Part shown: one piece after another, positions 1 to 64,000 of the stretch | How the letters are laid out: every line of letters begins with the position of its first letter | How positions within the stretch are numbered: position 1 is the first letter of the stretch | IMG/VR virus record: IMGVR_UViG_3300020474_000004 | Span: 16,921-80,920 of that record | Strand: one strand, 5' to 3' | DNA length: 64,000 nucleotides | DNA from: a virus | The notes under the pieces: generated by a model | Seen by the model: only the letters and a program-made list of their open reading frames with translations | What the model was told of the DNA's origin: nothing | The model's database searches: none | Program-made: the position numbers and the translations under genes

Positions 1-3000
1 GGTAACCTATCAGAAATTAGAATAGTTAATCCAGGATTTGATTTGGTTGGTACACCTATCGTATCAATTACCGGTGGAAACGGACAAAATGCTAAAGCTT
101 TAGCATCTACAAAATTAATTAAACATTCCCCAGAATTTTCTGCCAATATCCAGGTTTCATTAACAAATAATACAATAGGATTTTCCACATTCCACAAATT
201 CCGTGGCGGAGAAGAAGTCGTATACAAAACTAACTCACAAAAAGGTGTTGGTGGTTTATCAACCGATTTTAGATATTATGCATCGGTGGTTGATGGAAAC
301 ACAGTAAAATTGCATACTGACTTAGGAGATTCCTTAGCGGGTATTAACACTGTTGTTTTAACAACTACAGGTATTGGAAAGCATTCTCTTGAATGTGTGG
401 AAAAAAAATCTATAGTTAGCGCAATCAATATAGTAGATAGAGGAACTGGATATGAAAATAAAAAAAGATCTGTTACTTCTGCAGGAATTAGTACATCATC
501 CGATATTATAACCATAAAAGATCACGATTATAAATCGGGAGAAATTATAAAATATCTTGGTTCAACAAAAAATCCAATCGCTGGTATATCAACAACTAAT
601 GAATATTATGTAACTGTTGTTGATAAGGATAATTTTAAGTTATCAAATGCTACATCATCCACACAGGAAAAGAATTTTTTCTATAAAACAAAACAATATG
701 TAGATATAACCTCGCAAGGATCTGGATTTCATTCTTTTAATTATCCATCAATTAATGTAACTGTAAGTGGATTAATTGGAATATCATCCATCGGAAATGA
801 AACCTTTGGCGTTAAAGTAGATCCAATCTTCAGAGGAGAGGTATCTTCAGTTCATCTTCAAGATGGAGGATCTCAATATGGTGCAAGTGATATAATAAAT
901 TTTATTAAAAATCCAAGAATTACTGTAGAGAGTGGAAAAAATGCTCAAGTATTGCCAGTCATCACTGATGGAAAAATAAGTGAAGTGATAGTTTTGAATC
1001 CAGGAAGTGGATATGTGTCGAGTATAGATCTCACTATATTTGGATCAGGAATTGGATGCGTATTAACTCCAATTTTAGAAAATGGAAGACTTATTGAAGT
1101 CAAAGTAATAGAATCTGGAGCAGGATATATCTCCGGAGAAACTGAAATAGTTGTTTCGAATACTGAAGCAGAATATGAATTTTCGGGAACTGTAAACAGA
1201 TGGATGATAAATTCATTTGAAAAATTATACCAAAATAACTTCTTGTTGAAGGATGATATTATTTTAGAAAATTCTTCAAGTGACAAGTATGGTCTACAGG
1301 CATACTACATGTATGCACCCAGAAAATTGAGAGAAATGTTGTATTCTGTCAATGAGGGTGGAGAGGTTCTTTATGGAAAACCAGATCTTAAATTAGTTGA
1401 TTCGCAAGAAACTATATTCCAAGATCATTCTCCAATCATAGGTTGGGCATATGATGGAAGCCCAATATACGGACCTTATGGATACTCCTCAAATAGCGGT
1501 GGAGTGGTCACCATTATGAAGTCTGGATATAAACTTAATCAAAATAGACTTGATGGACCACCAACTTCCGTATATCCATTAGGATTTTTTGTGGAGGATT
1601 ATACTCATTACACATACGAGGATGATAGTTATCTTGATGAAAATAATGGAAGATTTTGTGTAACTCCAGAATATCCAAATGGGACTTATGCATATTTTGC
1701 CACAATAGACGAAAATTCTGTCCAATCGGATAATTTATCCGAATTTAAAAATTATAGATTGCCTAAGTTTCCATATTTAATTGGCGACAAGTATAATTCA
1801 GAACCCATAGAATTTAATTTTAAAAAATCATCAAATCAGGAAGATTATGATATTGAAAATAATGGTTGGTGTAGAAATACATTTCCATATAACTTGAGAG
1901 ATGAAAAAGTAAAATATCCATATATCCATTTTCCAAAAACATCAGACGAATCTGCAGTTGTTTCTTCATCCAGTTTAGGTAATATACAAAAGATTAATAT
2001 TAAAACCGCAGGTGATTTTTATAAAGTAGGAGACACTTTAAATTTTGATAATAGATCCACAACCGGAATTGGGGCTGCTGCTAGAGTTTCCTTACTAAAA
2101 GGAAAATCTGTAGAGTCAATCGTTACTGATACAGTAAAACTCACTAACGCTGAGTTAATACCCTCCGATATAAAAAATCAATACTTTATAGAAAAAGATA
2201 CACCACATTCTTTTAATAATCTCGACTTTATTAACATTACTGGTGTATCGACAATATCAACAAATATCGAAGGATCTTATCAAATCGGAGTTTCAAGTGA
2301 AACTTTCAAACTCGTGGGGATTGGAACCACAAATAATATTGCAGTAGGTTCAACATCTGTGACTGGTTTAGTTACATTTTTCTCAGTGTCTGGTAGTTTA
2401 TCCGCTACAAAAATTGTACCTAATGATATTTTAGGAATTGGAACTGAAAGGGTTAAAGTTTTAAATATTGACACAGTAAATTCGAGATTTAGAGTATTAC
2501 GAGAGATTGATGGACCAGTTGGACTTAGCCATACAGTCGGATCGATACTATCAGAAGATTCCAGAAGATTTTCAATAAATGTTGGTTTAAACACTACGTA
2601 TGAATTTAGAAAAAATATTGAAATTTATTTTAATCCAGCAGAAAATGTTGGGTTGGGTACTACGGTTGTTGGGATAGGATCAGTCCTAACATTTTCTAAT
2701 TATGGATTAAATTCTTTGGGTCTAAACACCACTGGATCAAGAAATATATCAGTGCAACTTGGATCAATTTACATTAAAAACCATAACTTCCAAACAGGAG
2801 ATATTTTAACTTACTCCTCTAATGGTGGGAATGGAATTGTCTGTAATGAACAGTCTACAGTTGGAATAGCAACCACTTTGTCCGATGGTCAAAAATTATT
2901 TGTTGCAAAAATTACAAATGATTTAATAGGAATCGCAACTCAAAAAGTTGGTCTTGGTACAACGGGAGAATTCGTTGGGCTTGGAAATACTGCTAAGATA

Positions 3001-6000
3001 CTTTTCTTTGTGGGGGTTGGAAGTGGTAGCAACCATAGTTTTAAAACAAATTATGAAAACTTAACTGTTGAATCTTCAAGGCATAATGTCACGGTCACCA
3101 CGGACCAAGACCACTTATTACATGAAGGTCATAATGTATTCATAGATGTAAATCCTCAAACAACATTAAATTACAAAATTAAATTTAATGATTTAAATCG
3201 AAGAGTTCTTGTAGGCATTAAAACTTTTTCTAATGTCGGAGTTAATACGAACAATAATACTATTACCATACAAAATCACAATTATGAAAGTGGAGATAAG
3301 GTAGTATATTCATCGGCAGATCCTTGCGAAGGATTAGAAAATAATAAAATTTATTACATTGTGAAAATTGATGCAGATAAGTTTAATTTATCAAATACTC
3401 TTTATGGTTCAACATTATCTAATCCTAATATAGTAGGAATTGCTAGCACTAGTCTTACTTTTGGAGAAATAGGATTAGTCAATCCGATAATTTCTGCCTA
3501 TAGAGATTCTACTTTAGAATTTGATATTTCTGATACTTCTTTGGCATATGAAAAAGAATCTACATTATATTCCGCATTTAAACTTAATTTTTATATTGAT
3601 AAAAATTATACAAAATTATGGGAGTCTGATTTATCTTCGTCAGTATTTAATGTAACTAGAGAAAACAAGTCCGGATTATCTACTACATCGAAAGTTTCGG
3701 TATCTATTGGAAAAACAACACCATCTATTCTGTATTATAGATTAGATCCTGTTACTAATAATAACCTTCCAAAAATAAAATCTGAAGTAATGGTTGATGA
3801 TGAAATTATTGGAAGTGGTAGTATTGAGGTAAGAGATAGTGTTTATAGTGGACTTAGAAAAGTATCCACTGCTGGAACCAATTTCTTTAATTTCTCTATA
3901 AACGAAATCCCAGAAAATAATTCTTATGTGTCCACTTCATCTTCAATAACGTATACTACAGACTGTATTCATACAAATGGACCAATATCTACGGTAGAAA
4001 TAGTAAACCCAGGAAGAAATTATGATTCATTACCAGATATTGCTTCCATAAATTCTAATAACGGATCAAGAGCTGAACTTTTATGTCTTAGCGAAAATAT
4101 TGGAAAAATTGAAAATGTTTCTATAAAAGATATTGGATATGATTATCCAAGTGATAAAACACTAAAACCAAGTGCAATTCTTCCTCAAATTATTAAAGTT
4201 GACTCCTCTGCAATAATTAACACTATTTCCGTATCTTCAAATGCAAAGGGTTATACTTCGGCACCAAAACTAGTAACATTTGATGGAAAAACTAATAAGA
4301 TAGTATCTGACTTGGATTTAAAGTATTCTATTAAGGATAATGAAGTAATCATTTTACAGAATACAAGAGGAATGAATAATTCTACTCCTACAATTATTCC
4401 GGTTGAAAATAATAATGGAGTCGGTATTAATAATGTTGAATTTGACGATTCATCTAAGGAAGTGACCATAAGATTATCATCTGGATTCTCATCATTGAAT
4501 GACTTCCCATTTGAAGTTGGTGGTAAAGTTTTTGTTGAAAATGTAAGTGTAGGAATAAATTCAACTGCGAAAGGATTTAATTCAAAGAACTATGGATATA
4601 AGTTATTCACTTTAACTTCAGTTACTCCAAATATTGGAGGTATCGGAACTGTTTCATATAATCTTTCTGAGGATTTAAATGATGGTGAAATTCCAGGAAA
4701 GGCGGATCTCATCAGATCTTCTGGAATTATTACTCCTGAGAAATATTTTCCAACTTTTGTTATTGATTTAGCAACAAAGGACTTTATTCCTGGCGAAAAA
4801 ATTGTTTCATCTACTAAAACAGGAACAGTTCAAAGTTGGGATAGTACCACTAAAACCCTGAGAATTCTATCTCAAGATACCTTTAAAGTTGGTGAAAAAA
4901 TAAGAGGATTAACCTCAGACTCATTAGCAACAAACTCTGAGGTAAAATCATATGAAACTTATTTTAATGTCGATACAAAAACAGATATATTTGAAGGTAA
5001 TCAGACTATTTCTGGATATTTAAATAACAATCTTCAGAGAGTTCAGGATAATCACTATTATCAAAATTTCTCATATTCAATTAAATCTAGGATTCCACTA
5101 GCAGAATGGGATGATATTGTTTCAAGCACCAATCATTCTATAGGATTTAAAAAGTTTGGGGATCTTCAAATTGAATCTAGGAATGATGAACAACCAGCTA
5201 ATATTGGATTGACAACAGCACTTACCGATATGACAATTGATTATGGAATATCGGAGTATATTGATACAAATTGCGTTTTTGATTTTGATTTGGGAAGAGA
5301 GAATAATATTAATTTTGATGAAACCACTATTTTGTCAGATGAAATTGTACTTAAGAGTAAAGTTCTTTCCGATTTTAGTGAGTCCGTTGGAAATAGAGTT
5401 GTATCAATAGATGATGTGAGTCCTCAATTTAATAATACACCAAGAGCGACTGCTTTTGTTGCTTTAGACTCCTTTAATTTAAGTGATTTTAGAAGTAAAA
5501 AGTATTTTATTTATCTTAAAGACACTAGATTTGTAAAGGAAAGGCAATTTGAGATTGTAAGTCTTATTCATGATAGTGCTTCAAATGGATATCTAAATCA
5601 GTATGCAAAGACAGACTCTGTAAGAGATTTGGGTTCTTTTGATTTTGCAATCTCTGGATCTGTAGGTGAATTTAGATTTTTCCCAATAAATTCAAGAGTA
5701 AATGATTACGATGTATGTGCATTATCTTTCAACTTGGATGACAATCTACTGGGAATTGGAACTACATCTATTGGCGAATCTATCATACAAAGTAATAGTG
5801 TTTCAGTTCCATCCACACCAACAAACATTGTAAGCATTGGAAATACATATCACTCACTTAAGGTTTTAGTAACCATAGCACCTGATGTTGAGAATGTATC
5901 ATTTGGATCTACTGCTACATTTAACTCAAGAGAATTTGAATATCAAGAATTGAATATTTGTCATGATGGAACTGATGTTTCATTAATAGAGTTTGGTAAA

Positions 6001-9000
6001 CTAACAACATCTATTGGTGAAGTATCTGCTGCCGGATTTGGAACTTATAACGCATATCTTGATGGTAGTGATCTTAAAGTAGATTTCCATCCAGAGGTTG
6101 GTATTGGAACGACTTCGGTAGTTAATACCATTGTTGTTGGACTCTCCACTGCCTCTTCTGGAATATCAACTGTAGACATGAAGCACGCTAGATTAGAGTC
6201 TAGAATAACTCAAATCTCTTCTTCTGGATCTCCAACTGAAAATGTTGTTGGTCAGTATCCAAGTCACATTTCACAAGAAGTTGATAGGTATGATTCATCA
6301 TATTGTTTGATTCAACTTCATGATACCACTAATGATAGATATGAGTTCTTAGAGCATATAGTAGTTGATGATCATGTTGAAGGAGTATTAATTAATCAAA
6401 CTTTTGATACTGAATTTGCAAATGTGAGGACACACAGTGGTCTCGGAACTTTTGGAAGTAAAATAGTTACGGATGGAGTTGGTATTGCAGCAACAACACA
6501 AATTCTCTTCACTCCAGAACCTAACATTAATGTAAATGTCCACGTTTATATGAATGCACTTAGAGTTGAGGATGACACCAAAGACTTTATTAACTTTAAC
6601 AACGGAACATATTCTACATCATTTACGAAGTATACGGGCACTGATAGAGATGTAATAAGATCTTTCCCAATTAAGCACGTATTTAGTCCCATTTTTGAAA
6701 AAGTATTTGATGGAAGTGATTCCACTATAGTTAAAACAGTTGGAGATACCATCACTATTCCCGATCATTTCTTTGTCACTGGTGAAAGGGTTAGATACAA
6801 TTCAGCTGGATTATCAACAACAGATAAAATTGGTATTGCTCAGACTACCTTCCCCGAAATTGGTATTACAACATCATTCATCCCAGATAGTGGATTATTC
6901 ATTGTTAAGGTTGACGACGAAACAATTCAATTATCAAGAAGTGCAGAGGATGCACTTAAAGCTGTTCCCAAGGTTCTTGAGTTTACTTCAGTGGGGATTG
7001 GTGCTTCACATAAATTTATTGCTACCAATCAGAATCCAAAAGTTCTAATAGCACTCGACAATATTATTCAATCTCCTATTGTATCAACTGGTGATACAAC
7101 AATTTTACTGCAGAGTGTTGTGACTACGGATGACCTTATAAAATTAAGTAGTGTTGAAAATTTAACCGGTGGCGACTTATTGAAAATTGATAGCGAAATA
7201 GTAAAAATTGAAGGACTTGGAATAGGTGCTACTAACACCATAAGAGTTCGTAGATCTTGGTTAGGTACACCTCTATCTGGATTCTCTACTGGTGCTTTGG
7301 TTACTAAAATTATTGGTAACTATAATATTGTTGACAATACACTTAATTTTGCAGACGCTCCTTTTGGTAATGCAATAACTGCAGGTGATGCACAGAGTAG
7401 TTTCCAGGGAAGAGTATTCACTAGAAGTGGAGTTCCTCAAAGTTCAAATGAACCATATTATAAAAATGTTGTTATTGACGATATATCAAAACAGTTTGAT
7501 GGTGTCAAAAATAACTTTACTATCAAATCTCAAAATGCAAATATCTCAGGCATTGCTAATGAGGGAATACTTGCACTTGTTAACGACATATTCCAAACAG
7601 TTGGTAATGAAAATAATTATGAACTTATAGAGTCCTCAGGCATTACTACAGTTTCTTTTGTTGGAACTGCAAGAGATTTGACGAGAGATGTGGGAATATC
7701 AACTCTACCTAGAGGTGGTATGATTCTTTCTGTTGGATCTACCACAGGATTTGGATATCAACCTCTCATAGGTGCTGGTGGAACTGCAGTGGTTTCTGGT
7801 CTCGGAACAATTTCTTCTGTTTCTATTGGAAATAGTGGTTCTGGTTATAGAGTTGGTGTTCAGACAGTGAATGTAAGTGTTGGTACTTCTTCTTTAGGAA
7901 GTGGAAATTTTGTTTCTATAGGAACTGCTGTTGTCAATAATAATGGAAACATTGTCAGTATTGCCATTACAAATCCAGGAGTAGGATATACTCAAACAAA
8001 TCCACCATTTGTTGTTATTGACGATCCACTTTCATACTCAGGAATAGCTTTAACTTATAGTTCTGTCTCAACAGGAATTGGAAGTGGTATTGGTGCTGTT
8101 GCTGATATTGTTGTTGGTCAAGGATCCAGTGTTATTAGCTTTAATTTAAAAAATACTGGATATGGATATCAAGAGGGTGAAATATTAACAGTTCCTACTA
8201 GTGGTCTTTCCGGAGTTCTTACTACATCTCAGTTTAGTGGTGATGAATTCCAAATCTCGATTGATAAAGTACATTATGATGAATTTACAGGATGGTCGGT
8301 TGGTGTACTTGATAATTTTGATGATATAAGTGAGTATCCTGATGGCAAGAGATTGGATTTCCCACTTATTAAGTCTGGAAATCTTGTTTCTATCAATAAG
8401 AAGAAAGGATCAAAAATTGATCTTAATCAAGTTTTGATTGTATTCATTAATAATATTCTACAAGTTCCCGGAGACTCTTATAGATTCCCTGGTGGTTCTA
8501 GAATTATATTCAGCGAACCACCAAGAGTTGGTGATGATATTAAAATTATTTTCTACAAGGGAAGTGGAGATGATCTGGATGTTATTGATAGAGAAGTAGT
8601 TGAATCATTGAAGATAGGAGATGAAGTAACTTTAAATTATGATCCAGGACAAAATCAAAGTATACTACTTCAACAAAATGCAAGAACAGTTAACACAACA
8701 GTTTCTATTGATGCTGTTAAAACTAATCCATATTTTGGTCCTGGTTTAACTGATAAACAGGAATTAGAGAGACCAATCACATGGTGTAGACAAACTGAGG
8801 ATAAACTGATAAACGGTCAGGAGATCACAAAAGATAGAGAACTTTATGAATCAATAATTAGTCCGGTTGCTAATATTATCAGTCCGGTTGGAATTACAAC
8901 TGAAATAATATATGTTGATAGATTGAGACCACTATTTGATAGTTTTATAGAGAATCCTGATATTAACATTCGTGCAGGTATTCAGAAGAAAGTCACTATC

Positions 9001-9885
9001 ATTCCGACGCACGTTACAGTTGGAGCTTCTGCCACCGCAGTTGTTTCTGCTGCTGGAACTATTAGTTCCATTATTGTAAATAATGGGGGGGTTGGTTATT
9101 CAACAACTCCTGGTGTAAGTATAGCAAGCACTATTGGTGTAGGAATAGGAACAACCAATACAGCACTCGCTGTCACAACAATAAGTGTTGGTGGAACCGT
9201 ATCTCAAATATCTGTTACTAATGGTGGTATTGGATATACCAGTTCTCCATCAGTAATTATTGGTGAACCTACATATTCAACAGAGGAAAATGGCGTTACT
9301 AATTATATTGGAGACTCTGGTATTGTTGTTGGATTCGGTACTCAATTTATTGGTGCTGGAACCACACAAATGATCTTTGATCTACATATCCCATATAATT
9401 CAAAACTAAGAGATACGAATATTGTTGGAACTGCTATAACTCTTAGTGGATTATCGGTTGGAGATTATTTTACTATCACGGATTCAAATATAGGTTCTGC
9501 AAGCACAAGCATAACATCTTTGTCTAATGACAATTCTACAATTGTTGGAATTAGTAGAGAGCATCTTGATGGTGTTTATGTTGCAAATTCTGTTCAGTAT
9601 GTGAGTAAAAGTGTTGCTGGAGTTTCGACTCAAGTAGCAAGAATTATTGTTAATACTACAAGTCATCCTACAGGAGCAGGAATAACCGTAGGTGTTACAA
9701 CAGCACCATTCATCGGTAATTTCTCTTGGGGTAAAGTTACTCTCACTGGAAGAAGTAAAAACCTGGCATATCCAGCACAAACCATGTCGGGGATAGGAAC
9801 TGATAATAATACTGGTATATCAACTTCTACAAAACTTGTTAGAACTAGATACATCAGATTTAAAAATTCTTCTAACTATACTTAA
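1..9885 (+). CDS. gp7: Giant baseplate wedge protein (cyanophage gp7-like), 5'-truncated; contains a YHYH-like domain
   Basis: Frame 1 is open from base 1 (GNLSEIRIVNPGFDLVG...), so the TTG at 43 is not the true start. >3280 aa, Gly/Ser/Thr-rich beta repeats, motif IIGWAYDGSPIYGPYGY...LDENNGRFCVTPEYPNGTYAYF; immediately upstream of gp8 as in T4-like cyanophages. Confidence 0.75.
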   Translation, partial: GNLSEIRIVNPGFDLVGTPIVSITGGNGQNAKALASTKLIKHSPEFSANIQVSLTNNTIGFSTFHKFRGGEEVVYKTNSQKGVGGLSTDFRYYASVVDGNTVKLHTDLGDSLAGINTVVLTTTGIGKHSLECVEKKSIVSAINIVDRGTGYENKKRSVTSAGISTSSDIITIKDHDYKSGEIIKYLGSTKNPIAGISTTNEYYVTVVDKDNFKLSNATSSTQEKNFFYKTKQYVDITSQGSGFHSFNYPSINVTVSGLIGISSIGNETFGVKVDPIFRGEVSSVHLQDGGSQYGASDIINFIKNPRITVESGKNAQVLPVITDGKISEVIVLNPGSGYVSSIDLTIFGSGIGCVLTPILENGRLIEVKVIESGAGYISGETEIVVSNTEAEYEFSGTVNRWMINSFEKLYQNNFLLKDDIILENSSSDKYGLQAYYMYAPRKLREMLYSVNEGGEVLYGKPDLKLVDSQETIFQDHSPIIGWAYDGSPIYGPYGYSSNSGGVVTIMKSGYKLNQNRLDGPPTSVYPLGFFVEDYTHYTYEDDSYLDENNGRFCVTPEYPNGTYAYFATIDENSVQSDNLSEFKNYRLPKFPYLIGDKYNSEPIEFNFKKSSNQEDYDIENNGWCRNTFPYNLRDEKVKYPYIHFPKTSDESAVVSSSSLGNIQKINIKTAGDFYKVGDTLNFDNRSTTGIGAAARVSLLKGKSVESIVTDTVKLTNAELIPSDIKNQYFIEKDTPHSFNNLDFINITGVSTISTNIEGSYQIGVSSETFKLVGIGTTNNIAVGSTSVTGLVTFFSVSGSLSATKIVPNDILGIGTERVKVLNIDTVNSRFRVLREIDGPVGLSHTVGSILSEDSRRFSINVGLNTTYEFRKNIEIYFNPAENVGLGTTVVGIGSVLTFSNYGLNSLGLNTTGSRNISVQLGSIYIKNHNFQTGDILTYSSNGGNGIVCNEQSTVGIATTLSDGQKLFVAKITNDLIGIATQKVGLGTTGEFVGLGNTAKILFFVGVGSGSNHSFKTNYENLTVESSRHNVTVTTDQDHLLHEGHNVFIDVNPQTTLNYKIKFNDLNRRVLVGIKTFSNVGVNTNNNTITIQNHNYESGDKVVYSSADPCEGLENNKIYYIVKIDADKFNLSNTLYGSTLSNPNIVGIASTSLTFGEIGLVNPIISAYRDSTLEFDISDTSLAYEKESTLYSAFKLNFYIDKNYTKLWESDLSSSVFNVTRENKSGLSTTSKVSVSIGKTTPSILYYRLDPVTNNNLPKIKSEVMVDDEIIGSGSIEVRDSVYSGLRKVSTAGTNFFNFSINEIPENNSYVSTSSSITYTTDCIHTNGPISTVEIVNPGRNYDSLPDIASINSNNGSRAELLCLSENIGKIENVSIKDIGYDYPSDKTLKPSAILPQIIKVDSSAIINTISVSSNAKGYTSAPKLVTFDGKTNKIVSDLDLKYSIKDNEVIILQNTRGMNNSTPTIIPVENNNGVGINNVEFDDSSKEVTIRLSSGFSSLNDFPFEVGGKVFVENVSVGINSTAKGFNSKNYGYKLFTLTSVTPNIGGIGTVSYNLSEDLNDGEIPGKADLIRSSGIITPEKYFPTFVIDLATKDFIPGEKIVSSTKTGTVQSWDSTTKTLRILSQDTFKVGEKIRGLTSDSLATNSEVKSYETYFNVDTKTDIFEGNQTISGYLNNNLQRVQDNHYYQNFSYSIKSRIPLAEWDDIVSSTNHSIGFKKFGDLQIESRNDEQPANIGLTTALTDMTIDYGISEYIDTNCVFDFDLGRENNINFDETTILSDEIVLKSKVLSDFSESVGNRVVSIDDVSPQFNNTPRATAFVALDSFNLSDFRSKKYFIYLKDTRFVKERQFEIVSLIHDSASNGYLNQYAKTDSVRDLGSFDFAISGSVGEFRFFPINSRVNDYDVCALSFNLDDNLLGIGTTSIGESIIQSNSVSVPSTPTNIVSIGNTYHSLKVLVTIAPDVENVSFGSTATFNSREFEYQELNICHDGTDVSLIEFGKLTTSIGEVSAAGFGTYNAYLDGSDLKVDFHPEVGIGTTSVVNTIVVGLSTASSGISTVDMKHARLESRITQISSSGSPTENVVGQYPSHISQEVDRYDSSYCLIQLHDTTNDRYEFLEHIVVDDHVEGVLINQTFDTEFANVRTHSGLGTFGSKIVTDGVGIAATTQILFTPEPNINVNVHVYMNALRVEDDTKDFINFNNGTYSTSFTKYTGTDRDVIRSFPIKHVFSPIFEKVFDGSDSTIVKTVGDTITIPDHFFVTGERVRYNSAGLSTTDKIGIAQTTFPEIGITTSFIPDSGLFIVKVDDETIQLSRSAEDALKAVPKVLEFTSVGIGASHKFIATNQNPKVLIALDNIIQSPIVSTGDTTILLQSVVTTDDLIKLSSVENLTGGDLLKIDSEIVKIEGLGIGATNTIRVRRSWLGTPLSGFSTGALVTKIIGNYNIVDNTLNFADAPFGNAITAGDAQSSFQGRVFTRSGVPQSSNEPYYKNVVIDDISKQFDGVKNNFTIKSQNANISGIANEGILALVNDIFQTVGNENNYELIESSGITTVSFVGTARDLTRDVGISTLPRGGMILSVGSTTGFGYQPLIGAGGTAVVSGLGTISSVSIGNSGSGYRVGVQTVNVSVGTSSLGSGNFVSIGTAVVNNNGNIVSIAITNPGVGYTQTNPPFVVIDDPLSYSGIALTYSSVSTGIGSGIGAVADIVVGQGSSVISFNLKNTGYGYQEGEILTVPTSGLSGVLTTSQFSGDEFQISIDKVHYDEFTGWSVGVLDNFDDISEYPDGKRLDFPLIKSGNLVSINKKKGSKIDLNQVLIVFINNILQVPGDSYRFPGGSRIIFSEPPRVGDDIKIIFYKGSGDDLDVIDREVVESLKIGDEVTLNYDPGQNQSILLQQNARTVNTTVSIDAVKTNPYFGPGLTDKQELERPITWCRQTEDKLINGQEITKDRELYESIISPVANIISPVGITTEIIYVDRLRPLFDSFIENPDINIRAGIQKKVTIIPTHVTVGASATAVVSAAGTISSIIVNNGGVGYSTTPGVSIASTIGVGIGTTNTALAVTTISVGGTVSQISVTNGGIGYTSSPSVIIGEPTYSTEENGVTNYIGDSGIVVGFGTQFIGAGTTQMIFDLHIPYNSKLRDTNIVGTAITLSGLSVGDYFTITDSNIGSASTSITSLSNDNSTIVGISREHLDGVYVANSVQYVSKSVAGVSTQVARIIVNTTSHPTGAGITVGVTTAPFIGNFSWGKVTLTGRSKNLAYPAQTMSGIGTDNNTGISTSTKLVRTRYIRFKNSSNYT

Positions 9886-9891
9886 TAAATA
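9884..9891 (+). promoter_or_regulatory. T4-type late promoter (AATAAATA) for gp8
   Basis: Match to TATAAATA-like late consensus, overlapping the upstream stop, 18 nt before ATG. Confidence 0.65.
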
Positions 9892-9909
9892 AAGAAAAAG
9901 TCTATAAAA

Positions 9910-11460
9910 ATGGCTGCAATCATAACTGATCAAATTAGAATATTAAACGCAAAGAATTTTGTTGCGGGAATTGCTAATGCTAACAATTCCTACTATTCCT
10001 TCGTCGGATTACCAAATCCACTTGATTATTCTTCAACTTGGAATCAAAATCCTCCATCACCAAAGGATAATTTTGATCAGGAGAATGATTATTGGGATAG
10101 TATGATTGCTATGAAGAGAATCAATACTACTGATGTAAGACAAGTAGTTCCAAAGAGAGTTTGGTCTTCTGGAAGTTCTTATGACATGTATAGGCATGAT
10201 TATAGTAGATCAAACACTGCTCCTATTTCTGGTTCGACCAATTTATATTCATCTACTTTTTATGTCATTAATAGTGATTTTAGAGTATACCTATGTCTCC
10301 AGAATGGGTCAAACCCCGAAACTCCAAATGGTAGACCTTCTTTAGATGAACCAACTTTTATTGATTTAGAACCAAGATCTGCAGGAACAAGTGGAGATGG
10401 TTATATTTGGAAATACTTGTATACAATTAAACCAGCAGATATTATAAAATTTGATTCAACAGAATTTATGCCAGTTCCAACTAATTGGGAAACTGACAAT
10501 GATGTTTCACTAGTTAGAGACAACGCTGTAGATGGATCAATAAAAATTATTACTGTCAAAAATCGTGGAGTTGGATTAGGAACTGCTAATGTAACTTATA
10601 GTAATGTTCCAATTGAGGGTGATGGATCTGGAGCAGAATGCTCTATTACAATTGACGGAGATTCTAGAGTCGAATCTGTTGCTATGTCATCTCAGGGTTC
10701 TGGTTATACTTTTGGAACAGTAAACTTTTCTGCAGCAGGAATTCCAGAAGGAACTACGAGACCTCAATTTGATGTGATTATTACTCCACAAGGAGGTCAT
10801 GGAGCAGATATCTATAGAGAACTAGGTGCATATAATATTTTAATGTATTCTAGGATTGAAAGTGATAATGAAAATCCCGATTTTATCACTGGAAATCAAT
10901 TTGCAAGAATTGGTATTGTTCAGAACCCACAGTCTGCAGGTGGATCGCTTTTATCTTTAGATAAAGCAAGTGCTGTTAGTGCTTTAAAACTTACTGGAAT
11001 TGGATATAGTGAAGCAATCTTTGATGTTGATTCAGAGGTGACTCAATTAGTTGGGACTGGAAAAACATCTGTGGGTAAAGTTATAAATTATGATCAAAAC
11101 ACTGGTGTCTTGAAACTATGGCAAAATAGAAATAATCATGGATTTGATGTAAATGGAAATAGAGAAACAAGTTCTGATTATGGATTTGAATTAAATGAAT
11201 TTACGGGTAGTCCAGAATCTGGAGGTAACGTTTCCATTGTTCCTACCGTAGGACTTCAGTTATCAATTGACCAAGCATTTAATGATAACAAAACCACGAT
11301 AAATAATCGTACGTATTATCTTGGGATGAATTTCAGTAGTGGTGTTGCTGCTCCAGAGGTGAAGCAACATTCTGGTAACATCATTTATGTAGATAATAGA
11401 CCCGCCATTACGCGCTCGTCGAATCAAAAGGAAGACATAAAAGTTATTTTGCAGTTCTAA
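9910..11460 (+). CDS. gp8: Baseplate wedge subunit
   Basis: MAAIITDQIRILNAKNF start, YDMYRHDYS, RVYLCLQNG, GDGYIWKYLYTI, GGHG, C-terminal YVDNRPAITRSSNQKEDIKVILQF typical of gp8. Confidence 0.9.
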   Translation: MAAIITDQIRILNAKNFVAGIANANNSYYSFVGLPNPLDYSSTWNQNPPSPKDNFDQENDYWDSMIAMKRINTTDVRQVVPKRVWSSGSSYDMYRHDYSRSNTAPISGSTNLYSSTFYVINSDFRVYLCLQNGSNPETPNGRPSLDEPTFIDLEPRSAGTSGDGYIWKYLYTIKPADIIKFDSTEFMPVPTNWETDNDVSLVRDNAVDGSIKIITVKNRGVGLGTANVTYSNVPIEGDGSGAECSITIDGDSRVESVAMSSQGSGYTFGTVNFSAAGIPEGTTRPQFDVIITPQGGHGADIYRELGAYNILMYSRIESDNENPDFITGNQFARIGIVQNPQSAGGSLLSLDKASAVSALKLTGIGYSEAIFDVDSEVTQLVGTGKTSVGKVINYDQNTGVLKLWQNRNNHGFDVNGNRETSSDYGFELNEFTGSPESGGNVSIVPTVGLQLSIDQAFNDNKTTINNRTYYLGMNFSSGVAAPEVKQHSGNIIYVDNRPAITRSSNQKEDIKVILQF

Positions 11461-11466
11461 AGAATT

Positions 11467-14400
11467 ATGCCACAGCAAACGAATCTAAATGTAGCGCCAT
11501 ATTTTGACGATTTTGATCCGACGAACGAGTATCAAAAAGTATTATTTAAGCCTGGATATCCTGTTCAGGCTAGAGAATTAACTACATTACAATCTATACT
11601 ACAGAACCAAGTTGAAAAGTTTGGTCAACACTTCTTTAAAGAAGGTGCCAAGGTCATTCCTGGAAATACTGGATATTCTCAGCTATATTATGCAGTGCAG
11701 TTATCTAGCACATTCCAAGGAGTTCCTGTTGAAGCGTATGCAAGTCAATTGATTGGATCTACAATCACAGGACAAACCTCTGGGGTAACCGCAACGGTTG
11801 ATAATGTATTATTTTCTGCTGACTCTGAAAGAGGAAATTTAACTCTTTATGTTGCATATGTAGGATCTTCCACAGCAGATAATACAACACAAACTTTCTT
11901 TGATGGTGAGGAACTATCTTCCAATCAGATAATATCTTCTGGACTTTTTGGAAACTCGACTATTGAACCTGGCACTCCATTTGCAACCACTATAATTAAT
12001 GGTGCTGCTGCAACGGGTTCCGTCTTTCAGATTGACTCTGGAGTATATTTTATTCGTGGTCATTTTATCAGTGTCAATAAAGAATCTTTAATATTAGATC
12101 AATATAGCAATACTCCTAGTTACAGAGTGGGACTTTTTGTTAATGAAGAGATTGTTAATTCAAATGCAGATGAATCTTTAAATGATAATTCTCAAGGATT
12201 TAATAATTATGGAGCACCAGGTGCTGACAGATTACGAATGTCTGTTGGATTATTCAAAAAATCTCTTACCGATACAAATGATGATAATTTTATAGAATTA
12301 GCAACTATTGAAAATGGAAATTTAAAAACATCTCAGACTAGAAGGGGTAGTGCTGCTAGAGGGAATGGTGGTGTATTTTATGATGATCTTACGGATGTTC
12401 TAGCAAGAAGAACTTATGATGAAAGTGGTCACTATATTGTTAAACCTTTTAATGTTTCTATTGTTAACTCACTTAACAATAATAGAGGAAATCAAGGAGT
12501 ATTTCAAGCGGGACAGTTTACTTATAGTGGTGGAACACCCTCAAATGATTTAGCACTTTGTAGAATATCTCCAGGTAAAGCATATGTGCGAGGATATGAA
12601 ATAGAAACTATCGCACCAACTTTTATTGATGTCCCCAAACCCAGAACAACTAAGACAGTTGAAGATCAGTTTATAGAATACAATACTGGTCCAACTTTAA
12701 AGTTGAATAGTGTTTTTAGAACTCCAACAGTTGGTGTCGGAAACACCTTCGTAGTCAGTCTTAGAAGTGATAGAGTTGGATCTGATCCACAAGTCGCATC
12801 AGGGAAAGAAGTAGGATTAGCTAGAGTATTTGATTTTAGATTAGAGTCTGGTTCTTATGATGCTTCACTACCAGATACAAATGAGTGGGGAATATCCTTA
12901 TTTGATGTTCAATCGTTCACAGAAATTGCAGTTAATCAAAATGTGACATTATCAGTTCCAGCATATGTTGAGGGGGATAGTAGTGGTGCGACAGCATTTC
13001 TAAGAAGTTCTGTTAATGTCGGAACAGCACTAACAGTCTATGATAAAAAAGGCGAATTTATAAAAGATGAAAAACTTATTTTTAGAAGTGGAATTTCTAA
13101 TGATAAAATTACTGAGAGTAGAGTCGCTATAGCAATCACTTCACAAAGTTTATCTGACGCTAAATCTTTATTTGGAGATTTTGGTGTTGGCGCATCTGCC
13201 TCCGGAGATAATAGAGTTGGTATCAATACTTTTAGTGCCAATGTTGTTCAGTCATCTCTATCAAGCGTAGGGATTGTTACGGTAACTGCTACAAGTGGTG
13301 GTGCAAGCACAGTTAGAGGTACTAGCCCTACGATTCCTAGTATATTTAAAGAAGGTAATATCGTCAGATTTACTCAAACTAGCAGCGCCAGTGATGATAA
13401 AGTTTTAGCAAAGGTTTCTGGAGTCGGAACTGATAGCATCACGATCAGTCAGGGTATTAGTGTGCCTGGAGTATGTGATAGATTAGATTTAAGTGCTGTT
13501 ACAACAGTTAATGATCTTGAACTCGTAACAACTAATCTTGATACATCTTCTGATAATACATTATACACCAGGTTTCCGAAAGAACACATTGCTACTGTCG
13601 ATCTAACCGATGCGACTCTCACAATCAGAAAAACTTTCACCGTTAGTATTACTAACGGACAGTTGTCAGCAGTGAGTATAACTGACACGACTTTACCTGA
13701 GGGAGAGATATATTTACCATTCACAAGTGCTAGATATTCATTGATAAGATCCAACGGAGTAACCGAACCTCTAACAAGAGATAAGATTGCATTTGCTTCT
13801 GATGGAAAAGTTATTAGAATACGTAATTTAGGAGCAAATGATACTGGTGCAAAACTAATTGTTACAGTATCTAAATCTAAAGTAAAATCTAAGAAAAAAT
13901 TAGTCAATGCTGCAAAAAGTTTAGTTGTAGATAAATCAACTAATCCAGCATCCGGAATTGGATCAACGACTATAAATGATGGATTGGATTATGGAAATTA
14001 TGCCTTCGGAATTAGAGTTCAGGATAAGTTAATCTCGTTAAATACTCCAGATATAATTGAAATCCATGGAGTTTATGAGTGCTCTGATCCTACTTTAGGT
14101 GATGCTTCTTTTGGAGCACCACAAATGTCACTCACTCAGATGAATGGCGTATCTGGAACAACTGCCGATGTAACACTTGGAGAACTTTTTGTTGGGCAGA
14201 GCAGCGGTGCATCTGCAGTATATGGAGAATTTGTTAACAATTCCACAATTAGATATCTTGTAAAAAATAATTTTGGATTTGTAGAAGGAGAAACTGTTAT
14301 CTTCCAAGAAACTGGAGTACAAGGTGTGGTCAGTAATTTAACTACAACATCTTTTGATCTAACCACCAACTATACCTTTAATGCTGGACAGAAAGACACC

Positions 14401-17400
14401 TTTTTTGACTTTGGAGCATTAAGAAGAAAGGATGGGTTTGATTCTCCAACTAATAAGATTAAGATTTATTTTAAGAGTGCATCGTTTGATTCGACGGATG
14501 ATGGAGATATTGTAACAGTAGAATCTTATAATGATTTCAATTACTCTACAGAAGTTAAGGGTATAAAAGGAGTTTTGAATACAGATCTAATAGATCTTAG
14601 ACCAAGAGTCAGTGATCATTCTGTATTAGAAAACTCTAGATCTCCACTAGAGTTTTTGGGTAGAAGTTTTAGTTCTGTTGGAAGTTCGGTTCCAAATATT
14701 TTAGCATCCAATGAAAATATTTTCTTAGATTATTCTTATTTTCAATCTAGAATAGATAGACTTTTCTTACATAAAGATGGAAAATTCCAATTCAAATTTG
14801 GAACTCCATCCGATGACCCATCAAGATCTAGACCAGAACCAGTTGATAATGCAATAGAGATTGCAGAAATAATATATCCACCATATCTCCATAATGTAGA
14901 GCAGGCATCTATTAAATTCCTGAAATACAAGAGATTCCAAATGAAGGATATTAAGAAACTTGAGGATAGAATCAAGAATCTTGAATATTACACTCAACTT
15001 TCTTTACTTGAGACTAACACAGCAAATATGCTTGTGTTGGATGAAAATGGAACTAATAGGTTTAAGTCAGGTTTCTTCGTTGATAACTTTACTTCTTTTA
15101 AGTCGCAAGAAACTGGAGTAGAGAAGAAAAATTCTATAGATCAAGTTCATAAGCATTTAAGACCAAAACATTTTACAACTTCAGTTGATCTTCAAACTGG
15201 ACCAGTTATAAATGTTGATGAAAATGAAGATAAGAGAACATCTCCAATTGAAGGAATTAATGTAAGAAAGCAAAATGATATTATTAGTCTGGAGCACTCT
15301 GAAGAGGTATATATTGAACAGAGTTTTGCAACAAGAACTGAAAGTGTTACACCTTTCTTAATTAGTTTCTGGCAGGGAACTATTACACTCACTCCATCTT
15401 CAGATACTTGGATTGATCAAACCAGAATATCTGCTAAGACTATTGACACCATGGGCAACTATGCAATGGCATTGGCTGCTGCAGAAGAACAATTTGGTAT
15501 TGATCCACAAACAGGATTCTCCGGAGAAGTATGGAATTCTTGGGAAAATGATTGGTCTGGAACATATACTTATGAGATTGAGTCCGTTCAAAGAAATGAG
15601 TACTCAGAGGTAACTTTTGGACGTGGTGGATGGATTAATGGGGATCCAGCTTCATCTCCAGCACAATGGGTTAGACAGTCCTCTAATCAGGTTATTGAAG
15701 ATGATAAGCAACATACTATAGAATCTGGAGATAAAACTAGAACAGGTATTCAACATTATATTGTCGAAGAATTTGAAAATGTAAGTGTTGGTGACAAGGT
15801 TGTTAGCACTGAGGTAGTAAAGTCTGTTCGTTCTAGAAACATTGAGTTCTACGCTACTAACTTAAAACCAAGCACTAGAATTTATGCATTCTTTGATGGT
15901 AGAGATGTCACTAATTTCTGCGTTCCTAAACTGCTTGAAATTAGAATGACATCGGGAACTTTTGAAGTTGGCGAAAGAGTTGTAGGTACAACTTCTTCAA
16001 CAACCACTGCAGATTCTGAACGCTCTATAAGATTTAGAGTAGCACAATCTAATCATAGAAGAGGTGATTATAACGCACCAGATGAAATATACTCTGATAA
16101 TCCATATGTACCTGGCGGATTAATACCTGCTAACTATTCCTCAACTTCTACGACACTGAACGTAGATACATATTCACTTTCAAATCAACCACAAGGTGAG
16201 TATTATGGATATGTAGTTACTGGCATGACTTTGAAGGGAGTCAGAAGTGGCGCTACTGCAGAGGTTGTAAACGTAAGATTGATATCTGATAATTCCTCAG
16301 CACTTGGTGGAAGTTTTTATATTCCCCAATCTAGCAATAGGGATAATCCTACCTTTGAAACTGGATCAAATGTATTTACTTTAACAAATAATTCAGATAA
16401 TGATCAGAATACTGCTACTACAGTGGCAGAGGAAGCATATGCTACTTCTGGACTTCTAGAGACTCTACAGGACCAAATACTTTCAATTAGAAATGCTAGA
16501 GTAGAATCTAAGAAAATCTTCCAAAGTGAAGTAATAAACAGAACTATTGGAACAGAAATAGTTTCATCTAGAAATCTTGGTGCTGCAGATGTCAGCGAGG
16601 AAATTGTTGGGTACTATGATCCATTAGCCCAATCATTTGAGGTAAAAGATGCTACTGGAGTATTTGTTACTAAGTGTGATGTCTTCTTTAGAACTAAAGA
16701 CGATGCAAATACCCCTATAAGATTCCAAATCAGAACCATGAAGGATGGTTTCCCCACTGCGAAATATTTTGATCTCTCTGAAGTAATTCTATATCCAGAA
16801 GATGTAATTACTTCAACAGATGGATCTATTGCTACGACATTTGAATTTGCTGCTCCTGTTTATCTTGAAGGTGGAAATGAGTATGCAATCTGCTTGATTT
16901 CAAATTCAACAAAATATAGTGTTTATATTTCTAGAGTTGGTGAAAATGATATTCTTTCTGATACATTTATTTCCAATCAACCAACACTCGGATCATTATT
17001 TAAATCTCAAAATGCATCAACATGGGAAGCAAGTCAGTGGGAAGACTTAAAGTTTACCATGTATAGAGCAGAGTTTGTAGAATCTGGATCTATTGACCTT
17101 TACAGTCCAGAGTTATCTGGTGGTAATAAGCAAGTCGCTACCTTAATGAATAATTCGCTTAATGTAATTTCTAATCAAATTCGTGTTGGTCTGGGAACTA
17201 CAGTTGCAGATAATCGTTATAACCTTGGTAATACATTCTTCCAGGCAGGAAGTGATGCTACAGGCGATTTAGTTGGTGTTGCAGCAAGTGCGACAGGATC
17301 CCTATCTATAACAAATCCTGGTATTGGATATACTCCAGTATCTGGATCCTTTACTTTCTCAGATGTAAATCTTGTCACAGTTACAGGTGATGGTTCTGGT

Positions 17401-19110
17401 GCAACTGCTGAGGTAAGCGTAGCAAATGGTGTTGCGGTAGCAGCAACTATTACCGGTAATGGAGGAAATGGATATCAAGTCGGTGATGTTGTTTCTATTA
17501 GTGCAATTGGTGAGGCTAGTATTGGAAGAAATGCTAGATTTACTTTAACATCGATTGGACATACTTCACAATTACTTCTTGATAATGTACAGGGAGAATT
17601 TATTACAGGTGCAGCAGGAACCATCAGTTTCTTTGATGCTGATGGAGTGGCAAGAGTGCTTAATAATGGAACATTTAATGGAACTGCTTTTGGTGGTGAT
17701 GTTACAATACCTTCTACGGGAATAACAAGTGTAAGCGATGGTTTACATATTAAAGTGAACCATAAAAATCATGGAATGTATTTTGCAGATAACTTTGTTA
17801 GAATAACTGGAGTCTTACCAGATATTAAACCAGTTAAGTTGACTGCACCTTATAGCGTATCATCTACAGACCCAATACAAGTATCAGATGGATCAATCTT
17901 TAGTTCATTCGAAAATGTAGGTATAGGAACGACTAATACTGGATTGTTATTAATTGGAGATGAAGTTATTGAATACACCAGCACTACCAGTTCATCAGTT
18001 GGTGGAAATATTACTAGAGGTATTAATAATACTTTAGTCAAATCATATCCTATTGATACACCAGTCTATAAGTATGAACTTGGCGGAGTTAATTTGTCCA
18101 GAATCAATAAAACCCATGATTTACAAGATGTTTCTATCTCCGATCCAATTACCTTAGATTCTTATCATATCAAGTTAGATATGAGTCAAAAATATGGATC
18201 TTTAGGTATAAACAATAATGCGGATAGATCAACTGGACAATCATTCCCCAAACTGTCTATTGGTGGAAGTAAATCTACAGGCGGAGAAACAATTACTGCT
18301 ACACAGAATATACCATTTGAGATGATTAAACCATCTATTCATAATATTTCGGTTGAAGGAACTTCTATTTCTGGTCAAGTAAGAACGACTACATCACAAA
18401 GTATTAGTGGCACTGAAATACCATATGTTAATAGTGGATTTGAAGATGTAACTCTTAATGCTAATAATTATCTTGATTCTCCTAGAGCGATATATTCCAA
18501 AGTTAATGAAGATAGAAAACTTGACTTTATTGAGGGAAATAAGTCTCTTCAAATGAGATTATTCCTTAATACAACCAACACAAAACTCTCCCCACAAATT
18601 GAACTTCAGAGATGTAATGTTATAACAACATCAAATAGAGTAAACAGTGTGATTTCTAATTATGCAACTGATTCTAGAGTAAATGGTATTGAAACTGATC
18701 CAACTGCATGTCAGTATATTTCAAAAGAAATTGTTATTGAAAATCCAGCAACATCTCTTAAGGTAATGCTAGATGCTCATGTAAATGCAACTTCGGATAT
18801 CAGAGTATTCTATGCTATAAGTGGTGACTCTGGATCTGAACCCATATTCACACCTTTCCCAGGATACTTAAATATTAATTCCAGAGGATTAGTGATTGAT
18901 GAAAAAGATAATGATGGAAGATCAAACAAACTTGTTACTCATTCTAATAAAGATGGATTTGGATACACAGACTGCCATTTCAAAGAATATGTTTTTGAAG
19001 TGGATCGACTTCCTTCATTCAGATCATATAGGATTAAAATCGTCATGACATCAACAAGTCAAGTGTTTGTACCTAGAATGAGAGACTTGAGAGTATTAGC
19101 ATTAGCATAA
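11467..19110 (+). CDS. Large virion structural protein, VrlC-like/DUF4815-like
   Basis: MPQQTNLNVAPYFDDFD...VLFKPGYPVQARELTTLQSILQNQ, APGADRL, RFKSGFFVDNF, DPLAQSF, GSLFKSQNASTW, ends PRMRDLRVLALA; follows gp8. Confidence 0.85.
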   Translation: MPQQTNLNVAPYFDDFDPTNEYQKVLFKPGYPVQARELTTLQSILQNQVEKFGQHFFKEGAKVIPGNTGYSQLYYAVQLSSTFQGVPVEAYASQLIGSTITGQTSGVTATVDNVLFSADSERGNLTLYVAYVGSSTADNTTQTFFDGEELSSNQIISSGLFGNSTIEPGTPFATTIINGAAATGSVFQIDSGVYFIRGHFISVNKESLILDQYSNTPSYRVGLFVNEEIVNSNADESLNDNSQGFNNYGAPGADRLRMSVGLFKKSLTDTNDDNFIELATIENGNLKTSQTRRGSAARGNGGVFYDDLTDVLARRTYDESGHYIVKPFNVSIVNSLNNNRGNQGVFQAGQFTYSGGTPSNDLALCRISPGKAYVRGYEIETIAPTFIDVPKPRTTKTVEDQFIEYNTGPTLKLNSVFRTPTVGVGNTFVVSLRSDRVGSDPQVASGKEVGLARVFDFRLESGSYDASLPDTNEWGISLFDVQSFTEIAVNQNVTLSVPAYVEGDSSGATAFLRSSVNVGTALTVYDKKGEFIKDEKLIFRSGISNDKITESRVAIAITSQSLSDAKSLFGDFGVGASASGDNRVGINTFSANVVQSSLSSVGIVTVTATSGGASTVRGTSPTIPSIFKEGNIVRFTQTSSASDDKVLAKVSGVGTDSITISQGISVPGVCDRLDLSAVTTVNDLELVTTNLDTSSDNTLYTRFPKEHIATVDLTDATLTIRKTFTVSITNGQLSAVSITDTTLPEGEIYLPFTSARYSLIRSNGVTEPLTRDKIAFASDGKVIRIRNLGANDTGAKLIVTVSKSKVKSKKKLVNAAKSLVVDKSTNPASGIGSTTINDGLDYGNYAFGIRVQDKLISLNTPDIIEIHGVYECSDPTLGDASFGAPQMSLTQMNGVSGTTADVTLGELFVGQSSGASAVYGEFVNNSTIRYLVKNNFGFVEGETVIFQETGVQGVVSNLTTTSFDLTTNYTFNAGQKDTFFDFGALRRKDGFDSPTNKIKIYFKSASFDSTDDGDIVTVESYNDFNYSTEVKGIKGVLNTDLIDLRPRVSDHSVLENSRSPLEFLGRSFSSVGSSVPNILASNENIFLDYSYFQSRIDRLFLHKDGKFQFKFGTPSDDPSRSRPEPVDNAIEIAEIIYPPYLHNVEQASIKFLKYKRFQMKDIKKLEDRIKNLEYYTQLSLLETNTANMLVLDENGTNRFKSGFFVDNFTSFKSQETGVEKKNSIDQVHKHLRPKHFTTSVDLQTGPVINVDENEDKRTSPIEGINVRKQNDIISLEHSEEVYIEQSFATRTESVTPFLISFWQGTITLTPSSDTWIDQTRISAKTIDTMGNYAMALAAAEEQFGIDPQTGFSGEVWNSWENDWSGTYTYEIESVQRNEYSEVTFGRGGWINGDPASSPAQWVRQSSNQVIEDDKQHTIESGDKTRTGIQHYIVEEFENVSVGDKVVSTEVVKSVRSRNIEFYATNLKPSTRIYAFFDGRDVTNFCVPKLLEIRMTSGTFEVGERVVGTTSSTTTADSERSIRFRVAQSNHRRGDYNAPDEIYSDNPYVPGGLIPANYSSTSTTLNVDTYSLSNQPQGEYYGYVVTGMTLKGVRSGATAEVVNVRLISDNSSALGGSFYIPQSSNRDNPTFETGSNVFTLTNNSDNDQNTATTVAEEAYATSGLLETLQDQILSIRNARVESKKIFQSEVINRTIGTEIVSSRNLGAADVSEEIVGYYDPLAQSFEVKDATGVFVTKCDVFFRTKDDANTPIRFQIRTMKDGFPTAKYFDLSEVILYPEDVITSTDGSIATTFEFAAPVYLEGGNEYAICLISNSTKYSVYISRVGENDILSDTFISNQPTLGSLFKSQNASTWEASQWEDLKFTMYRAEFVESGSIDLYSPELSGGNKQVATLMNNSLNVISNQIRVGLGTTVADNRYNLGNTFFQAGSDATGDLVGVAASATGSLSITNPGIGYTPVSGSFTFSDVNLVTVTGDGSGATAEVSVANGVAVAATITGNGGNGYQVGDVVSISAIGEASIGRNARFTLTSIGHTSQLLLDNVQGEFITGAAGTISFFDADGVARVLNNGTFNGTAFGGDVTIPSTGITSVSDGLHIKVNHKNHGMYFADNFVRITGVLPDIKPVKLTAPYSVSSTDPIQVSDGSIFSSFENVGIGTTNTGLLLIGDEVIEYTSTTSSSVGGNITRGINNTLVKSYPIDTPVYKYELGGVNLSRINKTHDLQDVSISDPITLDSYHIKLDMSQKYGSLGINNNADRSTGQSFPKLSIGGSKSTGGETITATQNIPFEMIKPSIHNISVEGTSISGQVRTTTSQSISGTEIPYVNSGFEDVTLNANNYLDSPRAIYSKVNEDRKLDFIEGNKSLQMRLFLNTTNTKLSPQIELQRCNVITTSNRVNSVISNYATDSRVNGIETDPTACQYISKEIVIENPATSLKVMLDAHVNATSDIRVFYAISGDSGSEPIFTPFPGYLNINSRGLVIDEKDNDGRSNKLVTHSNKDGFGYTDCHFKEYVFEVDRLPSFRSYRIKIVMTSTSQVFVPRMRDLRVLALA

Positions 19111-19111
19111 C

Positions 19112-19339
19112 ATGGGTACTTACACAGTCAAAGGTCACAAGGATCTCGCAAGAGATCCCAATACTAATAATATTGTCAATGTCAACAATGTGGAGTATGA
19201 TCAATACATAGCAACCAGAGAATCAAAGAGCAAAAAGAATGAAAAAATACAGAATATAGAGGATGAGGTTGCTAGTATGAAGAACGACATTAATGACATC
19301 AAGTCTTTACTAAAGGAGTTAGTCAATGGATCCAAATGA
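19112..19339 (+). CDS. Small hypothetical protein with C-terminal coiled coil
   Basis: 75 aa, VKGHKDLARDPNT.. motif, heptad C-terminus; starts 1 nt after the upstream stop. Confidence 0.75.
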   Translation: MGTYTVKGHKDLARDPNTNNIVNVNNVEYDQYIATRESKSKKNEKIQNIEDEVASMKNDINDIKSLLKELVNGSK

Positions 19340-19508
19340 AATTCAATTGAATAATCTTTCAAAAAGTTTTGCATATCAAAAAATAGCATCTGATATTGAC
19401 GAATGCAATGATCGCGATATGCTTAAAGATATTGCAAAATCTTTCTGCAAACTTTACTATAAGCAGCAAGAAACTATGCAGACTATTGGATTATCTTACG
19501 GCGACTAA
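19326..19508 (+). CDS. Small helical protein, NblA-like pattern
   Basis: 60 aa; SD GGAG upstream; LSKSFAYQKIASDIDE...DMLKDIAKSFCKLYYKQQ resembles the NblA helix-loop-helix pattern. Confidence 0.65.
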   Translation: MDPNEIQLNNLSKSFAYQKIASDIDECNDRDMLKDIAKSFCKLYYKQQETMQTIGLSYGD

Positions 19509-19511
19509 ATA
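19505..19511 (+). promoter_or_regulatory. Late promoter (CTAAATA) for gp13
   Basis: Late consensus overlapping the upstream TAA. Confidence 0.6.
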
Positions 19512-19533
19512 CACTTAGGAAACTTGTGAATAA

Positions 19534-20376
19534 ATGGCAAAACCAGCAAGTAGATCAGAATTAATAGATTACTGTAAGAGGCAACTGGGAGCTCCTGTAT
19601 TGGAGATCAACGTTGCCGATGAGCAGCTTGATGACTTGGTTGATGATGCCTTACAGGTATTCCAAGAACGTGATTATGATGGAACGACAAATACATACTT
19701 GAAGTATAAGATCACTCAAGATGATATTGATAGGGGAAGAGGTAGAGGTGGATCCAATCCAATTGGAATTGTAACAACAACAGCTACCTCAACGGTTGGT
19801 GTTTCTACTACATTTTCATTTGAAGAAAATAGTAATTATCTTCAAGTTCCTCCTGAAGTATTGGGAGTTACAAAGATATTCCATTTTAGTGGTGCTAATA
19901 CCACAGCAAATAATATGTTTAGTATTAAATATCAATTATTCTTAAATGATATTTACTACTTCGGATCGACTGAAATACTCACCTATGCAATGACAAAAAG
20001 ATATCTTGAAGATATTGATTTTGCTTTGACTACACAAAAACAGATTAGATTTAATATTAGACAAGATAGACTTTATTTGGATATAGACTGGGCTAGTGTT
20101 GATGTAGATGATTATCTTGTAATCGATTGCTATAGACTCATTGACCCTAATGATTTTCCGAGAGTATATAATGATGCTTTTTTAAAGCGTTATTTGACTG
20201 CACTTATTAAAAGGCAATGGGGTCAAAATTTAATTAAGTTTCAAGGAGTCAAACTACCAGGTGGAGTTGAGTTAAATGGTAGACAAATATATGATGACGC
20301 AGAAAGAGAATTGGATAAGATTAAAGAGGTAATGTCGAATACCTATGAACTACCACCTCTTGACATGATAGGATAA
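19534..20376 (+). CDS. gp13: Neck protein
   Basis: YCKRQLGAPVLEINVADEQ, KRQWGQNLIKFQGVKLPGGVELNG, ends PPLDMIG. Confidence 0.95.
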   Translation: MAKPASRSELIDYCKRQLGAPVLEINVADEQLDDLVDDALQVFQERDYDGTTNTYLKYKITQDDIDRGRGRGGSNPIGIVTTTATSTVGVSTTFSFEENSNYLQVPPEVLGVTKIFHFSGANTTANNMFSIKYQLFLNDIYYFGSTEILTYAMTKRYLEDIDFALTTQKQIRFNIRQDRLYLDIDWASVDVDDYLVIDCYRLIDPNDFPRVYNDAFLKRYLTALIKRQWGQNLIKFQGVKLPGGVELNGRQIYDDAERELDKIKEVMSNTYELPPLDMIG

Positions 20377-21836
20377 TGGTACTTAATCCTTTTTTCTTAC
20401 AAGGTTCTCATGGAGAACAAAGTCTTGTACAAGATATCATAAATGAGCAACTTAAAATATATGGGGTAGAAGTACATTATATGCCCCGCAAATATCTTAC
20501 GGAGTCTAGTGTAATAAGAGAGGTAATTCAATCTTCTTTCGATCAAGCATATCCTATAGAAGCATACGTTAATAATTTTGACGGATATGGAGATAATACT
20601 ACAATATTATCTAAATTTGGAATTCAACAAACTCAGGAAATAAGTTTAATAATTTCTAAGGAAAGATTTGAAACATATATTTCAACATTGATGAGTCTTG
20701 AAGAAAATATGAAGTTAACTACAAGACCAAAAGAGGGTGATCTAATTTACTTTCCACTTGGTGATAGGTTATTCGAAATAAAATTTGTAGAACACGAAAA
20801 ACCATTCTATCAACTGAGAAAAAATTATGTTTATGAACTAACTTGCGAGTTGTTCAGATATGAAGATGAGGTTATTGATACTGGTAATGATGAAATAGAT
20901 GATGTATTAATTGGTGGAGAATCTGATGGTTTGACTGATGATAATATTTCTACAATTATTGGACCGACTCAGACACTTACTATGATTGGAGTTGGAGTTA
21001 CAGCAACTGCTATTGCTGGAAATCCTCAGAATGGTGGAGTTAGAAGTTTTGCTATATCAAATAGAGGAGCTGGATATCTTTCCATCCCATCTGTCACACT
21101 CTCCAATGTTCCTTCTGGTGGAATAATTGGAATAGGGTCAGTGACCAAAATGATTGGTGGAATTAATTTTTGCAATCTTAATGCAAATCCAGGAGCACAA
21201 TCAGTTCAACAATTAGATGTTGTAAATCCAGGTCGTGGATATGTTGAACCACCTAAGGTCAAATTTAAAAAGACTAGTGGAAGAACAGGAACTGGAGCAG
21301 CTGCTACTTCAATCATTGGAGATGGTGTTGTTGGAATTATAACTGTTACAGATGGTGGTGGGGGATATACTGTTCCACCAGAAATTACTTTTAGTAATGA
21401 AAACTTCTTAAGTGGAGTGACTACTGTATCAGCTGCCGCAACAGCAATAGTTAGTGCTGCGGGCACTATTACTGAAATAAGATTTATGGAAGCAGGTGCT
21501 GGATATAGTGCGGCACCAACAATAACCATTGGAAATCCTCATATTGGATCAACTGGAGAGTTTATATTTAATGAAACTATCACTGGTTCTACTAGTGGAA
21601 CAACAGCAAGAGTACGTATCTGGACAAATTCAACCAATGTTCTTGAAGTAGGAAATGTTGATGGTACATTTATTGTGGGAGAAACTATAGTTGGATCGGT
21701 ATCAAGTGCATCTCATATTCTAAGAGTTATCGACAAAGAACCAGATAATGATCCATATGCTGATAATTTTGATATAGAAACGGAAGCAGATAAGATAATT
21801 GACTTCTCCGAACGTAATCCCTTTGGAATTCCCTAA
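20376..21836 (+). CDS. gp14: Neck protein (head completion) with Gly-rich insertion
   Basis: MVLNPFFLQGS, RPKEGDLIYFPL, LFEIKFVEHEKPFYQL, ends DFSERNPFG. Confidence 0.93.
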   Translation: MVLNPFFLQGSHGEQSLVQDIINEQLKIYGVEVHYMPRKYLTESSVIREVIQSSFDQAYPIEAYVNNFDGYGDNTTILSKFGIQQTQEISLIISKERFETYISTLMSLEENMKLTTRPKEGDLIYFPLGDRLFEIKFVEHEKPFYQLRKNYVYELTCELFRYEDEVIDTGNDEIDDVLIGGESDGLTDDNISTIIGPTQTLTMIGVGVTATAIAGNPQNGGVRSFAISNRGAGYLSIPSVTLSNVPSGGIIGIGSVTKMIGGINFCNLNANPGAQSVQQLDVVNPGRGYVEPPKVKFKKTSGRTGTGAAATSIIGDGVVGIITVTDGGGGYTVPPEITFSNENFLSGVTTVSAAATAIVSAAGTITEIRFMEAGAGYSAAPTITIGNPHIGSTGEFIFNETITGSTSGTTARVRIWTNSTNVLEVGNVDGTFIVGETIVGSVSSASHILRVIDKEPDNDPYADNFDIETEADKIIDFSERNPFGIP

Positions 21837-21839
21837 ATA
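21833..21839 (+). promoter_or_regulatory. Late promoter (CTAAATA) for gp15
   Basis: Late consensus overlapping gp14 TAA. Confidence 0.6.
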
Positions 21840-21874
21840 AAAATATCTTCTTCAAGATATTTTAGGTTTTAGCA

Positions 21875-22876
21875 ATGTTTGAATATTTTTACAACGAAAT
21901 TTTGAGGAGAACGATTATTTCGTTTGGTACTCTATTCAATTCTATCGAGATTAGACAAACAAATACAAGTGATAGCGTTGTAAATGTTGTCAGAGTTCCA
22001 TTAGCATATGGACCAACACAGAAATTCTTAGCGAGATTAGAACAGTCACCAGATTTAAATAAATCTACTTCTTTATCGTTACCTAGAATGTCGTTCGAGT
22101 TTACAGGACTGACATATGATCCGGGCAGAAAAGTAACAACCACCCAAACTTTTTTAGCAAAAGATAAAGATACTGGAACTGAAGTAAAGAAGGCATATAT
22201 GCCAGTTCCTTATAATATGCAATTTGAATTGAGCATTATGACTAAACTAAATGATGATGCACTTCAAATAGTTGAACAGATTCTTCCATATTTTCAACCA
22301 GCATATAATCTCACAATCGAACTAGTAGAAACTATAAAAGAAAAAAGAGATGTTCCAATCGTTTTAGAGAACATCACAATGCAAGATGACTATGAGGGAG
22401 ATTTTTCCTCCAGAAGAGTTTTACTTTATACTCTAAGATTTACTGCTAAGACTTACCTTTTTGGTCCTGTTTCTTCTGCATCCAAAGATATTATCAAAAA
22501 GTCTACTATCAATTATCGTACTGGAGTCGATACTACAAATACACAAAGAGAGATATCATACTCTGCAATCCCAAGAGCAACTAAAAATTATGTCGGTGAT
22601 GCAGCAACTACACTTACTGCTGATATTGATAAGACAACCAAAATTATCGAAGTTGCAAATGCAAGTGGTTTATCTGCCAACACATATATTGATATTGATG
22701 AGGAGCAAATCTTTATCAAGTCAATCACCGGCAATAAACTGACGGTCAGAAGAGGAGATGACAAGACAACAATTGCAGATCATCTTAATGGAGCATCAGT
22801 ATTTGTGATAGATTCCGCCGATAATGCTCAGATAGAAGTTGGCGATGATTTTGGATTCAGTGGAAGTTATTTCTGA
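21875..22876 (+). CDS. gp15: Tail sheath stabilizer / tail terminator
   Basis: MFEYFYNEILRRTIISFGTLFN, VPLAYGPTQKFLARL, LPRMSFE, QIVEQILPYFQP. Confidence 0.93.
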   Translation: MFEYFYNEILRRTIISFGTLFNSIEIRQTNTSDSVVNVVRVPLAYGPTQKFLARLEQSPDLNKSTSLSLPRMSFEFTGLTYDPGRKVTTTQTFLAKDKDTGTEVKKAYMPVPYNMQFELSIMTKLNDDALQIVEQILPYFQPAYNLTIELVETIKEKRDVPIVLENITMQDDYEGDFSSRRVLLYTLRFTAKTYLFGPVSSASKDIIKKSTINYRTGVDTTNTQREISYSAIPRATKNYVGDAATTLTADIDKTTKIIEVANASGLSANTYIDIDEEQIFIKSITGNKLTVRRGDDKTTIADHLNGASVFVIDSADNAQIEVGDDFGFSGSYF

Positions 22877-22877
22877 T

Positions 22878-23294
22878 ATGAAAAATAAATTTGATAGTTT
22901 AAATGACGAGTTCAATGTCGATGATGACATTGTTCAGACTGAAGTTGTTAAAAGTAAAATAGAAAATATTAAAAAAACTTCTGATGACATTAAAAAAGAT
23001 TATGATTACACACGAGGAAATCTGTATAGTATTATAGAGAAAGGTCAAGAGGCGATAAATGGTATACTTGAAATTGCTCAAGAAAGTGAGATGCCTAGAG
23101 CGTATGAGGTTGCTGGCCAGTTAATCAAAAATGTTGCTGATGCCACAGATAAATTAATGGAACTGCAGAAAAAATTAAAGGATGTTGAGGAAGAGTCTCA
23201 GAAAGGACCATCAACAGTAAATAATGCACTCTTTGTAGGATCTACTGCAGACTTAGCAAAGATGTTAAAAGGAATGAATGATTCAGATAAATAA
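22878..23294 (+). CDS. gp16: Terminase small subunit
   Basis: DYDYTRGNLYSIIEKGQEA, PRAYEVAGQLIK, NNALFVGSTADL; ATG 22878 preferred over the overlapping TTG 22839. Confidence 0.93.
   Translation: MKNKFDSLNDEFNVDDDIVQTEVVKSKIENIKKTSDDIKKDYDYTRGNLYSIIEKGQEAINGILEIAQESEMPRAYEVAGQLIKNVADATDKLMELQKKLKDVEEESQKGPSTVNNALFVGSTADLAKMLKGMNDSDK
23287..23293 (+). promoter_or_regulatory. Late promoter (ATAAATA)
   Basis: Late consensus 14 nt before ATG 23308. Confidence 0.6.
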
Positions 23295-23307
23295 CTAGAA
23301 ACGGAAG

Positions 23308-23643
23308 ATGTCAAATCCAGTACTTAATATAGTAATATCTCAAGGTTTTGATTTTGAAGAAACCTTCCAGTCAACTGAGGCTAATGGAACTACCAGTAAC
23401 TTGGCAGGATTTACTGCTTCCTCTGTGCTGAAAAAACACTCTGGTGCTTCTTCGTCTACACCATTTTCAGTTACTATTACTGGTAATACTGGAACTGTTG
23501 CAATTGCAATGACAAGTGGAAAGACAGTAGATTTGACTCCAGGAAGATATGTATATGACGTAAGATTAGTTTCATCAGCAGGAAAAGTATCAAGACTAGT
23601 TGAAGGAATGGCGTTAGTTACTCCTGGTATCACTACTTCATAA
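23308..23643 (+). CDS. Small beta-sandwich virion protein (fibre adaptor/BppU N-terminal-like)
   Basis: NIVISQGFDF...NLAGFTASSVLKKH...LTPGRYVYDV...RLVEG.A.VTPG pattern seen at the head of myovirus fibre clusters. Confidence 0.7.
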   Translation: MSNPVLNIVISQGFDFEETFQSTEANGTTSNLAGFTASSVLKKHSGASSSTPFSVTITGNTGTVAIAMTSGKTVDLTPGRYVYDVRLVSSAGKVSRLVEGMALVTPGITTS

Positions 23644-23646
23644 ATA
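23640..23646 (+). promoter_or_regulatory. Late promoter (ATAAATA)
   Basis: Late consensus overlapping upstream TAA. Confidence 0.55.
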
Positions 23647-23663
23647 AAAATAAAATCCGTTCC

Positions 23664-23963
23664 ATGGCTAGAATAGTAACTAAAAAGACCACAAGAACGA
23701 GATCAGTTCAGTCAGTAAAACCAGTGTCTAATCTGGAAGAATTGTCTGATGTAAATATCACTGGCGCACCGGATGCGTCGGTAGATGGGCATTTACTGAG
23801 TTTTGACTCAGCATCTAATAGTTTTGTTTTGATATCTCCCGATGAATACTTATCTAATACTGTAGCAGATGGAGATATTCCAGATCCATTTGTTACCCAG
23901 TTAGAAGGCGAACTTAACTTGGGAGACTTGCAGATTGAAAATCTTGATGGTGGTGCGTTCTAA
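23664..23963 (+). CDS. Small fibre-associated protein ending in LDGGAF
   Basis: 99 aa, LEELSDVN...DGHLLSFDS motif; paralogous to next ORF. Confidence 0.75.
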   Translation: MARIVTKKTTRTRSVQSVKPVSNLEELSDVNITGAPDASVDGHLLSFDSASNSFVLISPDEYLSNTVADGDIPDPFVTQLEGELNLGDLQIENLDGGAF

Positions 23964-24202
23964 TGTCAGTTCGTAGACTTCAAGATTTTGACAATACTAA
24001 TTTTGGGTCATTAGATTCTGGTAAAGATAAAGATGTTGTTTTCTTTAATACGACAACTGGAAATTTTGAATTAAGAAAAATTGGACAAACTTTAACAGCA
24101 TCTACATCTACTGGTACTCCTTCAGCATTAGTCGATCAAATCGAGAGTGAACTCGATATTAGTAAGATTGATTTTAGAGGAATAGACGGAGGAGAATTTT
24201 GA
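23963..24202 (+). CDS. Small fibre-associated protein ending in IDGGEF
   Basis: 79 aa, TAATG overlap with previous ORF, aligns with it by eye. Confidence 0.75.
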   Translation: MSVRRLQDFDNTNFGSLDSGKDKDVVFFNTTTGNFELRKIGQTLTASTSTGTPSALVDQIESELDISKIDFRGIDGGEF

Positions 24203-24209
24203 CTAAATA
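24203..24209 (+). promoter_or_regulatory. Late promoter (CTAAATA)
   Basis: Late consensus directly after the stop, upstream of fibre gene 24239. Confidence 0.6.
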
Positions 24210-24238
24210 ATACTAACGATATATTGTAAATACACGAG

Positions 24239-27200
24239 ATGCCCGCACCTGTAATTCAGTTTAAACGTGGTATTCTTGCCAATCTACCCGCACTGAGGGC
24301 AGGTGAACCAGGTTTTACCACAGATACTAGCGATTTATATGTTGGTATTGACTCTACCACAAGTAATAATCAATTTGTAGGATCAGGAAGATTTTGGTCC
24401 ACTGGATCTGCTACTGTAGGTAGTGGAGTCAAACTTGTCGAAGGCACTAATAATGGAACTAGTGCAATAACAATCAAGGCACCAAATAGTCTTGGTTCTG
24501 ATGTTACATTCACCTTTCCGGGATCTGATGGAACTAACGGTCAGGTTCTATCAACGAATGGTTCTGGGACATTATCTTTTATTGATTCTGCCGCAACGCT
24601 AAACATTGTAGGTGATTCAGGATCTGATGCTGTTGCACTTCTTTCAGATAACCTGACCTTTAGTGGAACTTCAAACGAAGTTGTTACTGCAGTCACGAAT
24701 AATACGATAACCATAAGTCTGCCTGATGACGTAACAATCGGTCAAGATTTAACTGTTACTAGAGATTTATCAGTTAATAGAAATGTCGCTATTACTGGAA
24801 ACACAGTATTAAGTAGCACTGGTTCTATTCAGATTCCAAAAGGAACAACTGCTCAGAGATTAAGCGGTGTTCTTGGTCAAATCAGATATAACACAACCTT
24901 ATCACAGTTTGAGGGATATGGTGCTGGTAACGCATGGGGATCTCTTGGTGGCGTAAAAGACGTAGATGGGGATACATTTATCAGAGCAGAATCTGCTGCT
25001 GGACAGGATGAAGATTCGCTTGAGTTCTTAACGGGAAGCAGCGTTAGAGTTTCGATTGACTCTGTTGGTAACGTTGGTGTTGGAACTACCGGTGGTCCCA
25101 GTGCAGATTCTACAAACGATACAGTGCTTAATGTTGGTATCGTTACTGCAAACAACTATTATGGAACTGGTGGAGATCTCAAGTTGGGATCTGCTGGTGA
25201 CGGAAGTTTAACTACATCTGGAGCACTTAATACGTTTACAACGGCATCAACTATTGTTAATAGTATTGATGATCTGAATGAAGTAGCATTCAATATCATT
25301 AAGAATACTGCTGTAACAGATGTTGGATTTACAGCAGACTCTACTTCAGGTGCTGCAACACTTACAGTTACTTTAACTATCACCTCTTCTGGCAACGCAA
25401 ACCAGTTTATTATCAACTGGGGTGACGGAAGTGCATTAGAAACAACCACAGACTCTACACCAACACACAACTATACTGATTCTGGTGGTGGTACTTATAA
25501 TGTAACAGTCATAGCAAGGAACTCTTCTGGTGTAGGTGCAGGTCACTCCCAATCTTTGACAAAGAGTAATTTTATTACAGTATTCACTCCTGCTCCTGTA
25601 ATGGGATTCAGTTTGTTCAGGGCATCCTCTGGCGGATCAGCACTGAGTGGAAATGACCTCTATGTCATCGATAATGGCGGTGGTCCTAGTAACTATCATA
25701 CTCTGCATCTTGACAACACTACACAAAATGCAACGGGTGTTGGTGCAACATTCACAATCAACTGGGGAGATGGATCTTCTGTACAAACTGTAACCACTGA
25801 TAATGCTGCTGGTGGCGCAGGTGGATCTGCTGGAAGACTTTCTCACCAGTGGGCAGATGGTACAAGCAGTGGCACTAGCACAGATAACGTCACTCTTACT
25901 ATTACTAACCATACAACAACTGATCCATCTGAGATTCCAAAGGCCACATCGACAGCGATCAAGGTTTACCAAGATGATGTTGCTGCTCCTGCTAATCTTG
26001 GAACTAAGACACTTTCGAACGTTTCCAGTCAAGGAACTTCGCCAAGACTCGCATCTGGATTTTCTGCTAACGGGGTAAGTGGACTCAACGCTGGTGATTC
26101 TGTCACAAGAGTCTCTAGTGGAACAGCAACTGCTGGTCCTATAACAACCTTTGCTTATGATGGAAATAACGGAACACTCTCTGCTAATGTAACTGGATCC
26201 ACTGATGGTAGCAGGGGACTTACTTCTGGTGATGACACTGGAAACTATACAAGTCTTCAGATCACCGATGAAAGTGATTATCAACTCTTAGATTCTTCTG
26301 GTTCAACAACATCTTTCGCAAACAGCATTTACTATCCCGGACTTTACAAAGGATTTAAGGCAAGAGTTTCTAAATCTGTTGCTTCTCTATCGACCGGTGC
26401 AAACAGTATGCAACTGGTTCATAGCACTCAGGGTTCAACAAACGTTGTCAAGTTTGTAAAGGACAACCTAACTGCAAGTCCAAGCATCTCTGCAACAGGA
26501 AGTCTTGCTCAGGGAACCGCAGGAACATTTAGATATATCTCTGGTATTCCTTACTACAACTCTGGTTCTCCTACTTTAACTCTCTCTGGAGTTACTATTT
26601 CTAATTTAGTTGGTCAGTGTCATACTAACCAGTCAAATATTGTTGAGGTAGATGATGGAAGCAACCAAGAGGGAACATCATCAAACGCAATTACTAACAC
26701 AGATTATACATATGCCCAGATTGATGGGTCTACAACCATGTTAAGTAGTGGTGTGCCACTCGCCAATACGGGAACTTCCTCTGCATATGCAATTGGTAAT
26801 CTCACAGTTCCAATTACTTCTTCAAGTGTCAGAACTATTAGTAGAGTCAAGGCTCGTGCTCGTAATGTAAATGGTGTTGGTTCTTACGGGTCTGACATTA
26901 CTACAAACGTTCAGGTTCATACAGCATCACAAAGCGGAATTAGTGAGATCGCGATTGCAGTTTCTGATTCTCTGGGTGATGGATTTGATGATGATGGAGT
27001 AAGAATCTATGACTTTAAGGATGCTGCTGCCGATAATCCATCATTTAACGGAAGCACAAACTTCTATACAAATCAACCATATACTGAGTCATTAGCTTCT
27101 GGAACTGTTGGCGTGAAAGAAGCAATCCTCAGACTTGGAGTTATCAAGTTTGACCAGACAGATTTCTCTTCTGGATATCTCCCTGCAGGTCCAGATAGAA

Positions 27201-27589
27201 GTTCTGCTCCTGCGAAACAATATTTCACGTTTGCCTTCCGACGAACACCGCTTGCTAACTTCAATATAAATATTACATCAAGTGGGATAACAGGTCTCTG
27301 GATAGCAGCACCTGGAACTCAGATAGATAGTACTAGTGGTATCAATGGTTGGTTAAAGGCGGATACTCAATACGCTGGATCCGGAATTCCTGGAAGCGGC
27401 ACAGGTGGTAATGGTAGTGATGGATGTGCTTCAACTGGTTCTGATAGAATTCAAGCAGATACTGCATTAAGTGGAAGTTATACAATGACTCTTGGATCAG
27501 AAAACCTCAGTAATGCTACTGGTAATGTTGTTTTGATAAGAATTGCATTAGATTCTGGTCAATCCGTAACAGCTCTTTCCGTATCCTAA
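24239..27589 (+). CDS. Fibre/virion structural protein with two PKD-like domains
   Basis: N-terminal IQFKRG..L.AGEPGFTTD..LYVG fibre motif; IQIPKGTTAQR..GQIRYN..FEGY motif; two INWGDG..H.Y/W PKD-like signatures. Confidence 0.8.
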   Translation: MPAPVIQFKRGILANLPALRAGEPGFTTDTSDLYVGIDSTTSNNQFVGSGRFWSTGSATVGSGVKLVEGTNNGTSAITIKAPNSLGSDVTFTFPGSDGTNGQVLSTNGSGTLSFIDSAATLNIVGDSGSDAVALLSDNLTFSGTSNEVVTAVTNNTITISLPDDVTIGQDLTVTRDLSVNRNVAITGNTVLSSTGSIQIPKGTTAQRLSGVLGQIRYNTTLSQFEGYGAGNAWGSLGGVKDVDGDTFIRAESAAGQDEDSLEFLTGSSVRVSIDSVGNVGVGTTGGPSADSTNDTVLNVGIVTANNYYGTGGDLKLGSAGDGSLTTSGALNTFTTASTIVNSIDDLNEVAFNIIKNTAVTDVGFTADSTSGAATLTVTLTITSSGNANQFIINWGDGSALETTTDSTPTHNYTDSGGGTYNVTVIARNSSGVGAGHSQSLTKSNFITVFTPAPVMGFSLFRASSGGSALSGNDLYVIDNGGGPSNYHTLHLDNTTQNATGVGATFTINWGDGSSVQTVTTDNAAGGAGGSAGRLSHQWADGTSSGTSTDNVTLTITNHTTTDPSEIPKATSTAIKVYQDDVAAPANLGTKTLSNVSSQGTSPRLASGFSANGVSGLNAGDSVTRVSSGTATAGPITTFAYDGNNGTLSANVTGSTDGSRGLTSGDDTGNYTSLQITDESDYQLLDSSGSTTSFANSIYYPGLYKGFKARVSKSVASLSTGANSMQLVHSTQGSTNVVKFVKDNLTASPSISATGSLAQGTAGTFRYISGIPYYNSGSPTLTLSGVTISNLVGQCHTNQSNIVEVDDGSNQEGTSSNAITNTDYTYAQIDGSTTMLSSGVPLANTGTSSAYAIGNLTVPITSSSVRTISRVKARARNVNGVGSYGSDITTNVQVHTASQSGISEIAIAVSDSLGDGFDDDGVRIYDFKDAAADNPSFNGSTNFYTNQPYTESLASGTVGVKEAILRLGVIKFDQTDFSSGYLPAGPDRSSAPAKQYFTFAFRRTPLANFNINITSSGITGLWIAAPGTQIDSTSGINGWLKADTQYAGSGIPGSGTGGNGSDGCASTGSDRIQADTALSGSYTMTLGSENLSNATGNVVLIRIALDSGQSVTALSVS

Positions 27590-27602
27590 GGTTATTAAGT
27601 AA

Positions 27603-30600
27603 ATGGCAATTTCAGAAGCACAAAAGGTTGACTTTCTTTGGAAGAAACTTGGTTACGGAGTTTCCAAGACCGATACTAATGCCAACAAGAAGGCAACTAA
27701 TGAATCAATAGCAAGTCCTCTACTTCTAAGAGGAAATAATGTATGGTCTCAGGCAGACCTAATCCCTGGCACAATGCCAGCATCTTCTGCTGGTGTAGTT
27801 ACTGTATATCCAACGACTGCACCAGATGAAACTACAGCAGATGCATCGGCATCATCTAATAGAACTTGGAAAACTGGATTAACTGATTGGATACCACCAG
27901 AGATTGGATCAACTTATCTTGTAAAGGTATATGTTCATACTGCTGGCGATGCTGCTAATGCTGCTGGTAGTGGAACTCAGGTATTTGGTGCTGGTTCTGG
28001 TAACAATGACGAATGGTTCTTTGACTATCAATCGGGCACTTTACACTTTATTGGAACAAATCTTCCAAACGGTGTAAATTTTTCTGGAAAGAGTGTTTAC
28101 GTAAGTGGTGCAAGATATACCGGTATTAAAGGTGTATCTGTTCCTGGATCTACCGCGACATTTAGTGATGTTAATGCAACTGGTATTGGTACATTCCAAT
28201 CTGGTGGTAGATTAGATGACGTTCAGATTGGTAGAACTGCAGCTAATGAGATTGATACAACGGCAGGAAATCTTATCTTAGATTCTGCTGGTGGAACAGT
28301 TCAGATTACTGACAATGCATCTGTTACCGGTAATACAACACTTAGTGGAACACTAGATGTAGATGGGCAGACTGATTTAGATGTATTAAACGTTGCTGAG
28401 ACCGCCACATTTAGTGCTGCAATCGACGCAAATGGGTCTTTGGATGTCGATGGTCATACAGAACTTGATGACGTTAATATCGCTGGTATAGCAACCGCTA
28501 CGGCAGTTCATTTAGGTGCTGAGGGATCGGCACTTCGTCTTACCACTAATACAATTTCTGGTCCTGCGACTATTACGATTGACCCTGCTGGTGTCGGAGA
28601 TAACACAGGAACACTCGTTGTTGCTGGTAATCTCCAAGTTGACGGAACACAAACTACCATCAACTCAACGACAGTCAATATAGACGATAAAAACATTCAG
28701 GTTGCCACTGGTGCTGCTAATGACGCAGCTGCTGATGGTGCTGGTATTACGGTTGATTCTGGTGAGGGAGACAAGACGTTCCAGTTTGAAGCAACCGGTG
28801 ATAACTGGGGTGCATCAGAGAATTTAAATCTTGCCTCTGGTAAAGCATATAAGATTAATAACACAAGCGTTCTTAACGCTACAACTCTTGGTGGAGCAGT
28901 TGTAAACTCTTCACTTACAAGTGTTGGAACTCTTACTGGTCTTACGGTTTCAGGTAATGCATCTGTTGAGGGTAATGTAGATCTTGGTAACGCTACCTCG
29001 GATACAATCACTGCAACTGGTAGATTTGACAGTGATTTAGTTCCATCTTCAGATGATGCAAGAGACTTAGGAACTTCTGCATTAAAGTGGAAAGATATTT
29101 ACATTGATGGTGTTGCATATGTTGATGATATTCACGCTGCAGATTGTGATATTAATGGTGGTAGCATCGATGGTGCTGCGATTGGTGCTAACTCTGCCTC
29201 GACTGGTGCTTTTACAAGTGTCACTGCAAGTGGTAATGCTACGGTAACAGGCAATATAGATGTAGATGGACATACAAATCTCGATAACGTAAGTATTGCA
29301 GGTCTCACAACTCATGCTGCTGGAGTAACATTCTCTGGTGCAATTGATGCTAACTCTACTGCTACATTTGCTACAGCAGTTATAGAAGATCTCACCAACA
29401 ATCGTGTAGTTATTGCTGGTTCTGGTGGAGAACTCGAAGATAGTGCAAATCTTACCTTTGATGGGTCAACTCTTAATGTTGTCGGACTTGCAGATCTTGA
29501 TAATGTAAATGTATCGAGTGCTGCAACTGTATCAACACTAATTGATGTTCAGGGTTATATAAAGGGATATAAGTTCCTCTCTGCTCCTTACGGAAGCACA
29601 ACAACAATTACTGTTACTGTTGCGAGTAAAGATGCAACTCACAGATACCAAGGAACTGGTAGTGGATCTGGATATTTACTAGACGGAGTTCAATCTCCAA
29701 TTCTCACGTTAACTCCAGGTAGAACTTACAGATTCGATACATCACATACAAGTAACGGTGGTCACCCATTCCTCTTCTATATGGAAGCGGATAAGACTAC
29801 TCAGTATACTACAAACGTTACCACAAACGGCACAGCAGGTAATGCTGGAGCATACACGCAGATTGTAGTCGGAGATGAAACTCCATCGGTTCTCCACTAT
29901 CAGTGCTCTGCTCATGGTTACATGGGTAACGCTGTTGTTACCAACTCTAATGCAATTAACTCAAACTATGCCGCAACTCTTCGCGGTGGATTGAGTGTTA
30001 CTGGAACAACAACGCTTGGAACTCTCGCATTCTCTGCTGGTGGTTCTTCGGTAACTGGTGTTCTTGATGAAGATAATTTTGCAAGCAACAGCAATACTAA
30101 ACTCGCGACTCAACAATCAATCAAGGCATATGTTGATTCTCAAATCACTGGATCTGATTTAGATTTCCAAGGCGATAGTGGTGGCGCACTTTCTATCGAT
30201 CTTGATAGTGAAACTCTGACGATTGCTGGAACAGCAAATGAGATTGTAACATCTGGATCTGGAAATACATTGACTATTAGTCTTCCAACCACAGTTACCA
30301 ATGATAATTTCCAAACCACTGCTGCTGGTAGAGTTACTACTGGTCTTATTGCGTCCGAAAACAATACAGATGGATTAACATTAGCAACTGGTGGTGGCAA
30401 AAAGTGGTTAAAAGGAACTGCTAATGCACAAGTTGAACTTTTTCATAATAATAATAAAAAATTTGAAACTACTTCATCCGGTGTTATCGTTACTGGCATT
30501 TCATCTGCAACAAGTTTAAGATTAGGCACTAGCACATTAGTAAGTGGTGTTCTTGATGAGGACAACTTGGCAAGTGACAGTGCCACTTCGCTTGCAACTC

Positions 30601-31598
30601 AACAGTCTATCAAGGCATATGTTGATGGTCAAATAACTGGTGGTACTGCACAAGCTGCTAGTGTTGCTGTTCAATCAACAAGCACCAACTCGATTCACTA
30701 TTTGACATTTGTCGATTCAAACAACGGCAGTGCAACTCAGGAATCACTTCTCACTGATGGTGGTATTCAATACAATCCTAGTTCCAATCTTTTAAATGCA
30801 ACTGGTACAGTTGCTGCTGGAACTTTAAGTCTTGGATCGGGAACTGCTACTGCGATTCTTGATGAAGATAATATGTCGTCAAATAGTGCAACAGCACTTG
30901 CGACACAACAATCAATCAAGGCATATGTTGATGCTGAGGTTGGTGCAGTTGATACCACAACATCAACCGCAGCAGATTCTGGAACAGGGTCATTCGCAAC
31001 TTCTCAAACTCTGACCATTTCTGGTACGGCAAATGAAGTTGAAACTTCTGTATCTAATCAAACCTTTACGATTGGACTTCCTAATACAGTTAATGTAACA
31101 ACTGCGATTGATGTTCCAACGATTGAAGCAACTAACCTCAAAGCAAGAGATGGCACAGCAGCAATCACAATCGCAAATAGCACTGGTGCTGTTGAAACTG
31201 CCGCTAATCTGACTGTTCAGGGTAATCTGATTGTTAATGGATCTACCACACAGGTTGATTCTCAAGCAGTCACTATTGAAGACCAACTCATTGAACTGGG
31301 TATGGTTAATGGTGCTGCTCCTACATCTGATCTCAACAGAGATGTCGGTGTTATATTCAACTGGCACGATGGTAGTAACGCATTTAAGGCAGGTGTTTAC
31401 TTTGATGATAGCACCGGTCGTATTGTTGCAGCAAAGAAAGTTTCTGAGTCTGGTGGAGTTCTCACCAATAATGAAGGATCAGGATTTGAGGCAGCAGAAT
31501 ACTATATCAGCGGATGCACTGGAACTCAAAGAATCTTTGGTTGCAATAGTGGAGAAATCATCCTGGAGAACACAACAATCGATGCTGGAGCGTTCTGA
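27603..31598 (+). CDS. Tail fibre-like protein
   Basis: 1331 aa Gly/Thr/Ser-rich; LDVDGHTELDDVN repeats; GNL.V.G..T.INST motif; PSVLHYQCSAHGYMG domain; three LDEDN..S.S.T.LATQQSIKAYVD repeats; ends IDAGAF. Confidence 0.85.
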   Translation: MAISEAQKVDFLWKKLGYGVSKTDTNANKKATNESIASPLLLRGNNVWSQADLIPGTMPASSAGVVTVYPTTAPDETTADASASSNRTWKTGLTDWIPPEIGSTYLVKVYVHTAGDAANAAGSGTQVFGAGSGNNDEWFFDYQSGTLHFIGTNLPNGVNFSGKSVYVSGARYTGIKGVSVPGSTATFSDVNATGIGTFQSGGRLDDVQIGRTAANEIDTTAGNLILDSAGGTVQITDNASVTGNTTLSGTLDVDGQTDLDVLNVAETATFSAAIDANGSLDVDGHTELDDVNIAGIATATAVHLGAEGSALRLTTNTISGPATITIDPAGVGDNTGTLVVAGNLQVDGTQTTINSTTVNIDDKNIQVATGAANDAAADGAGITVDSGEGDKTFQFEATGDNWGASENLNLASGKAYKINNTSVLNATTLGGAVVNSSLTSVGTLTGLTVSGNASVEGNVDLGNATSDTITATGRFDSDLVPSSDDARDLGTSALKWKDIYIDGVAYVDDIHAADCDINGGSIDGAAIGANSASTGAFTSVTASGNATVTGNIDVDGHTNLDNVSIAGLTTHAAGVTFSGAIDANSTATFATAVIEDLTNNRVVIAGSGGELEDSANLTFDGSTLNVVGLADLDNVNVSSAATVSTLIDVQGYIKGYKFLSAPYGSTTTITVTVASKDATHRYQGTGSGSGYLLDGVQSPILTLTPGRTYRFDTSHTSNGGHPFLFYMEADKTTQYTTNVTTNGTAGNAGAYTQIVVGDETPSVLHYQCSAHGYMGNAVVTNSNAINSNYAATLRGGLSVTGTTTLGTLAFSAGGSSVTGVLDEDNFASNSNTKLATQQSIKAYVDSQITGSDLDFQGDSGGALSIDLDSETLTIAGTANEIVTSGSGNTLTISLPTTVTNDNFQTTAAGRVTTGLIASENNTDGLTLATGGGKKWLKGTANAQVELFHNNNKKFETTSSGVIVTGISSATSLRLGTSTLVSGVLDEDNLASDSATSLATQQSIKAYVDGQITGGTAQAASVAVQSTSTNSIHYLTFVDSNNGSATQESLLTDGGIQYNPSSNLLNATGTVAAGTLSLGSGTATAILDEDNMSSNSATALATQQSIKAYVDAEVGAVDTTTSTAADSGTGSFATSQTLTISGTANEVETSVSNQTFTIGLPNTVNVTTAIDVPTIEATNLKARDGTAAITIANSTGAVETAANLTVQGNLIVNGSTTQVDSQAVTIEDQLIELGMVNGAAPTSDLNRDVGVIFNWHDGSNAFKAGVYFDDSTGRIVAAKKVSESGGVLTNNEGSGFEAAEYYISGCTGTQRIFGCNSGEIILENTTIDAGAF
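30282..30409 (+). repeat. 128-bp direct repeat, copy 1 (copy 2 at 38729-38856 in a different fibre gene)
   Basis: Hand alignment: 10 mismatches in 128 nt, no gaps, same reading frame (LPTTVTNDNF.TTAAGRVTTGLIAS.NNTDGLTLATGGGKKW). Confidence 0.9.
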
Positions 31599-31604
31599 TA
31601 AATA
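31598..31604 (+). promoter_or_regulatory. Late promoter (ATAAATA)
   Basis: Late consensus at the end of the fibre gene. Confidence 0.6.
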
Positions 31605-31625
31605 GGGGAAGAATGACTTCCTCAT

Positions 31626-31949
31626 ATGGATGAACAAGATTATAAAAATTTGATTGCGATTTATCAACAAAAAGCGCAAGATTTCTTCAATCAAACGGTT
31701 GCTGCTGAAACCAGAGAGATGAAGTATAAGCAGCAAGCAGAAGTCTATGCTAATAGAATTACTGAACTTCAGAAGCAGTTAGGTTCTGCAAGTGAGGCAG
31801 TAAATTCTAGTAACGAATCTGCTCGTTCTTTGAAAGAGCAACTTTCGCAAGTAACAAGAGAACTTGAAGAAGAAAGAAATAAACCAGCACCTACTCCCAC
31901 AAGGTCACGAAAGGCAAAATCAAAGGATTTAGTCGCCGAAGAGTTCTAA
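31626..31949 (+). CDS. Coiled-coil protein, possible fibre assembly chaperone
   Basis: 107 aa, helical heptad composition, lies between two fibre genes with its own late promoter. Confidence 0.7.
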   Translation: MDEQDYKNLIAIYQQKAQDFFNQTVAAETREMKYKQQAEVYANRITELQKQLGSASEAVNSSNESARSLKEQLSQVTRELEEERNKPAPTPTRSRKAKSKDLVAEEF

Positions 31950-31955
31950 TAAATA
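31949..31955 (+). promoter_or_regulatory. Late promoter (ATAAATA) for long fibre gene
   Basis: Late consensus overlapping upstream stop. Confidence 0.65.
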
Positions 31956-31963
31956 TCTAAAGC

Positions 31964-31979
31964 ACCAGTATATACTGGT
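31964..31979. repeat. Perfect 16-bp palindrome ACCAGTATATACTGGT
   Basis: Read directly; lies in the 5' UTR of the 2411-aa fibre gene. Confidence 0.85.
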
Positions 31980-32008
31980 CATAGAATGACTACATAGACG
32001 CATAAAAA

Positions 32009-35000
32009 ATGGCAGATCCAAAGATTAAGTTTAAGAGGTCGGCTGTAGCCGGTAAAATTCCTACCGCCGCACAAGTTCCATTAGGAGAACTTGCTTTAAA
32101 CACTAACGATGGTCTTCTATATACGTCAAAAGATGTTGGTGCTGGAGCAACAGTCATCGCCGTTAACCCATTTAGGGTAGGCACAGGGACAGATAGTTAT
32201 AACGCATTTTTTACTGCTGGTAATGTTGGTATAGGTTCTACATTACCAACGGCAAAACTTGATGTATCCGGTCAAGTAAATATAACAAATTCAGAATCAC
32301 AAGGTTCTGCTACTACTGGCGCAGTTGAGTTTGATGGGAATGATTCTCTCAGGGTGGTGCATGACTCAGGGTTCAACTTAGGATCAAATAATTTCACTGT
32401 AGAAGCATGGTTTAAATATACTGGAACAATAAGTAATTATCATAGTATCTTCGCATTTTCAGGTGGCAACATCAATATTAGGCTTAGATTATTAAGTGGT
32501 AATGTAAGACTTGATTATAGAATTGCTGCTCTTGGTGCTACTTTATCAGGATCTGATGCTACTGTTGCGCTTTCATCTGGAACATGGTATCACGTTGCCC
32601 TTGTAAGGAATGGTAATAATTTAAATCTTTACTTGGATGGCGTTTCTAAACTTAGTTCAACAACATTTACTCAATCCTTTTCTGATCAAAATGGCGAAGG
32701 ATTTAGTATAGGATCCCATGCAAACGCAACGCCAGGACATTTCTTCCCAGGTGATATTTCTAACGTTCGTCTTGTAAATGGAACTGCTGTATATACTTCG
32801 GCATTTACAGTGCCCACAACACAACTTTCAAATATAACAAATACGAAAGTTCTCTGCTGCCAATCAACAAGTTCAGTCACAGCAGAAGCAACTGGCAAAA
32901 CAATTAATACTACTGGAGACCCATCAGTTGCATCCAGTAATCCAGGATTAACATATACAGCGACTATTAGTGCTCCAAGTCATTTAAATGTATCTGGAAT
33001 AACAACTACATCTGTATTAAAAGTAGGAACTGGTATAACTGCTTCTGGTGGTATTGTAACTGCTACAACTTTCAGTGGTTCTGGTGCATCTCTTACCAAT
33101 CTTCCTGCTGCAAACATAACAGGAACTTTACCAGCAATAAGTGGTGCTAACTTAACGAACTTAAATGCGTCGAATCTTGCTTCAGGCACTGTTCCTGATG
33201 GTAGATTCCCTGCCACACTTCCTGCTGCTAGTGGCGCTAATTTAACAAACTTACCAGCAGCAAATGTAACTGGTACACTTCCTGCAATTAGTGGTGCTAA
33301 CTTAACGAACTTAAATGCTTCTAATCTTGCTTCAGGCACCGTTCCCACAGCAAGAATTCCTACACTCAATCAGGATACAACAGGAACTGCTGCTGGATTA
33401 ACTGGTACTCCAAATATAACAGTTGGAACTGTCACAGGAGCATCTTTAGATATTTCCGGTAACGTTGATATTGATGGAACCTTAGAAGCAGATGCCATTA
33501 CTGTTGATGGTACAACATTAGCAGAAACTATTTCAGATACTGTAGGTGCAATGGTTTCTAGTAATACCGAATCTGGTATTACTGTTACATATCAAGATAG
33601 TGATAATACTCTTGATTTTAGTGTAGCATCACAAACTGATGAAAACTTTACGACTGCTGATCATTCCAAATTAGATGGTATTGAAGCAAGTGCTGATGTA
33701 ACTGACGCAACTAATGTGGCAGCAGCTGGTGCTGTTATGGAGTCAGATTCTACTACTGCAAGTATGAGTTTTGTTGTAGATGAAGATAATATGTCTTCTA
33801 ATTCTGCTACAAAAGTACCAACTCAACAGTCTGTTAAAGCATACGTTGATTCTCAGGTAACGGCACAAGATTTAGATCTTACAACTGATAGTGGGACTAT
33901 CGCTATTGATCTCGATAGTGAAACTCTTACCATTCAAGGTACAACAAACGAAATTGAGACAAGTGCAACTGGTAATACTGTCACTGTCGGTCTTCCCAAT
34001 AATGTAACCGTAGGAAATAATCTTACAGTTGGAAATGACTTGGTTGTAACCGGATCATTAACATATGAAGATGTAACTAATATTGATTCCGTAGGATTAT
34101 CAACATTTAGAGCAGGAGTTAATATCACTGGAACAGCGACCGCAACATTATTTTCCGGTTCTGGTGCATCACTCACCAATCTTCCTGCTGCTAATCTTAC
34201 AGGAACTCTACCTGCTATTAGTGGTGCAAACTTAACGAACTTAGATGCTACCGATCTTGCCTCTGGAACTATCCCAGATGCACGATTCCCAGCAGCACTT
34301 CCTGCGATTGATGGATCTGCACTTACAGGTATCACAGCATCAGGAACTGGTGCTATTGGTGGTCTAACCATTAAGAATCAAAGTGGTGCTGTTGTTGGTA
34401 CTGCAGGTAGTGTTTCTACGATTGACTTTGATGGATCTGCAGGAGTTACTGTTTCTGCTACAACTGGTGCTGCCGGTATTGCTACCGTGCTCATCTCTGC
34501 AGATCTTGTAACAGATACATCTCCACAACTTGGTGGCAATTTAGATCTCAACGGCAATAATATCACTGGATCTGGTAATATTCCTGCTGCTAATGTAACT
34601 GGCACACTTCCTGCGATTAGTATTGGTGGTGACTTATCTATCGTCGATAAGATAGTTCACACTGGAGATACCAATACATCTATTGGATTCCCTTCTGATG
34701 ATAAAATACAACTTGCCACAAATGGATCTCCAAAAATGACACTCGACAACGTAGGTCGCGTGTTGATTGGAACTACAGGTGCTCCATCTGGCACTGATGC
34801 TCAATATAGTAAATTAGTAATTAGAGGAAATACTTCATCGGCCACAGCAGTTGCTTATTTGTCATTAGGAAACGGGAAAACAACATCAGATACAGGAACA
34901 AACGAAAACTTAGGAATACTTACTTTTAATGATAATGATAACGACGCAGGTGAATACGCACGTATTATAGGTGCATCAGATGGTTCGAATGGAACTGACG

Positions 35001-38000
35001 ATTATCCAGGAAAACTGATATTTTCTACAACTGCTGATGGTGGTTCAAGTCCAACAGAAAGACTTCGTATCAACAGCTCGGGTCAGGTGCTGATTGGTGC
35101 CACAAGCGGCGGCGGTTTATTTTCGGTTCATCAGGCTACTAGTTCGACCTCTAATTACATAAACATTACCAATGACGCCACTGGTTCTTCTTCGTGGGCG
35201 AATGGAATGCTCTTGGGTAACAATGCGTCTGGCGATGCATTGGTCTGGCAAAATGAAAACCTAAATTTAATTTTTGGAACCAACAATAACGAGCGGATGC
35301 GTATAACCGCTACTGGAAGAATGGGATTGGGAACCCAAAATCCAACATCAACATTACATGTTAGTGGTACTGTAACTGCTACAACTTTCAGTGGTTCCGG
35401 TGCATCACTCACCAATATTCCTGCTGCTAATCTTACAGGAACACTCCCAGCGATTAGTGGTGCTAATCTCACTAATCTTGATGCTTCAGACCTCGCTTCA
35501 GGCACAGTTCCTGATGGTAGATTCCCTGCCACACTTCCTGCAGCTAGTGGCGCTAATTTAACAAATTTACCAGCTGCAAACATAACAGGAACTTTACCGG
35601 CAATCAGCGGTGCAAACTTAACGAACTTAAATGGTTCGAATATTTCTTCGGGAACAGTTGCTGCCGCGAGGGTTGGTGCTCTTCCCGCAAGTAAAATCAC
35701 TACAGGCACATTTGATGCTGCTAGAATTCCTACTCTTAATCAGGATACAACAGGAACTGCTGCTGGGTTAACGGGAACTCCAAATATAACTGTTGGAACT
35801 GTAACAGCAGCATCTTTAGATATTTCTGGAAACGTTGATGTTGATGGGACACTAGAAGCAGATGCTATCACTATTGATGGAGCAACTCTCGCAGAAACTA
35901 TTTCCGACACTGTAGGAGCAATGGTTTCCAGTAATACCGAAACTGGCATTACTGTTGCATATCAAGATAGTGATAATACTCTTGATTTTTCCATTGGAAC
36001 ATTAAATCAAGATACAACAGGAACTGCTGCACTTGCAGAGGGTCTGACTGGTTCACCTACTATTGGCGTCAGCACAATTACAACTACTGGTAGTGTAGGA
36101 ATAGGTTCCACACTACCAACAGGTAAACTTGACGTTTTAGGTCAAGTAAACATCAAATCTACATCGACCACAACAACATCCGGAATAGCAACATCATATA
36201 CTGGATCTGTTTATCTTGATGGCAATAGTGATTATCTAACAGTTCCTGGTCCTGGAACATTAGCAGCAAGTTCTAACTGGACTTTAGAATGCTATTTCTA
36301 TTGCACTGGTACTTCTAGTGGAACTTATAGAATTGTTGGTGCCAATGAAAGTGTAAATGGATCTCAATATTCTTTTATTAGGATCAGGAATGGTCAGTAT
36401 CAGTTTTTTACTGATAATGCATATAGTAGTACAGTTGGAACTGCTACTTTTAATGCATGGCACCATATTGCATTTACAAAAACTGGAACAACTCTGCGTG
36501 GTTTTGTTGATGGGGTCAAAATTTATGAGGCAACAGACAATAATTCAGATAGTATTACAACATTTGTTGTTGGATGGGGTTATGGAAGTGAATATTTCCC
36601 AGGATATATTTCAAATGTAAGATTTGTAAATGGCACTTCTCTTTACAAAGAGAACTTCACTCCCCAGACAGCAGAACTTACCAAAATTTATAATACTACT
36701 CACCTTTTAGCACAGTCTTCAAGTTCAGCAACTGCAGAAGCGACTGGCAAAACTGTGACTGCTGTTGGCACTGCTGCAGCATCAACAACAAATCCAAGTC
36801 TTGTAAAAGGATTTGATTTGTCTGGTTCTGTTGAACTTGATGGAACTGGTGATTATCTTAGTGTAACTCATTCTGATTTAGCATTAGGTACGGGAGACTT
36901 TACACTTGAATTTTGGACGTACATACACACTCAAAACGCTGGATATGATGCAGTATTTGAAAGTCGATCATCTACTAGCGCAACTGATGGATTTACTATT
37001 GGAAGATTTGGAACTTCTGGTCATGTTAATAAGTTTTCAATGTTTTTCGGTGGAAATTATAGATCAGAAGCAGATACAACAGTTGCAAACAATACATGGT
37101 CTCATGTAGCACTTGTTAGATTTAATGGTACAACTACATTATACTTAAATGGTATAGCAGGGTCCACAACTTATAGTGACTCAAATAATTATAGCAACAC
37201 TTCTGTAAAGATTGGTGTTAATGCAAGTAACTCTAACGATTTTGATGGAAATATCTCCAACTTACGTTTAGTTAAAGGAACCGCACTTTATACATCTAAC
37301 TTCTCCCCAACATTTACTGAACTTACAAATTTACCAAATACAAAACTTCTTGCGTTTCAATCATCAAGTTCTGCAACAGCTGAAGCAACTGGTAAAACTA
37401 TTACTGCTGTTGGTAATGCTGCTGCATCAACAACAAGTCCCGGATTAATCTCACCAAATAGTCTCACTGGTTCTGTTGATTTTGATGGAACAGGTGATTA
37501 CTTAACAGTCGCCGATAGTTCTTTAAATCCAGGAACAGGTGATTTTGCTGTAGAGGCATTTGTTAAATTTGCAAGCAATTCTGGAACTAGAAGAGCAGTG
37601 GTTATGGACACCACTGCATATGGTTCCAATAGTTTAAGTATTCAACAATATAATAATGGATTTGAATTTTATTGTGGTGGTCAAAATCACTATACAAGTG
37701 GTTTTGACATGACAATATGGCATCACGCGCTGATCACAAGAAAGAGTAATACAATAAGATATATTGTCGATGGTAAAATAATAGGAACAGATACTAGTTC
37801 TAACAACATTTATGGTGAACCTACAAATACATTAACTATTGGTGGATATAATAGTGTTTCCAATAGTGAGTATATGGGGGGTTATATTAGTAATGTAAGA
37901 TTAGTTGTAGGTTCTGTTCCATCTGAGTATGAAACGACATCTACATCTGTTGGAACACAAGTATTTACTCCTACAAGAGAAGAATTAACTAATGTTACTG

Positions 38001-39244
38001 ATACCAAGTTTCTTGGATTGCAGTCAGCAAGTTCTGCAACAGCATATGCTGTTTCTCCTGCATCAATCTCTGCTTATGGAGATGCATCAGCATCATCGAC
38101 ATCTCCTGGTTTGGTCAAAGCATATACTAATGCTAGTGGACAAACAACGACCACAACAACAACCTCAGGTAATTTATTAGTAAGTGGCATTACAACTGCT
38201 ACGAATAGAATTGATATTAAGAGTGATGATTCTACACCAGGACGTATTGATTTCTATTGCGAATCCAGTAATGCTCATTATACCCAACTTAGATCTGCTG
38301 CTCATGCAAGTTATTCTGGTATAGCAACAGTAACTTTACCAACCTCAACGGGAACTTTACTTCTTACTGATGGTTCCGGTGCATCACTTACCAATCTTCC
38401 CGCTGCTAATTTAACAGGAACTTTACCAGCAATTAGTGGTGCTAATCTGACTAATCTGGATGCGTCAGACCTTGCCTCAGGTACAGTTCCAGATGCACGA
38501 TTCCCTGCTACATTACCTGCTGCTAGTGGTGCTAATTTAACAAACTTACCAGCAGCAAATATAACTGGGACTTTACCCGCAATTAGTGGTGCCAATCTTA
38601 CAGGAATAGATATTGGCATTGCTGGTGACAGTGGAACTGGTACGGTTAATACCTCACAATCATTAACTATCGCTGGAACATCAAGTGAGATTGTAACTTC
38701 AGCATCTGGACAGACTATTACTCTTAGCCTTCCAACCACAGTTACCAATGATAATTTTGAAACCACTGCTGCTGGTAGAGTTACCACCGGTCTTATTGCA
38801 TCTCAAAATAATACGGATGGATTAACATTAGCAACTGGAGGTGGCAAAAAGTGGTTGGTTGGACGTGCTAATGCAGAAGTAGAACTTTATTATAATAACA
38901 ATTTAAAATTTGAAACCACTAACGATGGTGCAGTTGTAACTGGTATTGTAACTGCCACATCTTTTTCTGGTTCTGGCGCTAATCTTACAAATGTAAACGC
39001 TACTGTTGCTGGTATTAGTACAACAGGAACAAGCACATTTAATCATGTATCTGTCACTGGTGTTGCGACAGTATCAACTGCATTCTATCTTCCACAGTAT
39101 ACAACTACTGCAAGAGACGCAGGTACATTTAATGAAGGTGCAATGATTTACAATACAACATTGAAGAAAATGGAATTCTATGATGGTACTAACTGGGTCA
39201 CTCTACCTGGCGTTACTCTTGGACTTGGTATGGGGGTATTTTAA
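32009..39244 (+). CDS. Long tail fibre protein with four LamG/concanavalin A-like domains and internal repeats
   Basis: N-terminal IKFKRS...GELALNTNDGLLY; four domains with FT.E.[WF]...W.H.A..R/K.....Y.DG...G.ISN.R.V signature; four GASLTN.PAAN.TGTLPAISGANLTNL repeat blocks; C-terminal GAMIYNTT.KKMEFYDGTNW. Confidence 0.88.
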   Translation: MADPKIKFKRSAVAGKIPTAAQVPLGELALNTNDGLLYTSKDVGAGATVIAVNPFRVGTGTDSYNAFFTAGNVGIGSTLPTAKLDVSGQVNITNSESQGSATTGAVEFDGNDSLRVVHDSGFNLGSNNFTVEAWFKYTGTISNYHSIFAFSGGNINIRLRLLSGNVRLDYRIAALGATLSGSDATVALSSGTWYHVALVRNGNNLNLYLDGVSKLSSTTFTQSFSDQNGEGFSIGSHANATPGHFFPGDISNVRLVNGTAVYTSAFTVPTTQLSNITNTKVLCCQSTSSVTAEATGKTINTTGDPSVASSNPGLTYTATISAPSHLNVSGITTTSVLKVGTGITASGGIVTATTFSGSGASLTNLPAANITGTLPAISGANLTNLNASNLASGTVPDGRFPATLPAASGANLTNLPAANVTGTLPAISGANLTNLNASNLASGTVPTARIPTLNQDTTGTAAGLTGTPNITVGTVTGASLDISGNVDIDGTLEADAITVDGTTLAETISDTVGAMVSSNTESGITVTYQDSDNTLDFSVASQTDENFTTADHSKLDGIEASADVTDATNVAAAGAVMESDSTTASMSFVVDEDNMSSNSATKVPTQQSVKAYVDSQVTAQDLDLTTDSGTIAIDLDSETLTIQGTTNEIETSATGNTVTVGLPNNVTVGNNLTVGNDLVVTGSLTYEDVTNIDSVGLSTFRAGVNITGTATATLFSGSGASLTNLPAANLTGTLPAISGANLTNLDATDLASGTIPDARFPAALPAIDGSALTGITASGTGAIGGLTIKNQSGAVVGTAGSVSTIDFDGSAGVTVSATTGAAGIATVLISADLVTDTSPQLGGNLDLNGNNITGSGNIPAANVTGTLPAISIGGDLSIVDKIVHTGDTNTSIGFPSDDKIQLATNGSPKMTLDNVGRVLIGTTGAPSGTDAQYSKLVIRGNTSSATAVAYLSLGNGKTTSDTGTNENLGILTFNDNDNDAGEYARIIGASDGSNGTDDYPGKLIFSTTADGGSSPTERLRINSSGQVLIGATSGGGLFSVHQATSSTSNYINITNDATGSSSWANGMLLGNNASGDALVWQNENLNLIFGTNNNERMRITATGRMGLGTQNPTSTLHVSGTVTATTFSGSGASLTNIPAANLTGTLPAISGANLTNLDASDLASGTVPDGRFPATLPAASGANLTNLPAANITGTLPAISGANLTNLNGSNISSGTVAAARVGALPASKITTGTFDAARIPTLNQDTTGTAAGLTGTPNITVGTVTAASLDISGNVDVDGTLEADAITIDGATLAETISDTVGAMVSSNTETGITVAYQDSDNTLDFSIGTLNQDTTGTAALAEGLTGSPTIGVSTITTTGSVGIGSTLPTGKLDVLGQVNIKSTSTTTTSGIATSYTGSVYLDGNSDYLTVPGPGTLAASSNWTLECYFYCTGTSSGTYRIVGANESVNGSQYSFIRIRNGQYQFFTDNAYSSTVGTATFNAWHHIAFTKTGTTLRGFVDGVKIYEATDNNSDSITTFVVGWGYGSEYFPGYISNVRFVNGTSLYKENFTPQTAELTKIYNTTHLLAQSSSSATAEATGKTVTAVGTAAASTTNPSLVKGFDLSGSVELDGTGDYLSVTHSDLALGTGDFTLEFWTYIHTQNAGYDAVFESRSSTSATDGFTIGRFGTSGHVNKFSMFFGGNYRSEADTTVANNTWSHVALVRFNGTTTLYLNGIAGSTTYSDSNNYSNTSVKIGVNASNSNDFDGNISNLRLVKGTALYTSNFSPTFTELTNLPNTKLLAFQSSSSATAEATGKTITAVGNAAASTTSPGLISPNSLTGSVDFDGTGDYLTVADSSLNPGTGDFAVEAFVKFASNSGTRRAVVMDTTAYGSNSLSIQQYNNGFEFYCGGQNHYTSGFDMTIWHHALITRKSNTIRYIVDGKIIGTDTSSNNIYGEPTNTLTIGGYNSVSNSEYMGGYISNVRLVVGSVPSEYETTSTSVGTQVFTPTREELTNVTDTKFLGLQSASSATAYAVSPASISAYGDASASSTSPGLVKAYTNASGQTTTTTTTSGNLLVSGITTATNRIDIKSDDSTPGRIDFYCESSNAHYTQLRSAAHASYSGIATVTLPTSTGTLLLTDGSGASLTNLPAANLTGTLPAISGANLTNLDASDLASGTVPDARFPATLPAASGANLTNLPAANITGTLPAISGANLTGIDIGIAGDSGTGTVNTSQSLTIAGTSSEIVTSASGQTITLSLPTTVTNDNFETTAAGRVTTGLIASQNNTDGLTLATGGGKKWLVGRANAEVELYYNNNLKFETTNDGAVVTGIVTATSFSGSGANLTNVNATVAGISTTGTSTFNHVSVTGVATVSTAFYLPQYTTTARDAGTFNEGAMIYNTTLKKMEFYDGTNWVTLPGVTLGLGMGVF
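33056..33620 (+). repeat. ~570-bp internal duplication, copy 1 (copy 2 at ~35372-35990)
   Basis: VTATTFSGSGASLTN...PTLNQDTTGTAAGLTGTPNITVG...YQDSDNTLDFS nearly identical in both copies; copy 2 has an extra ~18-aa insert. Confidence 0.85.
35372..35990 (+). repeat. Internal duplication, copy 2
   Basis: See 33056-33620. Confidence 0.85.
38729..38856 (+). repeat. 128-bp direct repeat, copy 2
   Basis: About 92% identical to 30282-30409 by hand alignment. Confidence 0.9.
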
Positions 39245-39247
39245 ATC

Positions 39248-39254
39248 ATAAATA
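39248..39254 (+). promoter_or_regulatory. Late promoter (ATAAATA)
   Basis: Late consensus in the intergenic gap before 39276. Confidence 0.65.
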
Positions 39255-39275
39255 ATTGATATTAACTGTGTTTTG

Positions 39276-40964
39276 ATGGCTAAGAACGGTCGTTGTCCAG
39301 CAGGGCAGTATTACTGTTACACTGATGAAAAGTGTAAACCAATTCCAGCAGGATTCAAGGTAGTTGGTCGTGCTGGAATGCTCCGTAAGGAGAATGGTCA
39401 TTCTGTAGATGATGAAGGCGAAACAAAGAATGGTAATGGAAACGGTAATGGTAATGGCGGTGGTAACGGTGGAGGATCCGTAAGTGAAGCTAACAAAAGT
39501 GGCGATAATTCTTTGCGTGACTGGTTTGGCAAGAGTCGCTCTAGTGATGGCAAGCCTGGCTGGGTTCAGTTGGGTGGCAAGTACGCAGGAAAACCCTGTG
39601 CCAGACAACCAGGACAAACCACAAAACCAAAGTGTGGTTCAAGCAAAATGAAGCGTAACCTCAGTAAAAGCGAGGAAGATGCTGCATTTAGACGTAAGAA
39701 TGCGAAAGATCCAAATCCAGATAGAAAAGGGAAGGCAATCAACGTGAAAACAGAAGAATTTACAACTCTACCATTACAGATTGAAATCCCAACAGAGATA
39801 AGAGATTTTAATCTTGGACTCATGTTCAGAGAAAGTCTGGATACAAATAGTGGAATGTTATTCATCTTTGATGAAGTAGCACAACAATCATTCCACATGA
39901 GAGAGACAAAGATTCCTCTGGATATCGCATTTATCAGAGAAGATGGAATCATCGAAAGTATCAAGCAGTTAGAACCAAATGATGAAACTGCTGTAGAATC
40001 TGATGGAGATATTCTTTGTGCATTAGAAGTAAATCGTGGATGGTTTGCGGAGAATAATGTAGAAGTTGGCGACGAAATTGATATTACAGAGGGTGAGAAG
40101 GATGCTTGTTATCATAAGGTCAAGTCTCGTTATTCGGTATGGCCCTCTGCATACGCTTCAGGAGCATTAGTTAAGTGTCGCAAAGTTGGTGCGAAGAACT
40201 GGGGCAATAAAACTAAGAAGGAGGGATATGATTATTCAAACTGGAGATCTGAGTTTAAACCAACAGAGTATGAAACAATTGATCTGATTACTCCCGATCC
40301 ATTAGAACCAACTGAGGGTATTGGAAGTAAGATGCTTGGTGAGAAGTGCTGGCCTGGTTATAAGAAAAAGGGTATGAAGACGATGTTTGGAAAGAGATAT
40401 CCAAACTGTGTCAAAGCAAATGAGGAGACAGACTGTTCTCATACTAAAAAAGGAAAGGATTGCCCAGTTCATGGTGCAGATGCTTGTCCTGATGATGTGG
40501 AAGAAGCAGTTCAGATCCCAAGAAAGACAGGCAACATTGTCGAAGTATTCTTGACCTGGCGGGGCAAGATGTTGATGATTAAGATGTTCTTCCCATCTGT
40601 GAAGAAACCAAGTCGTTCTGAAGTTCAGGATCAACTTGATAAGGTATATCCAGGTTCTAAGGTAAGTTCTTACAGGGTTTCTGACATCAAACCAGGAGAA
40701 CAGTTTCTACAGACAGAAGGTGCTGCTTGGACAAAAAAAGAAGGTAAGAATAAAAGTGGAGGTCTGAATGAAAAGGGTAGAAAGTCGTATGAACGCGAAA
40801 ACCCAGGAAGCGATCTTAAAGCACCTTCAAAAAAAGTTGGGAACCCTCGTAGAAAAAGTTTTTGTGCGAGAATGAGAGGTATGAAGAAAAAATTAACCTC
40901 TGCTAAAACTGCTAGAGATCCAGATAGCAGAATCAATAAGTCATTAAGAGCTTGGAATTGCTGA
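39276..40964 (+). CDS. Multi-module basic protein with central DUF192-like domain and C-terminal DUF6321-like module; probable internal head polyprotein
   Basis: GLMFRESL...GMLFIF...FHMRETKIPLDIAFI...ALEVNRGWF = DUF192 pattern; flanked by short Lys/Arg/Cys-rich modules; ends RRKSFCARM...DPDSRINKSLRAWNC. Confidence 0.8.
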   Translation: MAKNGRCPAGQYYCYTDEKCKPIPAGFKVVGRAGMLRKENGHSVDDEGETKNGNGNGNGNGGGNGGGSVSEANKSGDNSLRDWFGKSRSSDGKPGWVQLGGKYAGKPCARQPGQTTKPKCGSSKMKRNLSKSEEDAAFRRKNAKDPNPDRKGKAINVKTEEFTTLPLQIEIPTEIRDFNLGLMFRESLDTNSGMLFIFDEVAQQSFHMRETKIPLDIAFIREDGIIESIKQLEPNDETAVESDGDILCALEVNRGWFAENNVEVGDEIDITEGEKDACYHKVKSRYSVWPSAYASGALVKCRKVGAKNWGNKTKKEGYDYSNWRSEFKPTEYETIDLITPDPLEPTEGIGSKMLGEKCWPGYKKKGMKTMFGKRYPNCVKANEETDCSHTKKGKDCPVHGADACPDDVEEAVQIPRKTGNIVEVFLTWRGKMLMIKMFFPSVKKPSRSEVQDQLDKVYPGSKVSSYRVSDIKPGEQFLQTEGAAWTKKEGKNKSGGLNEKGRKSYERENPGSDLKAPSKKVGNPRRKSFCARMRGMKKKLTSAKTARDPDSRINKSLRAWNC

Positions 40965-40971
40965 TCGGTTT

Positions 40972-42618
40972 ATGTCTGATAATGTATATCTTGGTAATCC
41001 TAATCTAAAAAAAGCAAATACTCCTATTGAGTTTACTCAAGAACAAATTCTTGAGTTTATGAAATGTAAGGAGGATCCCGTTTACTTTGCAAATAATTAT
41101 ATCAAGATTGTTTCTCTTGATGAAGGATTAACTCAGTTTCATCCATATGATTTTCAAGAAAAACTAATTAATAACTTTCATAATAATAGATTTAATATCT
41201 GCAAGATGCCACGACAGACTGGTAAATCAACCACTGTGGTATCTTATCTTCTTCATTATGCTATCTTTAATGATAGTGTCAATATTGGTATTCTAGCAAA
41301 CAAGGCAGCAACAGCAAGAGAACTACTTAATAGACTACAGACTGCTTACGAGAACCTCCCTAAGTGGATGCAGCAGGGTGTTCTTGTGTGGAATAGAGGA
41401 TCTCTAGAACTTGATAACGGTTCTAAAATCTTAGCAGCATCGACCTCTGCTAGTGCTGTTCGAGGTATGTCTTTTAATATTCTATTCTTGGACGAATTTG
41501 CGTTCGTTCCAAATCATGTGGCAGATTCATTCTTTGCGTCTGTTTATCCTACGATTACTTCTGGTAAAAAAACAAAAGTAATTATTGTATCTACTCCACA
41601 CGGTATGAATCACTTCTATCGAATGTGGCATGATGCAGAAAGGAGCAAAAACGAATATGTTCCAACAGATGTTCACTGGTCCGAAGTTCCAGGTAGAGAT
41701 TCTATATGGAAAGATCAGACAATTTCTAACACATCAGAACAACAATTCAAAGTTGAGTTTGAATGCGAGTTTCTAGGATCCGTTGATACTCTGATTGCTC
41801 CAAGCAAGTTGAAGTCTATGGTATATGACAACCCACAGACTCGAAATGCTGGACTTGATGTATATGCTTCAGTTGAAAAGGGGCATGATTATGTAATGAC
41901 TGTTGACGTAGCAAGAGGAGTTGGTGAAGATTACTCTGCATTCATAGTTGTTGATATCACACAGTTCCCTCACAGATTAGTTGCCAAATATAGAAACAAC
42001 GAAATCAAACCAATGTTGTTTCCCAATATCATCTATGAAGTAGCAAAGAACTATAATAGTGCATTCATTTTATGTGAAGTAAATGATATTGGTGATCAGG
42101 TAGCAAGTATCATACAGTATGACTTGGAATATCAGAATCTATTGATGTGTTCTATGAGAGGTAGAGCTGGTCAGATTGTTGGACAGGGATTCTCTGGTAA
42201 GAAAACACAACTTGGCGTTAAGATGTCTAAGACTGTTAAAAAAGTTGGGGCACTTAATCTTAAAACTCTGATTGAAGAAAATAAACTTATATTCTGTGAT
42301 TATGAAATTATTTCCGAGTTGACTACATTCATATCAAAGAAAAACTCATTTGAAGCAGAGGAAGGTTGTAATGATGACCTTGCTATGTGTTTGGTTATCT
42401 ATGCTTGGTTGGTCCAGATGGATTACTTTAAGGAACTCACAGATCAAGATGTAAGAAAGAGACTTTATGAAGATCAAAAAGATCAGATAGAACAAGACAT
42501 GGCACCTTTTGGATTTATGAATGATGGACTAGATGATACTAGTTTTGTTGATAATGAGGGTGATAGATGGTTTACTGATGAGTATGGTGATATGGGTCAT
42601 ATGTGGGAGTATAGGTAA
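40972..42618 (+). CDS. gp17: Terminase large subunit
   Basis: YLGNPNLK, Walker A PRQTGKSTT, Walker B LFLDEFAF, STPHGMNHF, nuclease DVARG and NDDLAM. Confidence 0.98.
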   Translation: MSDNVYLGNPNLKKANTPIEFTQEQILEFMKCKEDPVYFANNYIKIVSLDEGLTQFHPYDFQEKLINNFHNNRFNICKMPRQTGKSTTVVSYLLHYAIFNDSVNIGILANKAATARELLNRLQTAYENLPKWMQQGVLVWNRGSLELDNGSKILAASTSASAVRGMSFNILFLDEFAFVPNHVADSFFASVYPTITSGKKTKVIIVSTPHGMNHFYRMWHDAERSKNEYVPTDVHWSEVPGRDSIWKDQTISNTSEQQFKVEFECEFLGSVDTLIAPSKLKSMVYDNPQTRNAGLDVYASVEKGHDYVMTVDVARGVGEDYSAFIVVDITQFPHRLVAKYRNNEIKPMLFPNIIYEVAKNYNSAFILCEVNDIGDQVASIIQYDLEYQNLLMCSMRGRAGQIVGQGFSGKKTQLGVKMSKTVKKVGALNLKTLIEENKLIFCDYEIISELTTFISKKNSFEAEEGCNDDLAMCLVIYAWLVQMDYFKELTDQDVRKRLYEDQKDQIEQDMAPFGFMNDGLDDTSFVDNEGDRWFTDEYGDMGHMWEYR

Positions 42619-42839
42619 TGGATTTAGATGGGCAGATTAAGTTAGGACATCTACTACTTCAAGATAGAACTTGTAAAAAATGCGGTGAAACAAAAAACTT
42701 AGTTGATTGTTTTTATAGGACAAGAAAGGATAGAGGAGCAGTAGCATCATCATATTCTTATGAGTGTAAAGAATGCACTATCAAAAGAATCATGAAGGGT
42801 AAAAAATCAAACAATACATGGGAATATCCTGATTGGTAA
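42618..42839 (+). CDS. Small zinc-finger-like protein
   Basis: 73 aa, CKKC...YSYECKEC; TAATG coupling to gp17. Confidence 0.7.
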   Translation: MDLDGQIKLGHLLLQDRTCKKCGETKNLVDCFYRTRKDRGAVASSYSYECKECTIKRIMKGKKSNNTWEYPDW

Positions 42840-42876
42840 TTCACGTCATGTTTCCCCTGTGAAAAGTAACCTTTTG

Positions 42877-42883
42877 ATAAATA
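42877..42883 (+). promoter_or_regulatory. Late promoter (ATAAATA) for gp18, in the loop of an inverted repeat
   Basis: Late consensus 34 nt upstream of ATG; SD GGAG at 42906-42909. Confidence 0.7.
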
Positions 42884-42917
42884 TTTTCAGATAAACTGAG
42901 ATCACGGAGAAACAAAC

Positions 42918-45146
42918 ATGGCGACTCCTCAATTATCTCCTGGAGTACTGGTAAGGGAGGTTGACCTAACAGTAGGAAGAGCTGATAATGTTTTAGATAA
43001 CATTGGTGGCATTGCGGCACCATTTGAAATTGGACCTGTAGAAGAGGTAACTAATATCCCTACAGAGCAAAGACTTCTGTCTGTATTCGGAGAACCAAAG
43101 GAAGCAGATAGTCACTATGAGTATTGGATGAGTGCATCGTCCTACCTCTCATATGGTGGTGTTCTTAAGGTAGTAAGAGCAGACGATGACGATCTGAAGA
43201 ACTCGAATGCAGGTGTAGGAATTGCAAATACAACTACACTGAAAATCAAGAACTACGACGACTACGGTAACAACTACGAGTCAGCAACTGACTTCTACTA
43301 TGCTGCTAAGAATCCAGGTTCTTGGGCAGATGGACTGAAGGTTTGCTACATCGACGACCTTGCAGACCAGACACTTGGAGTTTCGACAAACAGCGCAGGT
43401 GCAAACCTTGGACTTGCTGGTTTAGGTGCTACAGTTGGAATGGGTGTTACTGCAGCAATTTCTGGAGTTCTTCCAAATGCATCGACTGGTGGCACATCCT
43501 CTTTCACTGGATATCTGAAAGCAATTGTCACCGGAGTAAGCACAGCAACATCTGGAACCGCAAGTTCTATTGATGTAAAGATTGTTTCGAGAGTAGACTC
43601 CGCAGGAACAGAAACAAGAATTGATTATGCAGAGGGAGATGGATTCTCATCCTTCGATACTGCTGATACATTATTCTTCACATCTAATGCAGGAAATGTA
43701 ACTACAGGACAAGCAGTAGCAACCGCAGTTGACTGGTATGATCAGCAGACTTTAGGTCTTACAAATTCCACAGTATACTGGAAGACTCTTGCTCCAAAAC
43801 CAGGAACAAGTGTTTATGCTGATGAAAGACAAGGACATGGCGATGAACTTCACATCGCTGTTGTTGATGACAATGGAGATTTAACCGGAGTCAAAGGTAA
43901 TATCCTTGAGAAGCACACTGGTCTTTCCAAAGCAACAGATGCTGTATCTGCTGTTAATGCTCCACAAAAGATTTACTATAAAGATTATATTAGAGATTTA
44001 TCTACCAACCTTTACGCTGGTAAAAATCCTCTCGCTGCTATTGATGCTCATCATGGAACTGCCCCAACGGCAACTGGATTTACTGCCTATACTGGAGTAA
44101 AATCAGCATCCTTTACCGCAGAAGGTGGCGCTGCAAACCAAGGTGGAGTTGCACAAGATAAGCAATTCCTTTCTATCGGTAATAAGACTTATACCTTCGC
44201 AGGTGGTAATGATTACCAGAGCACTGGTGGAGATGGTTACAAGGCAGACCTTGGAAAACTTATTTCCGCATACGGACTCTTTAGTAATAAGGATGAAACC
44301 GAAGTTGACTTCTTAATCATGGGACCTGGTTGTGATACTGAAGCACAATCTCAAGCAAAAGCAAATTATCTTATCTCTCTCGCAGGAGCAAGAAAAGATT
44401 GTATGGCAGTTGTTGGTCCTCATAGAGCAAACGTTGTCAACATCACAAACACTGAGACTCAGACAACCAATCTGATTAACTATTTCAGCCCATTACAATC
44501 CTCTTCCTACGCGGTATTTGATTCCGGTTATAAGTATACCTTTGATCGTTTCAATAACAAGTTCCGTTATATTCCATGCAACCCAGATGTTGCTGGAATG
44601 ATGGCAAGAACTGCTCTCAACTCCTATCCATGGTTCTCACCAGCAGGTCAGCAGAGAGGTGTTATTAATAACGCTGTTAAACTTGCTTACAACCCATCTA
44701 AGACTCAAAGAGATCGTCTCTATCCTAAGAGAATCAACTCCTTCATCACTTCGCCTGGTGCTGGAACATTCCTCTTCGGTGATAAGACTGCACTTGCTTA
44801 TCAGTCTGCTTTCGACAGAATCAACGTTCGCCGCTTGTTCCTCACAATTGAGCAATCACTTGAGAGAGCAGCACAAGCACAACTCTTCGAACTCAACGAC
44901 GAGTTAACGAGAGCAAACTTTAGAAACATTGTTGAACCATACCTCCGTGATGTTCAAGCAAAGAGAGGACTGATTGACTTCCTCGTTATCTGTGATGAGT
45001 CGAATAACACACCAGATGTTATTGATAATAATGAATTTAGAGCAGACATCTTCCTGAAGCCTGCCAAGTCGATTAACTTCATTACACTTACTTTCGTCGC
45101 CACACGTACTGGAGCAAGTTTCCAGGAAGTCGCTGGTAGAGTTTGA
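42918..45146 (+). CDS. gp18: Tail sheath protein
   Basis: LSPGVLVREVDLT, WFSPAGQQRG, LFGDKT, FDRINVRRLF, IFLKPAKSINFITLTFVATRTG. Confidence 0.98.
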   Translation: MATPQLSPGVLVREVDLTVGRADNVLDNIGGIAAPFEIGPVEEVTNIPTEQRLLSVFGEPKEADSHYEYWMSASSYLSYGGVLKVVRADDDDLKNSNAGVGIANTTTLKIKNYDDYGNNYESATDFYYAAKNPGSWADGLKVCYIDDLADQTLGVSTNSAGANLGLAGLGATVGMGVTAAISGVLPNASTGGTSSFTGYLKAIVTGVSTATSGTASSIDVKIVSRVDSAGTETRIDYAEGDGFSSFDTADTLFFTSNAGNVTTGQAVATAVDWYDQQTLGLTNSTVYWKTLAPKPGTSVYADERQGHGDELHIAVVDDNGDLTGVKGNILEKHTGLSKATDAVSAVNAPQKIYYKDYIRDLSTNLYAGKNPLAAIDAHHGTAPTATGFTAYTGVKSASFTAEGGAANQGGVAQDKQFLSIGNKTYTFAGGNDYQSTGGDGYKADLGKLISAYGLFSNKDETEVDFLIMGPGCDTEAQSQAKANYLISLAGARKDCMAVVGPHRANVVNITNTETQTTNLINYFSPLQSSSYAVFDSGYKYTFDRFNNKFRYIPCNPDVAGMMARTALNSYPWFSPAGQQRGVINNAVKLAYNPSKTQRDRLYPKRINSFITSPGAGTFLFGDKTALAYQSAFDRINVRRLFLTIEQSLERAAQAQLFELNDELTRANFRNIVEPYLRDVQAKRGLIDFLVICDESNNTPDVIDNNEFRADIFLKPAKSINFITLTFVATRTGASFQEVAGRV

Positions 45147-45179
45147 TCATAATCATAAAATAACGGAGGATTTCTAAAA

Positions 45180-45851
45180 ATGTCAAACTTACGCACGCTC
45201 ACCTCTTTTAAATCCGCACTTTTGGGTGGGGGAGCAAGACCAAATTTATTCGAAGTTTCAATTCCAACATTCCCAGCAGCAGCATTACAATCTATTCCAA
45301 ATCAAGAGTGGAATGCTGCTGCTCAAACGGATCTAAACTTCATGTGTAAGGCTGCCCAGTTGCCTGCATCTAATATTGCTTCTATCGATATTCCTTTTAG
45401 AGGTCGTACTCTGAAGGTTGCTGGTGATAGAACCATCGAAAACTGGACAATCACAATCCTTAATGATGAAGGATTCACTTTGAGAACTAAATTTGAAATT
45501 TGGATGAATGGTATTGCTAAATTGGATGACAATACTGGTGCTACAAGTCCAGCTGCTTATATGGCAGAAGCATACGTCTATCAGTTAGGTAGAGGATATG
45601 CTAAGAACAAGCATAGTACATCCAATGGAGGAGCAGGTGATGCTGCTGCTGAACCACCAGTAAAAGTTAAGCCTCTTAGATCTTATACTTTCCATTCCAT
45701 CTTCCCAGTAAACGTATCTGCGATTGATCTCTCTTACGATTCGAGTGATACAATTGAAGAGTTTACAGTTGAGTTTGCTGTTCAGAGTATTTCTGCTAAC
45801 GGAGCAACCGGTGAGACAGATCAGAACGGAGTAACAATCAACGGATTCTGA
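45180..45851 (+). CDS. gp19: Tail tube protein
   Basis: GGGARPNLFEV, PFRGRTLKVAGDRT..WTIT, IDLSYD..DTIEEFTVEF. Confidence 0.97.
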   Translation: MSNLRTLTSFKSALLGGGARPNLFEVSIPTFPAAALQSIPNQEWNAAAQTDLNFMCKAAQLPASNIASIDIPFRGRTLKVAGDRTIENWTITILNDEGFTLRTKFEIWMNGIAKLDDNTGATSPAAYMAEAYVYQLGRGYAKNKHSTSNGGAGDAAAEPPVKVKPLRSYTFHSIFPVNVSAIDLSYDSSDTIEEFTVEFAVQSISANGATGETDQNGVTINGF

Positions 45852-45872
45852 TTGACTCTATTTTCTCTCCTA

Positions 45873-45879
45873 ATAAATA
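45873..45879 (+). promoter_or_regulatory. Late promoter (ATAAATA) for gp20
   Basis: Late consensus in intergenic region. Confidence 0.65.
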
Positions 45880-45905
45880 GTAGAGATACAGTTTAGAGTT
45901 TAATA

Positions 45906-47570
45906 ATGTCCAAATTATTTGGGTTCTCTATTGAGGATACTGAACCACTCTCACCATCAGTAGTCTCCCCCGTCCCTCAGTCAAATGAGGACGGGGTTGA
46001 CCACTATATGAGTAGTGGTTTTTTTGGTTCCTACGTAGATATTGAAGGCGTATATAAAACTGAATTTGATCTCATCAAGAGATATCGTGAGATGGCGCTT
46101 CATCCAGAGTGTGATAGTGCGATTGAAGATATTGTAAACGAGGCAATCGTTTCTGATAGTAACGATACTCCTGTTGAGATTGAACTCTCAAACCTTAATG
46201 CTAGCGATGGTATTAAGAAATCTATTAGACAAGAATTTAAGCACATCATAGATTTACTGGATTTTAATAAGAAAGCACATGAAATCTATAGGAATTGGTA
46301 CATTGATGGTAGACTTTATTATCATAAAATAATCGATCTAAAGAAACCTGAAGATGGTATTCAGGAACTTCGTTATATTGACGCAATGAAAATGCGTTAT
46401 GTAAGGAAGCAAAAGAAGAATGAAAAGAAAGAACTAAATCGTCTCAATCCATTGAAGCAAGATCCAATGGATTATGATTTCCCAGAATTGGAAGAGTTTT
46501 TTATCTATAATCCAAAAGCGGGAATGGGTGGCAACCCAATGCAATCAAGTGCGAGTCAAGGTATTAAAATGACTAAAGACTCAGTAGCTTATTGTACATC
46601 TGGTTTAGTAGATAGAAATAAAGGATCAACGCTTTCATATCTTCATAAAGCAATCAAGTCTCTCAATCAACTGAGAATGATTGAGGATAGTCTCGTCATT
46701 TATAGACTTTCAAGAGCACCAGAACGTCGTATTTTCTATATTGATGTTGGCAATCTTCCAAAAATTAAAGCAGAACAGTATCTGCGTGACGTTATGATGA
46801 GATATCGTAACAAGTTAGTATACGATGCGTCCACAGGAGAGATTCGTGATGACAAAAAGTACATGGCTATGCTTGAGGACTTCTGGTTGCCCAGACGTGA
46901 AGGAGGCAGAGGAACTGAAATTTCTACTCTTCCTGGCGGTCAAAACCTGGGAGAAATCACTGACATTGAGTATTTTAAGAAGAAACTTTACAGGTCCCTT
47001 AATGTTCCGCCGTCACGTATGGACGGAGAAGGTGGATTTAATCTGGGTAGATCATCTGAAATACTTAGGGATGAACTGAAATTCACAAAGTTCGTGGGTC
47101 GTTTAAGAAAGAGATTCTCTGCAATGTTTAATGACATGCTTAGAACTCAATTACTTCTTAAGAATGTTATCACTCCTGAAGATTGGGAATTAATGAGTGA
47201 GCATATTCAATATGATTTCCTATATGATAATCATTTCTCCGAATTAAAAGAAGCAGAATTAATGAATGAGAGATTATCTCTTGTTGAAACTGCTCAACCA
47301 TATGTGGGTAAATACTACTCACAGGACTATGTAAGGCGCAAGATATTGCGTCAAACTGATATGGAAATTCTTGAGCAAGATAAACTTATCGAAGCAGAAA
47401 TAAAGTCAGGTATTATTCCCGATCCAGCAACAATTGACCCTGCAACTGGTCAACCACTAGATGCAGGGCAAAATCCTGCTTCAATGGACCTTGGAGCACC
47501 GGTTATGGAACCTGAGATTGATGCTTCTTCTGCTGAACCAATTGAGATGCCCAAGGGTGGCGAGATATAA
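45906..47570 (+). CDS. gp20: Portal vertex protein
   Basis: WYIDGRL, YRLSRAPERRIFYIDVGNLPK, EDFWLPRREGGRGTEISTLPGGQNLG. Confidence 0.98.
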   Translation: MSKLFGFSIEDTEPLSPSVVSPVPQSNEDGVDHYMSSGFFGSYVDIEGVYKTEFDLIKRYREMALHPECDSAIEDIVNEAIVSDSNDTPVEIELSNLNASDGIKKSIRQEFKHIIDLLDFNKKAHEIYRNWYIDGRLYYHKIIDLKKPEDGIQELRYIDAMKMRYVRKQKKNEKKELNRLNPLKQDPMDYDFPELEEFFIYNPKAGMGGNPMQSSASQGIKMTKDSVAYCTSGLVDRNKGSTLSYLHKAIKSLNQLRMIEDSLVIYRLSRAPERRIFYIDVGNLPKIKAEQYLRDVMMRYRNKLVYDASTGEIRDDKKYMAMLEDFWLPRREGGRGTEISTLPGGQNLGEITDIEYFKKKLYRSLNVPPSRMDGEGGFNLGRSSEILRDELKFTKFVGRLRKRFSAMFNDMLRTQLLLKNVITPEDWELMSEHIQYDFLYDNHFSELKEAELMNERLSLVETAQPYVGKYYSQDYVRRKILRQTDMEILEQDKLIEAEIKSGIIPDPATIDPATGQPLDAGQNPASMDLGAPVMEPEIDASSAEPIEMPKGGEI

Positions 47571-47573
47571 ATA
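47566..47573 (+). promoter_or_regulatory. Late promoter, perfect TATAAATA
   Basis: Exact T4 late consensus overlapping gp20 stop. Confidence 0.75.
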
Positions 47574-47589
47574 TAAGTAAATTTGTAAC

Positions 47590-47796
47590 ATGGGAAACAT
47601 GGATGAACTTTTAGACATGATGATTACTGATGGATCACCTTCGAAAATATCTGATACAATCAAAGACTTACTTTTTAGTAAAACTAGTGAGAGAGTCTCC
47701 TCCCATAGAGAAACGGCTGCTGCTTCTCTCTTTGGTGGCAATCAGGAACAGCCTGATACTGAGGCAGAAGTAGAAGTAGAAGCAGAAGAAGAATAA
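47590..47796 (+). CDS. Small acidic prohead core-like protein (gp67 position)
   Basis: 68 aa with acidic tail, directly after portal as for T4 gp67; assignment by synteny only. Confidence 0.65.
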   Translation: MGNMDELLDMMITDGSPSKISDTIKDLLFSKTSERVSSHRETAAASLFGGNQEQPDTEAEVEVEAEEE

Positions 47797-47799
47797 ATA
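47793..47799 (+). promoter_or_regulatory. Late promoter (ATAAATA)
   Basis: Late consensus overlapping stop. Confidence 0.55.
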
Positions 47800-47822
47800 A
47801 AATATACAAGTAGATTATAAAA

Positions 47823-48086
47823 ATGTCACGCATTTTACCATTAGGAGAAAAAGCAGCACTAGCAGCAGGTAGCAGTAATGCAACCACTGTTGGTAATGCA
47901 ACCGTTGTGAGAATTGTTGCAACTGCGGGTGTAGTCGTTGTATTCAGAACAGACTCTAGTGATACAGTTATTGGGTCTTTCACTCAACTTAACAACAGTG
48001 TTGAGATAGTTGAGAAGAGTCCAAGCGACAAAATTTATGTCACCGGAGCTGCAGTTGAGGTAGCAAAAGTAGGATTCACCAATTAA
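47823..48086 (+). CDS. Small beta-rich head-associated hypothetical protein
   Basis: 87 aa, ATTVGNATVVR...IGSFT......IVEK motif, ends KVGFTN; between portal and gp21. Confidence 0.75.
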   Translation: MSRILPLGEKAALAAGSSNATTVGNATVVRIVATAGVVVVFRTDSSDTVIGSFTQLNNSVEIVEKSPSDKIYVTGAAVEVAKVGFTN

Positions 48087-48091
48087 AAACA

Positions 48092-48745
48092 ATGAAACTT
48101 ATCAGAGAAGAGATCGAATCTGTCAAATTTCTTGTAGAGAAAACAAAGTCTGGCAAGAAATCCCTGTATATTGAGGGAGTATTCCTTCAGGGAAACATCA
48201 AGAACCGCAATGGTCGTATGTATCCTATGGATACTCTTCGTCGTGAAGTTTCTCGTTATAACGAATCCAATGTTCAGGCAGGTAGAGCACTTGGTGAACT
48301 TGGACATCCTGATGGTCCTACCGTGAATCTCGATAGAGTATCACATAAGATTGTCTCATTAAGAGAGAGTGGAGATAACTTTATTGGTAAGGCAAAAATC
48401 CTTGGAACACCGATGGGTAAGATTGCCGCAAATCTCGTAGAAGAAGGTGTCAAACTTGGCGTTTCTTCTCGTGGTATTGGATCGCTTAAAACAACAAAAG
48501 AGGGATGCAATATTGTTGGCGACGACTTCATGTTAGCAACTGCTGCTGATATTGTTGCTGATCCTTCTGCACCTGATGCATTTGTTGAGGGTATTATGGA
48601 AGGTAAAGAATGGGTCTGGGAAGGTGGTTTACTTCGCGAAAAGTATGCCCAGCAGACCAAAAATAAGATTAACACACTCGTCGGTCAGAGAGCGTTAGAG
48701 GAGCACAAACTCCAGTTATGGAGTGATTTCCTATCTAATCTTTAA
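48092..48745 (+). CDS. gp21: Prohead protease
   Basis: MKLIREE, IEGVFLQ..IKNRNGRMYP, ALGELGHP, LGVSSRGIGS, DIVADPSAPDAFV. Confidence 0.97.
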   Translation: MKLIREEIESVKFLVEKTKSGKKSLYIEGVFLQGNIKNRNGRMYPMDTLRREVSRYNESNVQAGRALGELGHPDGPTVNLDRVSHKIVSLRESGDNFIGKAKILGTPMGKIAANLVEEGVKLGVSSRGIGSLKTTKEGCNIVGDDFMLATAADIVADPSAPDAFVEGIMEGKEWVWEGGLLREKYAQQTKNKINTLVGQRALEEHKLQLWSDFLSNL

Positions 48746-48748
48746 TTT

Positions 48749-48756
48749 TATAAATA
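48749..48756 (+). promoter_or_regulatory. Late promoter, perfect TATAAATA, for gp22-gp23
   Basis: Exact T4 late consensus. Confidence 0.8.
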
Positions 48757-48793
48757 AATATAGTTTTAATACCGGCAATAACGGAGAGTTCAA

Positions 48794-49939
48794 ATGTCTC
48801 GTGGAGATTTACAAGAAATGGAAGTAAAGACACAGCAATCCAAAACTGCTGTTAATTCTGGGGCTGCTGCTGCAGATCCTATGCCTAAAATGGCAGATCC
48901 TGGCACTCAACTGGCTAACGTTGAGGATCTCGGTGGTCCTACTCCCGAGAACTACAAATCCGATGATGATTCGGCAAAACTGAAAGAGCCAGGTGCTACC
49001 CTCAAGCAAGTCAAGGATATTATCACCAAAGGTGCTAAACCTGCTGACCCAATGCCTAAGGGTATGAAGGAAGAGGAAGAAGTAGCAGACGAAGAAGTAG
49101 TAGCAGAAGCAGAGGAAACCACTGATGAGGTAGTCGCTGAAGAAGAGACTACTGAAGACGAAGTTGTTTCTGAAGAAGAAGTAACTGAAGAAGAAGTCGT
49201 TGCTGAGTATGACATCGAAGAAGATGTCAATGCTCTCCTCGCAGGCGAAGAACTCTCCGAGGAATTCCAAGCAAAAGCACGCACCATCTTCGAAGCAGCA
49301 ATCAATTCTAAGGTTGCTCAAGTCAAAGAAGAACTGGAAACTAAGTTTGCAGAAAAGTTTGCAGAAGAAATTGTTTCTGCAAAAGAATCACTCGCTGAGC
49401 GTGTTGATTCTTACCTTGAGTATGTCGCTGACGAGTGGATGACTGAAAATCAACTCGCAGTCGAGCATGGACTCAAGACTGAAATGACCGAATCGTTCCT
49501 CTCCGGAATGAAGAGTCTTTTTGAAGAACATTATGTAACTATCCCTGAAGAGAAGTATGATGTAACTACCGCAATGGTAGCAAAATTAGATGAGATGGAA
49601 ACAAAACTCAACGAGCAAATCGAAAAGAATATCTCCCTCAATTCCAGACTCAATGAGTCGGTTGCTGAAGGAATCTTAGATCAAGTCTCTGATGGTCTTG
49701 CACAGACACAGAAAGAGAAGCTCGCCTCACTTTCCGAAAGTGTAGAGTTTGAAAGTGAAGCACAATATCGTGAAAAGTTAGAAACACTGAAGGAGTCATA
49801 CTTCTCTCAGAAGACCGTTTCTACTCCAGCTAAGACCGAGACCCTCTCTGAAGGTGTAGAGAGCAACCATCAATCCTATACTGGTTCGATGGAATCCTAC
49901 ATGAGAGCATTGGGTTCTACACTTAGCAAAAACTCCTGA
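48794..49939 (+). CDS. gp22: Prohead core scaffold protein
   Basis: Very acidic, LSEEFQAKARTIFEAA, VDSYLEYV..EWM.EN, KLETLKESYF; between gp21 and gp23. Confidence 0.93.
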   Translation: MSRGDLQEMEVKTQQSKTAVNSGAAAADPMPKMADPGTQLANVEDLGGPTPENYKSDDDSAKLKEPGATLKQVKDIITKGAKPADPMPKGMKEEEEVADEEVVAEAEETTDEVVAEEETTEDEVVSEEEVTEEEVVAEYDIEEDVNALLAGEELSEEFQAKARTIFEAAINSKVAQVKEELETKFAEKFAEEIVSAKESLAERVDSYLEYVADEWMTENQLAVEHGLKTEMTESFLSGMKSLFEEHYVTIPEEKYDVTTAMVAKLDEMETKLNEQIEKNISLNSRLNESVAEGILDQVSDGLAQTQKEKLASLSESVEFESEAQYREKLETLKESYFSQKTVSTPAKTETLSEGVESNHQSYTGSMESYMRALGSTLSKNS

Positions 49940-49987
49940 ATTTAAAATTAAATCAAACATAAACTAACCACACATAGGTAAACGCAA

Positions 49988-51397
49988 ATGTTCCATTCCG
50001 AACAGTTGCAGGAAAAGTGGGCACCTCTCCTCAACCATGAGGGTCTTGATAAAATCGAGAACTCCCATAAGAGAGCAGTAACCGCAGTCCTGCTGGAAAA
50101 CCAAGAAAAATTCCTCCGTGAGCAAAGTGCCTTCGAAAGCGGCACCACAATGCTTACTGAGCAACCTAACATGAACACCCAAACCGGCTCTGCTGCTGGT
50201 TTCTCTGGTGGTGCAACCGCATCAGGTCCTGTTGCCGGTTTCGATCCAGTTCTGATTTCCCTGATCAGACGCTCTATGCCTAACTTGGTCGCATATGACC
50301 TCGCAGGTGTTCAGCCAATGTCTGGTCCTACTGGACTCATCTTTGCGATGCGTTCACGTCGTGACAGTCAGTCTGGCACTGAAACCTTCTTCGATGAAGT
50401 AGATACCGCATTCTCCGGTCAGGACAAAGGTCTTGACCTCACCAACGGCATGACCAATGCTGCAGTTGGTATGGGTACTACCGGACACAACCCTGGCACT
50501 AACCCTGGTGCTCTGAATCCTTCCTCCAACGCCACACAGAAAGCATATTCTGTTGGTCAGGGTATGCGTACAGACGACGCAGAAGCACTTGACGGTACTG
50601 GAAGCAATGCTTTCAACCAGATGGCATTCTCGATCGAGAAAGTCACCGTTACTGCGAAGTCTAGAGCACTGAAGGCTGAGTACTCCTTAGAACTCGCACA
50701 AGACCTTAAGGCAATCCACGGTCTGAACGCTGAAGCGGAACTCGCAAACATTCTCTCCACTGAGATTCTTGCTGAGATCAACCGCGAAGTCATCAGAACC
50801 ATCTACAAGACTGCTGAGTCTGGTGCTCAAGTCAACACCGCAACCGCTGGTGAGTTCGACCTCGATGTCGATTCCAACGGACGCTGGAGTGTTGAGAAGT
50901 TCAAGGGTCTTCTGTTCCAAATCGAGCGTGATGCTAACGCAATCGCACAAAGAACTCGTAGAGGAAAGGGCAACATCATCATGTGTTCCGCAGACGTTGC
51001 TTCTGCACTGACCATGGCTGGTGTTCTCGATTACACCCCTGCACTCAACGCTAACCTTAACGTTGATGACACCGGTAACACCTTCGCTGGTGTTCTCCAA
51101 GGTAAGTATCGTGTATACATCGATCCTTATGCTGCAAACAGTGCTGCTAACCAGTACTACGTTGTTGGTTATAAGGGAACTTCTCCTTATGACGCTGGTC
51201 TGTTCTACTGCCCATATGTACCCCTCCAGATGGTACGTGCTGTCGGCGAGAACTCCTTCCAGCCCAAAATCGGATTTAAGACCCGCTACGGCATGGTTGC
51301 TAATCCATTCGCTGAGGGTCTTACCCAAGGCAGCGGCGCTCTCACAGTTAACGGAAACCGTTACTACAGAAGAGTCACTGTTAAGAACCTTATGTGA
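49988..51397 (+). CDS. gp23: Major capsid protein
   Basis: KWAPLL, DPVLISLIRRSMPNL, GVQPMSGPTGLIFAMR, KSRALKAEYSLELAQDLKAIHGL, FQPKIGFKTRYG. Confidence 0.99.
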   Translation: MFHSEQLQEKWAPLLNHEGLDKIENSHKRAVTAVLLENQEKFLREQSAFESGTTMLTEQPNMNTQTGSAAGFSGGATASGPVAGFDPVLISLIRRSMPNLVAYDLAGVQPMSGPTGLIFAMRSRRDSQSGTETFFDEVDTAFSGQDKGLDLTNGMTNAAVGMGTTGHNPGTNPGALNPSSNATQKAYSVGQGMRTDDAEALDGTGSNAFNQMAFSIEKVTVTAKSRALKAEYSLELAQDLKAIHGLNAEAELANILSTEILAEINREVIRTIYKTAESGAQVNTATAGEFDLDVDSNGRWSVEKFKGLLFQIERDANAIAQRTRRGKGNIIMCSADVASALTMAGVLDYTPALNANLNVDDTGNTFAGVLQGKYRVYIDPYAANSAANQYYVVGYKGTSPYDAGLFYCPYVPLQMVRAVGENSFQPKIGFKTRYGMVANPFAEGLTQGSGALTVNGNRYYRRVTVKNLM

Positions 51398-51420
51398 TCC
51401 ATCGGATACACAAAGTTACA

Positions 51421-51446
51421 AGACCTCCTTCGGGGGGTCTTTTTTT
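51421..51446 (+). terminator. Rho-independent terminator after gp23
   Basis: AGACCTCC-TTCG-GGGGGTCT stem with cUUCGg tetraloop, followed by a T run. Confidence 0.92.
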
Positions 51447-51453
51447 ATGCCTG

Positions 51454-51460
51454 ATAAATA
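51454..51460 (+). promoter_or_regulatory. Late promoter (ATAAATA)
   Basis: Late consensus just after the terminator. Confidence 0.7.
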
Positions 51461-51482
51461 GTCAATATTGTCCTTTAAAAAA

Positions 51483-51671
51483 ATGGCGTATCACATTAAA
51501 AAACCCTCTGCACTAATTACAGAAATTACAGTTTATTATAAAGGAGATAGTCGTTGGACTGATAAGTTCGATGATAGAAAAACTTATGATGCTGATCCCT
51601 CTGCACTCCTCGTTAATGATGATGGAACTAATGGTGGATGGACTGGAGCAATTATTGTTGATGAAGGTTGA
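51483..51671 (+). CDS. Small hypothetical (probably virion) protein
   Basis: MAYHIKKPS...YYKGDSRWT...GGWTGAIIVDE; ATG 51483 preferred; own late promoter. Confidence 0.7.
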   Translation: MAYHIKKPSALITEITVYYKGDSRWTDKFDDRKTYDADPSALLVNDDGTNGGWTGAIIVDEG

Positions 51672-52252
51672 TAACAGTGGCTATTAGAAGAGAACCTGTA
51701 AAAAGAACAACAAGTCAAATTGAAAATAGAAATTATTTAAATCCTACTGGATTTAGATTTACTCTTCGCAGGTCTCCTCAAGCTGCATTCTTTTGTAATC
51801 AGGTTAATATCCCAAATATGACTTTGGGTGTGACTGTTCAACCAAACTATTTGAGACCTATTCCTGTTCCAGGAGATACAATAGAATTTGGTGATCTTCA
51901 ACTCAGATTCATGATTGATGAAGATCTTGGAAATTATATGGAGATCCAAAAGTGGATTCGTGGATTAGGATATCCAGAGAGTTTAGATCAATTTGAAAAT
52001 TTAGAAAGCGAGGCAGAAGTTTTCGGAAGATATATTAATGATGGTGACAATATCTACTCTGACGGAACTTTAAATATTCTTTCAAGTAATCTTGTTCCCA
52101 CACATCAAATCTTCTTCAAGGATTTATTTCCATATGATTTATCGACTTTGACCTTTGATGCTACCCAGACTGATCAAGAGTACTTTACAGCAGACGTGTC
52201 CTTCAAGTATACTATATACACGATATGTGATATGCAAGGAACTCCTTTATGA
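51668..52252 (+). CDS. gp3: Tail completion / tail tube terminator protein (start may be GTG 51677)
   Basis: NRNYLNPTGFRF, PGDTIEFGDLQLRFMIDEDLGNY, FKDLFP..LS.L.FDA, YFTADVSFKY. Confidence 0.9.
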   Translation: MITVAIRREPVKRTTSQIENRNYLNPTGFRFTLRRSPQAAFFCNQVNIPNMTLGVTVQPNYLRPIPVPGDTIEFGDLQLRFMIDEDLGNYMEIQKWIRGLGYPESLDQFENLESEAEVFGRYINDGDNIYSDGTLNILSSNLVPTHQIFFKDLFPYDLSTLTFDATQTDQEYFTADVSFKYTIYTICDMQGTPL

Positions 52253-52683
52253 TCGATCTTGATAAACTTCAAGAAATGTGGGAAAAAGATTCCAAGATTG
52301 ATATGGACAATCTACATACAGAATCTACAAATATTCCTACTCTTCATGCGAAGTACTTTGAGTTATATAATACCATATTTCTAATGAGAAAGAAAGCGGA
52401 GCAGCAAAGAAAAAATATCCGTCATGAAAGATATGAATATTTTAGTGGTAAGGCAGACCCAGAGGTTTATATAGAAAAACCTTTTCCAAAAAAGATTCGT
52501 GATAAAGATACAATGCAAAAGTATCTTGATGCAGATGAGAAACTTTCTTCTGTCTGTTTAAAAATTGATTACTATGATACAATGCTCACATACATTGAGA
52601 GTATACTTAAGCAAGTAACCAACAGAACGTATCAAATCAAAAATGCGATTGAGTTCATGAGATTCAATGCGGGGTTAGGGTGA
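52249..52683 (+). CDS. uvsY: Recombination mediator protein
   Basis: WEKDSKID, IPTLHAKY, YFSGKA, NRTYQIKNAIEF. Confidence 0.92.
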   Translation: MIDLDKLQEMWEKDSKIDMDNLHTESTNIPTLHAKYFELYNTIFLMRKKAEQQRKNIRHERYEYFSGKADPEVYIEKPFPKKIRDKDTMQKYLDADEKLSSVCLKIDYYDTMLTYIESILKQVTNRTYQIKNAIEFMRFNAGLG

Positions 52684-52877
52684 TGTATGACACAGATGAC
52701 GATGGTGAGTATTGGTCAATAGAATTAAACATTCAAGCAGTTCGTTTAATTCATAAAGGATTATCACAGGCTGTAGATAAGTGGTCTGGTGGTGCTCCTC
52801 AAGAGCAAGAAGATTTAATTTCTATGAGAGATAATTTTTATAAAATGATTTTAGAATATCAGTTCAATAATATGTGA
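52680..52877 (+). CDS. Hypothetical protein
   Basis: 65 aa ORF filling the uvsY-uvsW gap with overlapping stop/start; W.GG..QEQE.L motif. Confidence 0.7.
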   Translation: MMYDTDDDGEYWSIELNIQAVRLIHKGLSQAVDKWSGGAPQEQEDLISMRDNFYKMILEYQFNNM

Positions 52878-52883
52878 TAAATA
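52877..52883 (+). promoter_or_regulatory. Late promoter (ATAAATA) for uvsW
   Basis: Late consensus 21 nt before GTG. Confidence 0.6.
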
Positions 52884-52904
52884 TTCATAGATGAATGGAT
52901 CTAT

Positions 52905-54380
52905 GTGATTGATACAACAGCAAATCTTGTTATATCAAAATCAAACGAAGTATTTTTAAAAATCAATACTGAACCACATATTGAATATGAACTTAGAGAT
53001 CACTTTAAGTTCGAAGTTCCTAATGCAAAGTTTATGCCACAGTATCGTGGTAGAAACTGGAACGGAGAGATTCATCTATATGATATGAGGTCAAAACAGA
53101 TCTATGTTGGTCTGTTAGATAAGATTGTATCATTTTGTGAGAACTACGGTTACACTTACAAGTTCGAAGATAATAAGTTCTATGGTGCTCCATATGAGGA
53201 GAATCAACACATCTCTATGGAGGGTGTTAAAGATTACATGAACTCTATTTGTTCTCACTCTCCACGGAAATATCAAATTGAGGGAGTATACGGAGCTTTA
53301 AAGCACAATAGAAAGCTATTGATAAGCCCCACTGCTTCTGGCAAATCATTGATGATTTATTCTCTCGTAAGATATTACGTTGACCAAGGAGAAAAAATTC
53401 TTTTAGTTGTTCCCACGACATCTCTTGTAGAGCAGATGTACAAGGATTTTCTGGATTATGGTTGGAATGCTGACTCATATTGCCATCGTATCTATTCAGG
53501 AAAAGAAAAAAGTAATGATGCCCCAGTTACTATTACGACCTGGCAATCTGTATACAAACTTGATAGATCTTTCTTCGAAGACTATGGTTGTATTATAGGC
53601 GATGAAGCACATTTATTCAAGTCTAAGTCTTTGATACAAATCATGACTAAACTTCATCATGCAAAGTATAGATTTGGTTTCACGGGTACATTAGACGGCA
53701 CACAGACCCATAAGTGGGTATTAGAGGGGTTGTTTGGTCCATCATATAAAGTTACTCGAACTGATGAATTGATGAGGCAGGGACATTTATCTCAGTTAGA
53801 TATTCAGTGTCTGATACTCAAACACCATCCAAAAACATTTGAAACATATAATGATGAGATTGAGTATTTGATATCACATGAGCAAAGAAACAACTTTATA
53901 AAAAATCTAGCACTTGATCTTAAAGGGAATACACTTGTGCTTTTCCAAAGAGTCGAGAGCCATGGCGCTATACTCTATGAAAAGATAAATAAGAACAAGA
54001 GTGAAGACCACAAAGTATTTTTTGTACATGGTGGGGTGAATGCTGAAGAACGAGAATTGGTAAGGGAAATAACTGAGCGAGAAAACAATGCAGTTATCGT
54101 CGCATCTTATGGAACTTTTTCTACAGGTATCAATATTAAAAACCTCCATAATGTTATCTTTGCCTCTCCAAGTAAATCCAGAATCCGCAATCTTCAGAGT
54201 ATTGGACGAGTTCTTAGAAAAGGAAAAGGAAAGGTGAAGGCAACATTATATGATATCTCAGATGATTGTTCCACCAAGTCAAGACGAAACTACACATTAA
54301 ACCATTTTATAGAAAGAATCAAAATCTATAACGAAGAAAAGTTTAATTATGACATAATCACTATTCAATTAAAGGTATGA
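52905..54380 (+). CDS. uvsW: SF2 DNA helicase
   Basis: SPTASGKS, GDEAH, GFTGT, STGINI, QSIGRVLR. Confidence 0.97.
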   Translation: MIDTTANLVISKSNEVFLKINTEPHIEYELRDHFKFEVPNAKFMPQYRGRNWNGEIHLYDMRSKQIYVGLLDKIVSFCENYGYTYKFEDNKFYGAPYEENQHISMEGVKDYMNSICSHSPRKYQIEGVYGALKHNRKLLISPTASGKSLMIYSLVRYYVDQGEKILLVVPTTSLVEQMYKDFLDYGWNADSYCHRIYSGKEKSNDAPVTITTWQSVYKLDRSFFEDYGCIIGDEAHLFKSKSLIQIMTKLHHAKYRFGFTGTLDGTQTHKWVLEGLFGPSYKVTRTDELMRQGHLSQLDIQCLILKHHPKTFETYNDEIEYLISHEQRNNFIKNLALDLKGNTLVLFQRVESHGAILYEKINKNKSEDHKVFFVHGGVNAEERELVREITERENNAVIVASYGTFSTGINIKNLHNVIFASPSKSRIRNLQSIGRVLRKGKGKVKATLYDISDDCSTKSRRNYTLNHFIERIKIYNEEKFNYDIITIQLKV

Positions 54381-54781
54381 TGGAAGACGACTTTTATGCA
54401 ACAATTAAGTTAAGATCAGGTGAGGAAATATTTTCAAAGGTTGCTGCCTCTGAAGAAGAAGATAGGACAATGTTAATATTATCCAATCCAATCACTATTA
54501 ATGAAATTAAATCCAGAGGTGGCACGGTAGGGTATAAATTAGAACCATGGTTAAAAACAACTAGTGATGATATGTTTATTATCAGACTAGAAGATGTTCT
54601 AACAATGTCCGAATCAGATGATATAGAAATGATTATGATGTATCAAGATTATATCCGTAGAGCAGATAAAAATAAAAATAATGAATCTGACTTAAGTCGC
54701 GATATGGGATATCTAGGGACAGTTAATGATACTAAAGAACTTTTAGAGAAGATATTTAAGAAAAGCTCTGAAGAGCTATAG
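54377..54781 (+). CDS. Conserved hypothetical protein (possibly Sm-like fold)
   Basis: FYATIKLRSGEEIF...PWLKTT...MGYLG.V...K..LEKIF; between uvsW and gp55. Confidence 0.8.
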   Translation: MMEDDFYATIKLRSGEEIFSKVAASEEEDRTMLILSNPITINEIKSRGGTVGYKLEPWLKTTSDDMFIIRLEDVLTMSESDDIEMIMMYQDYIRRADKNKNNESDLSRDMGYLGTVNDTKELLEKIFKKSSEEL

Positions 54782-54829
54782 TTTATCTAATCAACCCTGA
54801 CAGAGTTAGTCTATATGACTTTTGATACC

Positions 54830-54858
54830 TTGTCAAGCATTTAAGTTAATGGTATAAT
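54830..54858 (+). promoter_or_regulatory. Host sigma70-type promoter for gp55
   Basis: TTGTCA-N17-TATAAT with TG extension. Confidence 0.8.
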
Positions 54859-54882
54859 CTATACATATTATGAGATAAACTT

Positions 54883-55377
54883 ATGATACAACCAGGCATG
54901 ACAAGAAGAAAAAGATCGGAACATTATGTAAATAATAAAGAGTTCCTTGCAGCATTAATTAAGTATCGTGAAGATAAAGAGATTGCACTAGCTAAGGGTC
55001 TTCCAAAACCAGTTATCCCTCGCTACATTGGTGATTGTTTTTTAAAGATCGCAAATCATTTATCATTCAAACCAAACTTTGTGAACTATATGTTCAAAGA
55101 GGATATGATCTCTGATGGCATTGAGAACTGCGTTCAGTACATACATAATTTTAACCCAGAGAAATCCCAGAATCCCTTTGCGTATTTCACTCAGATTATT
55201 CATTATGCTTTTCTGCGCCGTATTCAGCGAGAGAAAAGACAGTTAGATATTAAGAATAAAATTATTGAGAAGTCAGGGTATAGTGAAGTCTTCGACGACA
55301 ACAATACACTTGACGGATCGAACTACAGCGACTATAATCAGATCAAGGATAATGTCCACTCTAAACTCCGTGGTTGA
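54883..55377 (+). CDS. gp55: Late transcription sigma factor
   Basis: HYVNNKEFL, IANHLSFKPNFVNY, DMISDGIENC, NPFAYFTQI..YAFLRRI. Confidence 0.97.
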   Translation: MIQPGMTRRKRSEHYVNNKEFLAALIKYREDKEIALAKGLPKPVIPRYIGDCFLKIANHLSFKPNFVNYMFKEDMISDGIENCVQYIHNFNPEKSQNPFAYFTQIIHYAFLRRIQREKRQLDIKNKIIEKSGYSEVFDDNNTLDGSNYSDYNQIKDNVHSKLRG

Positions 55378-56417
55378 TGAAGGTTGCAATCATTACAGAC
55401 CAACACTTTGGTGCTCGTAAGAACTCTAAGTTGTTTCATGATTATTTTCTAAAATTTTATAATGACATCTTCTTTCCATATCTGAAGGAGAATGGCATTA
55501 CTACAATCGTAGATATGGGAGATACTTTTGACAGTCGTAAAGGTATTGACTTTTCTTCGCTTGCCTGGGCAAAGAACAACTATTATGACCGTCTAAAGGA
55601 TATGGGGATACATATCCATACGATTGTAGGTAATCATACAGCATACTATAAAAATACAAATGAAGTGAATGCTGTAGATCTTCTTCTTCGAGAGTATGAG
55701 AATGTAACTGTATATTCGGAAGCAACAGAGGTTAAGTTGGGAAAACTTAAGACTTTGTTTATTCCTTGGATTAATCAAGAAAATGAAGAAAAGACTCTTA
55801 AATTTATTAAAAGTTCAACTTGCAAGTGTGCGATGGGGCACCTTGAGCTCAATGGATTTAGAGCTCATCGAGGCTGCGTCATGGACCATGGTCATGAGAG
55901 CGAATTATATAACAAGTACAAGCGGGTATTTTCGGGTCATTACCATACAAGATCTGATAATGGGAAAATCTTTTATCTAGGAAATCCTTATGAATTATTC
56001 TGGAATGATGTAGAGGATTCAAGAGGATTTACGATTTTTGACACAGAAACTTTAGAACACTTTCATGTGGACAATCCATATAGAATGTTCTACAATATTT
56101 ACTATAATGATACTCCACATCAACTCTTTGATGCGAGTGAGTATGGTAATAAAATTGTTAAAGTGATTGTTCGTGAGAAAACAAGCACTAAAGACTTTGA
56201 GAAGTTTATTGATAAACTTTATGAGGTTGGAGTTGCTGATCTCAAGATTGTAGAAAACTTTGCACTTCAAGAGGCAGAAGATTTTGAAGTCTCTGAATCA
56301 GAAGATACGATGTCCATACTAGATAGATATATTCAGGATGCTGATATTAATCTGGATAAATCAAAGATTCAGAACATTATGAGAAGCACTTACCAAGAAG
56401 CGTGTGAGATGATATAA
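55374..56417 (+). CDS. gp47: Recombination endonuclease subunit (Mre11/SbcD-like)
   Basis: ITDQHFG, MGDTFD, VGNH, GHLE, SGHYH, YLGNPY. Confidence 0.95.
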   Translation: MMKVAIITDQHFGARKNSKLFHDYFLKFYNDIFFPYLKENGITTIVDMGDTFDSRKGIDFSSLAWAKNNYYDRLKDMGIHIHTIVGNHTAYYKNTNEVNAVDLLLREYENVTVYSEATEVKLGKLKTLFIPWINQENEEKTLKFIKSSTCKCAMGHLELNGFRAHRGCVMDHGHESELYNKYKRVFSGHYHTRSDNGKIFYLGNPYELFWNDVEDSRGFTIFDTETLEHFHVDNPYRMFYNIYYNDTPHQLFDASEYGNKIVKVIVREKTSTKDFEKFIDKLYEVGVADLKIVENFALQEAEDFEVSESEDTMSILDRYIQDADINLDKSKIQNIMRSTYQEACEMI

Positions 56418-56689
56418 TGTATATACTAACAATCTACGGTAAAGAAAAGGAGGGTGCTTATTCAGTAGAAGCAGATGATGGAGAACAGATTCTCTACCTA
56501 TTTGAAGCAGAAGACGATGCATCTAGATTTGCTATGATGCTTGAAGAAGATGGTAGTCCAGATATGCATGTAATTGAAGTTGAAGATGAAGTGATGATAA
56601 AGACCTGTGAGATGCATGATTACAGGTATACAGTTATCACACCCAATGATGTTGTAATTCCTCCTACCCACAAGCATGATTTTATTTGA
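56417..56689 (+). CDS. DUF3110-like protein
   Basis: EGAYS......LYLFEAEDDASRFAMMLE...C....Y.......VIPP matches the cyanobacterial DUF3110 pattern as recalled. Confidence 0.7.
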   Translation: MYILTIYGKEKEGAYSVEADDGEQILYLFEAEDDASRFAMMLEEDGSPDMHVIEVEDEVMIKTCEMHDYRYTVITPNDVVIPPTHKHDFI

Positions 56690-58388
56690 AAATATTCGAT
56701 GGAAGAATTTTCTGAGCACGGGAAATCATTTCAGTGAGATTGACTTTTTAGCATACTCTACCAATTTGATTATTGGATCTAACGGTTCTGGTAAATCAAC
56801 TGTTCTTGATGCTCTGACGTTTTCGTTATTTGGAAAAGCATTTCGTAAGATCAACAAACCACAACTCATTAACTCTATCAATGAAAAGGATTGTGTTGTA
56901 GAGGTTGAGTTTAGTATTAGTGGAACTAAGTGGAAAATACAACGTGGTATTAAGCCAAACATCTTTAAGATTTGGAGAGATGATGACCTTCTAGATCAGT
57001 CTGCTGCTGTGTCCGACCAACAGAAATGGTTGGAGCAGAATGTTTTAAAGATGAACTATAAGTCATTCACACAGATTGTTGTTCTTGGCAGCAGCACATT
57101 TGTTCCCTTTATGCAGTTGACTAACTCTGCCCGTAGAGAAGTGATTGAAGACCTTCTTGATATTCGTATCTTCTCTAGTATGAATACTGTTATTAAGGAA
57201 AAGATTCGTTTACTGCGAGAGGATATTAAAGTTCTTGACTTGAAGAAAGAGTCGCTGAATGATAAAGTTCGTATGCAGCAAAACTTTATTGAAGAGTTGG
57301 ATGCAAGAGGAAAGCAGAATATTACGGATAAAGAAACAAAGATCAGTCAACTTCTTGTAGAAGAAAATGACTGGATGGGAGTTAATGAAGAGAAGAATGG
57401 AGAACTTCTAAGTCTTCAAAAGAAGATAGAACGGTATGATGGTGCAACTGCAAAACTGCGTCAATATGGTAACCTAAAAGGCAAAATCTCTCAGAAAGTA
57501 TCAAGCATTACTAAGGAACATAAATTTTTTAGCGATCATACGGTCTGCCCTACATGCAATCAAGACATAGAAGAGACCTTCAGAATAAATAGGATTAGTG
57601 ACGCTCAAAATAAAGCAAAGGAGTTGCAATCCGGGTATAAAGAACTGGAGGAGGCAATTAAAAAGGAGGAAGAGCGAGAGCGTCAATTCACTGCCCTATC
57701 GAAGGAGATTACAACACTAACGCATGGCATTTCTCAAAACAATGTTAAGATCGCTGGATGTCAGAGACAAATCAGGGATCTGGAATCGGAAATTCAAAGA
57801 ATTACCGACCAACTTGCAAACCGAAATACTGAGCATGAAAAGCTAGAAACCTTCAAGGACAACTTAAAAACTACATACGACGAACTCGCACAACGTAAGG
57901 ACACGATTAACTATTACGATTTTTCGTATAGTCTTCTTAAAGACGGTGGAGTCAAAGCAAAAATCATCAAGAAGTATCTACCACTGATAAATCAGCAAGT
58001 CAATAAGTATCTTCAACTTATGGACTTCTATATTAATTTCTCTCTAGATGAAGAGTTTAATGAAACCGTCCAGTCCCCTATTCACGAAGATTTTTCTTAC
58101 TCTTCTTTCAGCGAGGGAGAGAAGATGAGAATCGATCTGGCACTCTTGTTTACCTGGAGAGAGGTAGCAAGGATGAAGAACTCTGTTAACACAAATCTAT
58201 TGATTATGGATGAAGTGTTTGATAGTTCTTTGGATGGAGTCGGCACAGAAGATTTCCTTAAGATTATTAGATTTATCATTAAAGATGCTAATATCTTTGT
58301 AATATCGCATAAGGAATCATTACATGACAAATTTGAAAATGTCACAAGGTTTGATAAAGTAAAAGGATTTTCGCGTATAGTACAATGA
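56676..58388 (+). CDS. gp46: Recombination ATPase subunit (Rad50/SbcC-like)
   Basis: WKNFLSTGN, GSNGSGKS, zinc hook CPTC, signature FSEGEK, LLIMDEVFDSSLD, VISH. Confidence 0.96.
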   Translation: MILFENIRWKNFLSTGNHFSEIDFLAYSTNLIIGSNGSGKSTVLDALTFSLFGKAFRKINKPQLINSINEKDCVVEVEFSISGTKWKIQRGIKPNIFKIWRDDDLLDQSAAVSDQQKWLEQNVLKMNYKSFTQIVVLGSSTFVPFMQLTNSARREVIEDLLDIRIFSSMNTVIKEKIRLLREDIKVLDLKKESLNDKVRMQQNFIEELDARGKQNITDKETKISQLLVEENDWMGVNEEKNGELLSLQKKIERYDGATAKLRQYGNLKGKISQKVSSITKEHKFFSDHTVCPTCNQDIEETFRINRISDAQNKAKELQSGYKELEEAIKKEEERERQFTALSKEITTLTHGISQNNVKIAGCQRQIRDLESEIQRITDQLANRNTEHEKLETFKDNLKTTYDELAQRKDTINYYDFSYSLLKDGGVKAKIIKKYLPLINQQVNKYLQLMDFYINFSLDEEFNETVQSPIHEDFSYSSFSEGEKMRIDLALLFTWREVARMKNSVNTNLLIMDEVFDSSLDGVGTEDFLKIIRFIIKDANIFVISHKESLHDKFENVTRFDKVKGFSRIVQ

Positions 58389-58561
58389 CAAAATTCGTTC
58401 GCAGACCAGTAGATCTTAGTCAAGACTTCAAAAAATCTGGAATGACTCTCATTACCGACCCTGCATCTGACAGGTATCTCAATGAATACTCCAAATTGGC
58501 AACATCACTCAAAGAAAGAACAAAAGCAGAAACTGAAACCTCAAGCACTACGTCAACGTAA
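58385..58561 (+). CDS. Small hypothetical ORF (58 aa, not in ORF track)
   Basis: ATGA overlap with gp46 stop; MTKFVRRPVDLSQDFKKSGMTLITDPASDRYL... Confidence 0.5.
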   Translation: MTKFVRRPVDLSQDFKKSGMTLITDPASDRYLNEYSKLATSLKERTKAETETSSTTST

Positions 58562-58619
58562 AGAAGCGTTGAGATACCTGAAGTTAAAGTTAAATGTAAC
58601 AAGAACTACATTAAGTTAG
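58482..58619 (+). CDS. Small basic hypothetical protein (45 aa, not in ORF track)
   Basis: MNTPNWQHHSKKEQKQKLKPQALRQRKEALRYLK...; recalled as a cyanophage ORF typically found after gp46; AGG upstream. Confidence 0.65.
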   Translation: MNTPNWQHHSKKEQKQKLKPQALRQRKEALRYLKLKLNVTRTTLS

Positions 58620-58638
58620 CATACGCTGACTATATAAT
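58593..58638 (+). promoter_or_regulatory. Putative NtcA-activated promoter
   Basis: AAT-GTA-ACAAGAAC-TAC-ATT (GTA-N8-TAC at 58596-58609) followed after 23 nt by TATAAT (58633-58638). Confidence 0.65.
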
Positions 58639-58703
58639 ATAGAATTGGAGAACGGAATGAACTAGACCTCATTTGTTATTTGAACATTGTAATCGGAGGT
58701 ATT

Positions 58704-58886
58704 ATGCACAATCTCATTTCACATAATCAATTAGCGGGTTGGAAACAAAGCGTTGATCGTTTGACCAAGACATTAGATAGAGCGATGGATGAATCTGATC
58801 TATTAAACGACTATTATGACTGCTTAATTGAGTGTGATGATGATCAGTCCACATGCAAACGTATTTGTAGGAGCATTCTTTCATAA
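58704..58886 (+). CDS. Small Cys-rich protein (CxxxC-x6-CxxxC)
   Basis: SD GGAGG at 58695-58699; MHNLISHNQLAGWK...DYYDCLIECDDDQSTCKRICR. Confidence 0.8.
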   Translation: MHNLISHNQLAGWKQSVDRLTKTLDRAMDESDLLNDYYDCLIECDDDQSTCKRICRSILS

Positions 58887-58895
58887 CCAACTATA

Positions 58896-58952
58896 GACAC
58901 TTTAGAAACTGTCACTGAGGGCCCTCACCGAAAGGTGGGGGTTTAGTATTAT
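58896..58952 (+). promoter_or_regulatory. Early-type promoter: 18-bp palindrome, GC hairpin and -10 box
   Basis: GACACTT-TAGA-AACTGTC (58896-58913), CCCTCACC-GAAA-GGTGGGGG (58922-58941), TATTAT (58947-58952); same layout at 61267-61322. Confidence 0.7.
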
Positions 58953-58973
58953 AGGTACAACCGAGAGAAACCT

Positions 58974-61118
58974 ATGGCGGTCAACCACGAAATCAAATCC
59001 CAGCTCGCCAAACTCCTTGCCACTGAGGATCTGATCGTAGAGCACAAGCAGGTTGATACTGCTTGCTTCAACGTCCACACCCGTGTGCTGACGCTTCCGA
59101 TGTGGGAGAAGGCAAGCAACCATGTCTATGATATGCTGGTTGGACACGAAGTGGGTCATGCTCTGTATACCCCCGATGAGAACTGGTTAGAGAAAGTTGC
59201 TATCCCCCCTCAGTTTGTAAACGTGGTAGAGGACGCACGTATTGAAAAATTGATGAAGCGTCGTTATGCTGGCCTCGCAAAAACATTCTTTAAAGGTTAC
59301 CAAGAACTCAATGACGAAGACTTTTTCTCTATATTTGACGAGTGCGTTGCTGATTTTAATCTTGCTGATCGTGCAAATCTATACTTTAAGGTCGGCAATT
59401 TTGTAGATATTTCTTTCACCGATGATGAGCAAGTCATTATCGATAAGATCAATAATATTGAGACCTTCGACGAAGCACTGAAGGTTGCTGAGGAACTGTA
59501 TCTCTTCTGTAAGAAGGAGAAAGAAGAGGAAGAGATGCCTAACCTCACACCACCACCTGAGGTCCAGGAGGGTAACGCTCAGGGTTCTTCCATTCCTACA
59601 CAGCAGCAAGGTATATCAGAGGACTCTGGTGAGGGATCTGGATCATCCTCTGAGTCGCAAATGCCCTCTCAGAGCACAAGTGAGGCACCTGTGTCTGGTG
59701 CTGATGATCATGTTGATATTGAACCCGAAGTTAAAACTGCGGATTCTCTACAAGATAAACTTCAAGACCTGGTTGAATCTTCTGGTTGCGAGAATCTGTA
59801 TGTAGAAATCCCTAAGGTTGATCTGAAGCACATCATCGCATCGAATGTAGATATCCATCAGGAGATTGATCGTTGGTTTGATATGCAGGCCGAGAATGCT
59901 GAAGAGGGTAATAGTATCTTTGGTCCTGACATCTTCAAGGTTGCGGATGAAGCATATGCAAAGTTCAAGAGATCTGCCCAGAAGGAAGTAGGATATCTGG
60001 TCAAGGAGTTTGAGTGTAAGAAAGCAGCAGACTCCTATGCTCGTTCAACTACTTCTCGCACAGGTGTCCTTGATACTTCAAAACTTCACACGTATAAGTA
60101 TAACGAAGACCTCTTTAAGAAGGTTTCTGTGATTCCCGATGGCAAGAATCATGGACTCATCTTTATCCTTGATTGGAGTGGTTCTATGAGTCGTGTTCTA
60201 TTGGATACTTGTAAGCAACTCTTTAATCTGCTGTGGTTCTGCAAGAAAGTTTCTATTCCCTTTGAAGTTTATGCTTTCTCAAATGAGTGGAAGCGTGTGA
60301 TGCATGGGCAAGAGTATCCTTGTTCCTATGAGAAGAAAGAGAACCTGCTTGTAGTAAATGAGGAGTTCTCTCTAATGAATCTTCTTACCAGTAAAGTTAA
60401 TGGTAAGACTCTTGAGCATCAGATGATTAACATCTGGCGTATTGCTAAAGCATATGGTGACAACTATCGCAGTCACTATTCCACACCTACTCGTCTGGGA
60501 CTGTCTGGAACTCCACTGAATGAGTCTCTGGTTTGCTTACATCAGATTCTTCCTAAGTTTCAAGCAGAGAATAAACTGCAGAAAGTTCAATGTATTGTTC
60601 TTAGTGATGGTGAAGCAAATCACCTCCCTTATCACAAGATCGTCAAGCGTCACTGGGATACCGAGCCATATATGGGAAAGAATCAACTCAAAGGTGGTAT
60701 TTCATTCTTGCGTGATCGTAAGACCGGTAATACATACAAAATTCCTTACGGTTGGAATCAATTCACAGACCTTATGTTGACTAATCTTCGGGATAACTTC
60801 CCATCAGTGAACTTCATTGGCATTCGTGTCCTTGAGGGTCGTGATGCTAATCCCTTCATTCGACTTTATTGTGAGTTTGGTATGGATGAGTATGATAAGA
60901 TTCAGAATGATTGGAGAAAACTTCGTAGCTTTACTATTAAGAATTCCGGTTATCATGCATACTTTGGATTGTCTTCCACATCTCTTTCTCAAGAATCTGA
61001 GTTTAATGTTGATGATGGTGCATCAAAAGCAAAGATCAAATCTGCTTTTGTCAAGTCTTTGAAGACTAAAAAACTAAATAAAAAAGTTCTGGGTGAATTT
61101 ATTTCTCTGGTGGTATGA
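58974..61118 (+). CDS. Metallopeptidase-like + vWA domain protein (CobT-like partner of AAA ATPase)
   Basis: HEVGH and NVVEDARIE in N-terminus; acidic linker; MIDAS motifs DWSGSM, SGTPLN, LSDGE. Confidence 0.85.
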   Translation: MAVNHEIKSQLAKLLATEDLIVEHKQVDTACFNVHTRVLTLPMWEKASNHVYDMLVGHEVGHALYTPDENWLEKVAIPPQFVNVVEDARIEKLMKRRYAGLAKTFFKGYQELNDEDFFSIFDECVADFNLADRANLYFKVGNFVDISFTDDEQVIIDKINNIETFDEALKVAEELYLFCKKEKEEEEMPNLTPPPEVQEGNAQGSSIPTQQQGISEDSGEGSGSSSESQMPSQSTSEAPVSGADDHVDIEPEVKTADSLQDKLQDLVESSGCENLYVEIPKVDLKHIIASNVDIHQEIDRWFDMQAENAEEGNSIFGPDIFKVADEAYAKFKRSAQKEVGYLVKEFECKKAADSYARSTTSRTGVLDTSKLHTYKYNEDLFKKVSVIPDGKNHGLIFILDWSGSMSRVLLDTCKQLFNLLWFCKKVSIPFEVYAFSNEWKRVMHGQEYPCSYEKKENLLVVNEEFSLMNLLTSKVNGKTLEHQMINIWRIAKAYGDNYRSHYSTPTRLGLSGTPLNESLVCLHQILPKFQAENKLQKVQCIVLSDGEANHLPYHKIVKRHWDTEPYMGKNQLKGGISFLRDRKTGNTYKIPYGWNQFTDLMLTNLRDNFPSVNFIGIRVLEGRDANPFIRLYCEFGMDEYDKIQNDWRKLRSFTIKNSGYHAYFGLSSTSLSQESEFNVDDGASKAKIKSAFVKSLKTKKLNKKVLGEFISLVV

Positions 61119-61279
61119 GACTAAAACACATTGTTTTAGAAGACACTAAAGAAGTTTTGGTGGTATGCACTAGTGCTATCACCGCCATGGGCATAGGTGC
61201 CATAGTAAATCAATACTATCCTGGATACACTGCAAAGATAATCTCAGAGAGTTACTACAATCGAAAGACAGTTCAGTAA
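61115..61279 (+). CDS. Small hypothetical ORF (54 aa, not in ORF track)
   Basis: ATGA overlap; MRLKHIVLEDTKEVLVVCTSAITAMGIGAIVNQYYPGYTAKIISESYYNRKTVQ fills the gap exactly. Confidence 0.65.
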   Translation: MRLKHIVLEDTKEVLVVCTSAITAMGIGAIVNQYYPGYTAKIISESYYNRKTVQ

Positions 61280-61322
61280 CTGTCCATTGGGGGGTTTCAG
61301 ACCCCCCTTTTCAGTCTATAAT
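61267..61322 (+). promoter_or_regulatory. Early-type promoter: 18-bp palindrome, GC hairpin/terminator and TATAAT
   Basis: GACAGTT-CAGT-AACTGTC (61267-61284), GGGGGGT-TTCAG-ACCCCCC-TTTT (61289-61311), TATAAT (61317-61322). Confidence 0.75.
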
Positions 61323-61344
61323 GACTACAGTTCAAACAAAGGCA

Positions 61345-62433
61345 ATGGCATTGTCCCCCGAGTACATCCGCACCTCACTCCAAGAATTGTATGGCACCGA
61401 GTTCACTGCTCCCGATGTCCGTGCTTGGTGTGCGATGAATGGTTGTAACTATCAGACGGTTACCAAGAAACTGGAAGACTGCAAAGTTGGTCGTGGTAAG
61501 TGGAATCTAGAAGTAACAAAGAAAACTGTAGAAAAACTGGAAGTGACGTATAATGCTCCTGCTGCTGCACAAAACCTTATCCCTCAGAAAGATGATTCCT
61601 TCGTCCAGTTTGGTAATTTTACTGATATTAAAAAGATTATTAAGTCCGGTCTATTCTATCCGTCGTTCATTACAGGACTTTCGGGTAACGGCAAAACTTT
61701 CTCTGTCGAACAGGCGTGTGCCCAAATGGGTCGTGAACTTATTCGAGTAAACATTACGATTGAGACTGATGAAGATGATCTCATTGGTGGATTCCGCTTG
61801 CTCAATGGTGAGACCGTTTGGCACAATGGTCCGGTCATCGAAGCCTTGGAGCGCGGTGCGATTCTATTGCTTGACGAGATTGACCTGGCTTCCAACAAAA
61901 TTCTTTGCCTTCAATCAATCCTTGAAGGAAAAGGTGTCTTCCTGAAGAAGATTGGTAAGTGGGTTGCACCTAAAAATGGTTTCAATGTAATTGCAACTGC
62001 TAACACCAAGGGTAAGGGTTCTGATGACGGTCGTTTTATCGGCACTAACGTTCTTAATGAAGCATTTCTTGAGCGTTTTCCTGTAACCTTTGAGCAGGAA
62101 TATCCCACTGCCGCAGTGGAGCAGCGCATTCTGAATAAAATCTGTGATGATACTGAGTTCTGTAAGCGTCTTTCTGATTGGGCAGACATCATTCGCAAGA
62201 CCTTTTATGATGGTGGTATTGAAGAAGTTATTTCTACCCGTCGTCTGGTTCATATTGTCAAAGCATTCAATATCTTTGGCGACAAAGCAAAAGCGATTGA
62301 AGTTTGTGTAAATCGTTTCGATGATGAAACCAAGCAGGCATTCCTGGAATTGTATGATAAGGTTGATGTAGATTTCAAGATGCCTGGTGAAGAAACCCAA
62401 CTTTATGTCGTTGACTCTACACTAAAATTTTGA
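61345..62433 (+). CDS. cobS: MoxR/CobS-like AAA+ ATPase
   Basis: Walker A GLSGNGKT, DEDDLIGG, Walker B LLLDEID, ATANTKG, LNEAFLERF, STRRL; ATG 61321 overlaps the -10 box so 61345 is preferred. Confidence 0.88.
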   Translation: MALSPEYIRTSLQELYGTEFTAPDVRAWCAMNGCNYQTVTKKLEDCKVGRGKWNLEVTKKTVEKLEVTYNAPAAAQNLIPQKDDSFVQFGNFTDIKKIIKSGLFYPSFITGLSGNGKTFSVEQACAQMGRELIRVNITIETDEDDLIGGFRLLNGETVWHNGPVIEALERGAILLLDEIDLASNKILCLQSILEGKGVFLKKIGKWVAPKNGFNVIATANTKGKGSDDGRFIGTNVLNEAFLERFPVTFEQEYPTAAVEQRILNKICDDTEFCKRLSDWADIIRKTFYDGGIEEVISTRRLVHIVKAFNIFGDKAKAIEVCVNRFDDETKQAFLELYDKVDVDFKMPGEETQLYVVDSTLKF

Positions 62434-62439
62434 TACAAT
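62411..62439 (+). promoter_or_regulatory. Host sigma70-type promoter
   Basis: TTGACT-N17-TACAAT with TG extension at the end of the AAA gene. Confidence 0.7.
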
Positions 62440-62928
62440 ATGATTAATGCGTGGTCCCTTTTATTTGATGAACTGAACATGTTTAAACAAGATTATAGTG
62501 AAGAGGATAATATTGATCTTTCCTCTTTCGTTGTTGGAGGTTCGGGGACAGATACTCTGTCCCTTGATAGTGAATCCTTGACATTTAACGTCAGCGTTCC
62601 TAAACTGCCTGATACTCCCAAGAACGAAAATGGTTTTTGGAAGTATCATGAGGATGTAATCCTCAAAGAGATTCGTGAGTATCTTGGTGGAACCTATCGT
62701 TCACACTATGCTTCTCCCGAATCACAAACTCAGACACTTGATCTGATTGAAGGTATTGGTGATGCAGAACCTTTCTGTCGATCTAATGCTATCAAGTACC
62801 TTTCGCGATTTGGTAAGAAAGGTGGAAAGTCTAAACAAGACATTCTGAAGGCAATTCATTATTGCATCCTTCTCTATCATTTCGCTGGCCTCTGTAATGA
62901 AACTTCGACCCCTTATGAAACTTTCTGA
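62440..62928 (+). CDS. DUF3310/SaV-like protein (start may be ATG 62479)
   Basis: TYRSHY...QTLDLI...FCRSNAIKYLSRFGKKGG...DILKAIHY. Confidence 0.75.
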   Translation: MINAWSLLFDELNMFKQDYSEEDNIDLSSFVVGGSGTDTLSLDSESLTFNVSVPKLPDTPKNENGFWKYHEDVILKEIREYLGGTYRSHYASPESQTQTLDLIEGIGDAEPFCRSNAIKYLSRFGKKGGKSKQDILKAIHYCILLYHFAGLCNETSTPYETF

Positions 62929-63580
62929 TAAAACTATTTCTGTCCTGAAGAACTTCTCTTCTATTAATCAGTCTATTCTTTTTAAGGAAGGTAGCAAACT
63001 TCGCACTATCAGTGTGATGAAAAACATTCTTGCAGAAGCAACAGTTACTGAAGAGTTCTCTCGTGACTTTGGAATCTATGATCTCAATCAGTTTCTAAAT
63101 GGATTGAGTCTGCACTCTAGTCCAGAACTTGATTTTGCGAATGATGGATACGTTGTTATTCGTGAAGGTCGTTCTCGATCCAAGTATTTCTTTGCTGATC
63201 CTAATGTCATTGTGACTCCTCCAGAGAAAGTAATTTCTCTCCCCACAGAGGATGTCTGCTTTGAACTTTCTACATTAGTTCTGGATAAACTCCTGAAAGC
63301 AGCAGCAGTATATCAACTGCCTGATATTTGTGCTGTTGGTGAGAATGGTGTTGTGAAACTCGTTGTTCGAGACCGTAAGAATGATACCTCTAATGCTCAC
63401 GAAGAAGTTGTAGGTGAAACTGACAAAGTGTTTTCCTTTAACTTTAAGGTTGAGAATATCAAGGTTCTTCCTGGAACTTATGATGTAGTTGTTTCACAAA
63501 AACTTCTATCACGATTCACCAGTAAAAATCATGATTTAACTTATTACATTGCGTTGGAACCTGATTCTACATTTGGATGA
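62915..63580 (+). CDS. gp45: DNA polymerase sliding clamp
   Basis: MKLSDKTISVLKNFSSINQSI, FGIYDLNQFL, FNFKVENIK..PG.Y.V, YYIALEPDS; alternative start 62897. Confidence 0.96.
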   Translation: MKLSDKTISVLKNFSSINQSILFKEGSKLRTISVMKNILAEATVTEEFSRDFGIYDLNQFLNGLSLHSSPELDFANDGYVVIREGRSRSKYFFADPNVIVTPPEKVISLPTEDVCFELSTLVLDKLLKAAAVYQLPDICAVGENGVVKLVVRDRKNDTSNAHEEVVGETDKVFSFNFKVENIKVLPGTYDVVVSQKLLSRFTSKNHDLTYYIALEPDSTFG

Positions 63581-63585
63581 GATGA

Positions 63586-63828
63586 GTGAAAACACTTTAT
63601 ATCCATGATCTTGGAAATGGTTGCTGTATAACACATGATGGTTATATTCAACTAGGATATATGTGCCATAGTTTGGAAAAGCATAAGGAGTTAAACCCAA
63701 CAATAAACTGGGTTGTGACTTACTGGTTGCCTGACGTATTCAAGGACAGATATCCAAGAGCCACAATGCAGTCGCATCAACGGATATCTGACGGTAAACT
63801 AGGTTGTGAGAAACTAAAAGACAAATGA
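63586..63828 (+). CDS. Hypothetical protein
   Basis: 80 aa GTG-start ORF filling the gap; stop overlaps next ATG (ATGA). Confidence 0.6.
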   Translation: MKTLYIHDLGNGCCITHDGYIQLGYMCHSLEKHKELNPTINWVVTYWLPDVFKDRYPRATMQSHQRISDGKLGCEKLKDK

Positions 63829-64000
63829 ACATCTTTGTGACAGACCCCAATCCGGTGATTTGTGCTCAGGTTCTTCCTGACAAACACATCGTCAAGATGC
63901 CCTTAGAGTGCTGTCAGATGCTCTCTATCGTTGCCTCTGAGAAATGGGGGCATGGGTTCGGCAACCTCCCTAAGGCGGATGGAACGCCATACAAAACCAC
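63825..64000 (+). CDS. denV: Pyrimidine dimer DNA glycosylase family protein, 3'-truncated
   Basis: MNIFVTDPNPVICAQVLPDKHIVKMPLECCQMLS, the N-terminal signature of the family. Confidence 0.8.
   Translation, partial: MNIFVTDPNPVICAQVLPDKHIVKMPLECCQMLSIVASEKWGHGFGNLPKADGTPYKT

Follow-up and report, generated by a model that had tools for sequence, protein, structure and literature searches.

A short Gly-hydrophobic-x-Ser/Thr motif in a cyanophage gp7-like baseplate giant resembles a repeated structural turn more than an established glycosylation tag

Mycobacteriophages reportedly O-glycosylate their virions by means of phage-encoded glycosyltransferases, and capsid and tail-tube subunits are said to be modified, with the chemistry shown. 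The triple beta-helix of T4 gp5 carries a different kind of signature, an octapeptide repeat, VxGxxxxx, that is strictly periodic. Here we consider a short motif, G-[IVL]-x-[ST], in the window (the whole stretch of 64,000 nucleotides of viral DNA that was analysed), which is a structural module of a T4-like cyanomyovirus. Like the mycobacteriophage systems, this one pairs a transferase-like gene of the phage with virion proteins that bear Ser/Thr sites; unlike them, it has no motif on capsid and tube, and the enzyme assignment is weak. Like the gp5 repeat, it is a brief Val-Gly signature in a tail protein and would mark the corners of strands, although the sites in the gp7-like giant of the window are irregularly spaced, 5 to 293 residues apart. 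Capping loops on the edges of beta-helices are described for Bdellovibrio MAT and S74-type phage fibres by Caulton et al. 2024 (Nat Microbiol, PMC10769870), where the consensus is printed as V-G-G/N-pi-X-X-P-X-X-X-L and where crystallised recombinant Bdellovibrio fibre tips carry the loop (PDB 8ojn, 8ond, 8oml). The core V-G-[ILV]-G-T of those loops, as presented there, is the same as ours, the full pattern occurs at three sites in a 2411-aa fibre of the window, and the motif can likewise be repeated within one fibre, for example in S-TIM5. Unlike the loops as printed in that article, the 48 sites of the gp7-like giant lack the P-x-x-x-L half and, in an AlphaFold model, lie in small barrels rather than in a trimeric beta-helix.

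The gp7-like ORF begins 2328 nt ahead of the window and encodes 4070 aa, the C-terminal 3294 of which fall inside it. The genes are arranged gp25-gp6-gp7-gp8, the giant lies between gp6 and gp8, as does a T4-type gp7, and the orthologues of S-SM2 and P-SSM2 carry the annotation gp7. The giant has no sequence match in the PDB; homology and position identify it as a T4-type gp7 baseplate wedge protein (hereafter gp7). For each of 31 ORFs of the window, we compared counts of the motif and of a strict form, G-[IVL]-[GSA]-[ST], with those in 2000 global and 2000 local (100-aa) composition-matched shuffles. The window part of gp7 contains 48 sites, against 15.1±3.7 expected, a count that 0 of 2000 shuffles reached (an earlier note on this DNA had put the copies at about 40 or more by eye); the strict form occurs 30 times, against 3.6±1.9 in the shuffles. 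A first-order Markov model of the full 4070-aa protein gives 20.9 sites against 50 observed. Among nine order permutations of the three residue classes, enrichment was seen for the motif itself (z=8.3) and for the overlapping [IVL]G.[ST] (z=6.7), and the remaining seven showed none (|z| at most 2.0). The top over-represented exact 3- and 4-mers are GIG, VGI, GIGT, GIGA, VGIG and GIST. The motif is short, with no extended homology around it, and its copies in gp7 are encoded by differing codons, a sign that selection works on the amino acid sequence. The motif-dense zone (Table 1) includes a variable loop (aa 884-911) with copies in tandem. The motif is thus non-random in gp7 and is selected at the protein level.

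Table 1. Positions of the features discussed, with the counts (observed vs expected) or evidence for each
Feature	Position in window (nt)	Strand	Residues (aa)	Evidence or count
gp7-like baseplate wedge giant	1..9885	+		phrog_2885, E=0
Repeat module copy, two motif sites	184..390	+	window aa 62-130	domain E 1.8e-27
Repeat module copy	511..738	+	window aa 171-246	domain E 3e-29
Motif-dense zone of gp7, 14 sites	2242..3024	+	window aa 748-1008	site list
Small beta-barrel module (predicted), three motif sites	2290..2565	+	window aa 764-855	AlphaFold model
Repeat module copy, four motif sites	2770..3042	+	window aa 924-1014	domain E 2e-23
Repeat module copy	3265..3471	+	window aa 1089-1157	domain E 7.5e-29
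Repeat module copy, two motif sites	6754..7017	+	window aa 2252-2339	domain E 2.1e-25
gp8 string GVGLGT			220	whole protein 1 vs 1.6
VrlC-like structural protein (phrog_358, DUF4815)	11467..19110	+		10 sites vs 9.1
gp13 stretch PIGIVTTTATSTVGVSTT	19759..19812	+	76	2 sites vs 0.5, p ~0.08
gp14 C-terminal extension, GVGVTAT and SGVTT	20988..21425	+	205 and 346	string search
2411-aa fibre with Laminin_G_3 domains	32009..39244	+		stated motif 18 vs 14.0; chance
Capping-loop-type site GNVGIGSTLPTAKLDV	32204..32269	+	fibre aa 66-87	pattern match
Capping-loop-type site ERMRITATGRMGLGTQNPTSTLHV	35300..35365	+	fibre aa 1098-1119	alignment to Bdellovibrio fibre chains
Capping-loop-type site GSVGIGSTLPTGKLDV	36074..36139	+	fibre aa 1356-1377	pattern match
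gp18 sheath stretch, TLGVST and TGVST	43371..43544	+	152 and 205	string search
gp23 string AVGMGTT			159	whole protein 0 sites vs 1.2
Candidate glycosyltransferase-like ORF	L028:10342-11112, 5.8 kb upstream of window		256 aa long	phrog_1574, E 8.5e-118

Enrichment over composition-matched shuffles was found for gp7 and not for the other virion proteins; indeed, no protein of the window besides gp7 is significant for the stated motif among the 31 ORFs. The motif had been said to pervade virion proteins, and in the window it does not: the other 14, pooled, hold 55 sites against 47.8±6.6 (p=0.15). The VrlC-like protein and the fibres, named as major carriers, are at chance for the stated motif (5 vs 7.2, 7 vs 7.3 and 18 vs 14.0 expected for the three fibres), gp14 and gp18 hold 4 sites each against 2.1 expected in either case (p ~0.15 for gp18), gp6 holds 1 against 2.7, and the capsid, tube and portal hold zero. 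All seven strings quoted in the earlier note are present in the proteins named, although that of gp23 has Met and falls outside the stated motif. The window matches in gp8, gp13, gp14, gp18, the VrlC-like protein and the other fibres are indistinguishable from chance. For the strict form, the 14 virion proteins without gp7 give 24 vs 13.9 (p=0.007), an excess driven by the 2411-aa fibre, which is mildly high (10 vs 4.5, p ~0.017) and without which the pool gives 14 vs 9.5 (p=0.10); the 14 non-virion proteins give 4 vs 1.1, which our analysis took as the same ratio as that of the pooled virion proteins. Nor are the carriers non-homologous, as had been supposed, since gp7, gp14 and the VrlC-like protein share domains (the gp14 extension is homologous in part to gp7 aa 3019-3090) and the three fibres do so too. 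The scarcity of the motif in gp17, gp20, UvsW, gp46/47 and gp45 is that predicted by composition (0.4 to 0.8 expected each), and gp21, which had been listed with them, has 2 sites.

Across relatives, the excess is restricted by lineage. It was seen in each of the nine full-length gp7 orthologues that were compared (z 6.4 to 13.0), and three of four gp7-region ORF fragments of S-SKS1 lie above expectation, whereas neither the Syn9 giant nor the S-RIM8 giant, both of them made of different domains, shows any. It had been suggested that related phages might carry a different motif at the same aligned positions; in gp7 the same motif was found there instead. In particular, 22 of the 48 gp7 sites retain it in at least four of six orthologues, and 11 of 18 in at least 70% of 82 relatives; only 17 of the 82 have a GLNS/GLNT insertion in the variable loop. 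In homologous segments of the Syn9 giant only one of the 16 aligned sites keeps the motif, which is therefore no strict requirement of the fold, a point against a structural reading. The Thr/Ser residues of the motif are more conserved than other Thr/Ser residues (0.82 vs 0.59, p=0.0014), with Val and Ile in their place at 1% each; a pure strand preference would allow that swap, and its near absence speaks against a structural reading. In Bellamy, 11 conserved virion proteins, pooled, give 39 vs 21.4 (strict form, 19 vs 5.0), and 62 ORFs without gp7 give 158 vs 100.1; the same pooled comparison in Syn9 gives 15 vs 16.6, no excess. An excess that extends to conserved virion proteins in Bellamy but not in Syn9 is what a clade-specific tag would predict, and it too speaks against a structural reading. 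The Bellamy excess falls in variable stretches of conserved proteins. Bellamy has the gp13 stretch, which is replaced in Syn9 and S-RIM8, both gp18 sites, which are missing from Syn9, and 4 of the 10 sites of the VrlC-like protein.

A self HMM search of gp7 revealed a repeat module of about 70 to 90 aa in the gp7 extension, with the consensus HxFxxG[DE]xVxY...G[IL]xT..YYV..VD..FkL...GxGxHxF. There are 6 to 7 copies in each of 10 motif-rich gp7s and 0 copies in the Syn9 and S-RIM8 giants, so the difference between gp7 clades follows domain content; the motif occupies one fixed module column in 28 of 62 copies. In an AlphaFold model of part of gp7 (mean pLDDT 78.4), one of the three sites of the beta-barrel module directly follows a strand, one directly precedes another strand, and the third is at the turn of a hairpin. 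This module aligns with the JBD30 baseplate domain 8rk3_o (VIA-align Z 11.5, rmsd 2.0, 80 aligned), and, for the repeat copy at window aa 1089-1157, model residues 348-437 align with the phi92 endosialidase 4hiz_A (VIA-align Z 7.0). The gp7 modules are thus predicted to be small beta-barrels resembling phage baseplate and tail-tip domains; the variable loop (model residues 164-193) is modelled at pLDDT <50. Of the 14 sites of the model that could be evaluated, five fall on the end of a strand or immediately beyond it, one immediately precedes a strand, five are within strands or a hairpin, and three are in coil. The sites thus map to strand ends and turns and also to strand interiors. The hydrophobic residue of the motif is in a DSSP strand at only 5 of the 14 sites, an observation that runs counter to a structural reading. 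The residues flanking the motif in gp7 are V/I/T at position -1 in 62% and I/L/V/F at position +1 in 82%, as would be expected if one face of a strand were buried.

The 2411-aa fibre contains sites of another type. A capping-loop pattern, G[IVLM][GN][STA]..P...[LIVF], picked post hoc after the data had been seen, matches this fibre at 3 sites (aa 74, 1106 and 1364) against 0.03 expected, gp7 at 0 sites, and two fibres of S-TIM5 at 12. Fibre aa 1082-1137 match Bdellovibrio fibre chains with the motif aligned (8ojn_C, E 3.5e-8; 8ond_A, E 2.9e-7; 8oml_A, E 0.002). These alignments and pattern matches indicate that the three sites are very probably the known beta-helix capping loop of trimeric fibres.

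The motif might instead be the acceptor sequon of a phage-encoded glycosyltransferase that adds sugar to Thr/Ser, a reading that we regard as unlikely. The earlier note saw no modifying enzyme in the window; one putative glycosyltransferase lies just outside it: a 256-aa GT-A-like protein encoded upstream of gp25-gp6-gp7, with a homologue 1.3 to 3 kb upstream of gp6 in the nine genomes in which both gene positions were seen. Its WIDSDIVF (DxD) and EDVxFC motifs are kept in the copies of the window's genome, Bellamy and S-TIM5, it matches a PHROG glycosyltransferase family weakly (E 2e-7), the ESM-atlas clusters closest to it bear the automatic name glycosyltransferase (one has PF00535 in 14% of its members), and some depositors label its homologues likewise. 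The family assignment is nevertheless weak, with an NCBIfam match at E 0.022 only, no Pfam match at E up to 10, no sequence match in the PDB, and a Pfam domain in 0 of 120 homologues among the matches listed. Homologues were found in 104 phage records; among the 60 matches listed, those in T4-like cyanophage records show 61-91% identity. All 8 motif-rich relatives that were searched have the gene and both of the 2 motif-poor ones lack it, a co-occurrence that is probably one clade against one clade and hence essentially one phylogenetic contrast; that a glycosyltransferase-like gene tracks the motif-rich clade speaks, for its part, against a structural reading. S-TIM5 is a discordant case for the link between enzyme and motif: it carries a homologue at 55% identity yet shows no excess across its virion (87 vs 80.7 in 29 virion proteins, chance), and its strict-form excess is located in beta-helix capping-loop repeats. 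The S-TIM5 homologue sits among auxiliary metabolic genes, and the 256-aa ORF is preceded by a sigma-70-type promoter-like site, TTGACA-17-TAGAAT (11/12 matches), instead of which the baseplate and sheath genes carry NATAAATA. Specific conservation of the hydroxyl residue and the placement of the Bellamy excess favour sugar attachment, but the capsid, tube, portal, two fibres and VrlC-like protein of the window are not enriched, and an identical sequence forms a structural loop in the recombinant bacterial fibres as described in the article on capping loops. The earlier idea of a genome-wide virion tag does not fit the window, where gp7 alone is enriched, and the broader excess is that of relatives such as Bellamy. 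We likewise consider it doubtful that one marine T4-like cyanophage clade puts sugars on the turn-motif Thr/Ser of its baseplate giant, and in some members also on that of the fibres, neck and sheath, with the 256-aa protein as the enzyme and the motif acting as both turn and sequon.

Less probable still is a role in docking or assembly, in which the motif would be a short strand that permits beta-augmentation, either among copies of gp7 or with a partner (a decoration protein, chaperone or fibre). It is short and position-conserved, and several copies lie in the loop that AlphaFold leaves unplaced in the monomer, but no partner was identified, many sites are inside confidently folded barrels, and other baseplate proteins of the window, gp6 and gp8, are not enriched; that one recognition peptide recurs on proteins binding the same partner is just as improbable. 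A by-product of Gly-, Thr-, Ser- and Val/Ile-rich composition, or of a repeated DNA element, is scarcely credible as an account of the pattern. Every window protein except gp7 equals the composition-based expectation, and ordinary enzymes are also 2- to 3-fold above shuffles for the strict form (in the window, as above, and 9 vs 2.6 in S-TIM5), but for gp7 this account is refuted by the shuffles, the codons, the permutations and the Markov model; for the rest of the window it stands. The explanation that we prefer, and that we judge to have about an even chance of being right, is that the motif in gp7 is a clade-specific structural micro-motif. The motif as loosely defined would lump several separate things. 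In gp7, a position-conserved [V]-G-[ILV]-[G/S]-T-[T] would fall at the ends or turns of beta-strands in the many small beta-barrel and beta-sandwich modules of the gp7 extension, with Gly permitting the kink, the hydrophobic residue packing inward and the Thr/Ser hydroxyl capping the turn, and it would be tied to domain families peculiar to one T4-like cyanophage clade. The motif, in short, resembles a recurring structural turn more than it does a proven sugar-attachment tag.

Should the motif prove to be a sequon, virion glycosylation would have its first case among marine cyanophages, which would matter for adsorption, host range, particle stability and grazing. If it is structural, the V-G-I-G-T turn of beta-helix fibres would be reused in small barrels, and the motif would offer a cheap sequence marker for parsing the giant baseplate and fibre proteins of cyanophages, which are rich in beta structure and hard to annotate.

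PHROG and Pfam scans indicate that the window carries the late structural module of a T4-like cyanomyovirus. Its genome is represented by one contig of 80,920 bases, in which the full gp7 ORF encodes 4070 aa, and the closest named phages are the Synechococcus phages Bellamy, S-SM2 and SynMITS9220M01. The gp7 extension includes a YHYH domain (PF14240, E 5.7e-23; window 1420–1725, gp7 aa 474–575), and a 563-aa protein encoded between the fibres and gp17 (window 39273–40964) combines DUF192 with a C-terminal DUF6321 (phrog_727).

Features of the structural module and the upstream candidate gene; L028 is the contig from which the window is taken.
Feature	Position	Assignment
gp7-like baseplate wedge giant	window 1–9885, open at 5' end	PHROG/Pfam
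gp8	in structural module	PHROG/Pfam
VrlC-like protein, 2547 aa		phrog_358, DUF4815
gp13, gp14, gp15, gp16	in structural module	PHROG/Pfam
Three fibre-like giants	24239–27589, 27603–31598, 32009–39244	PHROG/Pfam
gp17 to gp23, then UvsY, UvsW, gp55, gp47, gp46, gp45		PHROG/Pfam
256-aa ORF	L028:10342–11112, 5.8 kb upstream of window start	phrog_1574, E 8.5e-118

The earlier note had described the motif G-[IVL]-x-[ST] as pervading unrelated virion proteins. Every string that it quoted is present in the window, but when the 31 ORFs were each compared with 2000 global shuffles and 2000 local ones (100-aa blocks), this loose motif was above chance in gp7 only. There, 48 sites were found against an expectation of 15.1 ± 3.7, a count reached by none of the shuffles, and the strict form G-[IVL]-[GSA]-[ST] occurred 30 times against 3.6 ± 1.9. 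The further carriers named in the note are at compositional expectation for the loose motif (VrlC-like protein, 10 vs 9.1; the three fibres, 5 vs 7.2, 7 vs 7.3 and 18 vs 14.0; gp8, 1 vs 1.6; gp13, 2 vs 0.5; gp14, 4 vs 2.1; gp18, 4 vs 2.1; gp23, 0 vs 1.2), as are the 14 virion proteins other than gp7 when pooled (55 vs 47.8 ± 6.6, p=0.15). The observation is thus right for gp7 and wrong for the window's other virion proteins. For the strict form, the same 14 proteins gave 24 vs 13.9 (p=0.007), an excess that stems from the 2411-aa fibre; a ratio this modest is generic, because it is matched by the 14 non-virion proteins of the window (4 vs 1.1). Ordinary enzymes in general carry the strict form at 2–3 times the shuffle prediction (9 vs 2.6 in 11 proteins of the cyanomyovirus S-TIM5, alongside the 14 window proteins), and therefore the null expectation for real proteins lies above the shuffle mean. 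The scarcity noted for replication and packaging proteins is expected from their composition, which is low in Gly and Ser/Thr. Nor are the carriers all non-homologous, since gp7 has segments in common with gp14 and the VrlC-like protein, and the three fibres have segments in common with one another.

The gp7 signal withstands stricter controls. A first-order Markov model of the full protein predicts 20.9 loose and 6.5 strict sites, against 50 and 30 observed, and when nine orderings of the three residue classes are compared, only the motif itself (z=8.3) and [IVL]G.[ST], which overlaps it (z=6.7), are conspicuous. Among exact 3- and 4-mers, over-representation is strongest for GIG, VGI, GIGT, GIGA, VGIG and GIST, within an extended consensus [V/A/S]-G-[I/L]-[G/S]-T-[T]-[S/N]. 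Sites are unevenly spread, with 2 in the N-terminal 750 aa and 17 in the densest stretch, full-length aa 1501–2000. The 30 strict sites use codons that vary from copy to copy, which rules out a DNA-level repeat as their source. A single long repeated domain was likewise rejected: outside five repeat modules and one additional copy of the barrel, HMMs of motif-bearing segments matched other sites over 10–30 residues only, with scores near 0, and gp7 searched against itself with blastp gave no match at 1e-3. The repeat module (HxFxxG[DE]xVxY...G[IL]xT..YYV..VD..FkL...GxGxHxF) is present in six copies in full gp7, the sixth lying upstream of the window, and the five window copies hold about 13 of the 48 motif sites; of the 62 copies in ten motif-rich gp7s, 28 have the motif at one and the same column. 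Beyond the modules, motif-bearing segments have no extended similarity to one another. Among the literature matches listed for the strings VGIGT, GIGTT, VGIGTT and NVGIGT, there was no phage paper.

The gp7 excess is conserved among close relatives. All six orthologues from named phages (37–50% identical) have it (loose z 7.9 to 13.0), as do P-SSM2 (z 8.5), ACG-2014f (z 6.4) and S-CAM9 (z 9.7), and in S-SKS1 three of four gp7-region ORF fragments are above expectation. In a seven-sequence alignment, the motif is kept in at least four of the six orthologues at 22 of 48 sites, and in none at 10 sites. We also aligned window aa 724–1250 (numbered along the C-terminal 3294 aa of gp7 that the window encodes) across 82 sequences from viral contigs, leaving out 10 translations that were duplicates, two single loci (one because its match length was not divisible by three, the other because it contained a stop or X) and the partial matches L025 and L026. 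Here the motif is kept in at least 70% of sequences at 11 of 18 sites. At the fourth motif position, Thr makes up 60% of residues and Ser 22%, with Val and Ile at 1% each, and its class conservation is 0.82, vs 0.59 for other Ser/Thr columns (Mann–Whitney p=0.0014); the motif Gly and hydrophobic positions are no more conserved than other Gly or Ile/Val/Leu columns. Relatives therefore carry the same motif at the same sites, and the lineage-specific alternative motif that the earlier note had envisaged at aligned positions was not found in gp7.

Outside this group the picture changes. The giants at the gp7 position of Syn9 and S-RIM8 have no excess (14 vs 21.0, for the 5504 aa counted of a Syn9 protein that ends at the locus edge, and 16 vs 24.0), contain no copy of the repeat module and have retained the motif at a single one of the 16 sites that align; their pooled virion proteins are at or below chance (Syn9, 41 vs 51.4 for 14 proteins; S-RIM8, 44 vs 53.0 for 11 proteins). 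The wider motif trend is real in some relatives. In Bellamy, scanned over its first 140 kb (63 ORFs of at least 200 aa), the excess is broader than in the window, taking in gp7 (72 vs 19.3), three fibre proteins (29 vs 8.5, 15 vs 3.5 and 21 vs 4.7), the VrlC-like protein (strict form, 10 vs 2.1) and, weakly, the sheath and gp14; the capsid, the portal and five other fibre-like proteins showed no enrichment. For eleven orthologous core virion proteins pooled, the counts are 25 vs 21.3 in the window (p=0.24), 39 vs 21.4 in Bellamy (p=4e-4) and 15 vs 16.6 in Syn9. The sites quoted from gp13, gp14, gp18 and the VrlC-like protein are common to the window and Bellamy, and are replaced or deleted in Syn9 and S-RIM8, which have other sites of their own. 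In S-TIM5, an unrelated cyanomyovirus, the count over the 29 annotated virion proteins is at the chance level (87 vs 80.7); the strict form gives 30 vs 20.7, with the excess located in three fibre proteins, two of which carry it as capping-loop repeats (12 sites between them).

These capping loops provide a solved counterpart for one sub-class of the motif, which is thus already known from fibre structures. Three sites in the 2411-aa fibre fit G-x-[VM]-G-[IL]-G-[ST]-x-x-P-x-x-x-L-x-V, a sub-motif picked, like the others, after inspection of the data, so that p-values attached to it are descriptive only. One of the three aligns motif-on-motif with crystallised fibre tips of Bdellovibrio bacteriovorus (8ojn_C, E 3.5e-8; 8ond_A, 2.9e-7; 8oml_A, 0.002). 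Passages of the paper describing those tips present such sites as structurally identical 'capping loops' along the edges of a trimeric beta-helix, and give a consensus motif also found in other S74-type proteins; 'glycosyl' is absent from its main text (Caulton et al. 2024, PMC10769870). In S-TIM5, two tail fibre proteins (loci L119–L122; 66179–70426 and 76754–82114) repeat the unit ER.RITS.G.VGIGT..P...L.V, which is also that of the solved Bdellovibrio MAT fibres, 8 and 4 times. Together, the solved loops and the S-TIM5 repeats show that V-G-I-G-T can play a purely structural role. Elsewhere in the 2411-aa fibre, aa 514–684 (window 33548–34060) are homologous to gp28, a fibre protein of the cyanopodovirus P-SCSP1u whose structure is solved (8i4m_e, E 2.9e-24), and this fibre domain is therefore common to cyanobacterial myo- and podoviruses.

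For gp7 itself, sequence search found no relative in the PDB, and the literature matches listed for cyanophage baseplate, gp7 and cryo-EM included no T4-like marine cyanophage baseplate structure. An AlphaFold model of window aa 724–1250 (527 aa) had a pLDDT of 60.2, and was poor in the motif zone, with 20 sequences and reached 78.4 with 82. A Foldseek search of the model against the PDB gave weak, scattered matches only, and the ESM atlas returned unnamed clusters only. By VIA-align 2, model residues 41–132 are predicted to resemble a barrel of the JBD30 baseplate (8rk3_o; Z 11.5, rmsd 2.0, 80 aligned) and, from other phages, tail-tip and capsid accessory barrels, and residues 348–437 a barrel of the phi92 endosialidase (Z 7.0). 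As modelled, the 14 motif sites outside a loop of pLDDT<50 would fall, by DSSP, at or just past a strand end (five), just before a strand (one), within strands or a hairpin (five) or in coil (three). Four further copies are in this low-confidence, indel-rich loop, where a lineage-specific insertion, GLNSLGLNTT (window 2704–2733, gp7 aa 902–911), adds two extra copies; it occurs in only 17 of 82 relatives, which indicates that local duplication can create motif copies.

The alternative proposed earlier, that the motif is a sequon for Ser/Thr glycosylation, now has a named candidate enzyme and substrate, and we regard it as unlikely. The earlier note had proposed looking for glycosyltransferases elsewhere in the genome; a candidate is encoded upstream of the window, in the order 256-aa ORF, ferredoxin-like gene, gp25, gp6, gp7, but its match to a PHROG glycosyltransferase family is weak (E 2e-7). 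Its ESM-atlas neighbours are auto-named glycosyltransferase; there was no Pfam match at E up to 10, nothing meaningful in a PDB sequence search and only E 0.022 in NCBIfam, and none of the 120 homologues listed, all close relatives, has a Pfam domain. The product has a hydrophobic strand followed by D-S-D (WIDSDIVF, a DxD motif) and an EDVxFC motif; Bellamy and S-TIM5 conserve both, and we take these features to resemble those of GT-A enzymes. By tblastn, homologues occur in 104 phage records, with 61–91% identity in the T4-like cyanophage records among the best 60 of 104, and the gene lies 1.3 to 3 kb upstream of gp6 in nine T4-like cyanophage genomes in which both positions were seen. In P-TIM68 (NC_028955.1, 58617–59513) the match is in two pieces within one 301-aa frame, so this homologue carries about 28 inserted residues; for phages B3 and B23, an HNH homing endonuclease is annotated at a position overlapping the match.

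What speaks for a sequon is that the gene is present in all eight motif-rich genomes searched (Bellamy, P-SSM2, S-CAM9, S-SM2, SynMITS9220M01, S-B43, P-TIM68 and ACG-2014f) and absent from the motif-poor Syn9 and S-RIM8, a co-occurrence that is circumstantial and phylogenetically confounded, the contrast probably being one clade against another. S-TIM5 is discordant, having a 55%-identical homologue, among auxiliary metabolic genes, but virion proteins at chance. Ahead of the gene lies a sigma-70-type site (TTGACA-17-TAGAAT, 11/12), a consensus match that does not prove timing, whereas NATAAATA precedes gp25, gp8, gp18 and gp20 in the window's contig. The canonical families PF00535 and PF00534 were rejected as a conserved enzyme gene, being patchy in relatives (2/5 and 0/5 over cut-off). 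A homologue of the 256-aa ORF is listed as a glycosyltransferase in cyanophage S-SCSM2R, in a paper with passages that treat such phage genes as acting on the host surface or DNA (2025, PMC12801897), and the literature matches listed held nothing relevant on glycosylation of virion structural proteins in cyanophages. A structural role and modification are not mutually exclusive. We nonetheless consider a structural micro-motif the most likely reading, with about an even chance of being correct: the motif would mark strand exits or turns in families of beta-rich domains whose use in gp7 and some fibres is peculiar to this clade.

What the first reader, a model, noticed from the sequence alone, without database searches (positions are those of the whole stretch)
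23308..39244. Possible plug-and-socket fibre assembly code: C-terminal D[GA]GxF tails paired with N-terminal IxFKR heads
Seen: three different ORFs end in the same terminal motif, LDGGAF (23963), IDGGEF (24202) and IDAGAF (31598). Two large fibre genes begin with a shared head, MPAPVIQFKRG..L.AGEPGFTTD..LYVG (24239) and MADPKIKFKRS...LGELALNTND.LLY (32009). In both cases a D[GA]GxF-ending gene lies just upstream of a KR-head gene; in the second case a coiled-coil ORF that itself ends in EEF intervenes. Inference: the acidic, Phe-terminated peptide docks into the basic N-terminal domain of the next trimer, so separately encoded fibre segments could be chained or branched from a small adaptor (23308) and swapped as modules. 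I know of no description of this as a system.
Basis: partly seen in the sequence, partly recalled or inferred. Interest (0 to 1): 0.75.

Follow-up and report, generated by a model that had tools for sequence, protein, structure and literature searches.

The report
Peptide-and-cap joints linking cyanophage fibres
In this T4-like cyanophage, fibre proteins that end in a short Asp-Gly-Gly-x-Phe peptide most likely clip onto the small N-terminal cap of the next fibre protein, a connector I found no description of; binding is predicted, not measured.

Summary
Exactly three reading frames in the window end in D[GA]GxF, and all three lie in the fibre island between gp16 and gp17. Both large "head" genes start with homologous Mtd_N-type caps.

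The tail is the most conserved part of a small-protein family that is otherwise 26% identical. It occurs almost only in this module: 13 seen against 0.25 expected in 2,366 ORFs of nine genomes.

In 15 of 16 LtfC-positive genomes or near-complete contigs the number of tails equals the number of caps (0:0, 1:1 or 2:2). This holds even where the two genes lie 50-116 kb apart.

A 3:3 model of the 79-aa protein with the first 120 residues of the next fibre scored 0.82, against 0.48 for the best control. The interface is the last ten residues on cap residues 1-17.

My reading is a serial joint: LtfC-like collar protein, small anchor protein(s), fibre, fibre.

This scan noted the same pattern before on other DNA. 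I found no published description.

The parts
23308..23643 (+). LtfC-like beta-sandwich protein (111 aa). Putative collar or anchor for the fibre system. It has no tail and no head motif.
   Evidence: Pfam PF23926 LtfC, 28.4 bits against a cut-off of 27. PHROG 3304 'L-shaped tail fiber protein assembly', E 6e-27. Its profile gives a marginal hit to PDB 8hqz chain Q 'L-shaped tail fiber assembly', E 0.0045. In 115 of 122 unique loci the next gene ends in a tail: 99 strict and 16 variant.
23664..23963 (+). S1, a small anchor protein (99 aa). It has a basic N-terminal extension, one fibre hairpin unit and a helix-like linker. The tail LDGGAF is at 23943-23960.
   Evidence: No Pfam or PHROG family. 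Alignment A2. It corresponds to the single small protein that follows LtfC in relatives with one such gene.
23963..24202 (+). S2, a paralogue of S1 (79 aa) without the N-terminal extension. The tail IDGGEF is at 24182-24199.
   Evidence: In the predicted complex, residues 67-68 and 70-79 touch the head of the next gene.
24239..27589 (+). FibA, a head-bearing fibre (1116 aa). The Mtd_N cap is at 24239-24346 (aa 1-36), and there is a PKD-like domain. It has no tail (ends LSVS).
   Evidence: Pfam PF18454 Mtd_N, 35.8 bits against a cut-off of 26.3. AF2 model of aa 1-120: mean pLDDT 74.6, with 81-92 for aa 1-50. Best Foldseek matches are HylP1 2C3F, HylP3 2YVV and Mtd 1YU0-1YU4. Head residues 1, 3-11, 15-17 and 25 form the predicted interface.
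27603..31598 (+). FibB, a tail-bearing fibre (1331 aa) with no head. The tail IDAGAF is at 31578-31595.
   Evidence: PHROG tail-fibre families. In relatives such as L008 and S-B05, one protein of 589-695 aa carries both the FibA-type head and this type of C-terminus.
31626..31949 (+). cc, a small coiled-coil protein (107 aa) with a basic linker and an acidic, Phe-terminated end (..LVAEEF). This is a degenerate tail.
   Evidence: Its counterparts directly upstream of second-head genes end in ..KDAGSF or ..DDGGTF (exact tail), or in ..DAGEFA..DGGTFE..PIDEF or ..HSDF.
32009..39244 (+). FibC, the second head-bearing fibre (2411 aa). The cap is at about 32009-32137 (aa 1-43). Pfam matches four stretches to Laminin_G_3 (one each to Laminin_G_2 and G_1). 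It has no tail (ends GMGVF).
   Evidence: The head is below Pfam's Mtd_N threshold: 0 families for this protein, and 2 of 17 relatives match weakly. hhalign of 17 FibC-type heads against 11 FibA-type heads gives probability 95.8%, E 8e-9, over 39 columns.

Best explanation
The island between gp16 and gp17 encodes a fibre that is assembled from separate proteins through one repeated joint.

The plug is a free C-terminal peptide, [DN]-[GA]-G-x-[FY]-COOH, preceded by a short strand. The socket is the first ~17 residues of an Mtd_N-type N-terminal cap (hydrophobic strand, then K-R-[GS]) on the next trimer. In the model, each of three tails lies along the cap's first strand. The terminal Phe packs against cap residues 9-11 and 15-17.

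Proposed order of parts:
- the LtfC-like protein (23308), as collar or anchor;
- the small anchor S1, and its paralogue S2;
- the FibA cap;
- separately, the FibB tail on the FibC cap, with the coiled-coil protein (whose end is plug-like) acting at that second joint.

What is shown: the motifs, their conservation, their exclusivity, their gene order, the matching genome counts, and the homology of the two caps.

What is predicted: contact between the S2 tail and the FibA cap.

What is inferred only:
- that the S1 N-terminus is held by LtfC-like subunits through strand donation, as LtfA is in phage DT57C;
- that FibB plugs into FibC;
- the role of the coiled-coil protein;
- where on the virion the assembly sits. 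It may be the neck or collar, because in many relatives the module occupies the position just before gp13.
For: (1) Conservation. The tail is the only invariant element in 59 small-protein homologues with 26% mean column identity.

(2) Exclusivity. Among 1,709 unique ORFs from 169 loci plus the window, strict tails sit on:
- 115 of 131 S-family proteins (10 more have 1-2 extra residues);
- 76 of 117 head proteins;
- 52 others, mostly fibres that follow LtfC.
The remaining 1,394 unlabelled or LtfC ORFs carry neither a strict nor an extended tail; 15 other ORFs carry an extended tail. Chance predicts 0.25 in 2,366 ORFs and I saw 13.

(3) Adjacency, over 114 unique pairs of a head and its upstream gene:
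- 81 upstream genes end in a strict tail;
- 9 end in a tail plus 1-2 residues;
- 7 end in an acidic residue then Phe or Tyr;
- 16 end otherwise, and about 9 of these are D[YD]G.F-type variants;
- 1 head has no upstream gene in the locus.

(4) Genome counts, tails:heads, in 14 LtfC-positive isolates and 2 contigs that are 86% complete:
- 0:0 in S-SM2, HTVC008M, S-SSM7 and P-TIM68;
- 1:1 in S-T4, S-SKS1 and S-CAM7;
- 2:2 in DSL-LC02, Mosig, P-HM1, P-SSM2, Melnitz-1, S-CAM9, G001 and G002;
- 3:2 in S-B05.
Counts are equal in 15 of 16. A shuffle test gives p about 1e-5, without phylogenetic correction.

In S-T4, S-SKS1, S-CAM7, DSL-LC02, P-SSM2 and S-CAM9 a partner head gene lies 50-116 kb from the tail gene. 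So the match is not just one cassette moving as a unit.

The first element after LtfC never has a head, and the last head fibre never has a tail. That is what a linear chain predicts.

(5) Predicted complex: FibA aa 1-120 x3 with S2 x3, each with its own alignment (57 rows used).
- ipSAE 0.81, 0.83 and 0.82 in three runs; the controls gave 0.48, 0.05 and 0.00.
- In the tool's calibration, 58 of 80 solved complexes and 2 of 110 mismatched pairs reached the mark.
- The runs share at least 97% of contacts; partner pLDDT is at least 73.
- The interface is S2 residues 67-68 and 70-79 on head residues 1, 3-11, 15-17 and 25.

(6) The pass is unlikely to come from memory of a solved complex.
- The head and S profiles find no solved relative by sequence.
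- The fold matches (HylP, Mtd) are, as far as I recall, crystal structures of those proteins solved without a virion partner, so no such partner is available to copy.

(7) In coiled-coil proteins the tail follows a Lys/Arg/Thr-rich linker (..KTKTTRKTSSTKDAGSF). So it behaves as an autonomous peptide rather than part of a fold.

(8) Modularity. The first 80 head residues are 76-100% identical in the best 80 of 449 IMG/VR relatives, while the proteins range from 378 to 1,120 aa.
Against: - There is no experiment. The only direct evidence for contact is one model.
- One control with an unrelated partner still scored 0.48, so the cap's N-terminal strand may pair readily with many strands. The tool also warns that its calibration covered single-chain pairs and its own alignments.
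- The window and S-B05 have three tails for two heads, or four if plug-like coiled-coil ends are counted. A simple 1:1 chain is therefore incomplete there.
- FibA has no tail and FibB has no head, so their relation is unexplained.
- Classical HylP-type heads lack a tail partner: the single head each of Syn9 and P-SSM4, the second adjacent head in L038, and the 384-aa protein in G004.
- Tail-bearing genomes always carry an LtfC-like gene too, so the counts cannot on their own exclude LtfC as the tail's partner.
- The genomes share ancestry, so the shuffle p-value overstates independence.
- For the eight pattern-scanned records counted in the tally (five isolates and three LtfC-negative controls) plus five IMG/VR contigs, of which two are counted, tails were found with a strict DNA pattern plus inspection of the module. 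Variant tails elsewhere in those genomes would be missed.
Confidence: 0.65

Rival explanations
1. The tail is only the end of each protein's own C-terminal trimerisation or folding unit, a foldon-like hairpin plus a terminal aromatic residue. On this view it has no inter-protein role, and heads attach by other means.
For: In many relatives the tail follows a fibre hairpin unit within 4-16 residues, for example ..LVYDAAADEYVLKALPIDGGTF (L125) or ..PVWTDAIDGGTF (L139). Fibres generally need a C-terminal trimerisation element (general knowledge). The partner's own pLDDT in the model is only 73-74.
Against: - The same tail sits on Lys/Arg/Thr-rich linkers after a coiled coil in the cc proteins. 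In S1 and S2 it lies about 35 residues from the hairpin.
- Of the 150 best representatives found through the hairpin unit, 131 have neither tail nor head by my patterns, while 12 of 12 small (74-105 aa) family members have a tail.
- Terminal fibres lack the tail.
- This view does not predict that tail number should track head number.
- Pfam finds no fibritin or foldon family in S1 or S2 even at E up to 10.
Confidence: 0.12
2. The tails dock into the LtfC-like beta-sandwich ring, or another virion protein, by strand addition. Tail-bearing proteins would then be anchored by their C-termini, and the heads would be unrelated attachment domains.
For: In 115 of 122 unique loci the LtfC-like gene is followed directly by a tail-bearing gene. 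Every tail-bearing genome I examined has an LtfC-like gene, and the three LtfC-negative genomes have no module tails. In DT57C, LtfC binds fibre strands by beta-sheet augmentation (PMC10713586, passages read).
Against: - In DT57C it is the fibre's N-terminus that enters LtfC. The proteins that follow LtfC here share a conserved N-terminal strand-like segment, such as ..IRVRVGQQNAVKV...
- Four genomes have LtfC but no tails.
- In P-SSM2 the tail genes lie about 73 kb from the LtfC-like genes.
- Tail number varies from 0 to 3 with head number, while LtfC number stays at 1-2.
- The tail-head model passed its controls.
- This rival pair was not itself modelled.
Confidence: 0.1
3. The tail is a tag read by an assembly factor, for example the neighbouring coiled-coil protein acting as a fibre chaperone, or by a processing enzyme. 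It would not be a structural joint in the finished virion.
For: A small coiled-coil gene always follows the tail-bearing head fibre. Small coiled-coil chaperones for fibre trimerisation are known in T4 (gp57A, recalled). The cc protein's own end is tail-like, which could mimic or compete with a tail.
Against: - S proteins in S-T4, S-SKS1 and S-CAM7 have tails although no coiled-coil gene follows them; the next gene there is gp13.
- Nothing links the tail to the coiled coil itself.
- The predicted contact is with the cap.
- This rival was not tested directly.
Confidence: 0.08
4. The pattern is chance or mere paralogy: the three ends are alike only because the genes are recent duplicates.
For: S1 and S2 are paralogues, 28% identical.
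Against: FibB and the cc proteins are unrelated to S outside the tail. The tail stays invariant while the rest of the family drops to 14-40% identity. Chance predicts 0.25 and I saw 13.
Confidence: 0.02

Closest known systems
Mtd_N cap of Bordetella phage BPP-1 Mtd and of streptococcal prophage hyaluronidases HylP (Pfam PF18454; PDB 1YU0-1YU4, 2C3F, 2YVV, 2DP5)
   Same: FibA's first 36 residues pass Pfam's threshold for this family. Its model matches these structures best: 28-29% identity, rmsd 2.1-2.5 A over 48-49 columns for HylP. Mtd sits at the ends of tail fibres (PMC2408619, passages read), so the cap is an attachment end there too.
   Different: No partner of the cap is described in what I read. 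Here a defined C-terminal peptide is proposed as that partner. The FibC-type cap has a four-residue insertion and falls below the Pfam threshold.
T5/DT57C lateral fibre attachment: LtfC collar plus LtfA N-terminus (PMC10713586; PDB 8hqz)
   Same: A homologous small beta-sandwich protein is encoded directly before the first fibre element. In DT57C, fibre strands extend LtfC sheets, and a trimeric helix bundle follows (passages read).
   Different: DT57C is a siphovirus, and its LtfC surrounds the tail tip. Here the gene sits among the neck genes of a T4-like myovirus. No ring, stoichiometry or contact was tested. DT57C LtfA has no DGGxF tail that I know of, and I did not check.
Phage T4 long tail fibre, gp34-gp35-gp36-gp37 (recalled, not from a call)
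   Same: Separately encoded proteins are joined end to end into one fibre. Distal parts are exchangeable.
   Different: No sequence relation was found. T4's joints are not known to me as a repeated peptide-and-cap motif used at successive joints.
Neck fibre of Anabaena myophage A-1(L), gp82-gp81-gp80 (PMC10966104)
   Same: It is a cyanophage fibre built head to tail from separate trimers. The N-terminal hairpins of one trimer bind the C-terminal domain of the previous one, and the fibre is anchored at the neck (passages read).
   Different: The proteins are different. The A-1(L) model is a bead chain of about 14 identical trimers. No terminal DGGxF peptide or Mtd_N cap is reported in the passages I read.
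C-terminal peptide recognition by strand addition, as in PDZ domains (recalled)
   Same: It works alike: a free C-terminus with a terminal hydrophobic or aromatic residue adds a strand beside an existing strand, close to basic residues.
   Different: There is no homology. The receiver here is a trimeric viral cap, and three peptides would bind at once.

Membership tests
Mtd_N (Pfam PF18454) | Sequence match above the curated threshold at the N-terminus (FibA, 24239) | tested here: met
   35.8 bits against a cut-off of 26.3, aa 6-36. A six-frame search of the whole record gives 39.3 bits.
Mtd_N (Pfam PF18454) | Sequence match above the curated threshold at the N-terminus (FibC, 32009) | tested here: not met
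   No Pfam hit for the window's FibC head at E up to 10. Only 2 of 17 FibC-type heads match, weakly (best E 0.0049). Homology to FibA-type heads is nonetheless supported by hhalign: 95.8%, E 8e-9.
Mtd_N (Pfam PF18454) | Fold like the N-terminal domain of Mtd and HylP | tested here: inconclusive
   Monomer AF2 model has pLDDT 81-92 for aa 1-50. The top Foldseek hits are HylP1-3 and Mtd, but E is only 0.045-0.27 and no hit reaches E 0.001.
LtfC-like beta-sandwich (Pfam PF23926; T5/DT57C collar protein) | Sequence match above the curated threshold | tested here: met
   28.4 bits against a cut-off of 27. PHROG 3304, E 6e-27. PDB 8hqz_Q, E 0.0045.
LtfC-like beta-sandwich (Pfam PF23926; T5/DT57C collar protein) | Forms a ring on the virion that holds fibre N-termini by strand donation | not tested
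T4 fibritin foldon | Recognisable foldon or fibritin C-terminal family at the end of the tail-bearing proteins | tested here: not met
   No Pfam family at all for S1 or S2 at E up to 10. For the last 199 aa of FibB there is only a weak DUF5462 hit, E 0.017.
T4-type serial long tail fibre (gp34-37) | Homology to gp34, gp35, gp36 or gp37 | tested here: not met
   Pfam and PHROG scans of all seven island proteins returned no gp34-37 family. The resemblance is functional only.

The most novel reading that the evidence does not exclude
The tail [DN][GA]Gx[FY]-COOH and the KR[GS]-type Mtd_N cap form a portable two-part connector. Many marine T4-like phages would use it at successive joints, and, according to unchecked notes of this scan, so would other phages and giant viruses. 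Fibres could then be lengthened, shortened or re-tipped by swapping whole genes. On this reading the small proteins are dedicated adaptors from an LtfC-like collar. The coiled-coil proteins carry a decoy or helper plug that controls when the distal fibre is added.
Probability: 0.4. Interest if true: 0.8.

Novelty: new variant of a known kind. Interest (0 to 1): 0.66.

Why it matters
- It would give function to three kinds of unannotated genes that recur in marine cyanophage, pelagiphage and methylophage genomes: the small S proteins, the coiled-coil protein and the LtfC-like protein. In IMG/VR, 449 stretches encode a relative of the head and at least 574 a relative of the LtfC-like protein.
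- It would explain how the hypervariable fibre islands of these phages exchange receptor-binding parts while keeping assembly intact.
- It would supply a small, defined handle (about 10 residues plus about 17 residues) for testing host-range determinants in cultured cyanophages.
- It would name a partner for the Mtd_N cap. I found no binding partner described for it.

Tried and rejected
DNA searches. Megablast and blastn of the island, and tblastn of S2, against the phage collection found nothing. Relatives had to be reached through proteins, using IMG/VR loci and the head.

Pfam Mtd_N as a genome-wide head detector. It missed FibC-type heads, so I used a profile built from 15 heads instead (A5).

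Foldon-like reading. I held this at roughly even odds early on. I lowered it after seeing tails on basic linkers, the matching genome counts and the tail-less hairpin fibres.

S2 as a 'mini-head' that accepts S1's tail. This would explain three tails for two heads, because the S2 N-terminus carries a conserved MPxR[LF]RxL motif. hhalign of the S family against both head families gives probability 0.3-0.4%. So there is no support, and it remains untested structurally.

Tail-head covariation in the 59 paired rows. N-type tails go with I-I-R-V-K-R-S-type heads, but this follows clades, so I draw nothing from it.

Literature. Searches returned no description of this joint. One search was swamped by 'mtDNA' matches and is uninformative. 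I read passages only of PMC10966104, PMC10713586 and PMC2408619, and otherwise saw only listings. Supplements were not opened. The library lacks most subscription journals, so 'not in print' is limited to these searches.

Not done:
- the second structure job, the search for homologous proteins, and the sequencing-run tools.

Full report
CONTEXT

The window is bases 16921-80920 of an 80,920-base IMG/VR virus record that is estimated to be 38% complete. Its large terminase is 90.2% identical to that of Synechococcus phage S-SM2, so this is a T4-like cyanomyovirus.

By comparison with the S-SM2 annotation, the genes run gp13 (19534), gp14 (20376), gp15 (21875), gp16 (22839), then an island of eight genes, then gp17 (40972). 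The island has a higher G+C content (0.39-0.43) than the neck genes before it (0.34-0.36).

THE OBSERVATION

The island holds:
- an LtfC-like protein, 23308-23643 (Pfam PF23926, 28.4 bits against a cut-off of 27; PHROG 3304, E 6e-27);
- S1, 23664-23963, ending LDGGAF;
- S2, 23963-24202, ending IDGGEF;
- FibA, 24239-27589, with an Mtd_N cap (PF18454, 35.8 bits against 26.3) and no tail;
- FibB, 27603-31598, with no cap, ending IDAGAF;
- a coiled-coil protein, cc, 31626-31949, ending AEEF;
- FibC, 32009-39244, with a cap and four stretches matching the Laminin_G_3 family, and no tail;
- a DUF192/DUF6321 protein.

Only these 3 of 529 frames of 40 aa or more end in D[GA]G.[FY]. S1 and S2 match no Pfam or PHROG family.

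The FibC cap is below Pfam's threshold. It is nonetheless homologous to the FibA cap by profile comparison: probability 95.8%, E 8e-9.

CONSERVATION

Relatives were reached through IMG/VR and through named phages. The same gene order recurs in Synechococcus, Prochlorococcus, Pelagibacter and Methylophilales myoviruses. That order is an LtfC-like gene, one or two small proteins, a head fibre that usually also ends in a tail, a small coiled-coil protein, and often a second head fibre.

In 59 small-protein homologues with 26% mean column identity, the only invariant columns are the tail Gly and Phe, and the tail Asp is nearly invariant.

Among 1,709 unique ORFs from 169 loci plus the window:
- 115 S-family proteins have a strict tail, 10 have a tail plus 1-2 residues, and 6 have none;
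- 76 head proteins have a strict tail, 1 has an extended one, and 40 have none;
- 52 other ORFs have a strict tail and 15 an extended one;
- 1,394 ORFs have none.

Of 122 unique pairs of LtfC and the next gene, the next gene has a strict tail in 99, a variant tail in 16, and neither in 7.

Of 114 unique pairs of a head and its upstream gene:
- 81 upstream genes end in a strict tail;
- 9 end in a tail plus 1-2 residues;
- 7 end in an acidic residue then Phe or Tyr;
- 16 end otherwise, about 9 of them variants such as D-Y-G-S-F;
- 1 head has no upstream gene in its locus.

Variants seen include D-C-G-x-Y, E-G-G-x-F and a tail followed by one extra residue.

WHOLE-GENOME COUNTS

I fetched nine complete genomes and scanned every ORF of 45 aa or more. 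I scanned five more isolates and five long IMG/VR contigs with a head profile and a tail DNA pattern, then inspected the hits.

Tails:heads were:
- 0:0 in S-SM2, HTVC008M, S-SSM7 and P-TIM68;
- 1:1 in S-T4, S-SKS1 and S-CAM7;
- 2:2 in DSL-LC02, Mosig, P-HM1, P-SSM2, Melnitz-1, S-CAM9 and two contigs that are 86% complete;
- 3:2 in S-B05.

Counts are equal in 15 of 16. A shuffle test gives p about 1e-5, not corrected for shared ancestry.

I left three less complete contigs (41-58%) out of that count. One has a variant tail directly before a head. One has a tail directly before a head plus a classical head with no tail upstream. One has a tail and no head in the 96 kb available.

In six genomes a partner head gene lies 50-116 kb from the tail gene. 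In the nine fully scanned genomes no strict tail occurs outside the module, whereas composition predicts 0.25 and I saw 13.

Three LtfC-negative cyanomyoviruses served as controls. S-PM2 has neither tail nor head. Syn9 and P-SSM4 each have one classical HylP-type head at the position before gp13. The small upstream protein there ends in acidic residues without Phe, and there is no module tail. P-SSM4 also has a 55-aa early-region ORF ending N-G-G-F-F, which I take as chance. The cap family is therefore wider than the subset that goes with tails.

PREDICTED CONTACT

I modelled three copies of FibA residues 1-120 with three copies of S2, each with an alignment of IMG/VR relatives (59 rows given, 57 used). 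The results:
- ipSAE was 0.81, 0.83 and 0.82 in three runs.
- The controls gave 0.48, 0.05 and 0.00.
- The tool's mark was reached by 58 of 80 solved complexes and 2 of 110 mismatched pairs.
- The runs share at least 97% of their contacts.
- Partner pLDDT is at least 73, and the other chains score 94.

The tool notes that its calibration used single-chain pairs and its own alignments.

The confident interface is S2 residues 67-68 and 70-79 against head residues 1, 3-11, 15-17 and 25. Tail positions 74-79 run alongside head positions 5-11. The terminal Phe touches head residues 9-11 and 15-17.

The model supports binding but does not show it. One unrelated partner reached 0.48, so the cap's first strand may pair easily with other strands.

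A pass from memory seems unlikely. Neither the head profiles nor the S profile finds a solved relative by sequence. The best fold matches are HylP and Mtd, and as far as I recall those structures hold no virion partner bound at the cap.

WHAT IT MOST LIKELY IS

I read the system as a serial joint. The first element after LtfC never has a head, the last head fibre never has a tail, and the middle elements have both.

The proteins that follow LtfC share a strand-like N-terminal segment, whether they are 70 or 2,126 aa long. In phage DT57C the fibre protein LtfA enters the dodecameric LtfC collar through N-terminal strands that extend LtfC's sheets (PMC10713586, passages read). By analogy, S1 would be held by the LtfC-like protein and would offer its tail to FibA's cap. 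That step is inference, and I did not model it.

In many relatives the module lies just before gp13, where T4 has its whisker gene (the T4 gene order is recalled). The assembly may therefore be a neck or collar fibre rather than a baseplate fibre. I did not test this.

OPEN POINTS
- The window and S-B05 have two S paralogues, so three tails face two heads. A heterotrimer of S1 and S2, or S2 acting as an extender, are untested ideas. Profile comparison gives no sign that S2 carries a hidden cap.
- The cc protein has a conserved N-terminal helix, a basic linker and a tail that is exact in some relatives and degenerate in others. It could be a second plug at the FibC cap or an assembly helper.
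- In the window the usual head-plus-tail fibre is represented by two proteins, FibA (head only) and FibB (tail only). How those two relate is unknown.

THE HAIRPIN UNIT

The N-terminal half of S is a unit that recurs in fibres. A profile of the family finds 3,059 representative proteins at E up to 0.001, with up to 29 copies in one protein.

Of the best 150 representatives:
- 131 have neither tail nor head by my patterns;
- 12 of 12 small (74-105 aa) proteins have a tail, 11 strict and 1 with one extra residue;
- 4 larger proteins have a strict tail;
- 3 start with a head-like motif.

Many of these are metagenome proteins that may be truncated.

COMPARISON WITH WHAT IS KNOWN

Fibres made of several proteins joined end to end are classical (T4 gp34-37, recalled). 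A cyanophage neck fibre built head to tail from trimers has been described (A-1(L), PMC10966104). LtfC collars are known. Mtd_N is known as the N-terminal domain of receptor-binding proteins that sit at fibre ends (PMC2408619).

What I did not find in print is the pairing of a defined C-terminal peptide with this cap. My searches were made, with the limits given under Tried and rejected. I therefore class it as a new variant of a known kind.

Earlier notes of this scan report the same pattern in at least 20 other genomes, including T4-like cyanophages and giant viruses. Those are unchecked AI notes and I do not count them as evidence. I saw them after forming my reading.

VERDICT

My confidence that tails dock on caps as a structural joint is about 0.65.

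Noticed in passing
window 24001-36000: The fibre island has G+C of 0.39-0.43, against 0.34-0.36 in the neck genes before it. This fits a mosaic, exchangeable region.
   Followed up: no
window 39273-40964: A 563-aa protein with DUF192 and DUF6321 lies between the fibres and gp17. Its C-terminal end (..RINKSLRAWNC) is kept in S-SM2, S-B05, S-B43, S-T4 and S-SKS1, and nearly so in DSL-LC02, always just before the gp17 region.
   Followed up: no
window 23963-24010 and representatives P0078-P0147: S2-type proteins share a conserved N-terminal motif, MPxR[LF]RxL.., seen in about 8 of the 12 small representatives. Its role is unknown, and hhalign does not link it to the head families.
   Followed up: partly
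L302 (Syn9) 1501-3129; L303 (P-SSM4) 1501-3126: LtfC-negative cyanomyoviruses carry a classical HylP-type Mtd_N head on a very large protein at the position before gp13. Two small coiled-coil genes precede it, the nearer one ending in acidic residues without Phe. This may be a different way of attaching the same cap.
   Followed up: partly
S-T4, S-SKS1, P-SSM2 genomes and L145 14514-14855: The remote head fibres (617-928 aa, ending ..ILALG-type) are each followed by a conserved ~113-aa protein. In S-T4, S-SKS1 and P-SSM2 a fibre protein of 1,170-1,727 aa comes next. This is a second conserved fibre locus whose joints do not use the tail motif.
   Followed up: no
window, + strand frames of 70 aa or more: 11 of 61 frames end in Phe. 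They include gp15 (..GSYF), the cc protein (..AEEF) and FibC (..GMGVF), besides the three tails.
   Followed up: no
search of 1.84 billion representatives: The hairpin unit in the N-terminal half of S recurs up to 29 times per protein, in 3,059 representative proteins at E up to 0.001. It is a very common building block of fibres.
   Followed up: partly
HTVC008M genome 69453-70976: A 507-aa protein outside the module ends ..EDDGQF. This is the only loose tail-like end in a genome with no tails and no heads, and is probably chance.
   Followed up: no
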